Part shown: positions 1 through 64,000 of the stretch, one piece after another
Numbering within the stretch: position 1 is the stretch's first letter
Layout of the letters: each line of letters begins with the position of its first letter
Assembly (NCBI GenBank): GCA_951406725.2
Contig: OX597817.1
Location: 149,978,001 to 150,042,000, forward strand
Direction of reading: 5' to 3'
Source of the DNA: Octopus vulgaris
Taxonomy: Eukaryota
DNA length: 64,000 nucleotides
The notes under the pieces: generated by a model
Seen by the model: only the letters and a program-made list of their open reading frames with translations
The model's database searches: none
Told to the model about the DNA's origin: nothing
Program-made: the position numbers and the translations under genes

Positions 1-9
1 GAGACCGGA

Positions 10-97
10 ACTCAACACAGCCTCGTGGACCACCAGATCCTGTCAAACCATCCAACCCATGTCAGCATGGAAAAAGGTGTGTTAAATGATGATGACG
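10..97 (+). mobile_element. RTE LINE 3'-end fragment (family D) with (GAT)n tail
   Basis: tcaaaccatccaacccatg..agcatggaaa..gttaaatgatgatg matches the 3' end of the RTE at 32950-34336. Confidence 0.65.
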
Positions 98-550
98 AGG
101 AGGATGAGGATGGGGAGGAGGAGGATTCCACTCAGTATGTAGCTTGCTCAACAGCGAATTGTACGTTTTAGAAACATTTCTAGATTTCATAGACCCTAAA
201 CTTGCCGATAATTCTATGTTCTCAACTACAACAAAGGATATCAAAAAAAAAAAATGGCTTCAAACGAAAGAAAATCTGGAAGTTGGATTAGGCATCCCAA
301 AATGATTAAAAAAAAAAAATAAAGACACAGAAATGATATAATGCTGTGCATGTAATCATATTCTATATGTAATCATTGCAATGATATAATCAATATTACT
401 GGGAGATAATAGAATGGATTCTCATTCTCCAACGCCCACCAAATGATTTACTGAATAACTACCACCGCTTTCTCTCCTTTTTATTTTACCATTTCAATCT
501 CTCTCTCTAACTTTCTTCTTTCCTTCTTCCTTCTAATATATATGTGTGTG

Positions 551-587
<37 letters not shown>

Positions 588-1305
588 CTTGCTCCCTCTT
601 TCTTAATATCAATGACTTAGCTTTCTCTCTCTTCAATCCAACAGCAATAATGATTGACAAGACTCCTAAAATAGACCTGCATAGCCCTTTCAAGCACACA
701 CCCCACAAACTTAACACAACTAAAATGGATATATGTGTGTACAAACACACACACACTCTTTTATTTCTTTCAATCAATGGACTGTGGCCATCATGCTGGA
801 TCACCACCTTCAAGGACTTAAATCAATAATATTACAAATACACACACATACAATGTTTATTATATCAACACAGTCCATCAAACTTTGATACTGTAAACAT
901 ATCTATCCACCCTGCTCAATGTACTGAGTTCTATGTCAGATGTTATTTGCACTTAGCAAAATATATTAAATACTAACTGGCCCCATGCTGTCAAAAATGA
1001 CGACTAATTGTAGTATTTTATATATAAATATGGATTGTAAATCAAATTAATACCCTTGTCAATGTTCAGATACATTCACATACTTCCCTTGTACACGCGC
1101 ACACATATACTCACAAAGAGTTGAAGCGCTGCTTGATTTTTCTTTTCGGCATTGAATGTTCACCATCCCACTACCAGTTTGCCATCACCCCTTCCTTCTT
1201 TATTCCCCTATCACTCCTTTCCTTTCTCATTCATATCTTGTGATGGAGAAAAACACAAGAGTATTATAAGAGTAGATGCTATACTGTTACAATATACATA
1301 TCATA

Positions 1306-1523
1306 TGGTGGCGAGCTGACAGAAACGTTAGCATGCCGGACGAGATGCTTAGCGGTATTTTGTCTGTTTTTACATTCTGAGTTCAAATTCTGCTGAAGTC
1401 GACTTTGCCTTTCATCCTTTCGGGGTGAATAAATTAAGTACCAGTTGTGTACTGAGGTCGATCTAATCGACTGGTACCCCCTCCCCAAAAGTTTCGGGCC
1501 TTGTGTATAGAATAGAAAAGAAT
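1306..1523 (+). mobile_element. tRNA-derived SINE family A (Nin/Deu-like central domain), tail type 1
   Basis: Head ggtggcgagctgacagaaacgttagc, B-box-like gagttcaaattc, core gtcgactttgcctttcatcctttcggggt..aaattaagtacc; many similar copies in window. Confidence 0.85.
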
Positions 1524-1779
1524 ATAAATATATCATCATCATCATCCTCATCACAGTAGTAAAGTCTACTTTTCTTTACTTGCTTAGACCAGACAGAATT
1601 CATTGAGGCAAATTTTTTTAGAGCTTGCTGCTCTTCCAAGAAATAAAGGAATGACCAATTCAGGTGTGTGTGTGTGTATTTCTCCATGATTGGACATGTT
1701 TTCTTAGAAGATTGGAAATGGATGACACTGCTTGCACAATGGCGATGCTCACTTACAACAATCACACATGTCAAGACTG

Positions 1780-2575
1780 GCACTCTATTATATATGATGG
1801 TGGGAGTTCCAGCTGATGCAATCAACAGAACAGCCTGCCTGTGAAATTAATATGAAAGTGGCTGAGCACTCCACAGACACACACACCCTTTATATAGTTC
1901 TCAAGGAGGTTCAGCCTGATATTGAATGTGTCAAGGCTGGCTTTTTAAATACCATAAATCCTTGAGTATAATCCGCATTTTTTCCCCAAAATTTAAAGGT
2001 CAAAATCCCTAGTGCATACTATATACGAGGTTAAAAATGAAAAATATTTTCTAAGCAATGTCCGAGTCTCTATTTGCTGTCCAGCAATGTTTATTCAGAC
2101 ACATTTTGTGATGTCGGACATGAAAATACCTTAAGCTAAGCCTGAAAGCAATGAAGTCATAAAAAAATCATCCATAACTTGCAGTAAGCAACATTTATTA
2201 AAATAAAAGTATTCAGAACACAGAATAACATGTAACAAAAACAATTTGCAAACATATTTACATTCCCATTATTGTATTACACATGCACGGAAGTGTTTGT
2301 TCGACTAGGTGCTGCTGGCTTAATTACGCACGACTCAAGTTAGAGAAGGGTTTAGGTTTTTCAGAGGCACAGCCCCCTAAAAATCCCCTGCGTATTATAC
2401 TCAAGGGCGGATTATACTCGAGGATTTATGGTAACAGGTACTATTCATTTTTGCTAGCTGAGTGGACTGGAGCAACATGAAATAAAGTGTCTTGCTCAAG
2501 GACAGAGTGACCACTGGGGATGGAACTCATGACAATATGATTATGAACTGACTACCCTAACCACTTCGCCACATA
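1780..2575 (-). mobile_element. tRNA-derived CORE-like SINE family C, split by a MITE
   Basis: Reverse complement of the copy at 10547-10822 (tgtccttgagcaagacactttatttca..ctccagtccactcagc). Confidence 0.75.
1952..2431. mobile_element. Tc1/mariner-pogo-type MITE
   Basis: ~25-bp TIR ccataaatcct(t/c)gagtataatccgc at 1952-1976 and 2407-2431, TA on both sides, inserted within a family C SINE. Confidence 0.85.
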
Positions 2576-3354
2576 CTCACACACAATTGCTCACTCACAA
2601 GGATTTGGTAGGCCTTGGGCTATGGTAGAAGATTCTTGCCCAAGGTACTACACAGTAGGATTGAACTTGAAACCATGTGGTTGGGAAGCAAACATTTTAA
2701 CCACATCACCATACAATGCCTACATGCATGTATCTGTGTTAACAACTAATGCATCATCTACGATTTAATTTAATTAAACTGTATACATAATTTTGGGGAT
2801 ATCTTTATATACTCCAATAGTTTTAGGACAATATGAAGAAGAACGAGATGAAATGAGCAGAGATAGAAATAACCTTATTGGAAAGAAGAAAGTAAGGAAA
2901 CCTATTTAAAGGCAGTTGTGAAGGTAGGGAGACTGGAGGGGAAGAGGCTAAGTGGCATTTAAAAAATTAATTCCAAAAATTAAAAGATTTATGAACGGTA
3001 AGTGGCATGTGGGATACGATACTGAAGAGTAGAATTTAGAGGAGAAAAAAGAGGCTGCTATCAGTAAGTACTTTCTAACAACTTGGTTCTCTCTCCATCT
3101 CGCTTTCTCTCTCTCTCTCTCACACACACACACAACTGCATATCCATATGGAGAGAGAGAAGGTGGGGTCACTTATTCATTAGATTGTTTCATTACATTA
3201 TAACCTGCAGGATTTTTTTTTCAATCTTACAAATCTTACAGTATTTTCAAAGTGACTAGTTCATTAACAAGCCCCTACATACACACACACACACATACAC
3301 ACATGCATACACATATGCATACACACACATACATACAGACACCTGAATAAGTCA

Positions 3355-3995
3355 TTCTTTTATTCTTTAATTTGTTTCAGCCATTTGACTGCTGCCATGC
3401 TGGAGCATTGCCTTTAGTCGAACAAATCGACCCCAGGATTTATTCTTTGTAAGCCTAGTACTTATTCTATCAGTCTCTTTTGCCGAACTGCTAAGTTACA
3501 GAGACGCAAACACACCAGCATCAGTTGTCAAGCAATGAAGGGGTACAAACACAGACACACAAACCTATACATATATATATATACATACAACGGGCCTTTT
3601 TCAGTTTCTTATTTCTTATTTCTTTATTGCCCACAAGGGGCTAAACATAGAGGGGACAAACAAGGACAGACAATAGGATTAAGTTGATTACATCAACCCC
3701 AGTGCATAATCAGTACTTAATTTATCGACCCTGAAAGGATGAAAGGCAAAGTCAACCTCGGCGGAATTTGAACTCAAAACGTAACAGTAGACGAAATACC
3801 GCTAAGCATTTCGTCCAGCGTGCTAACGATTCTGCCAGCTCACCACCTTAACCGTTTTCAGTTTCTGTCTACTGAATCCACTCATAAGGCTTTGGTCAGC
3901 CCGAGGCTATAGTAGAAGACACTTGTCCAAGGTGCCACGCAGTGGGACTGAACCCAGAACCATGTGGTTGGGAAGCAAGCTACTTACCACACAGC
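3355..3995 (-). mobile_element. SINE family B (tRNA head, CORE-like gcaccttgggcaagtgtctt, internal microsatellite) with a nested family A copy
   Basis: Reverse complement of the copy at 37194-37609; nested A at ~3610-3848 flanked by ttttcagtttct repeats (3598-3609 and 3855-3866). Confidence 0.85.
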
Positions 3996-4101
3996 TGATA
4001 AAAATAAAATTCCAGTTATAAATTTTACAATAAATATACCTCTACTTTTAGTATTCAGTCTCTCCATCAGTAAATGTTTCACTGGTATTTTTGAAATTAC
4101 T

Positions 4102-4329
4102 TTAACCTTTTAGCATTCAAATCAGCCTTATCCGGCCCAAATATTCTATTTTATGTTTACACCATCCAAATCTGGCCTTTCACACCTACACTACAACATC
4201 ATTCTCAAGATGAACAATAGATTACATTAACAAAATATTGAAGCCACAAAGTAATCCATATTTAATTCAAAACAATGTCAATAAATAAGTAATACACTTA
4301 ACCGAATAATCTGGATGTTAATGGGTCAA
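4102..4329. mobile_element. piggyBac-like MITE (family M1), degenerate
   Basis: Starts ttaaccttttagcatt and ends aatgggtcaa; homologous to 37875-38099 and 58314-58542. Confidence 0.65.
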
Positions 4330-4566
4330 GTAACAATCTTAAATAAAGAACCATCAAACACACATGCACACACACATTCTTTTACTTGTCCCTATCATTG
4401 AAATGCAGCTATGCTGGAGCACTGTCTTCAGGGTTTTTTAGTCATATCAACCCTGGTGCTACTTTCATTTAGCCTGGTTCTTATTTATTTCTATTAATCA
4501 AATAATTAAACAAACATATCTTGTTGTATCTTGGGAGGGTCATTATGCCAATAATGATAAAGCCCA

Positions 4567-4720
4567 GGAAGCCAGGAGGCTACATCAGGCTCCAGTCTGT
4601 TTCAACTGTAGAAATACTGCCAGAACAGACTAGAGCCTGATGCAGCCTCCTGGCTTCCCAAACCCCGGTCAAACCATCCAACCCATGCTAGCATGGAAAG
4701 CGGATGTTAAACGATGATGA
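4567..4720 (+). mobile_element. RTE 3'-end fragment (family D) with inverted 5' segment
   Basis: D tail ending acgatgatga; 4567-4601 is the inverted copy of 4624-4658. Confidence 0.75.
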
Positions 4721-4734
4721 ATAAACACATAAAG

Positions 4735-5163
4735 ATGGCGAGCTGGCAGAAACATTAGCACGCTAGGTGAAATGCTTAGCGGTATTTCATCTGCCTTTAC
4801 ATTCTGAGTTCAAATTCCGCCGAGGTCAACTTTGCATTTCATCCTTTCAGGAGTCAATAAATTAAGTACCAGTTGCATACTGGATTTTTATCTAATCAAC
4901 TGGCCCCCTCCTCAAAAATTTCAGGCCTTGAGCCTAGAGTAGACAAGATTATTTATTATAGTTGTTAAGGTGGTGAGCTGGCAGAGATGTTAGCATGCTG
5001 GGCAAAATGCTTAGCCGTTTTTAGTCTGTCCTTATGTTCTGAGTTCAAATTCCGCTGATGTCAACTTTGCTTTCCAATAAATTAAGTACCAGTTGCATAC
5101 TGGGGTTGATCTAATCAACTGGCTCCCTCCCCCAAAATTTCAGGCATTGTGCCTAGAGTAGAG
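4735..5163 (+). mobile_element. Two adjacent family A SINEs
   Basis: Two heads (4735, 4969), each with the Nin-like core and tail type 1. Confidence 0.8.
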
Positions 5164-5253
5164 TATAATAATAAATACATACACTGGTTCAATATCACTT
5201 TTTTATTATTAGTCATCTGGTTAAATATCTAGCCAACTGACTCATAATGAATT

Positions 5254-5403
5254 CATCATCATCATCATTTAACGTCCGCTTTCCATGCTAGCATGAGTTG
5301 GACGGTTCAACTGGGGTCTGGGGAGCCCGAAGGCTGCACCAGGCCAGTCAGATCTAGCAGTGTTTCTACAGCTGGATGCCCTTCCTAACGCCAACCACTC
5401 CGA
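5254..5403 (-). mobile_element. RTE 3'-end fragment (family D)
   Basis: (CAT)n then tttaacgtccgctttccatgctagcatg..ctggatgcccttcctaacgccaaccactcc. Confidence 0.8.
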
Positions 5404-5797
5404 ATACAAAATCAAAATAGGCAAATCTGTTTTTAGTGGTATAAATGGATACCACTCAATATAAGGACAATTGTTTGTTTGTTTCTTCTCGAGCCATGCA
5501 TGGCTTATAAGAGCCAGTTTCCCAGTTTCCTTGGCGTATAGGTTCCCCACCTGGACGGGACGCCGTTCTGTCGCAGGTGAGCTATAAGATGCAGGAAGAA
5601 AGAGTGAGAGAAAGTTGTGGCAAAAGAGTCAGCAAAAGTTCGCCATTACCTTCTGCCGGAGCTGCGTGGAGCTCATGATTTGAGAAGCAAGTTTCTTTAT
5701 CATGCCACCATGCCTATACCTATCAATTTAGTAATCCATTTACACACACACACATTTTTGGTTTCTTTTGAAGAAACTCAAATGCAAATGAAACATT

Positions 5798-6106
5798 CAG
5801 TAACCCCTCAACTATCGCAGGTGTTACATTCCAAAACCCCCCCACGATAGGTGAAAATCCACAAAGTAGAAACAGTACTGTATTTGTCGTTTAACGTCCG
5901 CTTTCCATACTGGCATGGGTTGGAGGGTTTGACTGAGGACTGGCAAGCCAGAAGGATGCACCATTTTCTATTATTTTTATAATTTGTATATATTTATTTC
6001 ATTATAAATGCAAAACAACACCACGGAGGAATCGACATAAGCTTAAATAATAAACTGAGATAGGTGAACCGCGATAAGTGAACCGCGATATGGCAAGGGG
6101 TTACTG
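5798..6106. mobile_element. pogo/Tigger-like MITE containing a short family D insertion (~5887-5963)
   Basis: TIR cagtaacccct / aggggttactg with subterminal gaaccgcgata repeats; TA TSD not preserved. Confidence 0.7.
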
Positions 6107-6304
6107 ATTATAACAAATAATATCTTTAATAACATATAAGAGGTTAGATGAAATACTCTTTAGAATCATTTATGGGGAATACTGGTTTCAAATTTTGGCG
6201 CAAGGCCAGCAGCTAGTCAATTTCTTTGACCCCAGTGTCAGCTGGTATTTATTTTATCAACCCCCCAAAAGGATAGAAAGCAAAGACAACCTCAGCAGAA
6301 TTTG

Positions 6305-6761
6305 TGTCAGTGGCACACAAAAAGCACCATTTGAGCATGGTTGATGCCAGTGCTGCCTGACTGGCTCCTGTGCCAGTGGTATGGAAAAGGTATCATTCAA
6401 GGGTGGTCAATGCCAGTACCACCTGATTGGCTCCCATGCCGGTAGCACATAAAAGGTACCATTCGAGCATGTTTAATGCCAGTGCCGCCTGACTGACCCT
6501 TGTGCCAGTGGCATGTAAAAGTACCATCCAAACATGGTTGATTCCAGTACTGCTTGACTGGCCCCCATGCTGGTGGCATGTAAAAAGCACCCACTACACT
6601 ATTGGAGTGGTTGGTGTTAAGAAGGGACATCCAGCTGTACAAACCTTGCCAGATCAGACTGGAACCTGCTGCGGTCTCCTGACTAGCCAATCCTCTGTGA
6701 AACCATCTAAAACCCATGTCAGCATGGAAAGTGGATGTTAAACGATGCTGATGATGATGAT
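6305..6761 (+). mobile_element. RTE 3' UTR fragment (family D) with 4-5 VNTR units, inserted into a family A SINE
   Basis: Repeated gtgccagtggcac..aaaagcaccattcgagc units then D tail; split family A halves at ~6185-6302 and ~6762-6828. Confidence 0.8.
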
Positions 6762-6973
6762 AAAGACAGACAAAATGCCATTAAGCATTTTGTGCGATGT
6801 GGTAAAGACTCAGCCAGCTCACCACCTTATTTATGGGGAATATTACAAGATGTTTTATGTCCATTTATTTATCTATGATTTTTCTGCAACTGAGCTTCTT
6901 TAAAAAGATTTATTTAAAAATTTCTTAATGCTTCAGACAAACCAAAATGTGTGTGCATGGTGTTAGCATGCAT

Positions 6974-6974
<1 letters not shown>

Positions 6975-7052
<78 letters not shown>
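6975..7052. repeat. (AG)n microsatellite
   Basis: Perfect dinucleotide run. Confidence 0.98.
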
Positions 7053-7055
<3 letters not shown>

Positions 7056-7247
7056 ATGTGACACTGGAAACAGAAATAAGGTAGGGCTGCCTGCTAAGAA
7101 GTCTTGGAACATTGATTATTCCATACATCTTGCATCACATATATCCAGATACTCTAAGTAGTAATGGAGCTTCAAATCAATAAATTCTACTACAAGTATT
7201 GAGTACATTTTCCTCTCATTTGTTTATGTAAATATATATAAAAAGAT

Positions 7248-7570
7248 GCCCTTCAGTCATGAATGACCATGAGGTTGCACCTAAAAAGTTAGCATCCAAG
7301 GCACAGGTCTGAGCAAGGTTGTTTATCGAAGACCTGCAGTCACCCATGCATACCAGCCTCCCTTCTCCAGGCCACTGATGTTATCTAAGGGAAAGGCAAA
7401 GACTGATACAGCTTGGCAGTAATGATGCCGCAACTCATTTCTACAGATGAGTGAACTGGAGCAACGTGAAATAAAGTATATTCCTCAAGAACACAACACA
7501 CAGCTTGGGCCAGGAATCAAACTCTACTACCTCTTGATTGTGTGCCCGACACCCTAACCATGGAGCCATG
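7248..7570 (-). mobile_element. CORE-like tRNA SINE (family C variant)
   Basis: Homologous to 26403-26720; tRNA-like head on the minus strand at ~7510-7570. Confidence 0.75.
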
Positions 7571-7588
7571 CATGTGTGAGTGTGTGTG

Positions 7589-8474
<886 letters not shown>

Positions 8475-8702
8475 GGTAACGAGCTGGCAGAATCATTTGC
8501 ACACCAGGCGAAATGCTTAGTTGTATTTCTTCTGCTGCTACATTCTAAGTTCAAATTCCACTGAGATTGACTTTGCCTTTCATCCTTTTGGGGTTGATTA
8601 AATAAATACCAGTTACACACTGGGGTCGATATAATCAACTTAATCCCTTTGTCTGTCCTTTGTCCCTTCTATGTTTAGCCCCTTGTGGGCAATAAAGAAA
8701 TA
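8475..8702 (+). mobile_element. Family A SINE, tail type 2
   Basis: Head, Nin-like core, tail ttaatccc(g)tttgtctgtcc..gccccttgtgggcaataaagaaat. Confidence 0.8.
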
Positions 8703-8999
8703 TGTGTATATATAAACAAAAAATGTATAAACAAACGATGTAACGTATACTGAATGTAAAAACAAATGGGAGACATATAGAAGGTCTATAATTCTTCATC
8801 AGTTAGCGACCAATTGATACTGTTCAGTTTCGCACCTTTAACAATAAGACCGAGTGCTCCCCAATTGGCGGTGCATGCAAAAAAAATGGTTTTCTTGTGT
8901 AGAATTAGGGACAAAAGCAAACAAAACAAAACAGGCAAAACAACACAGAATATGATTTAGGACAGTGGACGAGGATGAACAAAGAAAATACAGCCTTGG

Positions 9000-9409
9000 C
9001 AGAGAGCTGGCAGAAACATTAGCATGCCAAGTGAAATGCTTAGCGGTATTTCGTCTGCCGTTACATTCCGAGTTCAAATTCCACCGAGGTCGACTTTGCC
9101 TTTCATCCTTTCGGGGTCAATAAATTAAGTACCAGTTACGCACTGGAGTCAATATAATCAACTTAATCCGTTTGTCTGTCCTTGTTTGTCCTCTCTGTGA
9201 TTAGCCCCTTGTGGGTAGTAAAGAAATAGGTATTTCGTCTGCCATTACGTTCTGAGTTCAAATTCCGCCGAGGTCGACTTTGCGTTTCATCCTTTCGGGG
9301 TTGATAAATTAAGTACCAGTTATGTACTGGAGTCAATATAATCAACTTAATCCGTTTGTCTGTCCTTGTTTGTCCCCTCTGTGTAGCCCCTTGTGGGTAG
9401 TAAAGAAAT
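9000..9409 (+). mobile_element. Dimeric family A SINE
   Basis: 184-bp period (9046 and 9230); flanking direct repeat aagaaaatac(a/g)gccttgg at 8982-8999 and 9410-9427. Confidence 0.85.
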
Positions 9410-9899
9410 AAGAAAATACGGCCTTGGGGCCAAGGAGACGAGAATAGTGCGTAATGCTTAGAAAATGTCTTGAAGGATGGAGATATGATCAACTAAAGCC
9501 CTTCATGGCTGTGCCTGAGCATGTGCACAATGTAAAGATTAAAACAAGACAAGTAAAAGAGAACATATTTATTATGTCTTCCTTTCCCTTATGTAGGTCA
9601 ACAGTTATTTTAATATTGCTATTGTAACTTGTAGAATATTTTTGCTGATCATTAGTAGTTGGAGAATTTCTAGAAGGAGAAAATTATTCTTTCATTGAAG
9701 TTGGAAATATGTTAATTTATTCTGTTACTTGACTCAATATCATTTCTCTGAACTAGATCGAGAGATTTTTCTTGTAAAGCTCACCATTAATTTATGCACC
9801 TTTTCAGTATTATTTGTTGTTCAGTCAGGTAATAAGTGTATGAAGGTTTGGTTTGGGTTGGGTTGAGAAACTGGCTCAAGGGAAAATAAGTTTGAGAAA

Positions 9900-10290
9900 T
9901 TATTGAAATAAAAAGAAAAGAAATGAATATACTAAATAAATATAATAGATAAATATATATAATAGATAAATCAATAAAGGAATAAAGGTATAATATAGAA
10001 GCTGAAGACAAAAATAGACAAATGCTAAGAAATAAAGCTGGGAGGAGAAAGATGGAGATTGGAAAGGAAAGACAAGGAGGGAAAAAAGCGATAGAAAGAA
10101 AGTAAGAAGGGATAATATAGAGAGAAGACAGAAATAGAAAAGGAAAAGATAGAAGAAAGAAAGAAAGAATGGTGGAAGGAAAAAGGTTTGGAAAATAGGC
10201 AGAAAAGCAAGAAAAATGCAAAAAGCGAGGACAAGTAGGAATGAAGGAAAGAAAAGAAGTGAAATTAATGAGTGCAAAAAATAGACAGAA
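9900..10290. repeat. Purine-rich (GAA/GGAA/AAAG) low-complexity tract
   Basis: Strong strand asymmetry; gives the F/L/S-rich minus-strand ORFs. Confidence 0.8.
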
Positions 10291-10486
10291 AATAATTCTT
10301 TTAATTTTGGCACAAGGCCAGCAATTTTAAAGGGGGGGACAAGTCAATTACATCAACTGTGGCACTTGACTGATACTTTATTTTATGGACCCTAAAATGC
10401 CTTGGTGGCATTTGAAAAGAAATGGTAAAGAACCAGGAGAAATGCCACTAAGCATTTTGTCTGATGTTCTAAAGATTTTGCCAGCT

Positions 10487-11200
10487 TTAACCCTTAAACA
10501 TTCAGATTATTCTGTCAAAATTAATATTTATTTATTCATATTGTAGGGAAGGCACATGGCTTAGTGGTTAGGGTGTTCGGCTTATGATTGTAAGGTCATG
10601 AGTTCAATTCTCAATGATGTGTTATGTCCTTGAGCAAGACACTTTATTTCACATTGCTCCAGCCCACTCAGCAGGCAAAAATGAGTTGTGCCTATATTTC
10701 AAGGGGCTGGCCTTGTCACACTTGTGTCACACTGAATCTCCCCGAGAATTGCGTTGGGGTTACATGTGTTTATGGAGTGCTCAGCCACTTTCACATTAAT
10801 TTCACGAGCAGGCTGTTTCGGAGTGCTTACATTCATATTTTGAATTAATCATGCATTATCTTATAGCTTCAAGATTTCAATGAATGTCATTGTAGGGTAA
10901 GCGTGAGAGGCTGGATCTGGCCAGTTTGAACATAAAACAGACAGATGCAGCACAAAATTTTGTCAGTAAACAGGTCACTGTCTCAAAGCAACGAAAATAT
11001 TTTGACAAATTAAATTTAAATGTTAAAGTGAAACTAACGGTTTTTGTGTGTTTCTTAAATCATTTATAAACACCTTCCATGCTGCAATTGTTTTCATTCC
11101 AGCACACGATCTCAGATCAAGTCACTCGCTATGCAAGTACATCTCCGTAAGACAGAATATTTTTGGCTGGATATGACTCGTTTAAAAGTTAAAGGGTTAA
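10487..11200. mobile_element. piggyBac-like MITE (M1) carrying nested family C SINE (10547-10822) and hammerhead element (10946-11149)
   Basis: Ends ttaaccctt / aaagggttaa; the M1 body resumes on each side of both insertions. Confidence 0.75.
10959..11009 (+). ncRNA. Degenerate minimal hammerhead-like motif with G3-C8 core
   Basis: tttgtca-GTAAACA-ggtcac..gcaac-GAAA-atat-TT-tgacaaa: 7-bp stem I, palindromic aatatt stem III; G5 appears mutated to A. Confidence 0.5.
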
Positions 11201-11856
11201 GTAAGAAAATAATGATTCCATAAACAGGTACAAAGCCATACATTCTTGAGGTGGGTGGAGAGGTAGCAATCGTAGATTAAATTAATTCTCTGTTATTTGA
11301 CTAATACTTTATACTATTAATCCTAGAAGAATGAAAGGCAAAGTTGACCCCAGTCATATTGTGAAATAAGATCCACAGCCTATCTAAAGCTCTAAATAAG
11401 GGTTTAGTAATCCTACAAGAGACATGTGCGAACCAAGACAGCTGTGTAAACTAAGCCAGCTGCATCGACCAAATCCTTGTGAATGAATTTGGTAAACTGA
11501 AAGAAAGCCATTGCATGTGTATTAGTGCATATGTGTGTGTCTTTGTGTATGTGTGCATATATCTAGTCAAATCTAGTGGTGGTCTGTTCTTGCACAGGTC
11601 CTGTGCATGTGAGCCTTCTCCAGCACTCTCTATATGACCTAGGAGGGCCCATGTCCTCCTCTGCCACCATTATGTGAATCTAACACCTTAACCATTAGGC
11701 CATGTGCCTTCAACTGATACACAGTAATTACTATAAGCTGTAGATAATATCAGCGACCAATCACTATGCAGTTCTATATTTAAGAGATGAGGAATTATGT
11801 ACATTATTTACGTTATTTACATTTGACGGATATTTATCCTCATCTTGTTTGTTGTT

Positions 11857-11902
11857 AACACAACATTTCAGCTGATATACCCTCTAGCCTTCATCAGGTG
11901 TC
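11857..11902 (-). ncRNA. Minimal type-I hammerhead ribozyme motif
   Basis: Minus strand gacac-CTGATGA-aggct..agct-GAAA-tg-TT-gtgtt. Confidence 0.7.
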
Positions 11903-12128
11903 TTGGGGAAACTTCGAACCTGGGTTCTCATTCCTAAGGTATTTTTCGATGTTGTTGTTATTATTATTATTATTCAGGTCACTGTTTGGAATCAAACTCG
12001 GAATCTTGGAGTTAAGAGCGTGGGCTACTAACCCCAAGATTCAGACTTCAATTCTAAGCAGTGACCTGAATAATAATAACATCGAAAAATACCTTAGGAA
12101 TGAGAACCCAGGTTCGAAATTTCCCCAA

Positions 12129-12174
12129 GACACCTGATGAAGGCTGGAGGGTATATCAGCCAAAACGTTGTGTT
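12129..12174 (+). ncRNA. Minimal type-I hammerhead ribozyme motif (G12A)
   Basis: gacac-CTGATGA-aggctg..cagcc-AAAA-cg-TT-gtgtt. Confidence 0.65.
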
Positions 12175-12957
12175 AATAACAAACAAGATAAAGACAAATA
12201 TCTGTCAAATGTAAATAATGTAAATAATGTACCAATCATTATATGATCAATATACAATATCAAACAAAACATTTAAGATGGACATGCATGACAAGTGTTT
12301 TGAACATCCCAATAATAAATCTACTATACCATACTACTTTGGAAGTGAGTTTATCTCATTAATTCTTCTACCACCAGAAATCAGTACAAGTGTTTTAATT
12401 CTAGTAATTGACTAATTATATTAATGCGGCCAGTTTTCTCCACAAAATTGTAAATTCTGTTTCTATTACTGTAGATCAATAATTCATAAAAAATACAAAA
12501 AGAAGCCGATGTACTCTGGGTGGTTCCCAACCAAGTAAATTATTTTCAAATACATCCACCCATTATTGTCGTTTTTCCAGACTAGAATATAAAATTTACA
12601 ATTTATGACATGCAACATCCGACAGAGCTTCTTCTTATTCATCAGAATAATCAATGTTTTCTTGTATTCATTGCTTAAATAAACCACGTAGAATGACTAA
12701 ATTTTTTATACAAAACAACTTAGAATCTATTATTCCACAGCAATTTGTATTCAGCAAGCGATGAACATACATTTCGGTAGCAAACATTGAAATTAATGAG
12801 TTTTGTGATGTAGGTTACCCTTATTGATTACTTTCTGAATTTACTAAATCCTGATTTGCCATACCCAAGAATATGGCGCTTACATCTAGATAGGATCAGC
12901 TGCCTGCTTTGATTTTCAAAGAATTACAATAATTCTTAAAAAAAAAAAATGTAGCCA

Positions 12958-13118
12958 ATGCAGGCATGGCTGCGTAGTTAAGAAGTTTGGTTTATAGTCA
13001 TGTGGTTTTGAGTTCAGTCCCACTGAACGGCACCTTGGGCAAGTGACTTCTACTATAGCCTTGGGATAACCCATGCCTTGTGAGTGAATTTGGTAGACAA
13101 AAACTGCATGGAAACCTG

Positions 13119-13169
<51 letters not shown>

Positions 13170-13385
13170 TGCATGTATGTCTCTCTCTCTCTCTCTCACA
13201 CTGTGTTTGTTACTCACCACCACTTGACAACCAGTGGTGGTTTATTTACATTTCAGTGACTTAGCAGTTCAGCAAAAGAGACTGATACAATAATTACCAA
13301 ATTTAAAAATTAACTACTGGGGTATATCTATTTACCTAAAACCTTTCAGGGACGTAGAGCCCCAGCAAGTAAAAGAGTAAAGATA
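12958..13385 (+). mobile_element. Family B SINE, diverged
   Basis: tRNA head, gcaccttgggcaagtg, (GT)n, tail ending agtaaaagagtaaaga. Confidence 0.75.
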
Positions 13386-13974
13386 AAAAAACAAAAAGAA
13401 AACTACCCCAAAAGCTGTTTGTAATCCTTGCCAATCCAACATTTCTTTATTGATAGCACCCACTTCTAACCAGGATAATAGTGAACAATACAATGGAATT
13501 ATTATGAACTACAAATAGTTTCAAAAACTCAGCAACATGAACCACCTTCCAATGTCATAAATATATAAATCTTTCCACAATTATTTATCAACCTACACCT
13601 TCTTAATTTCTTTGTGGTATCTTAAACATACTTAAAAATGGATGAGTTGAAAATGACATTTTTTTTTTTGAAACCCTTTCTTCCCTGTGAAGCATATAGG
13701 CCACCAGCAACTTTTCCCCACTGTTCTTAACTCTGGGCTATCTTTCTCTGACAAACAGTCTTCCTTTCCCAGGTCTTGGTTTTGAACTGTTATTGATGCT
13801 TCTATAACACTGCTATTTTTCTAGGTAGGTGTGCTGGTCCTATGCAAGCCCAATTTGACTTCTGGGAATAGGTGATCCATATTAGTTTGACCTGCTCAGC
13901 ACAAGAAGCCTACTAGAAGTTTGTGCTCTACAAGTATATCTCTGAGGGTCATTGAAGCATACAGGTCTTTTGTG

Positions 13975-14428
13975 GACGGAACCTATGAAAGAAGTAGACC
14001 AAGGTAGACATGGGATGAGGTGATGAAATGTGATCTTTGGATTTGAGTCTAATGGGGGTGATGACAAGTGACTAGGACTTCTGGCAAATGACTGTGCTTG
14101 AAAAGACACAAGCTAAAATCATGGTCATGGTCTAGTACTGGTGACTTGCAAATGGCACCTGTGCCAGTGACATGTGAAAGGTACTTGTGCCACTGACATA
14201 AAAGACACCTGTGCCAGCGACACCTAAAAAGCACCCATGCCAATGGCATGTAAGAGACACTGTGTACACTCAGTGGAGTAGTTAGCATTAGGAAGTGCAT
14301 GAAGCCATAGAAATCAAGCCAAAACACACTGGAACCTGGTGCAGCTCTCTAGCTTACCATCTTATGACTAACCCAAGTCAGCATGGAAAACGGACATTAA
14401 ATGATGATGTGGATAATGATGATGATGA
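13975..14428 (+). mobile_element. Degenerate RTE ORF end and 3' UTR (family D)
   Basis: Similar to 55800-56388 (..agacatgggatgaggtgatgaaa..), with D tail. Confidence 0.7.
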
Positions 14429-14956
14429 AGCCACCACACTGCAAGAAGTACAGGACCTTGTGGTGGATCAAAGATGACATAGTCGATACGTATCCATGTA
14501 CAACAGTTACTAACAAACCGTGAAAGAGACTCAACCAGATCATTTCAACCTACTAACAATAGCAGCTCATTCTTCCTCAAAACACATTCAAAGATCTTTA
14601 AAGAAGAAAAGAAGCATTAGATAGAGTCATCCTAGATATACTATACCTATAAAAAAAAAGCAAAATTTTACAACTGAATTGGCTCTGATCATGCCTGCTT
14701 GACTAGGAATGGACTAGCACTAAAGAAGAATGGTAACAGCATAGCTGTACATGCATGTGTGTTGTCAACTATGTGTGTATGTGCAGTGAAGAAAGGGTAT
14801 GAATAAAACATGCTTGCTAATTCCAGCTTCAGAATAATTTCGGCATGTCATTTGGATAATGCTTGTGAACTACAATACACAGCTATAGCATGGTACCAGA
14901 ATGTTAATAATGGTTTATAGTTCCTGTTTTTTGTCATATATATGCGGATATGCACA

Positions 14957-15027
14957 TGTATGTATGTATGTATGTATGTATGTATGTATGTATGTATGTA
15001 TGTATGTATGTATGTATGTATGTATGT

Positions 15028-15067
<40 letters not shown>

Positions 15068-15076
15068 ATGTATGTA
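14957..15076. repeat. (TATG)n/(TG)n compound microsatellite
   Basis: Seen directly. Confidence 0.95.
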
Positions 15077-15743
15077 TTTTATCTTTCTATTCCAGATTGT
15101 TCTTGGTGAATAAAGCTATGTCTTATTTCATTCAATTTATTCAGTAAGAAAATAAATAAATAAATAAACACAGCAAAAAATTTGTTGGACATATTATTTA
15201 CATCATGAATTATTGATGGACGATAACTTAGAGAAGCTGAAAGGATTTTTCAAACCTGAGAAATTTAATGCCAATCCAGTTTCTACCACCACCAAAGAGT
15301 GGTGCCACTAGGGACATTTCTGAGATCCATTGTATCTTATTCACCAAACAGGCTTCACACTTCCATTAATTATTTATCCTCAACAGTTTATGACTATCTC
15401 CCTGATGCCGCTAACTACAAAGCTGTGATTCAGATACTTGAAACATTATATTATGACATCTAATGAAGTTTTTGCGTGCCATCTTATGACAAGCAGCTGC
15501 CAAGTATCACAGGAATAAACTGACAAGTTCCTTCAGGCATTGAAATTACAATCATTGCTAAGAGTTTGCAATGCTATCAATGTGGGTCAGCACTATGGAG
15601 AATCACTTAGGGATACATTATTACAGGTCTTGCAACTCGGTACATCTGACTATGCTTGCTGGAAAACACAGCTTTGGATTTGAAAATGTCACACTTTGAA
15701 ATCCACAATAAACAAACAACATGTACAGTAATATGGGATATCT

Positions 15744-16283
15744 AACCCTTTCATTGTCAACCTGCTTATGACTGTCCCCTGGTTCTATAATACAAACTTC
15801 CTATTTTAGTAACTGTGCTTCCCAACCACATGATTCTGGGTTCAGTCCCACTGTGTAGCACCCTGGGCAAGTGTCTTCCACTATAGCCTGGGGCCAACCA
15901 ATGCCTTGTGGGTGGATTTGATAAACAGAAACTAAAAGAAGTCTATCGTATATATACATGTGTGTGAGTGTATTTGGGTCAGTGTTTGTCCCCCACTACC
16001 ATTTGACAACCAACCTAGTGTTTACATCTCCATAACTTAGCAGTTTGACAAAAGAGACTCATAAAGTGAGTATAAGCCTTGAGAAAAAAAGAATAAATAC
16101 AGGGGTGGATTCATTCAACTTAAAATTCTTCAAGGCGATGCCCCAGCATGGCTGTAGTCACATGACCAAGACAAGTAAAAGATAGAAGATTTCAAACACC
16201 AGTTTAAAAATGACCAAATTATTTTATTAAATTCTTAATTATTTTCAGAATTCATTGAAATAAAGACAGTGTCTCTCAACAGA
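15744..16283. mobile_element. Degenerate piggyBac-like MITE (M2) with a nested family B SINE (~15812-16188)
   Basis: taaccctttc start, gtaacaaaaagggt end, family B sequence inside. Confidence 0.6.
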
Positions 16284-16532
16284 AATATGTAACAAAAAGG
16301 GTCACTAGCAGGCCATGATGTTGTTACCAGACAGATCTCATCAAATTAAAGCTATTTGTGATAACATCTTGGTTGCTACCTATAACAACAATCACAGTCT
16401 TTGATTTTTATGCACCAAACATCATTCTTGTCATACTTGTTCATATTCATTAAGCCAGGTGTAGAAACTGTGATGAACAGTGTCAATAAAGATAGGTGTA
16501 TGTGTATATATATACATATATATATATATATA

Positions 16533-16992
16533 TGTTGAAATAATAATTCATCTCTCTCTGTAAAATGCTGCGGTTTTAACCGTTAATACATGGTGTTTGT
16601 CAATTTTAACCCACACCGGTGGAAAGGGGAGAGCAGAAATTCTTCGCTTGCATATTCGAATTTGGTAGCACTTTTAGTTCGAGCAGAATTCTAGAAGTGA
16701 TAAGAAGCCGAAAGGGTATGCTCCCAACTTTCAGTGTTCCCAAATCCGATACAAGGAATTCTGAGCTGACGAAAGAAATGTCGAATTGACTAATCTAGAA
16801 ACGTACGTTCTCAAATAACCTTTGCACTTGATTTTTTAATGTTTTTTCCCCCATACCTTTGTGAGTTGGTTTAGGCAAGCACTATCTGAGAGAGATCTTC
16901 TTTAAGTATTAGAAATAGCTGAAGAAATTTCTTTAGCTGCTATTTCTAATGAGTTCAGTATGTGGCAAAGTAATTTATTTTACTAAGCCCTT
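16533..16992 (+). mobile_element. Short Penelope-like element in (TA)n carrying an intact hammerhead
   Basis: Relatively CpG-rich ~460-bp segment between TA runs; hammerhead at 16762-16813. Confidence 0.6.
16762..16813 (+). ncRNA. Type-I hammerhead ribozyme motif with intact core
   Basis: tgag-CTGACGA-a-aga(aat)gtc[gaatt]gac(taa)tct-a-GAAA-cgtacg-TT-ctca; palindromic stem III; predicted GUU cleavage after 16809. Confidence 0.75.
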
Positions 16993-16999
16993 ATATATA

Positions 17000-17066
<67 letters not shown>

Positions 17067-19446
17067 CATATATATATATATATATATGTTTCACTGCATT
17101 CTGGTACATAATCCATCACTAATTCCAACACTTATGATTGCCATAATAAGTGGCTTTGCTACTGGCATTTCAAGATTGTCTCTTCAAAATTGGGAAAGGA
17201 AGATTTACAAGTCTTTGTAAGACATTAGTAGTTCAGAATTCTTCATCAGTAAATTTATCATAAAAGAACAATCACTTATTAAGCATCATTCTTCAAAGAT
17301 GTGACTGCAGCTGACTCTTCCCTGTCCACTTGTATCCATGGTTACTGCTTGAACAACTTCAAACTTCTAAAGGCATGGATGGTAATCAGATTGACACTTG
17401 GTTGAACCACACAAAGAAGCTGCTTGCCATAATGTATCTAATGGAGAGAGTGCTCTGCCGCCCTCTTATCTTAGGATGATGACAAAAGTGTGCTTGGCTG
17501 AAGCTGCTACACAATTATCTGGCTGAGGAAAATCTCTTGTAATAACTCAATACAAACTATGTGTGCATGTGTGTGTGTGCATGTGTGTGTGTGCATGTGT
17601 GTGTGTGTGCATGTGTGTGTGTGTGTGTGTGTGATTATCTTTTAATGGCCATATTCCATGCTGGTATGGGTTGGACAGTTTAACAGGGTCTAATGTGTCC
17701 AGGGACTGCATCATGCTCCAAAGTCTGCTTTGGGATCGCTTCTATGGCTGGATGCCCTTTCTAATGCCAAACACTTTACAATATATACTGGGTGCTTTTC
17801 TTGTGCTACTAGCACTACTGAGGTTGCCATGCAGCTGACAAATCTACAAGACCTGGGAGGTGGGGCATTATGCTTGCAGATAGGGCTTAAGGTATGTAAT
17901 AAGGGATTGGGGCAGAGTAGGTTCTAGTTCTAGAGGGGCAACATGGCTACTCGCATTTGGGAGAGAGTTATATATAAATTGTTAGCAGCTACAAAGAAGT
18001 CAAATAGTCGTGATGAGGTGTCCAGGTGGCATTTCAAAGTACAGAGAGAGTAGGGGTGGGGACAGAGAAAGTAGGAGTGAGTGATCTGTAGGGAGTGTAT
18101 GGAGGAAAGAAAAGGGGAGAGGGAACCCTGCCCATGTGGGCAGGGTTAAATGGGTTATTTCTTTTCTCCATGATGGGTCAGGGAACCACACCTCACTCAC
18201 AAGTTTAATCTTTGACCCTTCCTTGCACCAGCAACTTTACAGAATGTAGTGGGTGCATATTTTAAAGGGACCAGCATCAAGCAGGTTGCTATGTCTTCTG
18301 TGGAATCTTCATGACTCTACGCACAAGAGTGTATTGAGTACATTTTATCATGGCAGTAGAATTAGAGAGGATGGAAGAGAGAGTGATGGGTAGCAAGAGG
18401 TGGATAAATGGCAAGAGTGAATAATGGATGTCAGTTCCAAGCAGCCAAGGAGGAATACTGATAGAGTGTGTGAGGTATATACAGATGTGACGAGATCTCC
18501 TGGGAATAGCCTCAAGATGGCAAAAGAACTGGAGTCATGACAGTGAGAAAGGAAAGGATGGAATATTGGAGAGAGGGTCATGGAATTCTAGTTACACTAG
18601 AAGCAATGTATGGTGAGCCAAAGGAGATCCAGTGTTATCCTTAGTTACATCAGCATCTAAGAAGAGTTGAGATGAGAGATGGGCAATAGAGGCACAAACA
18701 CTAGAGACATGAGTAATAAAGTTGGGGGCAACAGAAATATAGATGACAGGGGCATGGAGAGGTGAGTGATAGGGGTATTAGAAGCTATATGGGGGTGGGG
18801 TCAAAAATGTAGCCATAACACTTTGTATATGCATACACACACACAGAGATTACCATTACAACAAACACACACGTGTAGGTATGTGTGTGTATTTTGGAAG
18901 CTGACTGTTGTGGCTGGTCAGAGAGTGACCACTGGTTTCATACTTATTAAGCACTTAGCCATATAGGTGCTTCATTTTGGATTTACGATCTTCTAACAAT
19001 TCACAAATATATTTGTACATATATACACACATACATATACACATTCACACATACATACACCTATAATCATATAAGTTTGAATGTATCGTACAAGCCTAAA
19101 TAGACACTTAGACACATATACATATATACATATGCATACATATTCACGAAAACATGTTCCACAATGCCTGGACGAACACTTGTTCCACAATGCCTGGACA
19201 GGAAGGTATGTCTTCTCCTGCAGAGTGTGTCACCAATCCACAGGCTTTTTGCCATCTCTTCAAGGTGCAACAACTTCAAATACATCTTCACCACTTTGTC
19301 CCAAGCATTCCTTGGTTTTTGTCTTCAGCCAATTTCATTCACTTTACACATGCAACAGGGACACATAAACCACAGACATCACCCCCACATCACCCCACCC
19401 CATTCAGCAGTAAACAGAATCATGCACCTTATGTTCTTTATCTACC

Positions 19447-19493
<47 letters not shown>

Positions 19494-19629
19494 ATTGTAT
19501 AATATACGCTTGTTGAGAATGAATGACAGACATGAATAAAATAAAAGGTGTTTTGCCATTTCCATCTTCAGAACAGTTTCGATGTGTTGCTAGGTTAACA
19601 TTTACAAACTACAATACACATCTATATAA

Positions 19630-19750
19630 TATGCTGCTAGGATGTGACTATTGTTTATAATTTTCTCTTACATGTCATGGAACTGTTATTTCATCTTGCT
19701 CTCGCTCTGTTCTGGGCGGTTGTTGCTGAATAAAGCTATTTCCCTATTCA

Positions 19751-19760
<10 letters not shown>
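19630..19760 (+). repeat. LTR-like repeat, similar to 20240-20360 and 15078-15135
   Basis: Shared acatgtcatgg..gttattt.atctt..gttgttgctg..taaagctatttccctattcaa, with AATAAA in this copy. Confidence 0.45.
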
Positions 19761-19786
<26 letters not shown>

Positions 19787-19814
19787 TCCAAACAAGACAG
19801 GTACATAGACACAA

Positions 19815-20237
19815 ACTTTTTATTTGTTTCAGTCATTAGACCACGGCCTTGCTGGGGTACCACCTTGAAAATATGTACCCCACTACTTATTTTTTTTAAG
19901 CCTGATACTTATTTTGTTACTGTCTTTTGTCAAACTGCTAAGTTACAGAGATGTAAACACACCAACACCGGTTGTCAAGAGGCGATGGGGGAGGGGGGAC
20001 AAACACAGGCACAAAGACACACATACACGCATGCATGCACACATGCACATTTGTGTGTTTGTATATATATATTCGATGGGCTTCTTTCAGTTTCCACCTG
20101 CCAAATCCACTCACAAAGCTTTGGTCAGTGCGAGGCTATAGTAGAAGACACCACTCCATGGTGCCATGCAGTGGGACTGAACCTGAAACTATGTGGTTTT
20201 GAAGAAACTTCTTACCACACAGTGACATCTGTACCTA
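19815..20237 (-). mobile_element. Family B SINE
   Basis: Reverse complement of family B. Confidence 0.8.
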
Positions 20238-20799
20238 TCTACAATTTTCCCTCACATGTCATGGTAATTGTTATTTTATCTTTCTCTTTCTCTCTCTCTC
20301 TCTCTATTCTGAGCTGTTGTTGCTGTCTAAAGCTATTTCCCTATTCAATCCACACACACTTTAACAAAGATTTGCTTTTTTTAATTTCCAATAACTCAAT
20401 ATCTACATTACAGAAAACATAACTAAAATCTATTTATTCCGTCATCATCCTCTCAATATTCACAGACCAGCAAAGGTCCCAAAATCTATGAGAGGTCATT
20501 TACATGGTCATTGACCTGTTAGAAATAACAGTCAAATCTCCCCCATATTACATTCCGCTGTCTTAAAAATAGAATGATTTTGATTACAGTTCTGCTCAAT
20601 CAGGACTCACCCAAATAACAATGACAAAACCTGATCAAAATTTACAAAAGGAGAAATTAATACAAAAGATAAATCCACAGGCATTGTCATTCCAACCCAA
20701 CCATTTGTATATAAACAAACTATATATAGACTAAAAGAGTAAATGGTGTTGAAAATACAATAAGAATTTATAGTTGCCAAGTTGCTGCATAATATTTCT

Positions 20800-21512
20800 A
20801 TGATAAAAGAATTTGTTTACCTAAGAGTGACAGTCAAGAAAGCCAGGGGCGAAAGAGAGGACTTAAAGAATAGAATATCCAAAGCCTGGAGAGCATTCTA
20901 CAGTCTAAGAAAGGTGTGGAGAAGCAATGCTTTAGGGTGGGAAATGGGAGCTGTTCAAGACATTGGTCCGACCAGGATTACTCTATGGATGTGAAAACAG
21001 GAAAGTGACAAAAGTGGAAGGGAAAACAATAGACAGCTTCCACCTCACATGGTTATGGAGAATACTTGACTTTGGCTTCAAAAGTGTTTGAATTGAGATG
21101 ACAAGGTGATCAGTGATGAAGTAAGATGCAGATGCTGAAACTGGATTGGAGATGTCCTCAGACAGAATTTCACAATAAATATTAATGGAAATGTCTGCAG
21201 GAATTTACCATTCCAATCTTTTACTCACAAAAATGCTAAAAGCTGTAATACTTCTCTGGGATACAAAGATCACAGCTTCTAAAGCCTGTTATATAGCAAA
21301 TCTAGAGTGGCACTAAAGTGGCACTTTCCTGGAGGAAAAAGAGCAGCAGGGCTCCTCAAAACCACATAGAAAAGGGCCATTGATAAGGAAAGACAGCGAG
21401 AAGAGTGGTAAAGCTAGAATGAGACGAAAACTGCGACAGAAAATAGTGCTGGTTGGAGAGATTGTGTTGTGGCCTTATGTGTCTCATGGCATGTAGAGAA
21501 CTAACTAACTAA
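20800..21512 (+). mobile_element. Second RTE-clade LINE 3' fragment with (TAAC)n tail
   Basis: EFVYL..DLKNRISKAWRAFYSLRKVWRS..LFKTLVRPGLLYGCE..NWIGDVLR..WRDCVVALC, with frameshifts. Confidence 0.8.
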
Positions 21513-21538
21513 GAAGGCATGCTTGCCTTTCCACACTT

Positions 21539-21788
21539 TTAACCCTTTCAATACCAACCTGTCTGAGACTGCCCTTGGCTCCTTTATGCCACAAACTTCC
21601 TGTTTTAAAAGGATCTCAAAACTTTCCACCAAAATTTCATGTTACTTTATGTTCCAAACACCAGCTTACTAATGACCAAGTTATTTTACAATATTCTTCA
21701 TCATCTAAAAATTTAACTGGAATGCAGGCAGTGTGTTTCAACAGAAATATGGTAACAAAAAGATTAAAATTTATAAAATGAAAGGTTA
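21539..21788. mobile_element. Degenerate piggyBac-like MITE (M2)
   Basis: ttaaccctttcaatacc start; body homologous to 28365-28593. Confidence 0.65.
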
Positions 21789-21964
21789 AATTCTGTAGTC
21801 AAGTTGAAATGACAGAAACAATCATTTAGAGTAATTTTATACAAATTAGTGTTATACACAACAGAGGAAACACTTGATCTCTAACATTTTGATTCAGTAT
21901 CATTTATGTTAAAATCCACATTTATAAAACTTTGGTATTTTATTTCAGGTATATCATCATTGTT

Positions 21965-22382
21965 GTTTTAATGTCTGCTTTCCCATGGTTTCATGGGTCA
22001 GATGGAGTTTATTGAAGCAGATTTTTTTATGGCCAGATGTCCTTGCTTTTGCCAATCCTCACCCATTTCCAAGCAAGGTGATATCCAGACATGTTAATGC
22101 AGAATATTCGAAATGAATGACACTGCATGCATAACAGTGGCACTCATTTACAACTATCACGCAATGTCAAGACCAGGAGATAGAAACTTTCTCTCACACA
22201 CATACACATACATACAATGGACTTATTTCAGTTTTCTTTTCTATGAAATCCATCTGCAAGGCCTTGGTCAGCCCAGGGCTAAAGTAGGAGGCACTTACCC
22301 AAGGTGCTGTTACAGAGGGACTGACCCCAAGATCACATAGATGAGAGACAAGCTTGTCAACCATACAGTCATGCTTGTACCT
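21965..22382 (-). mobile_element. Family B variant SINE with RTE-like tail
   Basis: Reverse-complement similarity to 31868-32310 and 46886-47280. Confidence 0.6.
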
Positions 22383-22812
22383 GAAAATGATATATTCATC
22401 TATTCACATGCAAAATAAACTATTTTGGCTAATTGATAGTTAGAAATTTCACAATAAATATTAATGGAAATGTCTGCAGGAATTTACCATTCCAATCTTT
22501 TACTCACAAAATGCTAAAAGCTGTAATACTTCTCTGAGATACAAAGATCACAGCTTCTAAAGCCTGTTATATAGGGGAAGATATGTCTTCTATAATGGGT
22601 CGATCGATTTTATAATTGCTAATATTATCATCCTGGAAACTCCAGCTATATGTGGGAAGTGAGCTGCAAAACTTTATCTTCTCATGGTCCACCATTTGTT
22701 GTCTTTCACTACTGTTAATTCACTTTATCTTCTCCGTCACTGCATCAGCCGGTACTCTAGGTATTTGGTTATGCTGCCACAAACACACACAATATATATA
22801 TATATATATATA

Positions 22813-23222
22813 ATCATCATCATCATTTAACGTCCGCTTTCCATGCAGGCATGAGTTGGACGGTTTGACAGAAGACTGGCAAGCCTGGAAGCTACACCAG
22901 GCTCCAATCTGATCTGGCAGAGTTTCTACAGCTGGATGCCTTTCCTAATGCCAACCACTCCGAGAGTGTAGTGAGTGCTTTTACATGCCACCATCACGAG
23001 GGCCAGTCAGGCGGTACTGGCAACGACCATGCTCAAATGGTGTTTTTTATGTGCCACCTGCACAGAAGCCACTACAGCAGCACTGCCAATGACCTCACTC
23101 GTATGTTTTTTCACATGCCACCGGCACAAGTGCCAGTATGTCAATGCTGGTAACGATCACGCTCAAATGGTGCTTTTTACGTGCCACTGGCATGGAAACC
23201 AGTCAGCTGCTCTGGTAACGAT
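22813..23222 (-). mobile_element. RTE 3' UTR fragment (family D) with 4 VNTR units
   Basis: (CAT)n tail, D core, 63-67-bp units. Confidence 0.85.
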
Positions 23223-23299
23223 CTATATATGTGTATGTGTATATATATGGAAAAAAAGTCAAGGTAGAAAATGCTAAAATAATTTTATAAAAAACATTT

Positions 23300-23336
23300 C
23301 AGTACTGGTTTCAATCATTGAGACTTTTTCAACTGT
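23300..23336 (-). ncRNA. Minimal hammerhead-like motif with U3-A8 core
   Basis: Minus strand acag-TTGAAAA-agtc[tcaat]gatt-GAAA-ccag-TA-ctg. Confidence 0.55.
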
Positions 23337-23678
23337 AAGTATGGAAAAGAATTAAATTTTGGAAAAATTAAATGAAAAGTTTTTGTTTTAAAAGAATATT
23401 TGCATAGTATTCAAATATGAGGGGCATGTTCCTACTACCATTCACTTGACCATTTAACATCCTACTACTATCATAGCACTCCCGCATTATTCTTCTCCTT
23501 CTCCTCCTTCTTCTTCTCTGCCAAGAATTCACAATGACCTCGACCCCACAAGAGTAAACAAGAGAGACAGAGACAGGCAGAAACAGGGAAAATGCCCCTT
23601 ATATTTGAATATTATGCAAATATTCTTTTAAAATACTTTCCATTTAATTTTTCCAAAATTTAATTGTTTTCCATACTT

Positions 23679-23714
23679 ACAGTTGAAAAGTCTCAATGAC
23701 TGAAACCAGTACTG
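23679..23714 (+). ncRNA. Minimal hammerhead-like motif with U3-A8 core (one A short)
   Basis: acag-TTGAAA-agtc[tcaat]gact-GAAA-ccag-TA-ctg. Confidence 0.5.
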
Positions 23715-23802
23715 AAATGTTTTTCATAAAATTATTTCAGCATTTTCTACCTTGACTTTTTTTCCATATATATATATACATATCAACTTGTGCGTTCCTT
23801 TT

Positions 23803-23840
<38 letters not shown>

Positions 23841-25331
23841 CGTCGTCATCATCATTTAATGTCCGTTGTTCATGCTGGCATGTGTTGGACAGTTTGAACA
23901 GAGCTGGGGAGCTGCACCAGACTTCAGTCTGATTTGGCAAGGCTTCTACTGCTGGACGCCCTTCCTAATACCAACCACTTAACAGAGTGTGCTGCATGCT
24001 TTCATGTGGCACCACATAGGTGCTTTTACATGACACCACATGGGAATTTCTGCGTGACACTACATGGGCATTTTTATGTAACATTGCACAGGCATTTGTA
24101 CATGCCATCACATGAGAGTACTTCAGACCTAGTGGGTAATTCTATGAGAAAGACATGTGAAGCTATGGGAAAATAATACCTTACATGGAAATAGGTTAGG
24201 GTTGGCAACACGAAGGGCATATTTCTGTTAAAAATATGCCTCCAACATACTCAGTCTGACCCATGCAAGCATGAAAATGTGGACATTAAGTGATGATGAC
24301 GACAATCATCATCATCATCATCATATGTTCTGCATACAACAATTGAGAAGATGCATGTGTGATGCATTTTCTAACATTTTTCGGCAACGAATCAAATCTT
24401 GATGACGAATCATATGCTAATGTGTTTACAAATATTTTTGTTTATATTCTTGCTTATGTACTTCTCTACTTTGAATTGTTATATTTCCACTGATTTATCC
24501 AAAGTTGGCTGTGCCATAGGAAAGAAAGTATTGTATAAAACTAACAACTAATGTTGACAGATTCACTGCAATAATTTAAAAACAACAAAACTAACCTCGT
24601 TTACAACACATTTTAATCAAAATTTCCAGATACCTGTTATGCCACAAATTCATATTGTTAAAAATAACACCAAGAAGTAAAAATATAAAGTTCTCATTTG
24701 CATATAACTTTCATGCTTCATTATGGAATTATCAAACATTGAAGCAATGTAACATTTATTTAGGAATGAAATAGTTCCTTAAGCACAGTGTGAAATATTC
24801 AGCAATAGCAAATGGAAACAAAATCAAGAAAATGTCTGTTGCAGAATCAGCTAATGAAGCCAGGAATGTAGGTAAGCTTCAAGACTAATTTGCCAAAATA
24901 TCCATCAAAGTTGGAAATATGAAAATGGTGAAATTTCTAAAATATATAAATAAATAAATAAATAAATAAATTTCCTTTGTCCTTCTCTTCCAATGATGTA
25001 TCGACTTTATTTACTAATATTTTTTATATTTTTTTAATTCCTTAATTTTATTCATTTTTTTTTTAAATAGTTCCTTTCCCCTCATTACTAAAAAAAAAAA
25101 CTATCAACTCAGAAGAAATTTCCCTTGGGAGCCAAAATAATGAGTAGAAATATTAATAATAATAATAACAACAATAATAATAATAATATAAAAATATATG
25201 TTCTTTGGAATTTTAAAGTCTTTTATGGCAGTAATAGGAAAAAAATGTTATTGCAGTTACAATCACTCTTCACTCAATCATTGAACCTAATCCAACCAAA
25301 TTGGAAGTCGGGCAACATTCCAGGTGGTGAA

Positions 25332-25367
<36 letters not shown>

Positions 25368-25519
25368 GCGCATGCGCACAAGCACACCCACACACACAAT
25401 TCTAAAAGGAAATTTTAGCAAATAAAAATTTCTACAAATAGAAAGAATGAACATACAACATTGATAAACCAACTAAGTTTTATAAAGGAAACCATAGAAA
25501 ACCCAGCTGCACCAGTTTT

Positions 25520-25771
25520 GTGTGTGCGTGTGTGTTGTGCGTGTGTGTGTGTGTGCATACATACACACTATTTACATATATTTACATTATATATATATAT
25601 ATATATGCATACACATATGATATATGTATCTATACAAGTATATATATACACATACATATATATATACATACATACATAAATACATATATATACACATATA
25701 TATACATATACATATTTATATGTGTGTGTATAAATGTTTATATATATATATGTTTGTGTGTATGTGTATAT

Positions 25772-25818
<47 letters not shown>

Positions 25819-25852
25819 GACAAGTGCACACACACACACACACACACACATA
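25520..25852. repeat. Compound (TG)/(TA)/(CA) microsatellite
   Basis: Seen directly. Confidence 0.9.
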
Positions 25853-26402
25853 GATGCACCCACTACTCCCCCCACCACCACCAATATAACAGTCTAGATA
25901 TTCATTCAGTTCTTATTGTTGCTGTTAATACCATTATCATGTCTACATGTCTATCAGTTGCATGCCTGTTACATATGAATTTAGAAGTTTCTACGTGTTC
26001 CTTCTACTTTCCCTTCTTCGATACCATTGGTTAAGTTAATTAACTTTCAACATTCTTCAGATGTTTCCTCATTATCATTCAACACACACACATACTATAC
26101 ATTATACACACATGTTTGCATATATTGCACATTACTAGCATAGTTCTCCAAATTCCAAATTCAGCCATTTGCAAATGAACTGTTACAGCAAGCGATTCAA
26201 AATTCAATCAATCGAAATATATGTAATCATAATCTTTTGAGGGTCAAGAACTCGAGTGAAAAAGGCAGACAAGGAAAAGATAGACAGACAGACAGGTGCG
26301 CATGCACACACACACACACATGAGGTAGACATCTACTCCAGTACCGCTAAAGACAATGTTCTTTGGTAGAAGTGAAAATAAAAGGGTAAAGAGCAAAAAA
26401 AA

Positions 26403-26720
26403 ACCCTTTGGTCACGAATGACCATGAGACTGCACCAAGGAAGTTTCCCTCTGAGGCACAAGTTTAGCCAAAGGTGCTTGTGGAAGACCAGCAGTCTTCC
26501 TTGCATACCAGCCTCCCCTCCCCGCACCACCGATGTTATCCAAGGGAAAGGAAGAGGTTGATACAGCTTAGCACACCAGTGACATTGCAACTCATTTCTA
26601 CATCTGAGTGAACAGGAGTAACATGGAAAATAACACAAAACACAGCCTAATCTGGGAATCAGACTCACAACCTCATAATTGTAAGCCCAATGCTCTAACC
26701 ACTGAGCCATGTGCCTTCAC
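26403..26720 (-). mobile_element. CORE-like tRNA SINE (family C variant)
   Basis: Minus-strand head gaaggcacatggctcagtggttagagc..; homologous to 7248-7570. Confidence 0.8.
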
Positions 26721-26801
26721 ATAGGAGTGAAGGTAGTTAACTAGATAAGATATTGGTCAACCATCACATTGGTACTAATCTCACATTGGTACTAAGTGCT
26801 C

Positions 26802-27222
26802 CGCACCCACTACACTCTCGAAGTGGTTGGCATTAGGAAGGGCATCCAGCTGTAGAAACTTTGCCAGATCAGTTTGAGCTTGGTGCTCATCATCATCATC
26901 GTTTAACATCCGTTTTCCATGCTAGCATGGGTTGGATGGTTCGACCGGGGTCTGGGAAGCCAGGAGGCTGCACCAGGCTCCAGTCTGATCTGGCAAAGTT
27001 TCTGCAGCTGGATGCCCTTCCTAATGCCAACCACTCCATGAGAGTAGTGAGTGCTTTTTACGTGCCACCAGCACTGGGGCCAGAGGAGGCTGGCAACAAC
27101 CACGATCAGTTGGTGCTTTTTATGTGCCACCAACTCGGATGCCAGTCAAGGCGGCGCTGGCATCGGCCACGTTTGGATGGTGCATTTTATGTTCCACTGG
27201 CACAGGTATCGCAACTACAAAT
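26802..27222. mobile_element. Two family D fragments in inverted orientation (+ 26802-26886, - 26888-27222)
   Basis: D core present on both strands. Confidence 0.8.
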
Positions 27223-27529
27223 TCCATAAATTTTAATTCACATTTTATTCATTTGTGTATTTCGTTTAGTGTTTGATTTTTCATGTTATCAAGGTTTAAA
27301 TAGTGGGGAATTAAGGCAAGACCTTTGAAGCAGGATACTTTTACTGTCACCAACCTTTGTTTCTAAATAAAGCTTTTATTTATTTATTCATCTTTTATTC
27401 CAGAGAATTCAAAAGCACAGGGCTAGCAAAGGATTTGTTGACAGGAAATGGCAGCCAATATCACTGTCTGTAGCAATCAGAGTAGTTTTGTAAATGTCCA
27501 CACACATAAACATACATATGACAGGTTTA

Positions 27530-27915
27530 CTCCTTACTCTTTTACTTGTTTCAGTCATTTGACTGTGGCCATGCTGAAGAACTGCCTTTAGTCAAGCAAA
27601 TCAACCCCAGGACTTCTTCTTTGGAAGCCTAGTACTTATTCTATCAATCTCATTTGCTGAACTGCTAAGTTACAGGGACATAAACACACCAGCATCAGTT
27701 GTCAAGCGATGTTGGGGGGGGGACAAACACACACACACACACACATACATATATACGGCAGGCTTCTTTCAGTTTTCGTCTATCAAATCCACTCACGAGG
27801 CTTTGGTCGGGCCGAGACTATAGTAGAAGACACTTGCCCAAGGTGCCATGCAGTGGGAATGAACCCAGAACCATGTGGTTGGTAAGCAAGCTACTTACCA
27901 CACAGCCACTCCTAT
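27530..27915 (-). mobile_element. Family B SINE
   Basis: Near full-length reverse complement of 37194-37609. Confidence 0.85.
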
Positions 27916-28364
27916 GTTTATGCTTTCTTCAGTTTTGTTTCCCAAATTCTCTCTCAAGTCTTTGGTTAGCATGAAGCTTTAGGAGAAGATAATGCCCAAG
28001 ATGCCATGCAGTGGGACTAAACCCAAAGCCACATGGTTGAGAAGCAAACTTCTTAACCACATAGCCATGCCTGCACCTGTGGGTTTCAGTTAAACTAGCT
28101 ATCAAAATTAGAAAGCATATCAGGTGACATTACAATCTTAGACTGGTGCCTTAGCCAAGAGAGAATTTTTTCATATCTACATAAAAAACCTTAAAGATAA
28201 GAAGTTCTTTTAATATGGATATGCTCTCTTTCCTTGGTTTTGGTCTTGTGATCTAAGAATTAATGTAATAATCTGAAATATCAGACCTATATGATCTAAA
28301 TATACTATTAATTATACATTTTTTTAAATCAGGAGGTTTTTTGGGGGTGTTTAGTTGTCTAACA

Positions 28365-28593
28365 TTAACCCTTTTGTTACCAACCCAGCTGAAACTGCCT
28401 CTGGCTCTGTAGTACAAATGTCTTGTTTTCATAAGTTTTGAATTAAAATCTTCCACCAAACCTTAATCACAATTTAGGTTCCTAACACTAGCTTAATAAT
28501 AACTAAGTTATTTGACTAAATTCTTTGTTATATTTAAAGTAATTGAAAGAAACACAGAGCATCTCAAAATAAATACAGTAACGAAAAGGTTAA
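28365..28593. mobile_element. piggyBac-like MITE (M2)
   Basis: ttaa-cccttttgttac..gtaacgaaaagg-ttaa; near-identical to 38215, 50294 and 61647 copies. Confidence 0.85.
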
Positions 28594-28807
28594 AGTGACA
28601 TCCATTTGTGGTATGCTCCTGACAAGCTAAGTCTGTATGTTTAGGTTTGATTCCCAGTCAAGCAATCTTATTTAATCAACTCATCATACCAACAATTTGT
28701 AGTTGTAGTCAACAGGAGCCTGGAACTGGATATGCATTACCAGGCTGATATGGCTTCTACACACCACATGAGGATGAAATCTTGTGCGAAGAGTTGTGAG
28801 ATGTATG

Positions 28808-29200
28808 TTACTCTTTTACTTGTTTCAGTCATTTGACTGCAGCCATGCTGGAGCACCGCCTTTAGTCAAGCAAATCGATCCCAGGACTTATTCTTTGGAA
28901 GCCTAGTACTTATTCTATCAGTCTCCCCGCTAAGTTACAGGAACGTAAACACACCAGCATCGGTTGTCAAGTGACATTGGGGAGACAAACACAGACACAC
29001 AAACACACACACATACATATATATATACATATATACAACAGGCTTCTTTCAGTTTCCATCTACCAAATCCACTCACAATGCTTTGGTCGGTCCGAGGCTA
29101 TAGTAGAAGACACTTGCCCAAAGATGCCATGCAGTGGGAATCAACCCGGAACCATGTGGTTGGTAAGCAAGCTACTTACCACACAGCCACCCCTGCGCCT
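28808..29200 (-). mobile_element. Family B SINE
   Basis: Near full-length. Confidence 0.85.
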
Positions 29201-30308
29201 ATTGTTGTGTAACATTTTATGTTGCGTAACATTTTAGTGAATCAGTCTTACATTTTCTAATTAGTTGTTTACCACATCCAGATTTTTTATCTTTGTTCAA
29301 GGGTTCTGCTCATAACATGCTTTTGGTTTCATAACTGAACTCAACAACCTATAGATACTCCATGAACTGCTATAATTTAGAGTTATGAGGTCCATTCAAA
29401 ACATCTGAGTGTGTATGGTATTGAACTACCATGGTGTATTTAGGCAGTATATTTCATTCTAGATACTTTGGTTTATTAAGTTATCAAGAATAGGAATCAG
29501 ATTCAATAGAATTTTTGCTTGCTATAGATTGCTATCCGATACAAAAAGGAGATTTATTTTTCATCTGCTTAATGCTATGAGAACAGAGAAAACACCAGAT
29601 TTTTAAAAAATCCCTCAGGGATTATAAGGTATTTACATTGTATTTAGAATTATGGTTAGATACAAACCTTAGTGGTCAAAAATTACTTTATACTGAAATG
29701 ATCTTTTGACATTTCTATCTCACCATTTTATGCAGAAATCATCTCAAATTCAAAGAAGTATCAGCTACAATCAAGATATTGGATCACCTAAAGATTCAGA
29801 ATATAGTCTCTATCACAATCATTCCATATACAAACCATTTCTACTTCCAAGAGATTTCATAGCTATGGCTAGAATATTGGATGAACTAGACATAAAGAGA
29901 ATTAGTTTTACATATGAGAAATTTAATTTCAATTCTACCACTAGCATTCACACTAGACGGCTTCTACACAGTCACTCAACCTGCAAGAAACAAGTCACAT
30001 CTCTTTGAAATCACACTCTCTGATTTCAAAAGATAATATCATCTTACAAATCTTTAAAAAGATAAGATGGCAGTGACAGACTGTCTCATAGGCCTGTTAC
30101 ATTAGGGTTTGCATAATCTAAATTAAACAATAATTCTAGTGTGACTTTAGGCAAGCTACAAGATTCTCATTGATTTATTCAACCTTGATGAAAATAAATG
30201 GCTTTACCATTTCTATTTCACAGTTGGATGGTTGGCATTAAGTAGTGCATTTGGCTCTAGGTGGTCTACATTTTGAGACCTACTTATAGATCATCTGCTG
30301 CTAAAAAT

Positions 30309-30379
30309 TTATGCAAAATATTTAAACTGGAAGAATTAGTCTACTTGACTAATTCTTCCAGTTTAAATATTTTGCATAA
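30309..30379. repeat. Perfect 33-bp inverted repeat with 5-nt loop
   Basis: ttatgcaaaatatttaaactggaagaattagtc-tactt-gactaattcttccagtttaaatattttgcataa. Confidence 0.95.
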
Positions 30380-30809
30380 GAAGGAGAAATGGATAAAAAC
30401 AACGTTTAGAAAATGCATTAGAATTAGGAAATGATATATTCTTTTATATTTTATTTGTTGCAGACACTGGACTGCAGCCATACTGGGGCACCATTCTCAA
30501 GAGTTTAATCAAACAAATCGACTTCAGTACTTTGTTGAACTATTAAAGTTAGAAACATAAACAAACTAACACCAGTTATTAAGTACTGACCAGGGGGAGC
30601 ACACACACACATATACATACAAAACAGTTCCACACAATTTTCTTCTACTGAGTCCACTCATAAGGTATTGGTCAGAGTGGGGATGTAATAGAAGACGCTA
30701 GCCCAAAATGCCAAGCAGTGAGACTGAACCTGAAATCACATGATTGCAAAGCAAGCTTCTTAACCACATGGCCATGCCTGAAAGTTTAGAAATTATTTCA
30801 TGAAAATAA

Positions 30810-31283
30810 ATCAAATTTGATGACTGGCATCCATGCTAGTAGAGTACTAAGAGTACCATCCAAACATGATCATTGCCAGAGCAGCTAACTGGCTTCCGTG
30901 CTGGTGGCACATAAAAAGCACCATTCGAGCATGATCTTTACCAGCGTTGCCTTACTGGCACTTGTGCCGATGGCACGTAAAAATCATTCGAGCAAGGTTG
31001 TTGCCAGTGCCGCTGGACTGGCTCCTGTGCAGGTGGCACATAAAAAACACCATTTGAGCATGGCTGTTGCCAGTACTGCCTGGCTGGCCCTCATGCCAGT
31101 GGCATGTAAAAGCACCCACTACACTCTCGGAGTGGTTGGCATTAAGAAGGGCATCCAGCTGTAGAAACTCTGCCTGATCAAGATTGGAGCCTGGTGCGGC
31201 CATCTGGTTCACCAGTCCTCAGTCAAATCGTCCAACCCACACTAGCATGGAAAGCAGACGTTAAACAATGATGATGATGATGA
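30810..31283 (+). mobile_element. RTE 3' UTR fragment (family D) with VNTR
   Basis: VNTR units, D core and (GAT)n. Confidence 0.85.
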
Positions 31284-31867
31284 CAACTTCAAGCCAACAC
31301 CTTACAAATCGTGTTACAAGATGGTAAATAAATGTGTACTGCCTAATGGTAGCACACTTTTGAACTCATGGTCATAAGATCATGGGTTCAATTCCTGGCC
31401 TGGGTAGTAGCTCATGTCCTTGGACAAGCTACTTCAATCCATATTGCTCTGGTCTACTCAGAGGAAAATAAGATTAGTCAACTTTAGGGTGATACCTCAC
31501 AGACTATTAGCAAATGTAAGATGTCAGTTTCCCTGCTGGCTAAGACACCCTGGGAAAATACAATGAATAGTTTGTCACTATGAAACAGAATAATTTTTTT
31601 TACTAGTTTTAGTCATTCGGTTGTGGCCATGCTGGAGCATAGACATGAATACATACAGAAAATAATATAGATGCTGCAATATCTGATTTAGATATTTGAA
31701 CTTACAGGAATATACATACAATGCTGACTGAATCAATATGTGAAGCTCTACATGGTCATTTGAGCAGATAGAAATAGCAGTCATGTCTCTCTCAAATTGC
31801 AACCAACAGTCTTTAAAAAAATTAAAAAAGAACAGATTGCAGAAATATTCTTAGATACAGATGAAGA

Positions 31868-32310
31868 TGTGGCTGTGTGATAAGTAGCTCGCTTCCCAAC
31901 CACATGATTCCAGGTTCAGTCCCACTGCATGGCACCTTGGGTGAACATCATTCTCTCAAGCTCCAAGCTGACCACAGCTTTTTGGATTTGCAAAGTGGAT
32001 TTGGGAGACATGAAGTGAAAGAAGCTGTGTGTGTGCACGTGTGTGTGTGTGAGAGGGAGCGAGAGAAAGAGAATTGGTACCTCCTTGTCTTGACATCACA
32101 TGATGGTTGTAGGTGAGTGTCACCATCATGCAAGCAGTTTCCTTCATTTCCAATCTACCATGAAAACATATCTGGTCTGGCTATGGGGAAATATTACCTT
32201 ACTTGCAAACAGGTGTGGGTTGGCAACAGAAATGGCACCTGACTGTAGAAAATTTGTCTCGACAAGTTCTGTCTGACCTATGCAAGCATGGAAGAGTAGC
32301 TGATGATGAT
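31868..32310 (+). mobile_element. Family B variant SINE with RTE-like tail
   Basis: B head followed by gggttggcaacag..ctgtagaaaat..gacctatgcaagcatggaa..gatgatgat. Confidence 0.7.
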
Positions 32311-32949
32311 ACTGTATCTGGAAGAAATGTTGGGGTAGTCATGCTTGGAATGCTTTTGCTCACTGACCTACTCAGTCAGGCTGGTTAACAGTCAGGGATT
32401 AACAACTTATCCAGTTTGTCAGATAAGAAAGGTTTAATGTAAAAAGTGAAATTTAGAAAAGTAATTTTTCTTTTTTTTTTTTGATTTTGAAGAATGGTCT
32501 TAATGAATAATTGCTATGTGACTTACCATAAAACCAGGTAGATCAGTTGGTCAGTGTTTTGATGCTTTCTCTTTAGACATGATCATAAACAGGTTGCAAG
32601 AGACTCGAGGTGTATTCTAGATGACAAAAAGAAAAAAAGAAACAAAATAGAATTTTTCTCATCATAATAATTCATAATTGACATTTTTTATATAACTAAT
32701 ATCTTTTTGCTTTTACTCATTTCAGTTGTAAGACTGTGGCCATACTGGAGCACCACCTTGAAGAATTTTTAGTTAAATGAATCAAACAATATTTTTTTTA
32801 AATTTTAGCCCAGTACTTATTCTATCAGTCTCTTTTGCTGAACTGCTAAGTTAGGGGGACATAAACAAACCAACACTGGTTGACAAGCAGGGGTAAGGAA
32901 CAAACACACACACATATATAAAAGAACACACATACATATTTTTTATATA

Positions 32950-34336
32950 TCATCATCATTTAATGTCCACTTTCCATGTTGGCATGGGCTGGATGGTTTG
33001 ACTGGGGGCTGGTGAGCCAGAAGGCTGCACCAGGCTCCAATCTGATCTGGCAATGTTTCTACAGCTGGATGCCCTTCCTAACGCCAACCACTCAGAGAGT
33101 GTAGTGGATGCTTTCTATGTGCCACCGGTACGAGGGCCAGTAAGGTGGTACTGGCATCAGCCACGTTCTAATGGTGCTTTTTACGTGCCACCAGCACAGG
33201 ACGAGTCAGCCGGCACTGGCACTGACGACGCTCGAGTGGTGCTTTTTACTTGCCACCAGTACAGGTGCCAATCAGGTGGTACTGTCATCAGCCACGACAA
33301 CAACTTCACTTGCCTCAACAAGTCTTCACAAGCACCAGTTTATTACCCAATGATTGAAGAGTACTTTTAAATGGGCTGGTTATGCTGCACTGGCATAGGC
33401 CAGTTACGGTCTCACTTGGCTTGCCTGGTCTTCTCAAGTACAGCATATCTCCAAGGGTCTCGGTCATTTGTTATTGCCTTAGAGAGGCTCAATGTTTGAA
33501 GACTGTGCTTCACCACCTCATCCCAGGTCTTCTTGGATCTATCTCTCCCACAGGCTCCCTCTATTGCAAGGGTGTGACACATTTTCACCCGGCTGTCCTC
33601 ATCCACACTCAACACATGACCATACCAGTGCAGTTGTCTCTCTTGCACACCACATCTTATGTCCAACTTTCCCTCAGTGCACTTACGCTCTGTCGTGTAT
33701 GTACACTGACATTACACATCCAGTGGAGCATACTAGATTCATTCCTTGTGAGCTTACGCATGTCCTCAGCAGTCACAGCCCATCTTTCACTGCCATGTAG
33801 CATGGCTGTTTGCACACCTACGTCATACAGTCTATCTTTTGCTCTGAGCGAGAAGCCCTTTCTCACCAGCAGAGGTAGGAGCTCTCTGAACTTTGCCCAG
33901 GCTATTCTTATTCTAGCAGCTACACTCTCAGAGCAACTGCCCCTGCTACTGACTTAGTCACCTAGGTAACAGAAGCTATCAACTATTTCTAGTTTTTCCC
34001 TCTGAAATATGACGGAGGCTGTTTTCTGCACATTTTCAGTGTTCACTGCCCCTGAGCATTTGCCACACACAAAAATCTATCTTCCCAGTTAGCCTTCCTT
34101 TGATATTGCTGCACTTCTTATGTGTCCATAGCTTACACCAGGTACATCTTATGGAATTTCTACCTATGCCTTTTATACAGATCGAGCAGGGCCATCTACT
34201 TGAAAGGATTTGTGGTTTGCCTGCCTTCCTACTTATTAAGACTTTGGTTTTTGATAGATTGACTCTAAGGCCCTTCAATTCTAGACCTTGTTTCCATACC
34301 TAAAACTTCTCCTCTTGTGATAGTGACTCAGCTATT
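32950..34336 (-). pseudogene. 5'-truncated RTE-clade LINE: end of RT, PHD-like finger, C-terminal domain, 3' UTR VNTR and (GAT)n
   Basis: Frameshifted ORFs KGLRVNLSKTKVL..WPCSIC..CTWCKLWTHKKC; GFSLRAKDRLY..AMLHGSERWA; ERQLHWYGHV..GRDRSKKTWDEVV; contiguous with family D. Confidence 0.9.
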
Positions 34337-35159
34337 ATCCTGGTAGGGATTGGCAACTGGAAGAGTATCCAGCTGTAGAAAATCTGCCTCAACAAATTCT
34401 GTCCAACTCACAGAAAAGTGGATGTTAAAACAATGATGATGATGACGATAACCTAATAAATTCTCAAATAAACATTATTACTCATAGTAAATATATTCTT
34501 TAGTTAATTTTTTTTTCAACTTTTACAAGTTTTTTTTTGTTTAATTAAAATTCATATGATTAAATATTTCAAATTAATGTCGTTCCAAAAAAAATCCCTT
34601 GGGTGTCTAAGTAATTGATATATCTGAGGAGGAAGGTATTAATACTCATAAACCATGGTGGTCTTGTCAGATTAGTAAATCTGAAAAGTATGTGTGATGT
34701 TAGTTTTGGCTGTTACTGTGTTGCCTGAAAATTACAGTTTAGCATATCTCAGTCAGTGTACTGGAAAAAAAAAGAAGTCTAACTCCATAAGGAAGCAGAT
34801 TTGGGTTATACGGACCGCATATAATCCAAATTGATAAGTTACATGTGTTTCGCAACAACCAGATTTGTAATAGGGAAATATACACCATTAATAATATTCT
34901 CAAAGAAAGAGAAAAAAGCTGTTCATTATCATCATCATCGTTCGTTTAACGTCTGCTTTCCATGTTGGCAAGAGTTGGATGACTTGACTGAGGACTGGTG
35001 AACCAGATGGCTGCAATCTGATCTGGCAGAGTTTCTACAGCTGGATGCCCTTCCTAACGCCAACTGTTACAGTATTAAAATCCTAATGAGCCAATAGCCT
35101 GATTTTAATTTTGTAATGTATTATTATTCTTGGATAAAAGGTAAGGTAGAGTATCAGTT

Positions 35160-35275
35160 TGGGGATATGACTGGACAAGTGTCAGGAGTAGCATCCAAAT
35201 TGGACAGACGAATGTTGAGATGGTTTGGCCACATGGAGAGAATTGATGAGGAGTGGATGGTAAGGAGAGGGCATA
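35160..35275 (+). mobile_element. Small RTE-like LINE fragment
   Basis: LDRRMLRWFGHMERIDEEWMVRR matches the RTE C-terminal RLRWxGHV motif. Confidence 0.6.
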
Positions 35276-37193
35276 GAACAGGGCTCGCTCCTTTGTGCTG
35301 GAAAATGAATAGAATACCTGGTGTGTGTCTTGTGGCTACCCGTTCCTAAAAAAAAAATGGGGAATTGGCCTGGGTATATATATAATTATACTTAGAAAGA
35401 GTATAAAATCTTTAGATTTCTATTTCCCCTTTCTCTTAATTCTTGAGCTTTTGATGAATAAATTGTTATTGCTTTCGAGATAAGTTAATGTGAATATAAT
35501 ATGGCTTTATGGCGCTTTGTTTGGGGTTGTATGTCTTTCATTTGAAATCATATTAGAACGGACAGTACTTTTACTTAGGTAAAATAGATTTTAGTATTAC
35601 ATCGGGATGAGTTTTTACAAAAACTAATCTTAATCAGTGGTAGGAGCTCTCTTTTGGCTAGGGAGCAACTAGGTAACCTCCCTAGTGTTGGTGCAACAAA
35701 AAATAGTAAAAGGAAGATCCAGTATTCTCTGTAAAGTGGCTGATGCTAGGAAAGGCATCCAGCTGTAGAGACCATGCTGAAACAGAGACACTGGAGTAAG
35801 ATGCAATCCTCTGACCTGTCAAATCCTATCAAACCATCCAAATCATGTCAACATATTAAAACGCAAAAGACGATGATGATGATGATGATGATGATGAAGA
35901 AGACTTATACACTAGAAATTATTTATACAGTGAGGTTTGTGAAGAGAACTAGAAATAGTACATATTTTGGCTCATTCAAATTGAATGTAAATATAATTCC
36001 ACAAAAAAGAAAAGACATCTTGTATATGAGAAAGCCAAATGCAAGTATTGTACCCACACCCACCCACACTCATCCATGCACATACAAACACACACACACA
36101 CACATTTTGTTTGAGAGAGGAAATTTTTTCTTTTTTTTGGTAAGTTCTTAGAGAGTGTTTATTTACAGTAACAAAATTCGACCAGCTGACGTTCATTCAA
36201 TAATTGGCCTCAATCTAACTTAAATATCAACAATTCATGTGCCACACTGTCAAATTCTTCTAGAACTAACCTTGAACTTCAATTTGTTTTTGCTTCTGGC
36301 TGCTCAGTTATTTCACACAGCAATCAGTATGGAAAATATGTAAGCAACAAACAAGAAATTGCTCAAATAAAAAAGACTAACCGTTATAATCATCATTATC
36401 ATCATCATTATTTAATGCTTACTTTTCCATGCTTGCAGAAATTAGATGGAATTTAACGAGGCAGATTTTCTATGACTAGATGCCCTTTCTATTGTCAAAC
36501 CTCGCCTCCTTCAAAGTAAGTTAATATTTTCCCATAGACACTGAACAAAATTTCCTCCATCTTCAAGTTCTGAGTTCAAATTTCACCAAAGGCAACTTTG
36601 CCTTTCACCCTTTTGGGGGTTGATAAAATAAGTACCAGTTGCACACTGGCCTTGTGCTAAAATCTGAAACTGATATTCTCCCATAGATAAACATGTTTTT
36701 CATGTAAGACCAGAAATAAACAACCTTGTTTATATGGCAATGATACTTGCTTACAACCATCATTTGATACTGTGATATCAAAACAAGGATACATACAAAC
36801 AAACATACAAACAAACAAACAAACAAACAAACACACACACACACACACACACACACAACAGGCTTCTTTTAGTTTTCATCTACCATATCCACTCACAAGG
36901 CTATAATAGAAGACATTTTCCCAAGGTGCTGCAGAGTGGAACTGAACCCAAGACCACATGACTGGAAAGTAATCTTCTTGACCACACAACCACACCTAAA
37001 CAATGAAAATTACAATTGCTTTAATTTGTAAGATTTAATTTGTAACATTTTGTTCCTTTGCCTCACTTGTTAATCTGGTATCTGGAACATTAATTTACAA
37101 GGAATTTTCATGAATGACTTCAATTTAGATCACTTTAAGACAAGGAGTTTGTAAGATAGAAGCAGGGGTAGCTTAAGAATATTAGTATCAAAA

Positions 37194-37361
37194 AGGTGTA
37201 GAAGTGGCTGTCTGGTAAGTAGCTTGCTTACGAACCATAGTTCCGGGTTCAATCCCACTGCGTGGCACCTTAGGCAAGTGTCTTCTATTGTAGCCTTGGG
37301 CCGACCAAAGCCTTGTGAGTGGATTTGGTAGATGGAAACTGAAAGAAGTCCATCGTATATA

Positions 37362-37405
<44 letters not shown>

Positions 37406-37609
37406 ATGTGTGTGTATATGTTTGTGTGTCTGTGTTTGTCCCCCCAACATTGCTGGTGTGTTTACGTCCCTGTAACTTAGCGGTTCGGCAAAAGCGACCG
37501 ATAAAATAAGTACTCGGCTTACAAAGAATAAGTCCTGGGGGCAATTTGCTCGATTAAAGGAGGTGCTCCAGCATGGCCAAAGTCAAATGACTGGAACAAG
37601 TAAAAGAGT
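37194..37609 (+). mobile_element. Family B SINE, well preserved
   Basis: A-box-like tggctgtctggt, B-box ggttcaatccc, CORE-like gcaccttaggcaagtgtctt, (TA)n, tail aagtaaaagagta. Confidence 0.9.
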
Positions 37610-37874
37610 AGGTGTACAACCTTCAGTGATATATAAGAGTCAGGCTTAGAGAGAGGAAGGAATGGGGATAAAATCATTATTAGGTTGGATACTGGCCTGA
37701 ATCCTTGCAAAAGAATAGATTGTGCTAAAGACAGTTACAGACAAGATTATGGTGTTCACCTGAGCAACAAGTAAGTCTATTACTGAAGAGACCCTAATCC
37801 TCACCCCTGACAGGCTCTAATACAGTTTCCATCAGTCAAATTTTAGTTAGGGGTTTTGGTTAGCCCAAGGCTAG

Positions 37875-38099
37875 TTAACCTTTTAGCATTTAAATTGACA
37901 ATATCCGGTCCAAATATTTTGTTTTATCTTCAAACTGACCAGGACCAGCCTCTCACACCTGTCCTGTGATATAATTCTAAAAATATACAGTCATAACTTC
38001 AAAAATCTCAAAGCTACAAGATAATATGGGATTAACTAAAAATAATGTGAATAAATAATCATTACATTTGAAAGAGAAATATGAATGTTAAAGGGTTAA
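37875..38099. mobile_element. piggyBac-like MITE (M1)
   Basis: ttaa-ccttttagcatt..aatgttaaaggg-ttaa. Confidence 0.8.
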
Positions 38100-38214
38100 C
38101 AACTTTCAACCAAGAAACCCCAGACTGGGATTGAACAAGAAACCAAGTATGTGCAAAGTGAAGTTCTAAACCACACAGCCATACCTGCTCAATGCAGAAA
38201 CAAAATCTCCTTCA

Positions 38215-38444
38215 TTAACCCTTTTGTTACCGTATTTATTTTAAGATGCTCTGTGTTTCTTTCAATTAATTTTGAATATAACAAAGAATTTAGTAAAATA
38301 ACTTGGTTATCATTCAGCTAGTGTTAGGAACATAAAGTGTGACTAAGGTTTGGAGGAAGAATTTAATTCAAAACTTATGAAAACAAAACATTTGTGCTAC
38401 AGAGCCAGAGCCGGTTTCAGCTAGGTTGGTATTGAAAGGGTTAA
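38215..38444. mobile_element. piggyBac-like MITE (M2), reverse orientation
   Basis: ttaa-cccttttgttac..gaaaggg-ttaa. Confidence 0.85.
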
Positions 38445-38580
38445 ACACTCTACATTCTTTCAAGTGAGGATTGACGAGTTGTGTAACTCAAGAAAAGTTT
38501 GCCAATACACTGAAAAATTAATGTGGGAACCACAACAACAACAATAGCATGCCATGCGAAATGCTTAGCCGTATTTTATT

Positions 38581-38975
38581 TGGCGGCAAGATGGCAGAAA
38601 CGTCAGCATACTGGGCGAAATGCTTAGCATATTTCGTCTGCCACTACATTCTGAGTTCAAATTCCGCCGAGGTCAATTTTGCCTTTCATCCTTTTGGGGT
38701 TGATAAATTAAGTACCAGTTATGCACTGGGGTCGATGTAATCGACTTAATCCGTTTGTCTGTCCTTGTTTGTCCCCTCTGTGTTTAGCCCCTTGTGGGTA
38801 GTAAAGAAATACGTATTTCGTCTGGCTTTACGTTGTGAGTTCAAATTCCACCAAGGTCGACTTTGTCTTTTATCCTTTCGGGGTCGATAAATTAAGTACC
38901 AGTTGCATACTGGGGTTGATCTAATCAACTGGCCCCCTCCCCCAAAATTTTGGGCCTTGTGCCTAGAGTAGAAAA
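38581..38975 (+). mobile_element. Dimeric family A SINE (tail 2 then tail 1)
   Basis: Junction aagaaatacgtatttcgtctg at ~38804-38825. Confidence 0.8.
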
Positions 38976-39407
38976 TGATATTGTTTTAAATCTTAGATTG
39001 GAAAACAAAGCAAAATATTTGGAAACATCTAAAACCTGAAAGACTTTGAAAGCTGTTTTAATGTTGCTTTAGGTGGAATAAGAGACAAATCTCAACCTGA
39101 ATACAATTCCAGTCTATCTCACGTAGTTCTTTCAGCTGAACTGTTTTCCATTCCCTGGCAGCTAACTGAACTAAGACATGTAGAATTAAGTACACAGACT
39201 GAAAGATTTTTATTGCATTTCGACACTCACAACACTTATGAACTGGCTCCATATATTCAACTCAGCTTTGTTTCTTTTCCATTATACAACAGAATGAGAA
39301 ACCTGGATGAAATATGCACTAACAAGCTTTGCAGAAAGTCACGTAACCATAAGAGTAATAAAGAAGAAAAAAAAACAAAAAAAAAAAATCAATATTATTA
39401 TTTATTT

Positions 39408-39639
39408 CAGTGGTTCTCAACAGAGGTCCATATATGATTTTGTTAAAATTTTTGCACTGTAAACTGTGTAATACTTCAACAATACACATTTTTATTTTAT
39501 TGCAATTTCTAATAATATTTGATTATAAAAATACAGTTAGATTTTCTTTTTATACACATGGAATGGCTATGGAGATTCAGGAGAGTAAAAGACAAAGCAA
39601 AGGGGTCCACAGGAAGAAAAAAATGGTTGAGAACCACTG
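39408..39639. mobile_element. hAT (Charlie/MER5-like) MITE
   Basis: TIR cagtggttctcaac / gttgagaaccactg; no intact 8-bp TSD. Confidence 0.7.
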
Positions 39640-40645
39640 GTCTTTTTTACTAGAATTTATCAAAACCATATCAGTGAAATCGCTAATCAGAACACCATTA
39701 TAAAGTGATAGGGGAAAGGAGAGGGAGGGAAAAGTCATTTCTGAAATAATGAACATAAAATGGTTTACTTTAATGAAGGTATCAGGAGGACACAAACTTT
39801 CTCAAGCAAAAAAAAAAAAATCGATGCATGTATGCATAATGTATATATTCATGCCTTTTCATCTCTCTTCAACCTACATCAATTATGACAAGAAAATATC
39901 TGCAGTCCCCTTTTTTTTTCTCCCTTAGATTCTATTTTTTCCAAGCAATCTAAGAAAGACAGCACAACAAGTCTCATCAGAAGAACAAAAATAAAAAAAA
40001 TGAAAATGTCCACTTATTTTTATGAATTATGTAAAGCAGACGAAGGAAAATAGAAAAAGTAAAAAAAATACAATAAAGCAAAGGAAAATATTTATTATCA
40101 TAATCCAACATGTTTCTCTTGTCGTATTTGAATATTGAACAAGGCAATATGCATTTTTACGTGCACTCAAATCTCTCTCTCTCACTCTTACAAGCAAACA
40201 TACACACACATTCAGGTACACATACATGCACACATACTAGTTTATATTATTCTAATTTATATTCTAAGATGTAGCTGCTGGCAGCCAACAAAATCCTTGT
40301 GCAGAGGAGATGCTGTTCCATTCTTGTGGATAATGAGTCTGGAAAGTCACAAGAAAAATATGGTCTCTTTAGCAGACAGCTTTTGTGAAGACAATAAAAG
40401 TGGTTCTTCATTTTTACAACAAATAGTGTGTGTGTGTGTGTGTGTGTGTATCGAGAAAGGAGGAGGACGACAAGGAGGAGGAGGAGGAGGAGGGGAGGAG
40501 GAGGAGGGGAGGAGGAGGAAGAGTGCTTTTTCACCCTAATTTTCTTCCATCCATCCCAACCCATTGTTTTTTTTTTCATTTATAAAGAATAAAGAAGCAG
40601 GAATCACTGCAAGCAGACCAATACATAGGAACGTTCAGCACAGAA

Positions 40646-40762
40646 TAAATAAATAGATAAATAAAGCAAGAACCAAAAAAAAATACAGTATGAGTCCAGG
40701 CCTAAATAAATAGATAAATAAAGCAAGAACCAAAAAAAAATACAGTATGAGTCCAGGCCTAA
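40646..40762. repeat. Exact 57-bp tandem duplication
   Basis: taaataaatagataaataaagcaagaacc(a)9tacagtatgagtccaggcc twice. Confidence 0.9.
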
Positions 40763-41211
40763 TGCAGAAATATGTTTGCAGCAGATAACAAATGCAACTA
40801 AACAAGTTTTCAATGGATTACAAAAAAAAAAAAGGATGAAAAAGAAAAACAGTTGCATTTTATAGAAGGGAAGGAAAGATGGTGGGGGAAGCAAGTTGAA
40901 AAGGATAGCCATTAAAATTTAGAGTGAAATTGAATAGCAAAGCTATGCAATAAATAAATATCTTAAATAGAAATTGGTGTTTCTGTTGATAGATTTAATT
41001 TAATTTAATAAGTCAGAACTGCTTCGTTACACAATTTCTTTTTTTTTTTTTAAGTTTCAAGCAAATGTTTGTTTACTTCTTACTGATGATGTAGCAAGGA
41101 CTATTGATTTACCCACCGTCCTAAGGAGGAGAATGACAGGGAAAAAAACAAAGCAGAGGGGAAAAGTCAAACATGGTGGGATTTCTACTAAGAAGTAATG
41201 ATCAAGGTATT

Positions 41212-41640
41212 GATTTCAAATTTTGGCACAAAGCCAGCAATTTCAAGGGTGATTGTAAGTTGAAAGTTGATCACATCAACCCCACGGTTTAACTGGTTCT
41301 TGTTTTATCAACTCTGAAAGGAGGAAAGGCAAAGTCAACCTCAGTGGAATTTGGACACAGAACACAAAGACAGACAAAATGCTACTAAGTATTTTGCCCA
41401 GCATGCTTTTCTTTGATTCTTTTATTCCTTTCAGTCATTTGAGTCATTTGACTGTGGCCATGCTGGAGCACTACCTTTAGTCAAACAAAATGATCCTAGG
41501 ACTTGTTCTTTGTAAGCCTAGTACTTATCCTATTGGTCCCTTTTGCCGAACCACTATGTTACAGGGATGTAAACACACCAACATCAATTATCAAGCAATG
41601 GTGGGGGAACAAACACAGACAAATATACACACACACACAT
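41212..41640 (-). mobile_element. Family A (41212-41405) and family B 3' part (41410-41640) SINE copies
   Basis: Reverse-complement matches. Confidence 0.75.
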
Positions 41641-42830
41641 AAATATATACAGGATGTTCAAAATTTAAAAGGAAAAATTAAGTATTGAGGTCACTCTGAT
41701 TAAACCCTTCAAGGCAGTGCCCCAGCATGGCCACTGTCCAATGACTAAAACAAGAAAAAGAGAAAAGAGAGCATTTAAGATTTTTGGTTTTATCAATCCT
41801 GCAGAAAACTGAACCTATACAAACTTCCTCGTAGACTGGTTAAACATTAGAAAACGTCAGTGACCAAATCTGTTGTCTGACTTTAATTCACTTTGAATCA
41901 ATTTCACTTCACTTACATGCACAGTAGTAATGCTTATGATAAAGTTTTAATGAAAAAGTTTGTTATGGATGTTGAAAGATGACTACAAGGTAGCAGAAGG
42001 CTTTGTTGATCATGAACATAATGTCTCGTTAATATGAATCCACCAGAAGACCAATAAAATACATGAACAGAAAAAGTTCAGAAGGTCTTTAAACAGAGAT
42101 AAAAATATTTTATGCACAATATAGAGAATGTGTGGGTTGCTGTCTCTACTTACATGTTTGTGCGTGTATGAGAGAGAGAGAGAGAGTAAATGTGGAAGTG
42201 TGAGAGTATTGTCTCTCGAACCACAATATAGTCAAGTGTAATGTCCTAGTACAATAGAGATAATCTCTGAAAAGAGAATTTCAGGTTATGAATTGAAATT
42301 TGAAAAGACTAGAAGAACTGCAGAGATGCATGGAGAACAGCCATTCCATTGACTGAAAATTTTATATTCTCCTCTACATACATGTATAATATCAAGGGGA
42401 GATTCATCGATTGGTGGGGATCCAATGCTTATGATCAGTGAAATAACAATACATTGGATGAGCCAACTTTTCCCAAATGTTCTTTAATCTTTTCTATACA
42501 ACAACAAAGCAATTGCTGATTGGTCACAAATGGTGTCAAGACTAAGCTTTGTACATGATACAGAGGATTTAAGCAATGGAGTGGAGAGCTAGCTGTCCAC
42601 TACAAAGTCATTTAGGAGTCCACTTCAGGAGCATATATTTCAGTGTTTGATTGTACAGCATAACACATAGAGCAAGTAACTTAGGGATCGGCAATGCTTA
42701 ATGAGTGGAATTGGGCAGATACAAGGTGTGCAAAAGCTTTTCATATTTGTATTCATATAGGAGAGAGAGAGAGGAGGAGAGAGAGTGTGTGTGTGTATTT
42801 GTGTAAAATGATACATACATACATATATAT

Positions 42831-43075
42831 ATAACGGGAAGCTTTATGAAAATAAACAAGACGAAGGCAGGTTTACGGAAATAAACAAAAGACGAAGGCA
42901 GGTGGAATACAAACAAACAATTGTATTAGTATGGCGCTCAGGAATATAAATAAAACAAGTCTTTTACGTTTTGAGCCTATGCTCTTCAACAGAAAGATAC
43001 ACAGAAAAGAAACACAGAAAGAAGGAGAGAAAAAAATGCGTGCAGAGGCTAGCGAATCAACATGGTGATCTGATT
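42831..43075 (-). mobile_element. Short hammerhead-bearing Penelope-like repeat, related to 44388-44830
   Basis: Shares the agagc..gctc stem and ttcctgagcg..taataca downstream; TA-flanked. Confidence 0.6.
42961..42996 (-). ncRNA. Degenerate minimal hammerhead motif
   Basis: Minus strand cttt-CTGTTGA-agagc[atag]gctc-AAAA-cg-TA-aaag (A6U, G12A). Confidence 0.5.
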
Positions 43076-43218
43076 TCGGCCAGAAGTCAAAGATCAAACG
43101 TGAGACGCAAGAGCGAAATTAGGGAAGGTAATAGGGTTAAATGACCTCACCCCAACATAAGAGTGTGTGTGTGTATGAGAGAGTGTTAGTGCGTATGAGG
43201 TCTGGACATGTGTATGTA

Positions 43219-43258
<40 letters not shown>

Positions 43259-44267
43259 ATATGTGGGGTTTAGTACACTGGTGATCTAAACGAATAGGGA
43301 CGCTGAGTAACTGCTATAATTGGTCATCCATTAGGTTTCCAGTTCACAGCTGGAGCTGGAGATAGGGATCCATATAAGGCCTCCGTGTTAGCAGGTATAT
43401 ATTATATCAGAGGAAAAAGGACAATAAAAACCAAAGCAGGACAAGTATCTCAACTCATTTATAATAATTGAAATTATTATAAATACATATGTATGCACAC
43501 ACACACACACATGTATAAATGCACATACATATGTGTGCTTGTATGTTATATCTTTTGCCAATGTGACACATTTTTGCAGCATTTGTTCTGCTTGGCTGCA
43601 CATTCTAATCACTCCCACCACCTGAAATGCAGTGAACAAGTGACTGGCCAGCAGGAATCAAATAACCACACACACTAGTATGAGTGTGTATATATATCTA
43701 TATATATAAAACTCAACTTGTGTGTCTCTGCAAAAATAGATAATGTGATTGTTTAGGCCTTATTCTCTCTATCACCCTTATCTCCCCACTCCTACTTTCA
43801 AATTATCTCCACTGACCACTAAATGGTTCATTTTCCCTTATCTATATCTTTGTTTTTCTTTTTTCTTTCTTTCCTTTATTCCTCTCTTCCTGTTTTTTAT
43901 TATATTATTTTATTATTTTTCTTCTTACTTTCTTCTCCTTATTCTCTCTTTTTTCTCATTCTTCATTCTTCTCTTCCTGTTTTCTATTTGACCCTACTAA
44001 TACACTCCCTATTTTTAGGTCACTTTAAATAAAACCCTTGATTCAATAAAACTGTATATAAACTTGGAATGACCAATTTTAAATACAATTGGATTTTACT
44101 CATAAGGTATTGGAATCTTACATGTATAACCACTCTGGCTAAAAAAAATGGATCTACAAATGCAATATCCCTACATATCTCACATCTATTTTCTTTTATT
44201 TCCTCCACTTCACTCTCTATTTTATATCTTATCTAAATTAACTATTTCTTAACCATCCTCTCACGCC

Positions 44268-44315
44268 GTCTCTGATAAAGGGATATAATAAATATCCTGG
44301 AAACAGCTGTAAGAC
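44268..44315 (+). ncRNA. Type-I hammerhead motif with palindromic stem III (G8A)
   Basis: gtct-CTGATAA-agggatat[aataa]atatcctg-GAAA-cagctg-TA-agac. Confidence 0.7.
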
Positions 44316-44387
44316 CTATCTATAAATGTTCTAAAATCTACACAGCCTTGGCTTTTTAACTCATTACAAAAAATAATTTATATATAT

Positions 44388-44571
44388 GTGACCACCTGTG
44401 TATCATTAGCAATTTTCTTTCTCCATCTTCCCTTCTTTGGACTTTTTCTATATTTCTGATGAAGAGCTCCGCTCAAAACGTGAAATCCTTTTTTTTTTCC
44501 TTTCCTGAGCATCCAATAATACAGTATTTGTACCATGTCCTCGTGTTGTTTTTTCTTGGTTGTTTGGATTG

Positions 44572-44627
<56 letters not shown>

Positions 44628-44830
44628 ACCACATGTGTATCGTTGGCGATATTTTCCCTCCATCTTGCCTTCCTTGGATCTTTCCTTTTCCTATGTTTCT
44701 GACAAAGACTCCACTCAAAACGTTAAACCCTCCTTCTTTCTTTCCTTTCCTGAGCGTCCAATAACACTATACTTGTTCCATGTCCTCGTGTTGTGTTTTC
44801 TCTTTGTGTTTTCATGTTTGGATTAACTAA
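44388..44830 (+). mobile_element. Two tandem ~237-bp hammerhead-bearing repeats separated by (TA)n(TG)n
   Basis: Units start gtgaccac at 44388 and 44625; motifs attt-CTGATGA-agagc[tcc]gctc-AAAA-cg-TG-aaat (44452-44486) and gttt-CTGACAA-..-AAAA-cg-TT-aaac (44695-44728). Confidence 0.7.
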
Positions 44831-46885
44831 ACACACACACACACACACACACTAGATTCTACACATTTCGGATATAAGAGTGCATTGAATATTTTTTCTT
44901 ATTTTGTATTTAAAAAAACATGTATGTATATGCATCACTGTGTGTATGTCTTGGCAATATATATGCCTGAATTATCTTAAGATAGACTAATAAAGTTTTG
45001 TTTTGGTTCATTTTTGTGTGTGTGTGTGTGAATTTCTTACCTCATTTGGTTGTATAAATATAATTTAAATAAAAACTAAAATAAAATGGGAAGAACATAA
45101 ATAAATGTATTAAGTTATTCATAGAATTCATACCAATAAAGAATTCATACTATTTAGACTTTGGAATAGTTCACCAACTTGACACAGAACGGTCTGAAGA
45201 TTTATTCATTTGTATGTATTTCTTTCTTTTAGTTTTAAGAAATAAATTGGAATATGGAAATAATTAAATAAAAATATTTAGATTGGAAAGAATGAAAAAA
45301 TTGGAATTTGGAGAAAGTATCATGAAAGAAACTGGTAGGTCAAAGTGAACTAAAATATATAAACAAAATTTTGCAATGATGAATGATTCTGTTTGGCATA
45401 CAACATATTCTTCACCCTGGCAGCCTATGATTAAATAAATCACTGTTGTTAGTGTGCATGCACACACACACACACATATATATACATACATACATACATA
45501 CATATTAGATGTGTATGCACACACACACACACATATACATAATTATTAGATACATATTATATGTGTGCACATATATATGTATGTATGTATGTATAAATGT
45601 GTGTATGTATATATGTGTGTATGTATGTATGCATATATGTGTATTTGTTTTAGTGTATGTGGATAGGAGAGAGAAGTGGCATTTTTTTTAAAACAGAAAT
45701 ATTTTGCTCTTCCGGTATACTGGTAACAAATCAAGCAGACACTGGAAATTATTCTAGTTTGGAGAAAATAAATCTAGGTTATAAAATATAAACAAACCAA
45801 GAGTAGGATGGTTTGATGATGGCGTGCGATTTGTGAGAGAGACAGACAGAGAAAGAGAGAATGAGAGAGACTAATACTATGGGTGTTACCCTTCACGAGA
45901 GGGAAAAACAGAAAATCTCCAATTTAGCTCTGAAGTGCCCTGCATGAAAAACATTCACTCCCACTTTATTTCCCAGCACATCAACATATTCCTCTTTTGT
46001 TTATATCCCCCAACAGAATTCATGCTGATGCAAGACCATTCACTTGGTCTACCATTTCTGGTGACTATTCTTAATCTAGGTTAAATTATTATGACAGCAG
46101 AGATAGGATGAAATAGAGTGGAGGAGCTTGAGAGACCTTGAAAATCAAGTTGAGAGTGAGGAACAAGTTGGTTAAATGATGTCTGATATATTACATACAA
46201 CCCATGCACACACACACACACACACACACACAGATGCTTTCTTCCTGTCTCATACTCACATAAATGCAATCCTATGCAGACAAAGTGACAGGCTAATAGC
46301 CAGACACACAATACCATTTGTCTAGAAAGATTCAAATTAGACTTAATATTATGCAGCAACTACTAAGCCCACACCCCAAAATCCTCTCTCTCCCTCTCTC
46401 TCTCTTTCTCAAAAAAAAAACCAACTTTTTTTTAACAATTTCCAGACGTCTGGTTACTGAAATGATATTTGGCTGTCCCTGTGTTTTCTTTCCCCTTAAA
46501 TGCTTTGCCACCATCCTAGTTGTTAGGGGGAAAAGACAAGAGAAAGTCACATTAGATAGAAACAGAGAAGAGCTGAGGAACAGGAATGAGACATGTTAAT
46601 GAGTAGTGCAAGCTGAGACGGTCTTGACTCATGCATTGACACAATGGGAACCTGTACATGGCCACTACGCCTGCTAGAAATAGCAAGCAAATCTCTCTCT
46701 TTCAAACAACATGCCAACATCACCAAGATGAGACACATTAAATATAGCAGTCAAACACACACACAGTATATACATGCCATCACAGAAAAAGGTGATGGAT
46801 GCATTGAATGGTACAGTCATGTATATATACACGATGTATACATACTATCACAAAAACATATGTTAGATGATGCAATCTTATATAT

Positions 46886-47280
46886 AGGTGCAGGAATGGT
46901 TGTGTGGTAAGATGTTTGTTTCCCAACCACATGGTTCCAGGTTCAGTCCCACTGCATGGTACCTTGGTCAAGAGTCTTCTACTACTGCCCCAGGCAAACT
47001 GGGGCATTGTGAGTGGATTTGGTACATGGAAACTGAAAGAAGTCCATCACATATGTGTGCGTTTGTACCCTTATTTTGACACCAAGTGGTGATTGTAAAT
47101 GAGTCTCATCATCATCATACATTATTTCCAATATTCCACAAAACATGTCTAGCCATAGGGAAAATATCATGTTAACAGGTGAGGGTGAGCAACAGGAAAG
47201 GTATCCAGCCATAGAAAATCTACCTCAATGAATTCTGCCTGACCCATGCAAATGTGGAAAAATGGACATTAAATGATGAT
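46886..47280 (+). mobile_element. Family B variant SINE with RTE-like tail
   Basis: B head plus gacccatgcaa..ggaaaaatggacattaaatgatgat. Confidence 0.75.
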
Positions 47281-48779
47281 TTCTTGAGAAATCTCAAAAA
47301 TAAAACAAACAAAAAGAATGATTGTAGGGATTATTTTTTTTAGGTTCTTTTTAGCATTTTCTTTGAAAAAAATTTTGTTTTATTGTTTTTTTTTATATCA
47401 GTCAGAAAGGAAGGCAATGTCCTGATTCTTCACAGGGCCTCTAAGATCTAACTAGAAATAGCAGCCAAATATACCTTAAGTCACATCCTTCTGTCACAAA
47501 AAAGGACGCATTGGAAAATGTATTATAGGTATACTATGCCTAGAAGAAAAAAAATCAGGATGGTCTCAGCTGGATTGCTTTTGATCATAGGTCTGTTCAC
47601 TGATGGCCAACTTTGCGCTAAACAACCTTGAATCTTTTTTCTGTCTGATCCTAAGTGGTGTAGCTAGAGTGTATGCCACCTGAGGAAACCCTTGAGTTTG
47701 CTGACCTCCTTCCTCTCAGCCCCACAGCCTATACAGGCTTATACAGATGACCCAAAAGTGCTGCCTCTGTAAAAGAATTACCCAGGATGACTATAAGCCT
47801 ACATAATTTGTTTTCAGAAGTAAAGCTGATTGACTAACAATCACACTACTACAAGCTCCCTGTTACTATTAAAATTTTTTGCCCTTGGAAAAGACATACA
47901 AATCTACCAGACAAAAGCCTTCATACGTACATGCAAACTGAGTGGCTAATGGTAGAAAGAACATTGACATCTGTAGTTGCACTCACTATAACAATATGCA
48001 GGAGTTCAAATTTTGAAAAGCCATTCCATGCAAACTAATTACAGAGAATTGGATATTAAGGCAGTGTTGAGCAAGCAGCTGTTATGTACTACTTCTCTTA
48101 CATAACATTAAAATTAAGAGATTCTGCTAATTTACTGAGACATTAAAAACAAATATAATTTTTTTCTTTAATTATTTACAGTCCATAACTCTTAATTAAT
48201 TGAAACACCTGCAACTAAATATTTTCCTTTCTTTTTGGTTTTTTTTTTCTTTGTCTGTTATATAATGGTTAATATATACAACTTTGTTTCAGGTTAATGT
48301 AAATTATTGTTTAGCATTAAATCGGCCTTGATCAACCAGACCCACAACCAAAAGTATTGATGTTGTAACTATCCAATCTTTTAATAAATCTACATTTTCC
48401 CATAAGTCCTTTCCTTATTTAAGTTGGTAGGTTTACAATATGAGGGAGATTTAGCTGTTATTTCTAGAAGTTCAACTAACTACATAGAGACTGTTTTGTC
48501 AGTTTGAGACCTGTTCATTGGTATAGTTGGTATACCATCCCATATTTGTGAGCATTAGTTTAATGTGGGTTCATCCATCTTTACATTGCAAGTTCAGATA
48601 CTGCGAAGGGCAACTTTGCTTTTCATCCTTTCGGGATCAATAAAATAAGTACCAGCTGAATACTAGAGTCGATGCAATCGACTTAATCCCTCATACCAAA
48701 ATTTCAGGCCTTGTGCCTAGAGTGGAAAGGGTTATTTTAAGATGGGTTAGGGTGGTGGATTGGTAGAACTGTAAGAGCA

Positions 48780-49384
48780 ACGAGCTGGCAGAAACATTAG
48801 CATGCCAAGCGAAATGCTTAACAGTATTTAGTCTGTCTTTACGTTCTGAGTTCAAATTCTGCCAAGGTCGACTTTGCCTTTCATCCTTTTGGGGGTCAAT
48901 AAATTAAGTACCAGTTGCGTACTGGGGTCAGTGTAATCGACAATCTCTTTGTCTGTCCTTGTTTGTCCCCTCTATGTTTAGCCCCCTGTGGGCAATAAAG
49001 AAATAAGAAACGGTAGCATGCCGAGTGAAGTGCTTAATGGTATTTAGTCTGCCGTTACATTCTGAGTTCAAATTCTGCCGAGGTCAATTTTGTCTTTCAT
49101 CCTTTCGGGGTCGATAAATTAAGTACCAGTTATGCACTGGGGTCGATGTAATCGACTTAATCCATTTGTCTGTCCTTGTTTGTCCCCTCTGTGTTTAGCC
49201 CCTTGTGGGTAGTAGAGAAATAGGTATTTAGTCTGTCTTTACGTTCTGAGTTCAAATTCTGCTGAGGTCAACTTTGCCTTTCATCCTTTTGCAGTTGATA
49301 AATTAAGTACCAGTTATGTACTAAGGTTGATATAATTGACTGGCCCCATCTTAAAAATTTCAGGCCTTGTGCCTAGAGTAGAAA
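48780..49384 (+). mobile_element. Trimeric family A SINE inserted into an older family A copy
   Basis: 15-bp TSD agaactgtaagagca at 48765-48779 and 49385-49399; three Nin-like cores. Confidence 0.85.
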
Positions 49385-50293
49385 AGAACTGTAAGAGCAT
49401 CAGAAAAATACTTTGTGGCATTTATTCCAAGCCTCTACATTCTGAGTTCAAATTCCACTGAAGTCCACATTGCATTTCATCCTTCCGAAGTCAACAAAAT
49501 AAAAAACCAGTCAAGTACTGGGATCAATAGCACCAACCAAACCCCTCCTCTTAAACTTGTTGGTTTTCTGCCCAAATCAGAAACAATTATCTTAACATGA
49601 AATGAACACATGCATTGAATAGGTTAACAACTATTATTTCTAGTAATAAAAGGGAAATCTAGTCCTATGTGATGCAGTCTTGATTATGTTATATATGGGA
49701 AGAAGATACCCATGTGTGCAGGGGGTGGCATTGCTATATGTGTACAAATACAAGAGAAAGCAATACAAGAAAAATGCGGTGACTTTTATGGTATGGAAAC
49801 TGTTAAAACAGAGCTGAGTTGTCTAGATCAGTAACAGATAAGAGAATTTCACAAAATGGGTTTAAATCATTTTGATAAGGGACCAGAAGACTTGGTTGCA
49901 ACTGGGGAGAAGAAAGTAGAAAGTGTTTGCTGGTGACACTGTGCGAAGGCTTTGAACAAGCCTAGCTTTTAAAAAAAAGCGTTTTAAAAGAGCAATGATG
50001 AAGAGTAACAATTTTTATCTTGAAACACCAAAGATAAAACAATCTCAAGTGTATTTATGCTTTCTTTACATGCAATTACTCTAATATGTTTAACAGCATT
50101 TATTTAGCCCTAATCAAGCAATTCAAGGATGTTCCAGTCATGTAATCCCATATTCTTTCAGATACAATGCATACAGTGTGTCCTTTCTTTTTTAAAACAG
50201 TAAGGTGTGATTACAGAGAGATTTGGCTTCTATTTCTGTCAGTTTGAAAAACAAAACAAACTCTCTCTCCATTGGTATCATCATCATCATCAT

Positions 50294-50523
50294 TTAACCC
50301 TTTTGTTACCAACCCGGCTGAAACCGGCTCTGGCTCTGTAGTACAAATACAATGTTTTCATAAGTTTTGAATTAAAATCTTCCACCAAACCTTAGTCACA
50401 ATTTATGTTCCTAACACTAGCTGAATGATAACTAAGTTATTTCACTAAATTCTTTGTTATATTTAAGATTGATTGAAAGAAACACAGAGCATCTCAACAA
50501 AAATACAGTAACAAAAGGGTTAA
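50294..50523. mobile_element. piggyBac-like MITE (M2) inserted at the TTAA of a family D tail
   Basis: catcatcat-TTAA-[ccc..ggg]-TTAA-tgtctattttccatggg shows TTAA duplication. Confidence 0.9.
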
Positions 50524-50889
50524 TGTCTATTTTCCATGGGTTGGACAGTTTGACAGGAGCTGGCAAGCCAGAGGACTGTACCAAACTCCACTGTATGTTA
50601 TGGCATGGTTTCTACAGCTAGATGCCGTTCCTAAAGCCAACCACTTTACAGAGTGGACTGTACTGGATTATCATTAGATAATCCAATAAAGACCTGGAGG
50701 AGAAATAAAAAGATGTTATAAACACAGATGTTAAGGAAACATAATAATGCAAAGATCTATACTTTTTTATGAAACAATAATAATATGATTATCTGAAGCT
50801 TTAGGTATGAACCCACCAGACATGGTCAAAGGCTCATCATTGTCAACCCTTGGACTTTATTGTCTCAAGTCCTATTGTCTCATAGGGCT

Positions 50890-51125
50890 AATTATTTGGT
50901 TTCCATGGCATATAAGTGACTGAAATCACAACACCCTGTCCCCCCCCCTCCAAACAGTACACCAGTCCATCATAGGGCTACTTATTCTCGCGAGCTGAGT
51001 GGACTGGAACAACATGAAATGAAGTGTCTTGCTCAAGAACACAATGCACCCCTCCCAGTCCAGGAATTGAAACTGTGACCTTGCAATTGTTGAGTGCAGT
51101 ACTCTTACTACAAGGTCATGAACCC
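50890..51125 (-). mobile_element. CORE-like SINE with a different 3' part
   Basis: gctgagtggactggaacaac..gtgtcttgctcaagaacacaa; homologous to 62740-62970. Confidence 0.65.
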
Positions 51126-51499
51126 TCACTATTAGGTTCAGTAGTACAAAACCATCCATTTTAAAGTGCATATGTTATAAGTACCACCTGCAGAAAACCT
51201 TTTGTTACATTCCAAACCAACTTAATAATGGAGAAATTAGTTACTTCACTAAATCATTTTAAATCCCTCAGTATTTTAAAATTAAATGAAATACATGGAT
51301 AGCATATTTCATAAGAAATATGATCACAAAAGCTTAATTACATTAATTATATAGCACATTGCCACTTAGCAAATACTTAATGTTGTTCAAGCTCTAATGA
51401 AGTCTGCATTAATGATTTTAGCATTATGGGCAAATATTATAAACATACTTTGTCTCCAACAAGTCGACCCTCCAAGCCCTTAGAAAAGGAAAACAGTCA

Positions 51500-52075
51500 T
51501 CATCATGATTGTCATCATCGTTTAACGTCCGTTTTCCATGCAGGCATGGGTTGGACAATCTGACTGAGGTCTGTAGATCCAGCAACTGCATCAGGCTCCA
51601 ATCTGATCTGGCAATGTTTCTACAGATCGATGCCCTTCCTAAAGCCAACCCCTCCGAGAGTGTAGTGGGTGCTTTTTACGTGTCATCAGCACTAGAGCCA
51701 GTCATGCGGGCCTGGCATTGATCACAGTCGGATAGTGATTTTTACGTGCCACCAGCATGGGGGCCAGTCAGTGAGTACTGGTATCGACTACGTTCAGATG
51801 GTGCTTTTAACATGCCACCAGCACAGGAGCCAGTTGGGCAGGCCTGGCATTGATCACATTCAGATAGCGCTTTTTACATGCCACCAGCACAGGAGCCAGT
51901 CAGGGGACACTGACATCAACCATGTTTGGATAACGCATTTTACGTGCCACCAGAACAGGAATCAGTCAAGGGGTACTGACCACAGCTACAATTTTGGTTT
52001 TACTTGACTCAACAGGTCTTCTCAAGCATATCATATCGCCTAACACATCAGGGGTACTCTTAAATGGGCCAGACA
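51500..52075 (-). mobile_element. RTE 3' UTR (family D) with five 66-bp units
   Basis: Unit starts at 51669, 51735, 51801, 51867 and 51933. Confidence 0.85.
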
Positions 52076-52113
52076 TGCAACAGTCATAATAATAATAATA
52101 ATAATAATAATAA

Positions 52114-52423
52114 GGTATGCAATAAGGAAGCAAGAAAAGTCGATAGATATGACAGGTTAGTTAGCTTGGGAGGTTAAGCAGCTGTGGTTGCTGGAAAAGG
52201 TGGTAGTAGTACCAATAATTGTCAGAGGCCTGGGAATAGTGAGTATATATCTTGAGAAGTACATGGAACAAATAGGGGCTGCAATAAGGGTGGAGCACTT
52301 GCAGAAAACAGCACTGATTGGAACTGCTGGAATACTCCGGGTGGTGCTCGAAAAATAAGGAGTGTTCACTGGTAGTGAACAGCTGGCACTGTAGTACATC
52401 TCCAGCAATCGAAGCTGTCAAAG
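52114..52423 (+). mobile_element. Dong/R4-like (restriction-like endonuclease) non-LTR retrotransposon 3' end in (TAA)n
   Basis: KEARKVDRYDRL/AWEVKQLW..VVVPIIVRGLGIV..LQKTALIGTAGILRVVLEK* (stop 52356-52358); (TAA)n on both sides. Confidence 0.85.
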
Positions 52424-52439
52424 ATAATAATAATAATAA

Positions 52440-52880
52440 CATTTCAAATCTTACCACAAGGGCAGCAATTTGGGGGGGAGGGGTTAAGTTGATTACATTG
52501 ACCCCAGTGTTCAATTGATACTTATTTTATTGGCCCCGAAAGGATGAAAGGCAAAGTCAACCTCGGTGGAATTTGAACTCAGAATGTAGCGATGGGCGAA
52601 ATACTGCTAAACATTTCTTCCATCATGCTAACGATTCTGCCAGCTCACCACTTTAAATAATAATAATAATCCTTTCTACTAAACGCACAAGGCCTGAAAC
52701 TTGGGGCGGGGTGACTACTTGATTACGTCAATCCAAGTGTTTCACTGGTACTTGATTTATCAATCCTGAAAGGATGAAAGGCAAAGCTGACCTTGGTGGA
52801 ATTTGAACTCAAAATGTGCAGATGGATGAAATGCTGTTCAGCATTTTATCCAGCGTGCTAACAATTCTGTCAGGTTACCT
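52440..52880 (-). mobile_element. Two family A SINEs in (TAA)n context
   Basis: Reverse Nin-like cores at ~52530 and ~52765. Confidence 0.8.
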
Positions 52881-52894
52881 TAATGATAATCATC

Positions 52895-53270
52895 ATAATC
52901 ATCATCATCATTATCCTTTAACGTCTGCTTTCCCTACTGGCATGGGTTGGATGGTTTGACTGAGAAGTGGTAGGCCGGGAGGCAGCGCTAGACAGTAATC
53001 TGATTTAGCAAGGTTTCTACAGCTGGATGCCCTTCCTAATACCAACGACTCCAAGAGTGCAGTGGATGCTTTTTATGTGCCACTGGTACAAGAGCCAGTC
53101 AGGCAGCACTAGCATCGACTGCACTTGAATAGCGCTTTTTATGTGCCACTAGCACAGGTGCCAGTCAGGTGGCACTGGCATCAGCCCCGCCCAAATGGTG
53201 CTTTTTACATACCACCAGCAGGGGTGTCAGTCAGGCAACACTGGTATCCACCACAACTATGATTTCACTC
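52895..53270 (-). mobile_element. RTE 3' UTR (family D) with 3 VNTR units
   Basis: D core and units. Confidence 0.8.
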
Positions 53271-54799
53271 AGTAATAATAATAATAATAACAATAATAAT
53301 AATAATAATAATAATAACAACAACAATAACTAATTATTTTATTGGCCACAGGGGCTTACATAAAATTACATGAAGAGACAAAGACAAGATGATACAAATG
53401 AAAAATAATAATAATAATAATAATAGTTTATAACACCAGTATAAGATGATAAATTTGGGGGAGTGGGTAGTCAATTAAATAAATCCCTGTACTTGAATGA
53501 TAACAGAAGGCAAAGTTGATCTTGACAGAATTTGAACTGAAAACTTTAAGAGCCAGAAGTACTGCAAATGTAAGAAAAAGCAGTTTGGAATGGGATGGGG
53601 TGGGGAAGGAAAACAAAGAGGTGCTGAAAGTAACAACTGGTTCTGTGAGAAAATGAAAATAAACAAAGGTCATTCACCCACAAATGAACAGCTGACCAGA
53701 TATTAAAAGAATTACTTTATAAATCAAACTGATATGTGAGACATTAACCACTAACTTGTTTAAAGGAGGATGACACAAAGAGGAACAAAATTAAGAAATC
53801 AATAAAAAAATTTTATATATACAAAGAAATCTCTCAGTAGCTCATAAAAACCTGGCCTGCAACTGACAGTCAACAGGCAATGAAACTGTATCAGTGACCG
53901 GGTCACAGGAGTGCTGCAAAACATTTTGACACTTTATAGAAATACAATATTCATCATCATCATCATCATCCACCTTTCATGCTATCATGGGACGGTTTCA
54001 CAAGAGCTGGCCAGGCTGAAGCCTGCACCAAACTTCTGTGACTGTTTTGGCAGGATTTTTACAGCTGGATACCCTTCCTAACACCAACCACTTAGCAGAG
54101 TGCACTCAGTGCATTTTTTGTAGCACAAGCATAGGCAAGGTGAGTAGTGCTTTTTACACGGCACAAGTACAGGCAAGGTTTTTCAGCAGGATGCCCTTCC
54201 TAACACCAACCACTTTACAGTGTGGACTGGGTGCTTTTAAGTGGCACTTGCACTGACAGGGTCACCAAGTACCTTGCAAGACAAAAAAAAAACATTGGAG
54301 AAGGTGATCTTGTGTTGGATGATAAAAAGGTTATAGTGAGACAGATACAGATGTCTTGCTATAGAGGAAGTACAAGGTTAGCTGGCTGGAGAGAGAAAGA
54401 TCAGGAATGAAAACAGAAAGAGGTGTGCTACCACAAAGGAAATACATGATTGCCCAATCTGAGAGGAGTGCAGGAGAAAGAGAGGGAGAGTGGGGGAGGC
54501 CGCAGGATGGAAATGGTGGCAAAGTGCCAGGTATACTCACAAGGAACAAGGATCAGAATATAAATGGGATGGTTGAGTAAAGAAAGAGAGAGATACAGAT
54601 GGTGGAAAGTGTCAGGGCATATCCTTGCAGTTCAGATGCCATAATATAAGTGGCAGGATATTGTGAAGGGAGTGTGATAAAAGAATGTGAGTGAGTGGCG
54701 AAATTCTGTGTCGTGAGAGGGTCATTATGCCAATAACAACACATGTACTGGTTCAATACTACTTCTTTATTGCTAGTCAATTGTTTTAATATCTAACCA

Positions 54800-55370
54800 A
54801 CTAACAGCCATTTGTGGTTTGAATCATTATCTCCAATTTTGTTCCAACTGTTTTCAAATTTGGTATATGGATTAAGGTTTGTATACTTATTATGAATATG
54901 AAATTCATTTTTCCTATAAATTTATAATTAAAAAGTTATTAGCTTTTAAAATTTGCAAAGTCTGAGTATTTTAGCCAATCAGAAATGAGTATTTTACACA
55001 TCACCATGAAGTTTTATTAGCACAGTAAGCAAAGAACTCTGTTTCCATAGTAACCAAAGATGCTGCGCATGTGCACGAGGAGTGTAACCACCACGATTTT
55101 CATAATTGCTTGCTTTGACTCTTTCCCACCTTCTCACTACAGTGACAGATGATGGAAGAGGCAGCAAATGTGCTGTTTTCTGATTGGTTGAAAATTCTGA
55201 AAATTATCAGATTCGGAACACCTGTAACATTTTTGCAAAATTTTTCTGGAATAAATGAAAAACAAATTTGGATCCAGCATCACAAATTACATCTATATGA
55301 TACATTAAAAAAAAAAACCTTTTAAAGATTTTTCGACATGCAGTGACACAAACTACAAAGATCCCAACTA
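54800..55370. other. Probable non-autonomous DNA element carrying CCAAT, X-box and NRF1-like motifs
   Basis: agccaatcagaaa (54973) and inverted ttttctgattggttg (55176) flank gtttccatagtaac (55041) and tgcgcatgtgca (55064). Confidence 0.4.
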
Positions 55371-55506
55371 ACTAATTGATCATTTGTTTAATTAGTTGGT
55401 TAAACAATCAATCAGTTATTTGTTAGATGAATCCTTTAGTTGCTAATCACGACCTTCTCAATGATTTTCCCTCTCTTTTCAAGGTCTGTTCTGAGTATAG
55501 AATATT

Positions 55507-55738
55507 GTTTTCTTTACTGCCCACAAGAGGTTAAACACAGAGAAGACAAACAAGGACAGACAAATGGATTAAGTCAATTATATCAACCCCAGTGCGTAAC
55601 TGGTACTTATTTAATTGACCCCGAAAGGATGAAAGGCAAAGTCGACCTCGGAGGAATTTGAACTCAGAACGTAGCAGCAGATGAAATACTAAGCATTTCA
55701 CTCGGCATGCTAACGATTCTGCCAGCTCGCTGCCCTTA
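55507..55738 (-). mobile_element. Family A SINE with 18-bp TSD
   Basis: ttctgagtatagaatatt at 55489-55506 and 55739-55756. Confidence 0.9.
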
Positions 55739-55799
55739 TTCTGAGTATAGAATATTATTAAGGAATAAATGGTATACAATTATTATTAATAAATAAGTG

Positions 55800-56388
55800 G
55801 TCAGTGTGCATACTTGACAGAGCGTTAGTACCTTGAGAGAAAAGTTGGACCTAAGGAGCATCAGATGTGGTGTGCAAGAGAGACGACTGCACTGGTATGG
55901 CCATGTGACAAGAATGGGTGTGGATAGCTGCGTGAAAAAGTGCCACACCCTAGCCGGTTGAGGGAACCTGTGGTAGACCCAGGAAGACCTGGGATGAGGT
56001 GGTAAAGCATGACCTTTGAACATTGGGCCTCACCGAGGCAATGACTAGTGACCGGGACCTTTGGAAATATGCTGTGCTTGAGAAGACTCGGCAAGCCCAA
56101 GTGAGACCATAACCTTGTGGCCTATGCCAGGAGTGTAACCAGCCCACTTATGCGTACCTTTCTTTCATTGGACACTAAACTCTGCTTGCGAAGACCTTTT
56201 GAAGCGAGTGAAATCGAAATCAAATTCGATGACTGGCATCCATGCTAGTGGAGCACTAAGAGTACCATATGAGTGTGATCGTTGCCAGATTGGAGTCTGG
56301 TGCAGCTATTTGGTTCGCCAGACCTCAGTCAAATCATCCAACCCATGCTAGCATGGAAAGCAGATGTTAAACAATGACGATGATGATG
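55800..56388 (+). mobile_element. RTE LINE 3' end (ORF C-terminus, 3' UTR and (GAT)n)
   Basis: LREKLDLRSIRCGVQERRLHWYGHVTRM..; same family as 32950-34336. Confidence 0.9.
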
Positions 56389-57541
56389 AACACAACATTG
56401 ATTTCAAATTATGACACAAGACCAGAAATTTTGGAGGCTGGGTCTAGTTGATTACATTAACCCCCAGTGCTTCACTCGTACTTATTTTATCGACCCCAAA
56501 AGGATGAAAGGCAAAGTCAACCTCAATGGGATTTGAACTCAGAACATAATGCTGGACAAAATGCCACTAAGCATTTTGTCCAGCATGATAATGACTCTGC
56601 CAGCTCGCTATCTTAATACAATACAGGATATTATTAAGAAATGAATGAAAGTGGTATAAAACACTATCTAAAAATAATAATATTTCGAAAAAAACATGCA
56701 AAATCTGTGGAGGGGTGGATTGCATTATTTTAAATAGATAACAGGATTCCTTAATGATGTTATTGCTTCAGGTTGAACAAACATTCTCAGATCAAATCAT
56801 TTACCAAGCAACTCCCGAGTTTATCATTTTTATATGTAATTCGGAGGTAAAAAAAAAAAGCAAGCAGCACAACCCTAAAATGTTAATGTAATTAAAATAC
56901 AGTGAATGCTACAGTATTTCATTTCATAACAAACTGGTGTGGATGTGTGCATGCATTTGTATGTTTATGAAACTATGACAGAGGCATTCCATGTGAATGT
57001 AACAGTATTTATAGATTTCTTAATGCTTCCAGTAACAACAAGTAGGTTTCTTCATTTATGGACTCAACACCAGCATCAGTACAAACATCAAAACCATAAT
57101 AACCTTCACAACTACAATTATTGCACTGACATCAATCTTTTCTACCACACCCAAAGTATAAAACACAGTATTTCAGCGATGAGTAGCAACGGAGCTGACA
57201 AGAAAATTGGAAGAAGATGTATGGATATGTTTAGCTGGGAGTGGTATAACAACAGCCAGTGCAGAGATCATTGTAAGCAGTCTTCATTGCTGCTTCTCTC
57301 TGCTGCTTGTAAAGCACTATTTAATATCAAATTAATGATTTCTGTAGATGACTTTAATGATGAGAGTAGTAAACAACATAAGTATAGATCTGACTTAAAA
57401 TTTCAGATGATTAACTAGGTTCATTCAGTTTATAAATTCTTTGGTATCTTAACATGTTAATTGTGGTAAGTAAAAGATAATTGCAAAACAAAAAATGGAA
57501 TCTGGTTAAAGATCACTGAAGTCATTAGATATATACCATAA

Positions 57542-58235
57542 CGAGCAAAACGATCCCCGTCCAATGGACGGTGCTGAGTTGTCAAACATTTTAACCAAAT
57601 TTTCTCAAAACAACTTGTCCAACCATCCCATAGGCCTCCCCTTTGACAAACACTGATATAACCTAAATTTGAGACACCAGCAAAAGAAGAAATAAAGATA
57701 GACTTTTTTTTCTATTCCAAAGAAAAACGATTTTATTCACACAAATATGCAACCGAAGAGTTTAAAGTACCAGTAATGATAAGGCTGTTGACTGGGAGAA
57801 CACAAATATGGTTTGAACAGTAAGCTTGGCAGGAAAGAAACGTGCCTTTAAGCAGTACAAAAACAACAAAAAATGGAAGGTGCAGTTATATACAGGTTGA
57901 CGGAAGAAAAGCAGGACAAAAACGGCTTTATCGATCGCATTCTCACCTGGAATCATCATCATCATCATCGTTTAACGTCCGTTCTCCATGCTAGCATGGG
58001 TTGGACGGTTCGACCGGGGATCTGGGAAGCCAGAAGGCTGCACCAGGCTCCGGTCTTATCTGGCAAAGTTTCTACAGCTGGATGTCCTTCCTTTTCGAGA
58101 CTTATACATGCCCTGATACTGTCGGTATCTACATATCAAATTTGAGCGCAATCAGATGGAGGATGCCCAAGATCCAAGAAGATACACACACACACACACA
58201 GACAGACAGACAGACAACGGATTTTATATAAGAGA
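57542..58235 (-). mobile_element. Non-autonomous Helitron-like element with an inserted family D fragment (57953-58091)
   Basis: Minus-strand 5' a|TCtcttatataaaa with (CTGT)n/(GT)n; 3' hairpin ccgtcc-aat-ggacgg (57557-57571) ~11 nt from a CTCG|t end (expected CTAG). Confidence 0.65.
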
Positions 58236-58250
58236 TAAGATGATTCTATT

Positions 58251-58687
58251 TTAATCCTTATAATACCAACCCACCTCTGACAATCCCTAGTTCTATAATG
58301 CAGTTTTCCTGCTTTAACCCTTTTGCATTTAAACTGGCCATATCTGTCCTAAAATATTCTACTTGTTTTGTGTTCCACCCAGCCAGAGTTGGCCCCTTAC
58401 ACCTACCCTGCAATGACATTCTAAAACTAAACTACTCCATCATAAAAATCTCGGAGCTAAAAGCTAACGAATGATTAATTCAAAGCAATGTCAATAGATA
58501 AGCATTACATTTGACAGAGTAATCTGAATGCTAAAAGGTTAAAGCAATTTAAACCTTCCATCCAAATTCCATATTAATTTATGTTCCAAACATCAGAATT
58601 AACATTCACAAAGTCGTTTTACTAATTCCAAATCAACTGAAACAAATGTGGCATATTTCAGCAGAAACATCATAATGAAAGGGTTAA
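58251..58687. mobile_element. M2-type MITE with a nested M1 MITE (58314-58542)
   Basis: Both bounded by TTAA and ccc/ggg-like termini. Confidence 0.7.
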
Positions 58688-58937
58688 ATCAATATTGTTT
58701 TAAATATTATTTTAATATTTTAATATTGTTTTAATATTGTTTTAAATAATGTTTTAAATCAATATTGTTTTAGCCCTCGGTTAACTCTGACTGAGAAAAC
58801 TTGTGACCAATGGCAATCTAGCTATGACTGTCACATTCTTCTCTAAAAATTGCATATCTAGGACTACATTTTCCAGTGTGACCTTCCTCCTGTATATCAT
58901 TAGGGTGTAATTTGAAAGAGAAGTGGTTGCTATTTCT

Positions 58938-59088
58938 TATTTTTTTACTGCCCACAAGGGGTTAAACATAGAGGGGACAAACAAAGTCAGACAAAGGGAT
59001 TAAGTTGATAAGATCGACCTCAGTGCATAACTGGTACTTAATTTATCAACCCCAAAAGGATGAAAGGTAAAGTCGACCTCGGCGGAAT
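58938..59088 (-). mobile_element. 5'-truncated family A SINE with 18-bp TSD
   Basis: gaagtggttgctatttct at 58920-58937 and 59089-59106. Confidence 0.9.
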
Positions 59089-61646
59089 GAAGTGGTTGCT
59101 ATTTCTAGCAGGTTAAGTGAGAATATAGATTTTAGTGGGAAAAGAAATGAGAACCATGACAGCGTTACCTTTCAAAAAAAACACAAAACGAAGAGAAACA
59201 GGATGAGTGTAAGACTTGACCCATGGGGAACTTATCTCCTATTCCTTGGTTCAAGCCTCAGTTCTTTTTTGTTGATGCTTTTTTTTTAAAATTAGTCAGA
59301 GGAGGGGCAGGGCCCATGATTCTTCAGAGCCTCTGAGAATGGTGAGAAGTTATCATCAGAATGGAGACTTAGTCCAAATGCTTGTAACAGAATGGAATCC
59401 ATTGGAGACATCTGTTAGCCAGGTGGTGGGATTAAACTGGGCAATGTATTGACTCTTCTACCCAAGAACAGGGACAGTCCCCTTGATAAGCTTCCACATA
59501 GCTTTGTCTATCAAATTCCACTTTCACAAGTCTTTTTATCAAACTGAAGCTATGACAGAAGACATTTGCCTAAGGTGCCACACAGTGAAATTGAACCTGA
59601 AGCCACAGTGCTATAAAGAAAATTTCTAGAATTTCTAAACAATGGCCATGCCTGCGCTTGTAACATCGTATGGTACCAATTAAAATATAAAATATATAAG
59701 AAACTAAAGAAGTGATATACTTCTCTTTTACTTCACACAGCCTTACCAAATGAAACATAAGCCAATAAGACTTCTTTAAAAATTACTCAAATTGCTAATT
59801 TGTAAAACCAAAGTATCTGCTTGAAAATCACCACAGTTTCTTTAACCATGTGTTCATGTTCTAAGTCTTAAATTTCAAGACAACATTGGATTTAGCATTG
59901 TTGTAGTTCATGGCACCAACCATCTCCTACACACAGCCATATAAGCCTGAAGTTAACCAACTACTCAGGAATGATCAGTTAATGTCGACCCAGTTTGGCT
60001 CTGCATGAGCAAAACTGACCTCCTACACTGTTAAACACAAACCAGATTAGTATTTAAATAACATGTATGGTGTTCTTGCTGTTGTTGTTGTTGTTTAGCT
60101 TTAATTTAGCCCTGATTTATGAGCAATAGCTATTTCAATCCTTATCATCCCCTCTTTTACTATATCTTAGAATACTTCCCTTTTTAAGATGATAGTGAAT
60201 GATTTGAAAGAATTCGGTTATTATTTTGTGCAGTTAGGATATAAGACTCATAAACTGTAACTGGCATAATGTTGTACCATCAGATAAGAAACTTTATTTA
60301 TCTTATTCTCTTCTAACTAATAAATAAATAAACAAACAAACAAAATATTTAGAGTAGTTAGAAGGATGGATATATTGCTCTGAAACACTATCACAAGATC
60401 TGTCAACATAATACAAATAAAAACATTTAAAAAAGGAAAATGAAATGTAAATCAGTGAACTGTCACAGGTAACCCAAAGGGTTCTAAAGACTTCTACACT
60501 ATTAGCTATTCACCCAAAGACTAGGATTGCTTCCACTTCTCTCACAAACATTAGGAAGACAAACTATCTAGCTGCAACAAACTGCCAAGCTCAATGTTCA
60601 TATATTTGAGACGAAGCCAAGTTATTTAAGTTACAATGCCAAGATGCAGTTAATTATGAAAGACATCAGAATCAGTTGGTGCCGTGAGTTCTTGCTTAGC
60701 TCGAGGTTACATTTTATTGCCATAGAATTCCATCATTGACAGCAACAAGGTACATTAGTTTCAAAATAAAATATTTAAAAAAATAGCTATACAACACAAC
60801 TGGGAAAAAGATACTGCATTCATTTTAAGGTTGAATTCTTCACATTATGAAAAGCAGTGTAGCTAGAAATTCCACACAAATAATATATACAAAAGCACAG
60901 CTATTTAACCCATGCTAAAGCATTGGATACAAAAATGTTAAATGTTCTTATTTTTGAAATGAATTGCATTCACCACGTTAACAACATGAATATTCATATG
61001 ATGATATTGATAAAGTTTATCAAATGAAATTTCATTTATATATTTTGTCAAATTTCAGATAAAATAGCTTGAACCAATAATAGAACATTAGGTCTCGCTA
61101 CTACTACTGCTGCTGTTGTTATTGTTGTTGTTGTTGTTAAGCAACAAGACGGGTAAGGGTGATTAGGTGATGGTCTAGGGATTAGGGGCAGGAGACCCCA
61201 GACCTTGGAAAAAAAACAAAAAACTTTGGTCGTCTTGTTGTAGTCGAGGGCTCTTCATTGACGCCCAACACCACTGGGAGGTGGCCCTTGAAGTCGCTGG
61301 AAATGGAGATCTCCAGGTCCAAATTCTTGGACTGCTGCTGCTGCCGCCACCGCCACTAAATAAATTTTAGACAAATTTTAGCAACAAAATCTTGTGTTGA
61401 CCGCCAAGGGTCATATGGACCCAAATTGAGAACCACCAGATTACAGGGAGTCAAGTTTCCCTACTGATTTTTCCAACTCATTCTAACAATTATTCAAATA
61501 ATAAAGATGATAATGTGATCATGGTGATAAATGTTGTTGTTAAAGAGTAAAACTAATAATGGTGATTTTAAATGAAATGTTTTTGCTTTCTGCATAATGC
61601 TTGTTATCACTCAACTATTTTGTTTCGTGCAGATGGTTTTCATAGG

Positions 61647-61875
61647 TTAACCCTTTCATTACCAACCCAGCTTAAACCGCCTCTGGCTCTGTAATACAAA
61701 TGTGTTGTTTTCAAAAGTTCTGAATTAAAATCTTCCACCAAACCATAGTCCCAATTTATGTTCCTAACAATAGCTGAATGATAACTAAGTTATTTTACTA
61801 AATTCTTTGTTATATTTAATGTAATTGAAAGAAACACAGAACATCTCAAAATAAATACAGTAACGAAAGGGTTAA
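61647..61875. mobile_element. piggyBac-like MITE (M2)
   Basis: ttaa-ccctttcattacc..gtaacgaaaggg-ttaa. Confidence 0.85.
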
Positions 61876-62739
61876 TGATCCTTTATTACTGGATCTACCA
61901 ACCACAGGCTATGGTTATTTTTTAGATATGAAATTAGAAAATTTGGCATCTAAAAAAGTTCAGTAAAACTGGAACGTATCCAGAGTCATCACCATTCATA
62001 CAAGAGATCAGATAGATTAAATTAATGTTACTCCTTGAACTACAGTTTTCAGCTGCCTGTTGCATGGATAATTTAGATATTAATTAATGTAATATTTATC
62101 CCCACTTAAAAGTAGATGTTGTGTTAGAACACAGGATACTGTGATAGTTACCACGAGAGAACTTCTCATCTGGACTTGTAGTGCATATAGGCATTCCTGT
62201 TTATATCACTAGCAGGAGATAATCCTCTACCATCAGTGCTAGGATTATGAGATCGTGTGATTTCATCTTTGTCAGTGGTAAATGCCTGAAAGCTAGAGAC
62301 AATAGTGATTTCTCCATTAGTAATATATCAGTGCTTCATCAGGCACTGGTGTCACAGATAGCCAGTGGGCTTATTATAAGACAATGTATTTGTTCTAGTT
62401 CTCTGTGCTCCAAGTTCAAATCACAAAGAAGTCGTCTTTGTCTTTCATAAAATAAAGTAAGGGTAGAGAGCAGTGACTGGGCAGAACTGTCAGAGCATGA
62501 GATAGGAATGCCTTGCAGCAGCTGTTCTACCACTTTACATTCTGAGATTTTGGGCAGCAGACTTAATCTTAACATGACCACTTGATCCCTCGGTGTCTTT
62601 AGTGGAGTTCAATCAGTCATTAACATTCAAATCATGTCTCAAGTTTGAGGATATCTTCCTCCCATCTTCTAATCAGTATCATCATCATCATTACCTTCAC
62701 CAACCTCTGGAAATCATAGTCTCAAGTCATAGCATTCAT

Positions 62740-62970
62740 CAAGCCAGTTATCTGGTTTCCATGGTGTATAAGTGACCAAGATCGCAACATTCCCCCCTGA
62801 ACAGGATGCCAATCTGGTGCATGGTTACTTATTTACAGCTAAGTGAACTGGAGCAATGTGTAAGGAAAGATTTTGCTCAAGAACACTCCACACTGCCAAG
62901 TCCAGGAATCGAAACCAGTATCTTGCGATTGAGAGTGTAACATTTTATCCACTATGCCACACATCTTCAC
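62740..62970 (-). mobile_element. CORE-like SINE, diverged
   Basis: Homologous to 50890-51125. Confidence 0.6.
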
Positions 62971-63464
62971 CAAATGAGTTTCAGGAACCCTGAAAAAAAT
63001 TAAGGATCCTGAGTGCTAGCCTTCTTTCTTTGGTTAAAAGGTCAAAAAAAAATATATATATTCCAGAGTAGTCATCCTTTTTCCTTGATCAGATTTGAAT
63101 AACATTTGTCACTAAGGCAAATGTAATTTAATTTTAATTAACTGAAGTTGATTGATTCGGTACCACTTTTCTTGTACCTTGAGACTAGGCCCTGACACTT
63201 TGCCATCATCTTTAACTTCTTTGTATCTATTCCCATCGACTCTTATATAATGTGGAGTAGCCATGTATCTCTTCTATAAGAACTCTGTGTCTGTCCCTCT
63301 ATCACACTACAACCTCTTGACACCAAGCAGAATAATACCTCCTTCTCTACTACAACCCCTCTCAGTCAAGAAGGGGTTCTTTTTGTTTTCTTTTCTAGCA
63401 GATTACTCGATGACCTCACTAGTGCTACTGTTACAAAAAGCGCTCTCACTGCTCTCTTTATAAA

Positions 63465-63607
63465 GGGCTGGCATTAAGAAGGACATCATGCTATAGAAAC
63501 CATGCCAAAGCAGGCATCGCTGCTCAGCATAGACCCTCAACTTGTTGGATCCTGTCAAACCATCCAACCTATATTAGCATGGAAAACGGGTTAAATGATG
63601 ATGATGA
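63465..63607 (+). mobile_element. RTE 3'-end fragment (family D)
   Basis: ggcattaagaaggacatc..tcaaaccatccaacc..agcatggaaaacgg..gatgatgatg. Confidence 0.75.
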
Positions 63608-64000
63608 GGGGGGTGAGGGGGAGGAGGAGGATAAATAAGGACTTACTCAACTAGTATATAAAATATCAACCTTTTGGTTGGAGAGAGTTGAACTTGCATT
63701 TCGTTACAAAATGGCCCATTCTGAAAAAGTTTCTAATCACTCCTTTCAATCATATTTAAATATAGTGTTCCAGAAAGCAGTAACTACATGACTAGACTGT
63801 CACATTACACCACAACACTCCACATAATGAACTACTAAATGTACTAAACTAGACTGAAGCATGGCATGTGCCTATGCCATAGATTTGTTCAAACGTGACT
63901 GGCTATTCAACAAGACTCTTCTCTCAGTTACCTGGCAACTGAACAAGTGAGAAAATAAAGAGAACAATTTGATGGTGGAGAACCAAACTAGGAGAGAATT

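Follow-up and report, generated by a model that had tools for sequence, protein, structure and literature searches.

The window analysed here is a 64,000-nt stretch of the Octopus vulgaris genome (GCA_951406725.2, contig OX597817.1, positions 149,978,001–150,042,000 of the forward strand), in which ten short motifs share the order stem I, core, stem II, GAAA, short stem III, UH and stem I'. All ten lie where a first-pass annotation of this DNA had placed them, those at 11857, 23300 and 42961 being on the minus strand (Table 1). They represent seven insertions and seven repeat families (A–G): the motifs at 11857 and 12129 form one inverted arm pair and those at 23300 and 23679 another, with one insertion per pair, while those at 44452 and 44695 are a head-to-tail pair. 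The annotation had counted about six unrelated elements. Six is indeed the number of lineages, since family D (42961) shares homology with family F (44452, 44695), this pair scoring z = 11.2 as compared with z ≤ 2.4 for the remaining 20 family pairs, but the families and insertions number seven and the homology of D and F means that not all are unrelated. The repeats behind each motif have 1,421–3,960 first-look candidates in this genome. A (TA)4+ run lies within 230 nt of seven of the ten motifs, so that the proposed association with (TA)n holds for most, the exceptions being the copies of families A and G. A trimmed-probe search found no ORF fragment of a Penelope-like element in the window itself. 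The motifs are for the most part decayed end-pieces of several Penelope-type elements, each with a small RNA motif that is probably self-cutting.

Table 1. Hammerhead motifs and the insertions that carry them, in window coordinates.
Feature	Positions	Strand	Remarks
Family G short pLTR copy, ~210 nt	10943..11150	+	From the family's common 5' end point to its second 3' end point
Family G minimal hammerhead	10959..11009	+	G3-C8; 7-bp stem I; palindrome AATATT
Family A insertion	11766..12235	.	tRNA-like spacer flanked by inverted arms (11799-11962, 12069-12232; 92% complementarity)
Family A hammerhead	11857..11902	-	C3-G8; intact core, decay in stems II and III
Family A rearranged tRNA-like segment (A-box/B-box)	11975..12068	.	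Part of the A pLTR upstream of the hammerhead
Family A hammerhead	12129..12174	+	C3-G8; G12-to-A decay
Family B partial monomer	16533..16995	+	Young 557-558-bp non-coding tandem unit, between (TA)n runs
Family B hammerhead	16762..16813	+	C3-G8; extra A either side of stem II; 8-nt palindrome ACGTACGT
Family C insertion	23234..23785	.	Pair of inverted arms with (TA)n at their ends; short copies from an element with GIY-YIG frame upstream
Family C hammerhead	23300..23335	-	U3-A8; CpG decay in palindrome, C-to-T in stem II
Family C hammerhead	23680..23714	+	U3-A8; loss of one A, decay in palindrome
Family D short pLTR copy	42824..43215	-	Between (TA)n runs
Family D hammerhead	42960..42997	-	C3-G8; family-fixed U6; G12-to-A in this copy
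Family E 5'-truncated copy (3' UTR and pLTR)	43758..44386	+	Element with upstream GIY-YIG frame
Family E hammerhead	44268..44315	+	C3-G8; extra G before GAAA; 8-nt palindrome ACAGCTGT; G8-to-A in this copy
Family F pair	44388..44829	+	~200-240-nt head-to-tail units with (TA)n(TG)n between them; homology to D
Family F hammerhead	44452..44486	+	Canonical core; G12-to-A, G at position 17
Family F hammerhead	44695..44728	+	G8-to-A, G12-to-A, stem II deletion

Taken one at a time, the window copies are weak hammerheads. A strict descriptor recovered one of the ten motifs with no mismatch allowed (0–1 matches in eight shuffles) and two with one mismatch (0–4 matches in eight shuffles), and a loose descriptor without the palindrome rule gave five matches against 0–5 in shuffles. 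Neither the window nor 10 loci gave a match to a hammerhead family in Rfam, and the hammerhead shape was often absent from unconstrained monomer and dimer folds. The strict descriptor had an additional match in the window at 61003. With most window copies failing the strict descriptor, loose descriptors matching shuffles about equally and nothing matched in Rfam, the motifs might be taken for chance resemblances in AT-rich repeat DNA. We give this reading almost no credence, as it is refuted by the position of the motifs in the pLTRs of Penelope-like elements (described below) and by the family majority sequences, all seven of which are better hammerheads than the window copies.

Because individual copies are weak, the case for hammerheads rests on the families. 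In each of the seven the majority sequence restores the core and the stems, as the annotation had anticipated, and the 3–8 pair is kept within families; all have the minimal type-I layout with a CUGANGA-type core, the deviations being at position 6 in D and position 4 in E. Moreover, a descriptor that put no constraint on positions 3 and 8 found 181 matches in 1.2 Mb of loci, against 7–10 in three shuffles. The repeated families among these matches number 10, a count that includes three never-queried clusters and leaves out 12 singletons; one two-member cluster was removed beforehand as a simple-repeat artefact.

Comparison with the majorities also separates decay from family state. Nine of the ten window copies differ from their family majority, largely at CpG, in agreement with the view that most copies are decayed; that at 16762 alone matches throughout. 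Among the cores originally listed, GTAAACA (10959) is a decayed form of the family G core GTGAACA, in which G5 is present in 40 of 42 copies; the window copy has G5 changed to A, plus two CpG decays in stem II. The CTGTTGA core at 42961, on the other hand, is the family state of D (U6) and not decay. Non-CpG changes are only moderately rarer in the core (38/2252) than elsewhere in the motif (273/9820), these counts coming from copies that are non-independent and best-scoring matches.

Positions 3 and 8 form a contact of the active hammerhead fold, and the three covarying pairings claimed for this window each dominate a family or families of their own. C–G is the majority in five (A 44/44, B 38/38, D 43/43, E 24/28 and F 11/21 copies, with CpG decay having produced CA in another 9/21 copies of F), U–A in one (C, 33/36) and G–C in one (G, 40/42), and exact copies with G3–C8 number 6,323 in this genome. 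A Watson–Crick 3–8 majority was found in all 10 repeated families, the seven queried and the three unqueried alike.

Stem III, described as mostly palindromic, is a perfect palindrome in 7/7 majorities: ACGT in A, D and F, AATATT in G, ACCGGT in C, and the 8-nt sequences of E and B given in Table 1. Its predicted hairpins have 0–2 bp (+2.4 to +6.0 kcal/mol) and its predicted dimer helices 4–8 bp (−0.2 to −11.1 kcal/mol), the weakest, at only −0.2 kcal/mol, being that of family G. Within a single molecule such a stem would fail to close, and its pairing would be between two copies. An extra nucleotide after A9 and a G10.1–C11.1 pair are found in A, D, F and G, while the closing pair of stem II is A–U in C, G–U in E and, in B, an A–U flanked by unpaired As.

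The annotation regarded these elements as mainly non-autonomous, a view that most families contradict. A search for linked RT and GIY-YIG ORFs, which it had itself proposed, found them for A, C, D, E and G, which in other copies run upstream into such frames; both RT and endonuclease (EN) were found for D, G and A, and EN for C and E. Family D is ORF-linked in 13/43 copies and has a full-length relative of 4.3 kb at locus L211, where RT (Pfam RVT_1, E = 2e-8) and GIY-YIG lie between two pLTRs, with frames of 443 and 643 codons between the two hammerheads. Family G is ORF-linked in 6/36 walked copies; family A in 2/44 copies plus locus L226; C in 2/36 copies, its EN being preceded by a further frame; and E is linked in 4/30 walked loci, contiguously at 86–92% identity and with EN only. 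GIY-YIG Pfam scores were below the curated cut-off. For both E and G a non-autonomous status was considered and dropped once upstream walking had reached these frames, the ORF of G having been hidden behind a microsatellite tract until it was walked. As five families join Penelope-like RT and/or GIY-YIG frames, their motifs sit in short pLTR copies, and these joins, along with the majorities, uphold the assignment to Penelope-type minimal hammerheads.

A Cys-rich linker between RT and EN is a clade feature that separates Neptune/Nematis from Penelope/Poseidon (PMC8557442). Families C, D and G have this linker, the Cys pattern of E is different, and A has none between its RT and EN. We take the family A element to be Penelope/Poseidon-like, a clade name presumed from its motif. 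A permuted Naiad-type domain order was considered for A and dropped, as EN follows RT in L226, with an inversion. No tRNA was called by ARAGORN, either in the window or in 27 loci, and Rfam does not call the tRNA-like segment of A, so that its tRNA-like head is identified by box motifs only.

The ends of the copies bear on how they were made. Across families the 3' ends are fixed (often at two points), the 5' ends are variable or clustered, and every copy spans the scissile bond. In G the 3' ends form two clusters (52 and 50 of 115), in B the ends lie at unit positions ~249 and ~343, and an optional 3' tail arising from two RT start sites fits both (two families counted). In short G copies the 5' ends pile up and carry an extra G. 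Divergent inverted pairs within 1.5 kb occur at 9/35 loci of A, 8/31 of G, 6/28 of C and 7/22 of B, as well as at 1/27 of E, 0/42 of D and 0/21 of F.

Might all of the families instead be non-autonomous retrozymes, spreading via small circular RNAs produced by ribozyme cleavage and ligation? Family B looks the part: it is a pure head-to-tail unit of 557–558 bp with 96–100% identity, no frame above ~62 codons, and at least two hammerheads in 9/9 ten-kb loci (chosen for several matches). No RT or GIY-YIG ORF linked to B was found in the copies examined, and EN fragments beside the B arrays at L220 and L223 were rejected as its partner, since they have no DNA in common, either between themselves or with B. 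Family F also occurs as tandem units, and neither 21 copies of it nor 10 extended loci contained an ORF, although one may be masked by a microsatellite tract, as it was for G before walking. Available portions of two reports treat retrozymes as pLTR derivatives (PMC7229834; 10.64898/2026.07.22.740005), and B resembles the metazoan non-LTR retrozymes described there in its non-coding head-to-tail units, one type-I hammerhead per unit, low GC and probable Penelope origin. Its unit is, however, 558 bp long as opposed to 150–450 bp, and unlike the known retrozymes it has a minimal-type hammerhead, short arrays and inverted arms, and is known here from DNA only. Since RT/GIY-YIG frames adjoin A, C, D, E and G, whose sampled copies form no unit arrays, a retrozyme origin for all families is improbable; only B is clearly retrozyme-like, and F possibly so.

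Rather, we consider it probable, from sequence evidence, that the seven families carry minimal type-I hammerheads, five of the families being joined to Penelope-like RT and/or GIY-YIG frames, and that these hammerheads would cleave themselves slowly, depending on dimer formation or a protein, within the element RNA and not in the decayed window copies. In the mechanism we propose, the element endonuclease would nick AT-rich or (TA)n DNA, and RT would start inside the pLTR ~50–300 nt downstream of the ribozyme and copy uncleaved RNA, as suggested by every copy spanning the scissile bond. The likely job of the ribozyme would be the trimming of tandem or read-through transcripts and, in B, the release of the 558-nt unit.

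To what extent catalysis has been selected, as the annotation supposed for master copies, has a mixed answer. On the one hand, there is the Watson–Crick 3–8 pair of 10/10 families. On the other hand, U6 is fixed in D (43/43 copies), C4 is carried by 15/28 copies of E, where it is likely the master state, and a minor G3·G8 sub-lineage of G has 220 exact copies versus 159 for A8 and T8 combined, with a loop change common to 14/15 G3·G8 copies in the walked set; some lineages have thus spread even though their cores would be expected to cleave slowly or not at all. Together with the derivation of all genomic copies from uncleaved RNA, this amplification would suit motifs that are pLTR structural relics or protein-binding elements, catalysis being no longer selected in this genome, and the accessible part of PMC11167929 reports that catalytic mutants insert in vitro and that no RNA ends lie at the cut site. 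Yet ten families hold the Watson–Crick 3–8 pair via three base combinations, plus GAAA, UH and a palindromic stem III, and the pair is an active-fold contact whose engineered swap partly rescues cleavage by a Penelope ribozyme (same source). We regard the loss of selection as doubtful, and favour long-term but loose selection that would keep the Watson–Crick 3–8 pair across lineages while letting U6, C4 and G3·G8 spread.

Minimal hammerheads in the pLTRs of metazoan Penelope-like elements were described by Cervera and de la Pena (2014; PMC4209133). The sections of that paper available to us share with the octopus motifs a type-I layout, an extra base after A9, a short stem I, a palindromic stem III and a U3–A8 variant, as well as numerous divergent families in each genome, a predominance of single truncated copies, and opposite-strand pairs 100–700 bp apart; dimer cleavage with low activity was proposed there. 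The same sections yielded no entry for G3–C8, U6 or C4 cores or for octopus, and differ in that stem III palindromes of up to 8 nt occur here and stem II is flanked on each side by an additional base in B and E. In the Anolis Poseidon element PAc the ribozyme was not required for insertion in vitro (Frangieh et al., 2024; PMC11167929, in part). PAc has in common with our elements a pLTR hammerhead, two internal RT start sites yielding an optional 3' tail, an AT-rich target and insertion from unprocessed RNA; its 3' tails are 30–40 bp versus ~60 nt (G) and ~94 nt (B) here, and G3–C8, an engineered rescue in PAc, is the natural state of family G. Natural core variants surveyed by Perreault and colleagues (2011; PMC3088659) include U3–A8 covariation and slow A6C and U4C forms, while G3–C8 and A6U are absent as far as the survey was covered.

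Phage tblastn and PDB searches returned no match. Small dimeric hammerhead variants of Penelope-like retrotransposons, by title the same class and a dimer mechanism, have reportedly been described by Lunse et al. A natural G3–C8 or A6U core was not found in the literature searched, outside which lay Lunse et al. and Przybilski and Hammann (2007), and no report of Penelope 5' ends carrying an additional G came up in that search. The class is already known, and most features were described in 2014 (PMC4209133); the natural G3–C8 swap of family G appears to be new, though Lunse et al. may list it.

What the hammerhead does in Penelope-like elements is regarded as an open question (PMC8557442; PMC11167929). 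This one genome combines three 3–8 pairings with two widespread core deviations and a mismatched sub-lineage, all paired with element proteins of their own, and offers natural controls that address both the need for catalysis and the tolerance of the active site to change. CUGANGA-fixed descriptors and Rfam miss thousands of such motifs. More tentatively, the G3–C8 wild type (>6,300 copies), U3–A8, U6, C4 and G3·G8 could be read as a natural allelic series of the core, and the short G copies as complete cDNAs of a capped, uncleaved 5' end. If this proved true, the ribozyme would regulate the transcript, for example by cap removal, and would be dispensable for insertion.

All ten minimal hammerhead motifs described in the window by the first-pass annotation were found as stated on direct inspection, in a microsatellite-rich stretch (37% GC) spanning positions 149,978,001–150,042,000 of contig C4 in a 2.8-Gb animal genome. 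A strict descriptor recovered one of the ten at zero mismatches and two at one mismatch (shuffles: 0–1 and 0–4 matches, respectively), and Rfam gave no hammerhead match anywhere in the 64 kb. Single window motifs, taken alone, are unconvincing, and we therefore used each element as a genome-wide query, retained the best 30 loci per search, and aligned 21–43 further copies per family from the best-scoring matches. The majority sequence is a clean minimal type-I hammerhead in all seven families (A–G), and nine of the ten window motifs have decayed away from it, mostly at CpG, as had been supposed of most window copies. The ten motifs represent seven insertions; pairwise family comparison showed D and F to be homologous, leaving six lineages, in line with the original count of about six unrelated elements.

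Each of the three pairings claimed for core positions 3 and 8 (C-G, U-A, G-C) proved to be the majority in at least one family. With window copies included and each arm of an inversion counted, the pair is C-G in families A (44/44), B (38/38), D (43/43) and E (24/28); in F it is C-G in 11 of 21 copies and C-A, through CpG decay, in nine. The pair is U-A in 33 of 36 family C copies and G-C in 40 of 42 of family G, and an exact family G 20-mer with G3-C8 occurs 6,323 times genome-wide (reversed control, 0). As a less circular test, we scanned 1.2 Mb of extracted loci, enriched for families A–G by design, with positions 3 and 8 left free. This yielded 181 matches vs 7–10 in three shuffles, and the majority was Watson-Crick in all ten real multi-copy clusters, three of which lie outside the queried families (two U3-A8, one C3-G8 with C4).

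The ten motifs are genuine and belong to a class already known. The covered parts of PMC4209133 describe the same motif in the terminal repeats (pLTRs) of Penelope-like elements, including the U3-A8 variant, an extra base after A9 and a palindromic stem III; they also report that one genome can hold many families and that pairs occur on opposite strands. The G3-C8 of family G is absent from the portion of the supplementary alignment covered. PMC3088659, likewise in the part covered, records U3-A8 in nature, along with A6C and U4C variants that are slow. In the Anolis Poseidon element PAc, a C3G/G8C swap engineered into the ribozyme partially rescues cleavage (PMC11167929, in part), in contrast to its status as natural majority in family G. 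Neither natural G3-C8 nor A6U was found in the literature searched, although a 2017 variant survey or the remaining PMC4209133 supplement could hold them; the G3-C8 variant is probably unreported.

The suggestion that master copies were selected for catalysis holds in part: it agrees with the Watson-Crick majorities, but three lineages count against strict selection on the hammerhead. Position 6 is U in all 43 family D copies and A in all 21 of its relative F. The family E core has C4 in 15 of 28 copies and A5 in four, a decaying-CpG pattern, so its master likely had C4; in a second family E set the core starts CCG in 11 of 17. In family G, 220 genomic copies of the 20-mer carry G8, which leaves G3 unpaired, against 159 for A8 and T8 combined. 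Among walked copies, mostly from contig C16, 14 of 15 G8 copies have a common loop change yet differing ends, and thus at least one mismatched G3·G8 master seems to have retrotransposed; 29 of 30 G8 copies from contigs C1–C5 are without that change. Summed over families, the core shows a somewhat lower frequency of non-CpG changes (38/2252) than the remaining motif (273/9820).

The elements had also been taken for non-autonomous, which stands for family B but not for A, C, D, E and G, copies of which are joined elsewhere in the genome to reverse transcriptase (RT) and/or GIY-YIG endonuclease (EN) frames; family ORF probes found no Penelope fragments within the 64-kb window. Family D has a GIY-YIG frame 475–825 nt upstream in 13 of 43 copies, and in one locus (L211) two hammerheads 4.3 kb apart flank frames of 443 and 643 codons (Pfam RVT_1, E 2e-8; GIY-YIG score under cut-off). 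ORF links occur in 2/44 copies of family A, as well as in locus L226 (RT and EN), and in 2/36 of C. In family G they rose from none of the first 42 copies to 6/36 after walking across a microsatellite tract; locus L268 has RT, EN and hammerhead in that order, and the only named homologue of the RT is an Octopus vulgaris protein (55% identity), which points to an octopus-like host. For family E, none of 28 copies was linked, nor was any link seen on the same strand in ten extended loci, but four of 30 walked loci were linked, contiguous at 86–92% identity. Family F showed no ORF in 21 copies and ten extended loci. Copies of the 557–558-bp family B unit are 96–100% identical and lie head to tail in short arrays, and across nine ten-kb loci no frame exceeds about 62 codons; inverted pieces occur in seven of these nine, which were picked for multiple matches. 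Clade names for these elements are provisional and follow the linker motif only (a feature from the covered part of PMC8557442): families C, D and G have a Cys-rich linker between RT and EN, E has one with a different Cys pattern, and A has none. Between stop codon and hammerhead, the family A pLTR contains a tRNA-like segment; a pattern search located both its A-box and its B-box in 13 of 44 copies, and ARAGORN and Rfam made no tRNA call on it. The segment may serve as a Pol III promoter from which a SINE-like ribozyme RNA is transcribed.

Features of the window and of genomic loci (L numbers) extracted around family copies
Feature	Location	Strand	Observation
Hammerhead motifs	window, by family: A 11857, 12129; B 16762; C 23300, 23679; D 42961; E 44268; F 44452, 44695; G 10959		
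Hairpin, about 96 nt	window 4565-4660		near-perfect, GC-richer; several miRNA models match below threshold
66-bp tandem unit, dispersed arrays	window 6303-6591, 30889-31111, 51669-51968, 53067-53242		tandem-repeat analysis
tRNA match	window 10555-10616	+	weak (Rfam, 30.1 bits); probably head of tRNA-derived SINE
Family A tRNA-like segment	window 11975-12068; L226:1150-1230		
Strict-descriptor match	window 61003-61044	+	AT-rich, U3-A8 core; possibly chance
Splice-acceptor-like sequence	long G copies, just upstream of 5' point		by eye
G copy between direct repeats	L060, around 1500-1720		repeats about 13 nt, target-site-duplication-like
Older B subfamily	L082:4-1091		85-88% identical; unit again about 560 bp
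Different Penelope-like RT-thumb/GIY-YIG frame	L265:3194-4291	-	nested upstream of G copy; related to family E endonuclease (about 25-44% identity)
More hammerhead families in flanking DNA	L262, L158, L074, L056:1050, L193:820		two families U3-A8, one C4; canonical singletons whose stem III palindromes span 8-10 nt
Long G copies and G3·G8 sub-lineage	contig C16, about 0.6-49 Mb (L233-L258)		concentrated there among matches listed; suggests local source element

A (TA)4+ run lies within 320 nt downstream in most copies of C (36/36), D (40/43), F (19/21), E (25/28) and B (30/38), and less commonly in G (14/42) and A (5/44). The 3' ends of families G (52 and 50 of 115 alignments) and B each fall at two points, resembling the two RT starts of the Anolis element (PMC11167929, in part). 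At the 5' side, among 86 family G copies chosen without regard to upstream sequence, 33 stop at a single point 16 nt upstream of stem I, four extend beyond it, and 49 are either shorter or altered by mutation at this site. The base preceding this point (window 10943) is G in 16 of the 33, and C in long copies; the extra G may be a copied cap marking the transcription start. Microhomology is a live rival, because among 17 copies that lack an inverted arm only seven have the extra G, and the inverted tail has five letters in common with the 5' site. Splicing may be a third source of the pile-up, beside cap copying and microhomology.

In computed folds, stem III forms no stable hairpin in any family, a 4–8-bp helix is possible between two copies, and free folding often prefers non-hammerhead shapes. 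As far as the cited sources were covered, Penelope minimal hammerheads cleave weakly and are proposed to act as dimers (PMC4209133), and in the Anolis element cleavage needs the element protein and is dispensable for insertion (PMC11167929). The inverted pairs of the window, with arms on opposite strands, could not dimerise within one transcript; the F pair could, though both of its copies are broken. The folds, families, ORF links and end patterns are established, and a role for cleavage is proposed: the motif would serve to trim tandem or read-through transcripts, with loose selection maintaining it over the long term, and insertions would be copied from uncut RNA. Families A–G provide a useful natural series of hammerhead core changes.

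What the first reader, a model, noticed from the sequence alone, without database searches (positions are those of the whole stretch)
10946..11149. ~200-bp insertion with a swapped-core (G3-C8) hammerhead-like fold
The insertion sits in a MITE with an agacaga direct repeat (10939-10945 and 11150-11156). It has a 7-bp stem I (tttgtca/tgacaaa), GAAA, palindromic aatatt and core GTAAACA. One transition would give GTGAACA, and reversing CpG-type decay would give a gtcgc/gcgac stem II. Standard CUGANGA searches would miss this family.
Basis: inference. Interest (0 to 1): 0.7.

Follow-up and report, generated by a model that had tools for sequence, protein, structure and literature searches.

The report
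Decayed retroelement end with swapped hammerhead
This is one decayed copy, among thousands, of the end of a Penelope-like jumping gene whose hammerhead RNA motif has two paired core letters swapped relative to a sister family; intact copies are predicted to cut themselves slowly, which is untested, and this copy likely cannot.

Summary
All claimed features are present at the stated places.

The insert is the terminal repeat plus the first 30 codons of a Penelope-like retroelement. Longer copies carry a reverse transcriptase, a CxxxCxxC linker and a GIY-YIG nuclease (Neptune/Nematis type). Copies show inverted 5' partners and two 3' ends.

A homologous sister family has canonical C3-G8, C17 and compensatory stem changes; an older relative keeps G3-C8. 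So the swap is natural covariation.

Against: this copy has G5A and a broken stem II; a mispaired G3-G8 sublineage still spread (255 matches); cleavage is untested.

Short copies start sharply just before the ribozyme, often after an extra G, and run through the cut site, so they were likely copied from uncut, capped RNA.

Hammerheads in these elements are known. I found natural G3-C8 in no paper I could read, but one key paper was unavailable. This scan noted the swap twice before on other DNA of this genome.

The parts
10487..11200 (.). Host non-autonomous DNA element (MITE) with TTAA-CCCT terminal inverted repeats; about 200 bp without its two insertions. 'piggyBac-type' is recalled from its ends, not tested.
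   Evidence: Inverted repeat 10487-10502/11185-11200; 1,275 candidates in the genome; empty sites
10543..10830 (+). Separate tRNA-derived, SINE-like insertion in the same host, between 9-bp direct repeats (10534-10542, 10831-10839)
   Evidence: Rfam tRNA match 10555-10616, 30.1 bits; repeat D6
10939..10945 (+). Left copy of the target duplication; 10942-10945 also match the element's own start
10943..10958 (+). Element 5' leader from AGATG: the sharp 5' boundary of short copies; inferred transcription start (rival: 3' splice site)
10959..10965 (+). Hammerhead stem I, 5' strand
10966..10972 (+). Core positions 3-9 with swapped G3 and C8; this copy has A at position 5 (10968), where the family has G
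10973..10992 (+). Extra nucleotide 10973, stem II 10974-10978 / 10988-10992 with 9-nt loop; 5 of 5 pairs in the family, 3 of 5 here (CpG changes at 10977 and 10990)
10993..11002 (+). G12-A13-A14-A15.1, self-complementary helix III (10996-11001) and U17 (11002); predicted cut between 11002 and 11003
   Evidence: numbering by analogy with PMC4209133
11003..11009 (+). Hammerhead stem I, 3' strand
11059..11148 (+). First 30 codons of the retroelement ORF; the start codon is lost in this copy
   Evidence: The same codons continue into the long ORF in L101; differences at 11061-11063
11092..11149 (+). 'Tail': the roughly 58 nt between the family's two 3' ends (ORF +33 and +91)
11150..11156 (+). Right copy of the target duplication; 11150 also matches the element's end

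Best explanation
The insert is a retrotransposed end (terminal repeat, hammerhead motif and first 30 codons) of a Neptune/Nematis-type Penelope-like element; the family's G3-C8 hammerhead is a naturally covaried one that likely self-cleaves only slowly, and this copy is likely inactive. SHOWN: the link to an RT/GIY-YIG ORF, inverted 5' partners, two 3' ends, the family core and stems, covariation against a C3-G8 sister family, and the damage in this copy. INFERRED (about 0.55): RNA starts at a capped site about 16 nt before stem I. The element's nuclease nicks AT-rich DNA and its reverse transcriptase starts internally at ORF +91 or +33. When it starts at the site near the RNA's 5' end, it runs off at the cap after 150-210 nt and leaves the short copies; when it starts at the downstream repeat, it gives long copies. 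INFERRED (about 0.6): the ribozyme needs a dimer through the palindromic helix III or help from protein, and is further slowed by G3-C8 and U17, so most RNA is copied uncut; cleavage is auxiliary, not required for insertion.
For: Carrier: the unit is followed by the ORF at the 5' end and repeated after the ORF and a microsatellite-rich 3' region in L101. GIY-YIG passes Pfam's cut-off (E 9e-5). The ESM Atlas top cluster scores 0.97 and carries HTH_animal 100%, RVT_1 40%, GIY-YIG 28%. RT motifs and the C-x3-C-x2-C linker are visible in the L102 translation. Inverted partner within 260 nt upstream in 13 of 29 loci and TA-type 3' flank in 14 of 29. 3' ends of 44 copies at the first 40 listed C1 loci: 22 at ORF +28..+37, 21 at +88..+93, 1 elsewhere, matching the two-site internal initiation shown for an anole element (PMC11167929). 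Ribozyme: stem II pairing probability 0.99 in real intact copies; 40 of 75 copies keep core and stems. Sister family B has the same position, homologous first codons and the same 3' end, with C3-G8 in 27 of 30, C17 in 27 of 30, stem II pair 4 A-U instead of G-C in 27 of 30, pair 2.1-1.1 G-C instead of A-U, and a different self-complementary helix III (one row mis-parsed by the script was read from the alignment). Older family C keeps C8 in 9 of 9 and G3 in 8 of 9 independent copies while position 7 varies. The engineered double swap partly restores cleavage (PMC11167929, PMC8495972). 5' boundary: 3 of 44 copies continue upstream (by eye); G precedes AGATG in 10 of 14 short copies where the element has C or T.
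Against: No cleavage data. A G3-G8 mismatch variant has 255 exact matches against 7,728 and is linked to a loop variant, so a probably dead ribozyme still spread. Folding predicts a G3-U17 wobble extending stem I (probability 0.67), which could trap the core. The covariation rests on two or three lineages, so each change is one event. Rfam gives no hammerhead hit even at E 10. Pfam RVT_1 and PDB sequence searches did not hit the ORF. The extra G is weaker in the best-hit sample (6 of 14 G, 7 C), and several G cases lie at fold-back junctions where the G may come from the inverted copy. The boundary also looks like a 3' splice site. No intact full-length ORF was found among the 20 loci. No tree separates Neptune from Nematis.
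Confidence: 0.75

Rival explanations
1. Same retroelement, but the G3-C8 motif is a vestige: it descends from an active C3-G8 hammerhead, no longer cuts, and persists because it overlaps promoter or protein-binding sequence.
For: 255 G3-G8 copies; predicted G3-U17 trap; every sampled copy reads through the cut site; ribozyme mutants did not affect insertion in vitro (PMC11167929).
Against: Both 3 and 8 changed to a new Watson-Crick pair, which is kept in families A and C (roughly 60-73% identical, flanks included) while position 7, loop II and helix III length vary. C17 changed to U, which removes the G3-C17 pairing; PMC3884650 reports, as data not shown, that G3-C8 works worse with C17.
Confidence: 0.25
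2. The short copies are ordinary 5'-truncated 3' ends with a truncation hot spot at a 3' splice site or just before the microsatellite tract, not run-off copies of a capped 5' leader.
For: Long copies have a branch-point-like motif, a pyrimidine tract and AG at the boundary; in Drosophila Penelope an intron ends at helix I (PMC4209133); 5' truncation is typical of these elements (PMC8557442).
Against: 0 genomic matches to the one spliced junction I tested; excess of G before AGATG in the position-ordered sample (10 of 14).
Confidence: 0.35
3. The unit is a stand-alone retrozyme or SINE-like family that spreads from its own short master copies as tandem or circular RNA.
For: Thousands of short copies against 170 candidates for an RT stretch; one locus (L014) holds a short partial tandem; animal retrozymes are proposed to derive from these terminal repeats (bioRxiv 10.64898/2026.07.22.740005).
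Against: No head-to-tail array of full units in 29 loci; the unit ends inside the ORF's first codons at the same two sites as long copies; partners are inverted, not tandem.
Confidence: 0.1
4. Chance resemblance to a hammerhead in an AT-rich repeat.
For: No Rfam hit; the window copy folds no better than shuffles.
Against: 3 of 5,000 shuffles; it lies where these elements carry hammerheads; the homologous family has a canonical core with compensatory stems.
Confidence: 0.02

Closest known systems
Minimal type I hammerheads in the terminal repeats of metazoan Penelope-like elements (Cervera and de la Pena 2014, PMC4209133; main text parts 1-2 of 4 and supplement parts 1-2 of 3 read)
   Same: Type I layout, extra nucleotide before stem II, G10.1-C11.1, palindromic minimal helix III, NUH site, place in the terminal repeat, thousands of solo copies, inverted pairs.
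   Different: Core pair is G3-C8. The paper's only named 3-8 variant is U3-A8, and every row of its 56-motif alignment (Fig. S3, as text) begins with C3 or U3.
Poseidon element of Anolis (PAc; Frangieh et al. 2024, PMC11167929; parts 1-2 of 4 read)
   Same: Hammerhead at the terminal repeat/ORF junction; two 3' ends inside the ORF start defining the tail; AT-rich targets; uncut RNA as the main template.
   Different: PAc has C3-G8, and the swap there is an engineered partial rescue; its ORF starts in stem II, here about 50 nt after the motif; it lacks the zinc-finger-like linker; the tail here is about 58 nt against 30-40.
Neptune/Nematis clades of endonuclease-bearing Penelope-like elements (Craig et al. 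2021, PMC8557442; passages read)
   Same: RT followed by CX2-5CxxC linker and C-terminal GIY-YIG, inverted 5' copy, tail, TA bias.
   Different: Clade not resolved by a tree here; the window holds only the non-coding end and 30 codons.
Natural core-variant hammerheads (Perreault et al. 2011, PMC3088659; passages read)
   Same: Natural covariation of the 3-8 pair.
   Different: Reported as U3-A8; G3-C8 does not occur in the passages returned.
Small hammerhead variants of Penelope-like elements that cleave as dimers (Lunse, Weinberg and Breaker, RNA Biol; not held, only the title seen in a reference list)
   Same: By title, the same class of motif.
   Different: Unknown; it may already list G3-C8 cores.
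Animal non-LTR retrozymes (bioRxiv 10.64898/2026.07.22.740005, part 1 of 5 read)
   Same: Short, non-coding, hammerhead-bearing, derived from these terminal repeats.
   Different: Retrozymes are head-to-tail arrays; these copies are solo or inverted and end in the ORF start.

Membership tests
Minimal type I hammerhead of Penelope-like elements | Stems I and II closing the core in type I order | tested here: met
   Intact copies: stem II probability 0.99, stem I mostly above 0.85. The window copy keeps only stem I.
Minimal type I hammerhead of Penelope-like elements | U4-G5-A6, A9, G12-A13-A14-A15.1, U16.1 conserved | tested here: met
   Family level: 69-73 of 73 copies at each position. Not met in the window copy (A at 5).
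Minimal type I hammerhead of Penelope-like elements | Canonical C3-G8 identity (CUGANGA) | tested here: not met
   G3 71 and C8 60 of 73; exact matches G3-C8 7,728, G3-G8 255, C3-G8 2.
Minimal type I hammerhead of Penelope-like elements | Watson-Crick pair between 3 and 8 | tested here: met
   G-C in families A and C, C-G in family B.
Minimal type I hammerhead of Penelope-like elements | Extra nucleotide between 9 and 10.1; G10.1-C11.1; palindromic helix III; NUH site | tested here: met
   site is UUU.
Minimal type I hammerhead of Penelope-like elements | Site-specific self-cleavage (as dimer or protein-assisted) | not testable with these tools
   Needs a bench assay; only contigs, no raw RNA reads, were offered.
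Rfam hammerhead families | Match to a covariance model | tested here: not met
   No hammerhead hit up to E 10 in the window region or in 3 family A and 3 family B loci.
Endonuclease-bearing Penelope-like element | Single ORF with RT then C-terminal GIY-YIG | tested here: met
   In linked long copies, all with breaks: GIY-YIG above Pfam cut-off; RT by motifs and Atlas neighbours; Pfam RVT_1 not hit.
Endonuclease-bearing Penelope-like element | Terminal repeat on both sides of the ORF, inverted 5' copy, tail | tested here: met
   L101; 13 of 29 inverted; bimodal 3' ends.
Neptune or Nematis clade | CX2-5CxxC linker before the nuclease | tested here: met
   C-x3-C-x2-C in L052, L051 and L102 translations.
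Neptune or Nematis clade | Placement in an RT tree | not tested
   No labelled reference sequences at hand.
Endonuclease-bearing Penelope-like element | Intron in the terminal repeat (present in some members) | tested here: inconclusive
   Acceptor-like sequence at the boundary; 0 matches to one tested junction.
Non-LTR retrozyme | Head-to-tail arrays of full hammerhead units | tested here: not met
   None in 29 loci; one partial tandem in L014.

The most novel reading that the evidence does not exclude
A lineage of Penelope-like elements has fixed a natural G3-C8/U17 hammerhead, until now an engineered rescue mutant, as a slowed but active ribozyme. Its thousands of 200-bp copies are complete cap-to-tail reverse transcripts of the uncut 5' leader, giving a genomic record of internal initiation, of the transcription start and of how rarely the ribozyme cuts before insertion.
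Probability: 0.3. Interest if true: 0.62.

Novelty: new variant of a known kind. Interest (0 to 1): 0.42.

Why it matters
If intact copies cleave, this is natural confirmation, with a canonical sister family as control, that the hammerhead 3-8 position needs a pair rather than particular letters. It would also mean that CUGANGA-based surveys undercount ribozymes by thousands in a single genome. The genome supplies a ready natural series (G3-C8/U17, G3-G8, C3-G8/C17) for the open question of what hammerheads do in Penelope-like elements. The short copies suggest a simple account of why solo terminal repeats outnumber full elements. The window copy itself is an ordinary decayed insertion.

Tried and rejected
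Rfam scans: no hammerhead; the miRNA-type hits are microsatellites and inverted pairs.

One spliced-junction pattern, joining a donor-like site upstream to the boundary: 0 matches. Other donors were not tested.

Expression: no RNA holder listed on record. Four runs guessed to be RNA hold contigs of the family, but contigs show no ends or strand. The depth dip over 10944-10976 is confounded by this copy's six mismatches there and is not used.

Copies starting at the cut site: 1 of 112 non-deduplicated matches (L045), in a sample biased towards motif-bearing loci, so no weight either way.

PDB sequence searches of the ORF: nothing significant. Pfam RVT_1: no hit. No ORF of this family and no family B copy elsewhere in the window.

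The MAFFT alignment of families A and B misplaced the loop II gap, so no formal pair count was made from it; pairs were tallied by script.

The two C3-G8 matches were one family B copy and one family A copy with both letters changed.

Literature: searches returned no report of a natural G3-C8 hammerhead; one search was swamped by unrelated sequence strings. The Lunse paper was not held.

Full report
OBSERVATION. The host has TTAA-CCCT inverted ends at 10487-10502 and 11185-11200 and 1,275 candidate relatives; 9 other host copies carry the duplicated stretch once. The duplication is at most 7 bp, because its left four letters also match the element's start and its right A the element's end. A tRNA-derived insertion sits separately in the same host.

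The insert is a high-copy repeat in a 2.8-Gb genome: 3,834 candidates, 40 scored, best matches 89-95% identical. All 29 other best copies have G at position 5. Among 73 distinct copies spanning the motif, G3 is found in 71, G5 in 72 (this copy is the exception), C8 in 60, G8 in 11 and U17 in 73 (this sample is biased by my searches and includes duplicated regions). Exact 18-letter counts over the genome are 7,728 for G3-C8, 255 for G3-G8 and 2 for C3-G8, with 0 for each reversed control. Real intact copies fold with both stems (stem II probability 0.99), and 40 of 75 copies keep core and stems. A relaxed descriptor was met by 3 of 5,000 shuffles. The window copy has 13 differences from the majority, 6 at CpG. 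It has A at the invariant position 5, 3 of 5 stem II pairs and no start codon, and folds no better than shuffles. By established hammerhead chemistry (my knowledge) it should be inactive.

WHAT CARRIES IT. Four of 29 copies continue upstream into shared microsatellite-rich sequence. Following that sequence led to loci where a reverse transcriptase, a C-x3-C-x2-C linker and a GIY-YIG nuclease lie upstream in the same orientation. The nuclease passes Pfam's cut-off. The 654-aa frame of L102 has Atlas neighbours with HTH_animal, RVT_1 and GIY-YIG, although Pfam RVT_1 and PDB searches did not hit it. L101 is nearly complete: a partial unit runs into the ORF, and a full unit follows the 3' region. 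The last 90 nt of the unit are thus the ORF's first 30 codons. An inverted partner lies upstream in 13 of 29 loci and a TA-type flank in 14 of 29 (three of the 29 share flanks). In 44 copies at the first 40 loci listed on C1, 3' ends fall at ORF +28..+37 (22) or +88..+93 (21), with one elsewhere. These are the marks of Penelope-like elements with the Neptune/Nematis linker (PMC8557442, passages), and the two ends match the two internal initiation sites shown for an anole element (PMC11167929, parts 1-2 of 4). No intact full ORF was seen in the 20 loci.

THE SWAP IS COVARIATION. One of the two C3-G8 matches belongs to a sister family B (3,141 candidates; 340 exact 22-letter matches). Its unit has homologous first codons and ends in register with family A, and one locus has a co-oriented ORF remnant 42% identical over 200 residues. 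In 30 loci it has C3-G8 in 27, C17 in 27 and A-U at stem II pair 4 in 27, where A has G-C; pair 2.1-1.1 is G-C with CpG decay where A has A-U; helix III differs but is still self-complementary with wobbles (one row was mis-parsed by the script and read from the alignment). An older family C, found through and sampled, has a helix III two letters shorter and a variable position 7. Of 18 rows, 4 did not cover the core, 4 had been picked by the G3-C8 pattern itself and one was a duplicate; the 9 left have C8 in 9 and G3 in 8. As family B and all rows of the published metazoan alignment have a pyrimidine at 3 (PMC4209133 supplement), G3-C8 is probably derived. Each change is a single event between lineages, so this is strong structural but not statistical evidence.

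HOW IT LIKELY WORKS. Engineered C3G/G8C double mutants partly restore cleavage (PMC11167929; PMC8495972, passage). Minimal motifs of this class cleave weakly and as dimers (PMC4209133) or with protein help. G3 next to C17 is reported, as data not shown, to be unfavourable (PMC3884650), and both G3-C8 families have mostly U17; a G3-U17 wobble is still predicted at 0.67. I infer a slow ribozyme. Both short and long copies read through the cut site, so their templates were uncut there, as found in vitro for the anole element. Only 3 of 44 position-ordered copies continue upstream of the AGATG boundary (by eye). Among copies with an intact start that stop there, the preceding letter is G in 10 of 14, where the element has C or T; in the best-hit sample it is G in 6 of 14 and C in 7. 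An untemplated G opposite a cap is recalled from other retroelements, not from a call, and some of these G's lie at fold-back junctions. The reading I favour (about 0.55) is that RNA starts there and that internal initiation at the 5' copy of the ORF start yields short run-off copies. The rival is a truncation hot spot at a 3' splice site; an acceptor-like sequence is present, Penelope has an internal promoter and a 5' intron (PMC2377424, passages), and the one junction I tested had 0 matches.

AGAINST. Nothing here shows cleavage. The G3-G8 variant (255 matches) is linked to a loop variant, which points to a sublineage that spread with a broken pair, in line with the ribozyme being dispensable for insertion. 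Rfam finds neither family. No RNA-level evidence on ends or strand could be had.

NOVELTY. Hammerheads in these terminal repeats are known, and U3-A8 is a known natural variant (PMC4209133; PMC3088659, passages). Six searches and passages of PMC6765202, PMC6155905, PMC13725137 and PMC6962438 gave no natural G3-C8 case. The paper most likely to hold one (Lunse et al., about small variants in these elements) was not available, and figures are not held, so absence from print is not established. Two earlier notes of this scan describe the same swap on other DNA of this genome; they are not independent support, and one prompted my search for family C. Verdict: a real, naturally covaried variant of a known ribozyme class in a known kind of retroelement, seen here in a dead copy; interest 0.42.

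Noticed in passing
window 10543-10830: tRNA-derived SINE-like insertion between 9-bp direct repeats, nested in the same MITE as the finding.
   Followed up: partly
window 38215-38444, 50294-50523, 58314-58687, 61647-61875: Further short elements with TTAA-CCCT inverted ends.
   Followed up: no
G000 contig C16: Long copies of this family and the G3-G8 variant are concentrated on C16: most of the 40 scored hits for the 3' region and most of the 11 G8 copies in my sample. The first 100 listed G3-G8 matches, on C1-C14, show that the variant is also dispersed.
   Followed up: no
L121 (G000:C18:35457844): A family A copy with C3-G8, i.e. both letters changed back to the canonical pair; single case.
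   Followed up: no
L095 (hit at about 8037, minus strand) and L092 (about 930, minus strand), oriented coordinates: Canonical CUGA-core hammerhead-like motifs from unrelated repeats.
   Followed up: no
L052:627-2509 (minus strand); L055:5194-6799; L096; L103: ORF fragments of other Penelope-like families lie next to copies of this family.
   Followed up: no
L086-L090, L094: Internally deleted copies in which the unit is joined from about ORF +47 to mid-ORF sequence; several are identical over the matched stretch and lie on C27 and C31, suggesting recent duplication. L089 and L094 both begin at the same donor-like site about 200-300 nt upstream of the unit.
   Followed up: partly
L104, L105 (C27): Copies sit beside arrays of C2H2 zinc-finger coding sequence.
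   Followed up: no
L007, L012, L014, L226: Fold-back junctions recur at stem I and at the AT-rich palindrome just after it, suggesting template switching at these self-complementary sites.
   Followed up: no

What the first reader, a model, noticed from the sequence alone, without database searches (positions are those of the whole stretch)
16762..16813. Best-preserved hammerhead, in a young-looking element within (TA)n
All core nucleotides are intact (CTGACGA, GAAA, GUU). Stem I is tgag/ctca, stem II is interrupted (aga..gtc/gac..tct) and stem III is the perfect palindrome cgtacg. The host segment keeps several CpGs, unlike neighbouring repeats, and interrupts an older Gypsy relic, so it is probably recent. 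If this DNA is a transcribed + strand intron, the RNA could self-cleave after 16809.
Basis: partly seen in the sequence, partly recalled or inferred. Interest (0 to 1): 0.8.

Follow-up and report, generated by a model that had tools for sequence, protein, structure and literature searches.

The report
Hammerhead retrozyme with Penelope-type insertion ends
This hammerhead RNA motif sits in one shortened copy of an abundant, protein-free 558-base repeat that lands in TA repeats and is likely pasted in by a Penelope-type jumping-gene enzyme; it is likely a new member of the known animal 'retrozymes', and self-cutting is untested.

Summary
The motif is real, but it is a family trait and not a special copy. 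The same 50 bases occur 84 times in this genome and a looser pattern 2,260 times (control 2). The window holds one 5'-truncated copy (16533-~17004) of a non-coding 545-564-bp unit. Copies form head-to-tail arrays and mirrored pairs, almost always in (TA)n. Stems I and II show compensatory changes across subfamilies. Insertions end at two fixed sites about 100 nt apart, downstream of the cut site; 75 of 80 mirrored insertions use one of each. That is the Penelope 'tail' signature. Intact Neptune-type elements exist in the genome, but none shares sequence with the unit. The insertion does split an older LTR-retroelement relic. I found no host gene or intron. Verdict: a new member of the metazoan non-LTR retrozymes. 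This scan has noted the same kind of element and end rule on other DNA.

The parts
16533..17004 (+). 5'-truncated retrozyme copy: unit positions 282-558 then 1-~195, counted from the hammerhead cut site; lacks the ~90-100 nt tail between end sites A and B
16762..16813 (+). type I hammerhead motif; predicted cut after U16809 (GUU)
16753..16822 (+). extended stem I (AAGG 16753-56 / CCTT 16819-22) beyond an internal loop; one pair changes on both sides in 11 of 25 variants
16773..16797 (+). stem II: A.A at 10.1/11.1 (U.U, A-U or G.U in other subfamilies), 3 bp, 3x3 internal loop, 3 bp, loop
16801..16808 (+). palindromic stem III ACGTACGT; predicted unstable as a hairpin (+2.4 kcal/mol), stable as an intermolecular duplex (-9.8)
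16908..16950 (+). long hairpin, first arm of the conserved structured 3' region
16991..17004 (+). end site A (TA-rich run after AAGCCC), joined to the (TA)n target; inferred start of reverse transcription
16505..16532 (.). left (TA)n target tract
17005..17087 (.). right (TA)n target tract
15091..16473 (+). left part of an older, broken LTR-retroelement relic (gag-like by recalled motifs), itself split by another repeat at about 15815-16090
17130..17336 (+). right part of the same relic, collinear with paralog L163

Best explanation
The motif is the hammerhead of one 5'-truncated copy of a non-coding, 545-564-bp tandem-unit repeat that is likely a non-LTR retrozyme mobilised in trans by a Penelope-like (probably Neptune-type) reverse transcriptase-endonuclease. 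Shown: multicopy family, tandem and mirrored arrays, (TA)n targets, two fixed 3' ends about 100 nt apart, structure-preserving variation in the hammerhead. Inferred: tandem arrays are transcribed; two hammerheads pair through the palindromic stem III (or are helped by protein) and cut out unit-length RNA; a host ligase closes it into a circle; the borrowed enzyme binds the conserved stem-loop region (unit ~100-290), nicks (TA)n DNA and starts reverse transcription internally at site A or B, often from both target strands with one site each; copying past the unit junction gives arrays. The window copy is a single product started at site A that stopped after about 470 nt. Alone, with one hammerhead and no partner unit, it would cut slowly if at all and cannot release a full unit.
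For: Family size: 84 exact and 2,260 loose hammerheads; 3,161 matches to a tail motif. Unit 545-564 bp, 34% G+C, at least 7 subfamilies at 85-95% identity; arrays of 12 or more units; a 558-bp unit read in the same strand; no family unit was seen joined to a reverse-transcriptase frame in the loci read. Of 122 insertions parsed, 119 had both flanks: 118 touch (TA)5 or more, 103 on both sides; 80 are divergent mirrored pairs, 75 with one A and one B end; all 39 single arms were classed A (25) or B (14). Ends lie 190-294 nt downstream of the cut site, not at it, as for the internal two-site start shown for a Penelope-like enzyme in vitro (PMC11167929). Hammerhead variation: 97.4% of cells paired, 4 of 17 pairs and 26 cells change on both sides (shuffled mean 8.4; slid controls 0-4); among subfamilies N7, H17, 10.1 and 11.1 vary while the 11 core and 6 stem III columns do not, against 26% of columns overall. 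The unit folds strongly as a circle (z -5.9, 40 shuffles). Intact RT + GIY-YIG frames with a CxxxxCxxC linker, 96-99.7% identical to each other, sit in (TA)n in the same genome.
Against: No cleavage, transcription or circle was observed. No autonomous partner was identified: none of 64 Penelope-like loci shows an element whose own end repeat matches the unit (local-alignment z at most 1.8; the hits in L177 and L031 are separate neighbouring insertions, and a 64-nt hit in L197 was not examined). The G10.1-C11.1 pair is absent and H17 is U. The core invariance is partly built into my search patterns. Covariation comes from related sequences and counts inherited changes many times; pairs with two-sided change were matched in 67 of 500 shuffles. 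5' ends are not enriched at the cut site (8 of 107, p 0.47), which fits circles but equally an uncut template. In the anole element, ribozyme mutants did not affect insertion in vitro (PMC11167929), and 8 of 9 predicted Xenopus retrozyme dimers did not cleave (10.64898/2026.07.22.740005). The unit is longer than the 170-400 nt of PMC7229834, though inside the 51-972 bp range of the 2026 preprint.
Confidence: 0.85

Rival explanations
1. Same family and same Penelope-type mobilisation, but the hammerhead is now a passenger: uncut multimeric transcripts from tandem arrays are the template, and no circle is made.
For: A.A or U.U at the base of stem II, U at H17 and an unstable stem III; no 5'-end peak at the cut site; hammerhead mutants do not impair insertion of PAc in vitro (PMC11167929); minimal Penelope hammerheads cleave weakly even as dimers (PMC4209133).
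Against: Core and stems are kept, with two-sided changes, across variants as distant as about 75% identity. An axolotl retrozyme with U.U at the base of stem II does cleave, better as a dimer, and makes circles (PMC7229834 passages).
Confidence: 0.3
2. The copies are only truncated end repeats (pLTRs) of an autonomous Penelope-like element that I did not find, not a separate non-autonomous family.
For: Ends, tail, mirrored structure and (TA)n target are those of autonomous elements (PMC8557442 passages); only 150 of 6,136 and 150 of 7,615 endonuclease candidates were scored.
Against: Arrays of up to 12 or more direct units with no coding DNA between them; in the family loci read, every arm ended in (TA)n, unrelated DNA or a mirrored arm; the sampled autonomous families have unrelated end repeats.
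Confidence: 0.08
3. One reading: the motif acts at this locus by cutting a + strand host intron.
For: The motif is on the + strand and intact; about 43% of Xenopus retrozyme copies are intronic (10.64898/2026.07.22.740005).
Against: No + strand gene evidence in the 100 frames scanned; a single copy has no dimer partner in cis; nothing sets this copy apart from 83 identical ones.
Confidence: 0.05

Closest known systems
Metazoan non-LTR retrozymes (Cervera and de la Pena 2020, PMC7229834: abstract, passages and section 14 read; Li, Clavereau and Pollet 2026, 10.64898/2026.07.22.740005: parts 1-3 of 5 read)
   Same: Non-coding low-GC tandem units, one type I hammerhead each, thousands of copies, strong self-pairing, coexistence with Penelope-like elements; non-canonical pair at the base of stem II as in axolotl HHR_Amex2.
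   Different: Longer unit (545-564 bp against 170-400 nt); circles and cleavage not shown here; no sequence link to a sampled autonomous end repeat, unlike 21 of 57 Xenopus families; 'octopus' and 'cephalopod' do not occur in the main text of PMC7229834.
EN+ Penelope-like elements, Neptune type, and their tail (Craig et al. 2021, PMC8557442: passages; Frangieh et al. 2024, PMC11167929: main text, parts 1-2 of 4)
   Same: 5' truncation, partial tandems, inverted 5' copy, tail at only one end, microsatellite targets, reverse transcription starting inside the RNA at two sites downstream of the hammerhead.
   Different: No ORF; the tail is about 95-105 nt rather than 30-40; both start sites are TA-rich and resemble the target, whereas PAc starts in an AC-rich loop not homologous to the cut DNA.
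Minimal hammerheads of Penelope end repeats (Cervera and de la Pena 2014, PMC4209133: parts 1-2 of 4)
   Same: Type I, 4-bp stem I, long stem II, palindromic stem III, probable dimer activity.
   Different: Lacks the conserved G10.1-C11.1 pair reported there; has a 3x3 internal loop in stem II, a 6-nt palindrome and a conserved distal extension of stem I.

Membership tests
type I hammerhead ribozyme | conserved core CUGANGA / GAAA / UH in type I order | tested here: met
type I hammerhead ribozyme | stems I and II supported by variation | tested here: met
   two-sided changes in 4 of 17 pairs; related sequences, so not a probability
type I hammerhead ribozyme | G10.1-C11.1 closing pair of canonical and minimal motifs | tested here: not met
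   A.A, U.U, A-U or G.U in all 169 motifs read; usual but not obligatory, since an active axolotl motif has U.U (PMC7229834)
type I hammerhead ribozyme | match to an Rfam hammerhead model | tested here: not met
type I hammerhead ribozyme | Mg2+-dependent self-cleavage | not testable with these tools
   bench assay needed
non-LTR retrozyme | tandem non-coding units, one type I hammerhead per unit | tested here: met
   the window copy itself is sub-unit length
non-LTR retrozyme | G+C below 45-50% and strong self-pairing | tested here: met
   34% G+C, circular fold z -5.9
non-LTR retrozyme | abundant unit-length linear and circular RNA | not testable with these tools
   only assembled contigs of runs not on record as RNA were offered
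non-LTR retrozyme | autonomous Penelope-like elements in the same genome | tested here: met
non-autonomous derivative of a specific Penelope-like element | sequence homology to its end repeat | tested here: inconclusive
   none among the families sampled; sampling incomplete
Penelope-type insertion | 5' truncation, inverted 5' copy, tail at one end, microsatellite target | tested here: met
autonomous Penelope-like element | RT + GIY-YIG frame | tested here: not met
   no open frame of 90 aa overlaps the element; units abut one another directly
Gypsy relic (flanks) | gag-protease-RT order with LTR-type RT | tested here: inconclusive
   RVT_1 E 1.7e-5, below cut-off, in paralog L163 only; window flanks had no relevant Pfam or database hit; gag and protease labels recalled

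The most novel reading that the evidence does not exclude
The family records in the genome how a Penelope-type enzyme works on a borrowed RNA: a dimer primes both strands of the (TA)n target on one RNA molecule, one subunit at site A and one at site B. No insertion had two B ends, and the one A/A call is B/A when a separated piece is counted. Both arms exceed one unit in 14 of 73 cases, and both stop at the same template position in 11 of 73 (permutation p 0.0006). A monomeric circle carrying each site once would give this pattern. It would be in vivo support for the rolling-circle retrozyme model, with an unusually long (~100 nt) tail and a structured docking domain that shares no sequence with the presumed driver.
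Probability: 0.3. Interest if true: 0.6.

Novelty: new member of a known kind. Interest (0 to 1): 0.3.

Why it matters
The motif itself is ordinary for animals that carry Penelope-like elements. The family is useful because it is young, has thousands of datable insertions with strict ends, and sits beside intact candidate drivers. That makes two open questions testable: which enzyme moves animal retrozymes, and whether the template is a ribozyme-made circle.

Tried and rejected
Rfam: no hammerhead model matched; the miRNA hits are simple-repeat and hairpin artefacts. Expression: no RNA holder listed; contigs of four runs, one guessed to be RNA, covered the family, and that run had no cover on the flanks, which shows nothing about this locus; no second read-laying result was obtained. 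Presence/absence polymorphism could not be read because no contig spans the (TA)n tracts. Peak of 5' ends at the cut site: absent. B arms stopping at site A (collision of two primers): 11 of 73 B arms against 5 of 73 A arms of 70-115 nt, p 0.09, not significant. Enrichment of 5' ends at site B, where the window copy starts: 6 of 195 ends at unit 279-294, about what a uniform spread gives; rejected. Autonomous partner by sequence: not found. Protein database search of the gag-like flank: no hit. Lunse et al. on dimeric Penelope hammerheads was not held; only its title was seen. That GUU cuts more slowly than GUC is recalled; one search gave nothing I read. Literature searches for this family or end rule found no description of cephalopod retrozymes or of the one-A-one-B rule beyond the statement that the tail is often at one end only; supplements were not read and subscription papers and repeat databases are not held.

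Full report
Observation. The 52 bases at 16762-16813 are as described: stem I TGAG/CTCA, core CTGACGA, a stem II of 3 bp + 3x3 loop + 3 bp, GAAA, palindrome CGTACG, then U16808, U16809. The predicted cut is after 16809. The two bases that should close stem II, A16773 and A16797, form an A.A mismatch. Stems I and II have pairing probabilities of 0.6-0.99 in a 76-nt fold, stem III 0.00; the 8-nt palindrome costs +2.4 kcal/mol as a hairpin and gains -9.8 as a two-molecule duplex. Rfam does not recognise the motif.

It is a family trait. The window lies in a 2.8-Gb animal genome (probably an octopus, inferred from size and repeats, not stated by any tool). The exact 50-mer occurs 84 times and a loose pattern 2,260 times against 2 for the control; a related stem III variant adds 70. 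The host is a unit of 545-564 bp, 34% G+C, in at least 7 subfamilies 85-95% alike (56 distinct full units). The window copy runs from 16533 to about 17004, covers unit positions 282-558 and 1-~195, and is 97.4% identical on average to 95 full-length matches; six differences are its own and none lies in 16762-16813. It is young, but not specially preserved.

Is the hammerhead under constraint? In 169 motifs read from fetched loci, N7 is C, U or A, H17 is U or A, and 10.1/11.1 is A.A, U.U, A-U or G.U, never G-C. On 25 chosen variants, 97.4% of stem cells pair and 26 cells change on both sides (shuffled mean 8.4; slid structures 0-4): AGA/UCU becomes GGA/UCC, GUC/GAC becomes GUU/AAC or GCU/GGC, and a distal stem I pair goes G-C to A-U. 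Caveats: the sequences are related, the count of pairs with two-sided change (4) was reached in 67 of 500 shuffles, and most loci were picked by a pattern containing the core. A partial check: of 20 loci picked by the tail motif and lacking the hammerhead pattern (20 of the 23 such places I listed), 19 stop short of the motif and one (L118) carries an intact core with a 1-nt longer stem III.

Anatomy of insertions. I parsed 122 insertions after dropping 8 overlapping fetches; 3 ran into an edge or gap. Of 119, 118 touch at least (TA)5. Eighty are divergent mirrored pairs and 39 single arms (two of the latter, L085 and L111, look mirrored by eye but were split by my 60-bp rule; L153 and L154 may be one duplicated locus). 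The outer 3' ends fall at site A (class 165-205, mostly 191-203) or site B (class 277-298, mostly 294), counted from the cut site. Seventy-five mirrored pairs have one A and one B end; none has B/B; one is A/A by script but B/A when a piece 186 bp away is counted (L069); four have an unclassified end. Loci were chosen by likeness to the window, by the hammerhead, or by the B motif; none of these choices forces one end of each kind, though the last guarantees a B motif. Among 73 simple A/B pairs, 62 have arms that copy overlapping template, 14 have both arms longer than one unit, and 11 stop within 12 nt of the same unit position (expected 3.5, p 0.0006). 5' ends show no peak at the cut site. 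The region around A and B is the most conserved part of the unit and folds into a multi-stem domain in which nearly all changes keep pairing, though only 1 of 45 pairs changes on both sides.

How it likely works. Truncation, partial tandems, an inverted 5' copy, a tail at one end and microsatellite targets are the marks of EN+ Penelope-like elements (PMC8557442, passages). A purified element of this class nicks and extends both target strands and starts at two internal RNA sites that bound the tail; its hammerhead cuts only with protein and is not needed for insertion in vitro (PMC11167929, main text). I infer that such an enzyme binds the conserved domain of this RNA and starts at A and B. 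Arrays and arms that run through an intact hammerhead need a template that is either circular or uncut multimer. Retrozymes of coral, mussel and axolotl make circles by self-cleavage and ligation (PMC7229834, passages and section 14), so circles are my preferred reading, at roughly two to one over an uncut template. The window copy is one A-started arm.

The driver. A GIY-YIG search found a young family with 781-aa open frames. Ten copies are 96.4-99.7% identical, carry RT and GIY-YIG, a CxxxxCxxC linker, direct end repeats and (TA)n flanks. A second family (46% protein identity) has a hammerhead-like motif with U.U at the base of stem II and a palindromic stem III, like the commonest subfamily here. 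Neither end repeat aligns with the unit. 'Neptune-type' rests on the linker motif; no tree was built. The partner is therefore a candidate, not identified.

Surroundings. The flanks match a paralog (L163) in order on both sides of the insertion at about 70% identity; 657 bp in the window correspond to 67 bp there. Further on, the paralog has an RT hit (E 1.7e-5, below cut-off). An older LTR-type relic is thus interrupted; 'Gypsy' is plausible but rests partly on recalled motifs. No + strand host gene was found in the 100 longest of 212 complex open frames.

Verdict. A real type I hammerhead motif of probably weak, dimer- or protein-dependent activity, in a new member of the metazoan non-LTR retrozymes with Penelope-type ends. 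The class and its link to Penelope-like elements are published (PMC4209133, PMC7229834, 10.64898/2026.07.22.740005). The strict one-A-one-B rule is the most informative detail; I reached it before looking at this scan's notes, which report the same pattern for other families. Interest 0.3.

Noticed in passing
L165:430-5672 (G000:C16:20834500-20842000) and L166-L174: Young Neptune-type Penelope-like family with an intact 781-aa RT + GIY-YIG frame, a second upstream frame of 479 aa with no Pfam hit (L168, L169), a ~30-nt tail and a hammerhead-like motif with the U3-A8 core variant (UUGAUAA).
   Followed up: partly
L176:2582-4985: Second Neptune-type family; a mirrored insertion with 766-bp arms 100% identical; hammerhead-like motif with CCGAAGA or CUGAAGA core, U.U at the base of stem II and GUAC stem III.
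   Followed up: partly
L177:5013-5340 and 6160-6440: Two further mirrored (TA)n insertions, 70-79% like the conserved domain of this unit: more distant relatives of the family.
   Followed up: no
L035-L058, about 500 bp after the endonuclease match: An older Penelope-like family whose end region carries its own hammerhead-like motif with a long stem II.
   Followed up: no
window:34039-34299 (-): Open frame with weak C1/PHD-finger hits (E 1e-5, below cut-offs); exon or transposon piece.
   Followed up: no
window:61783-61825: 43-bp fragment 79% like the site A region of the unit (E 0.008).
   Followed up: no
window:6303-6591, 30889-31111, 51669-51968, 53067-53242: A dispersed 66-bp tandem repeat family with 3-4.5 copies per array.
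   Followed up: no
window:4565-4660: Long near-perfect inverted repeat of about 45-bp arms.
   Followed up: no
window:10555-10616: tRNA-like Rfam match just over the gathering score (30.1 bits), probably a SINE head.
   Followed up: no
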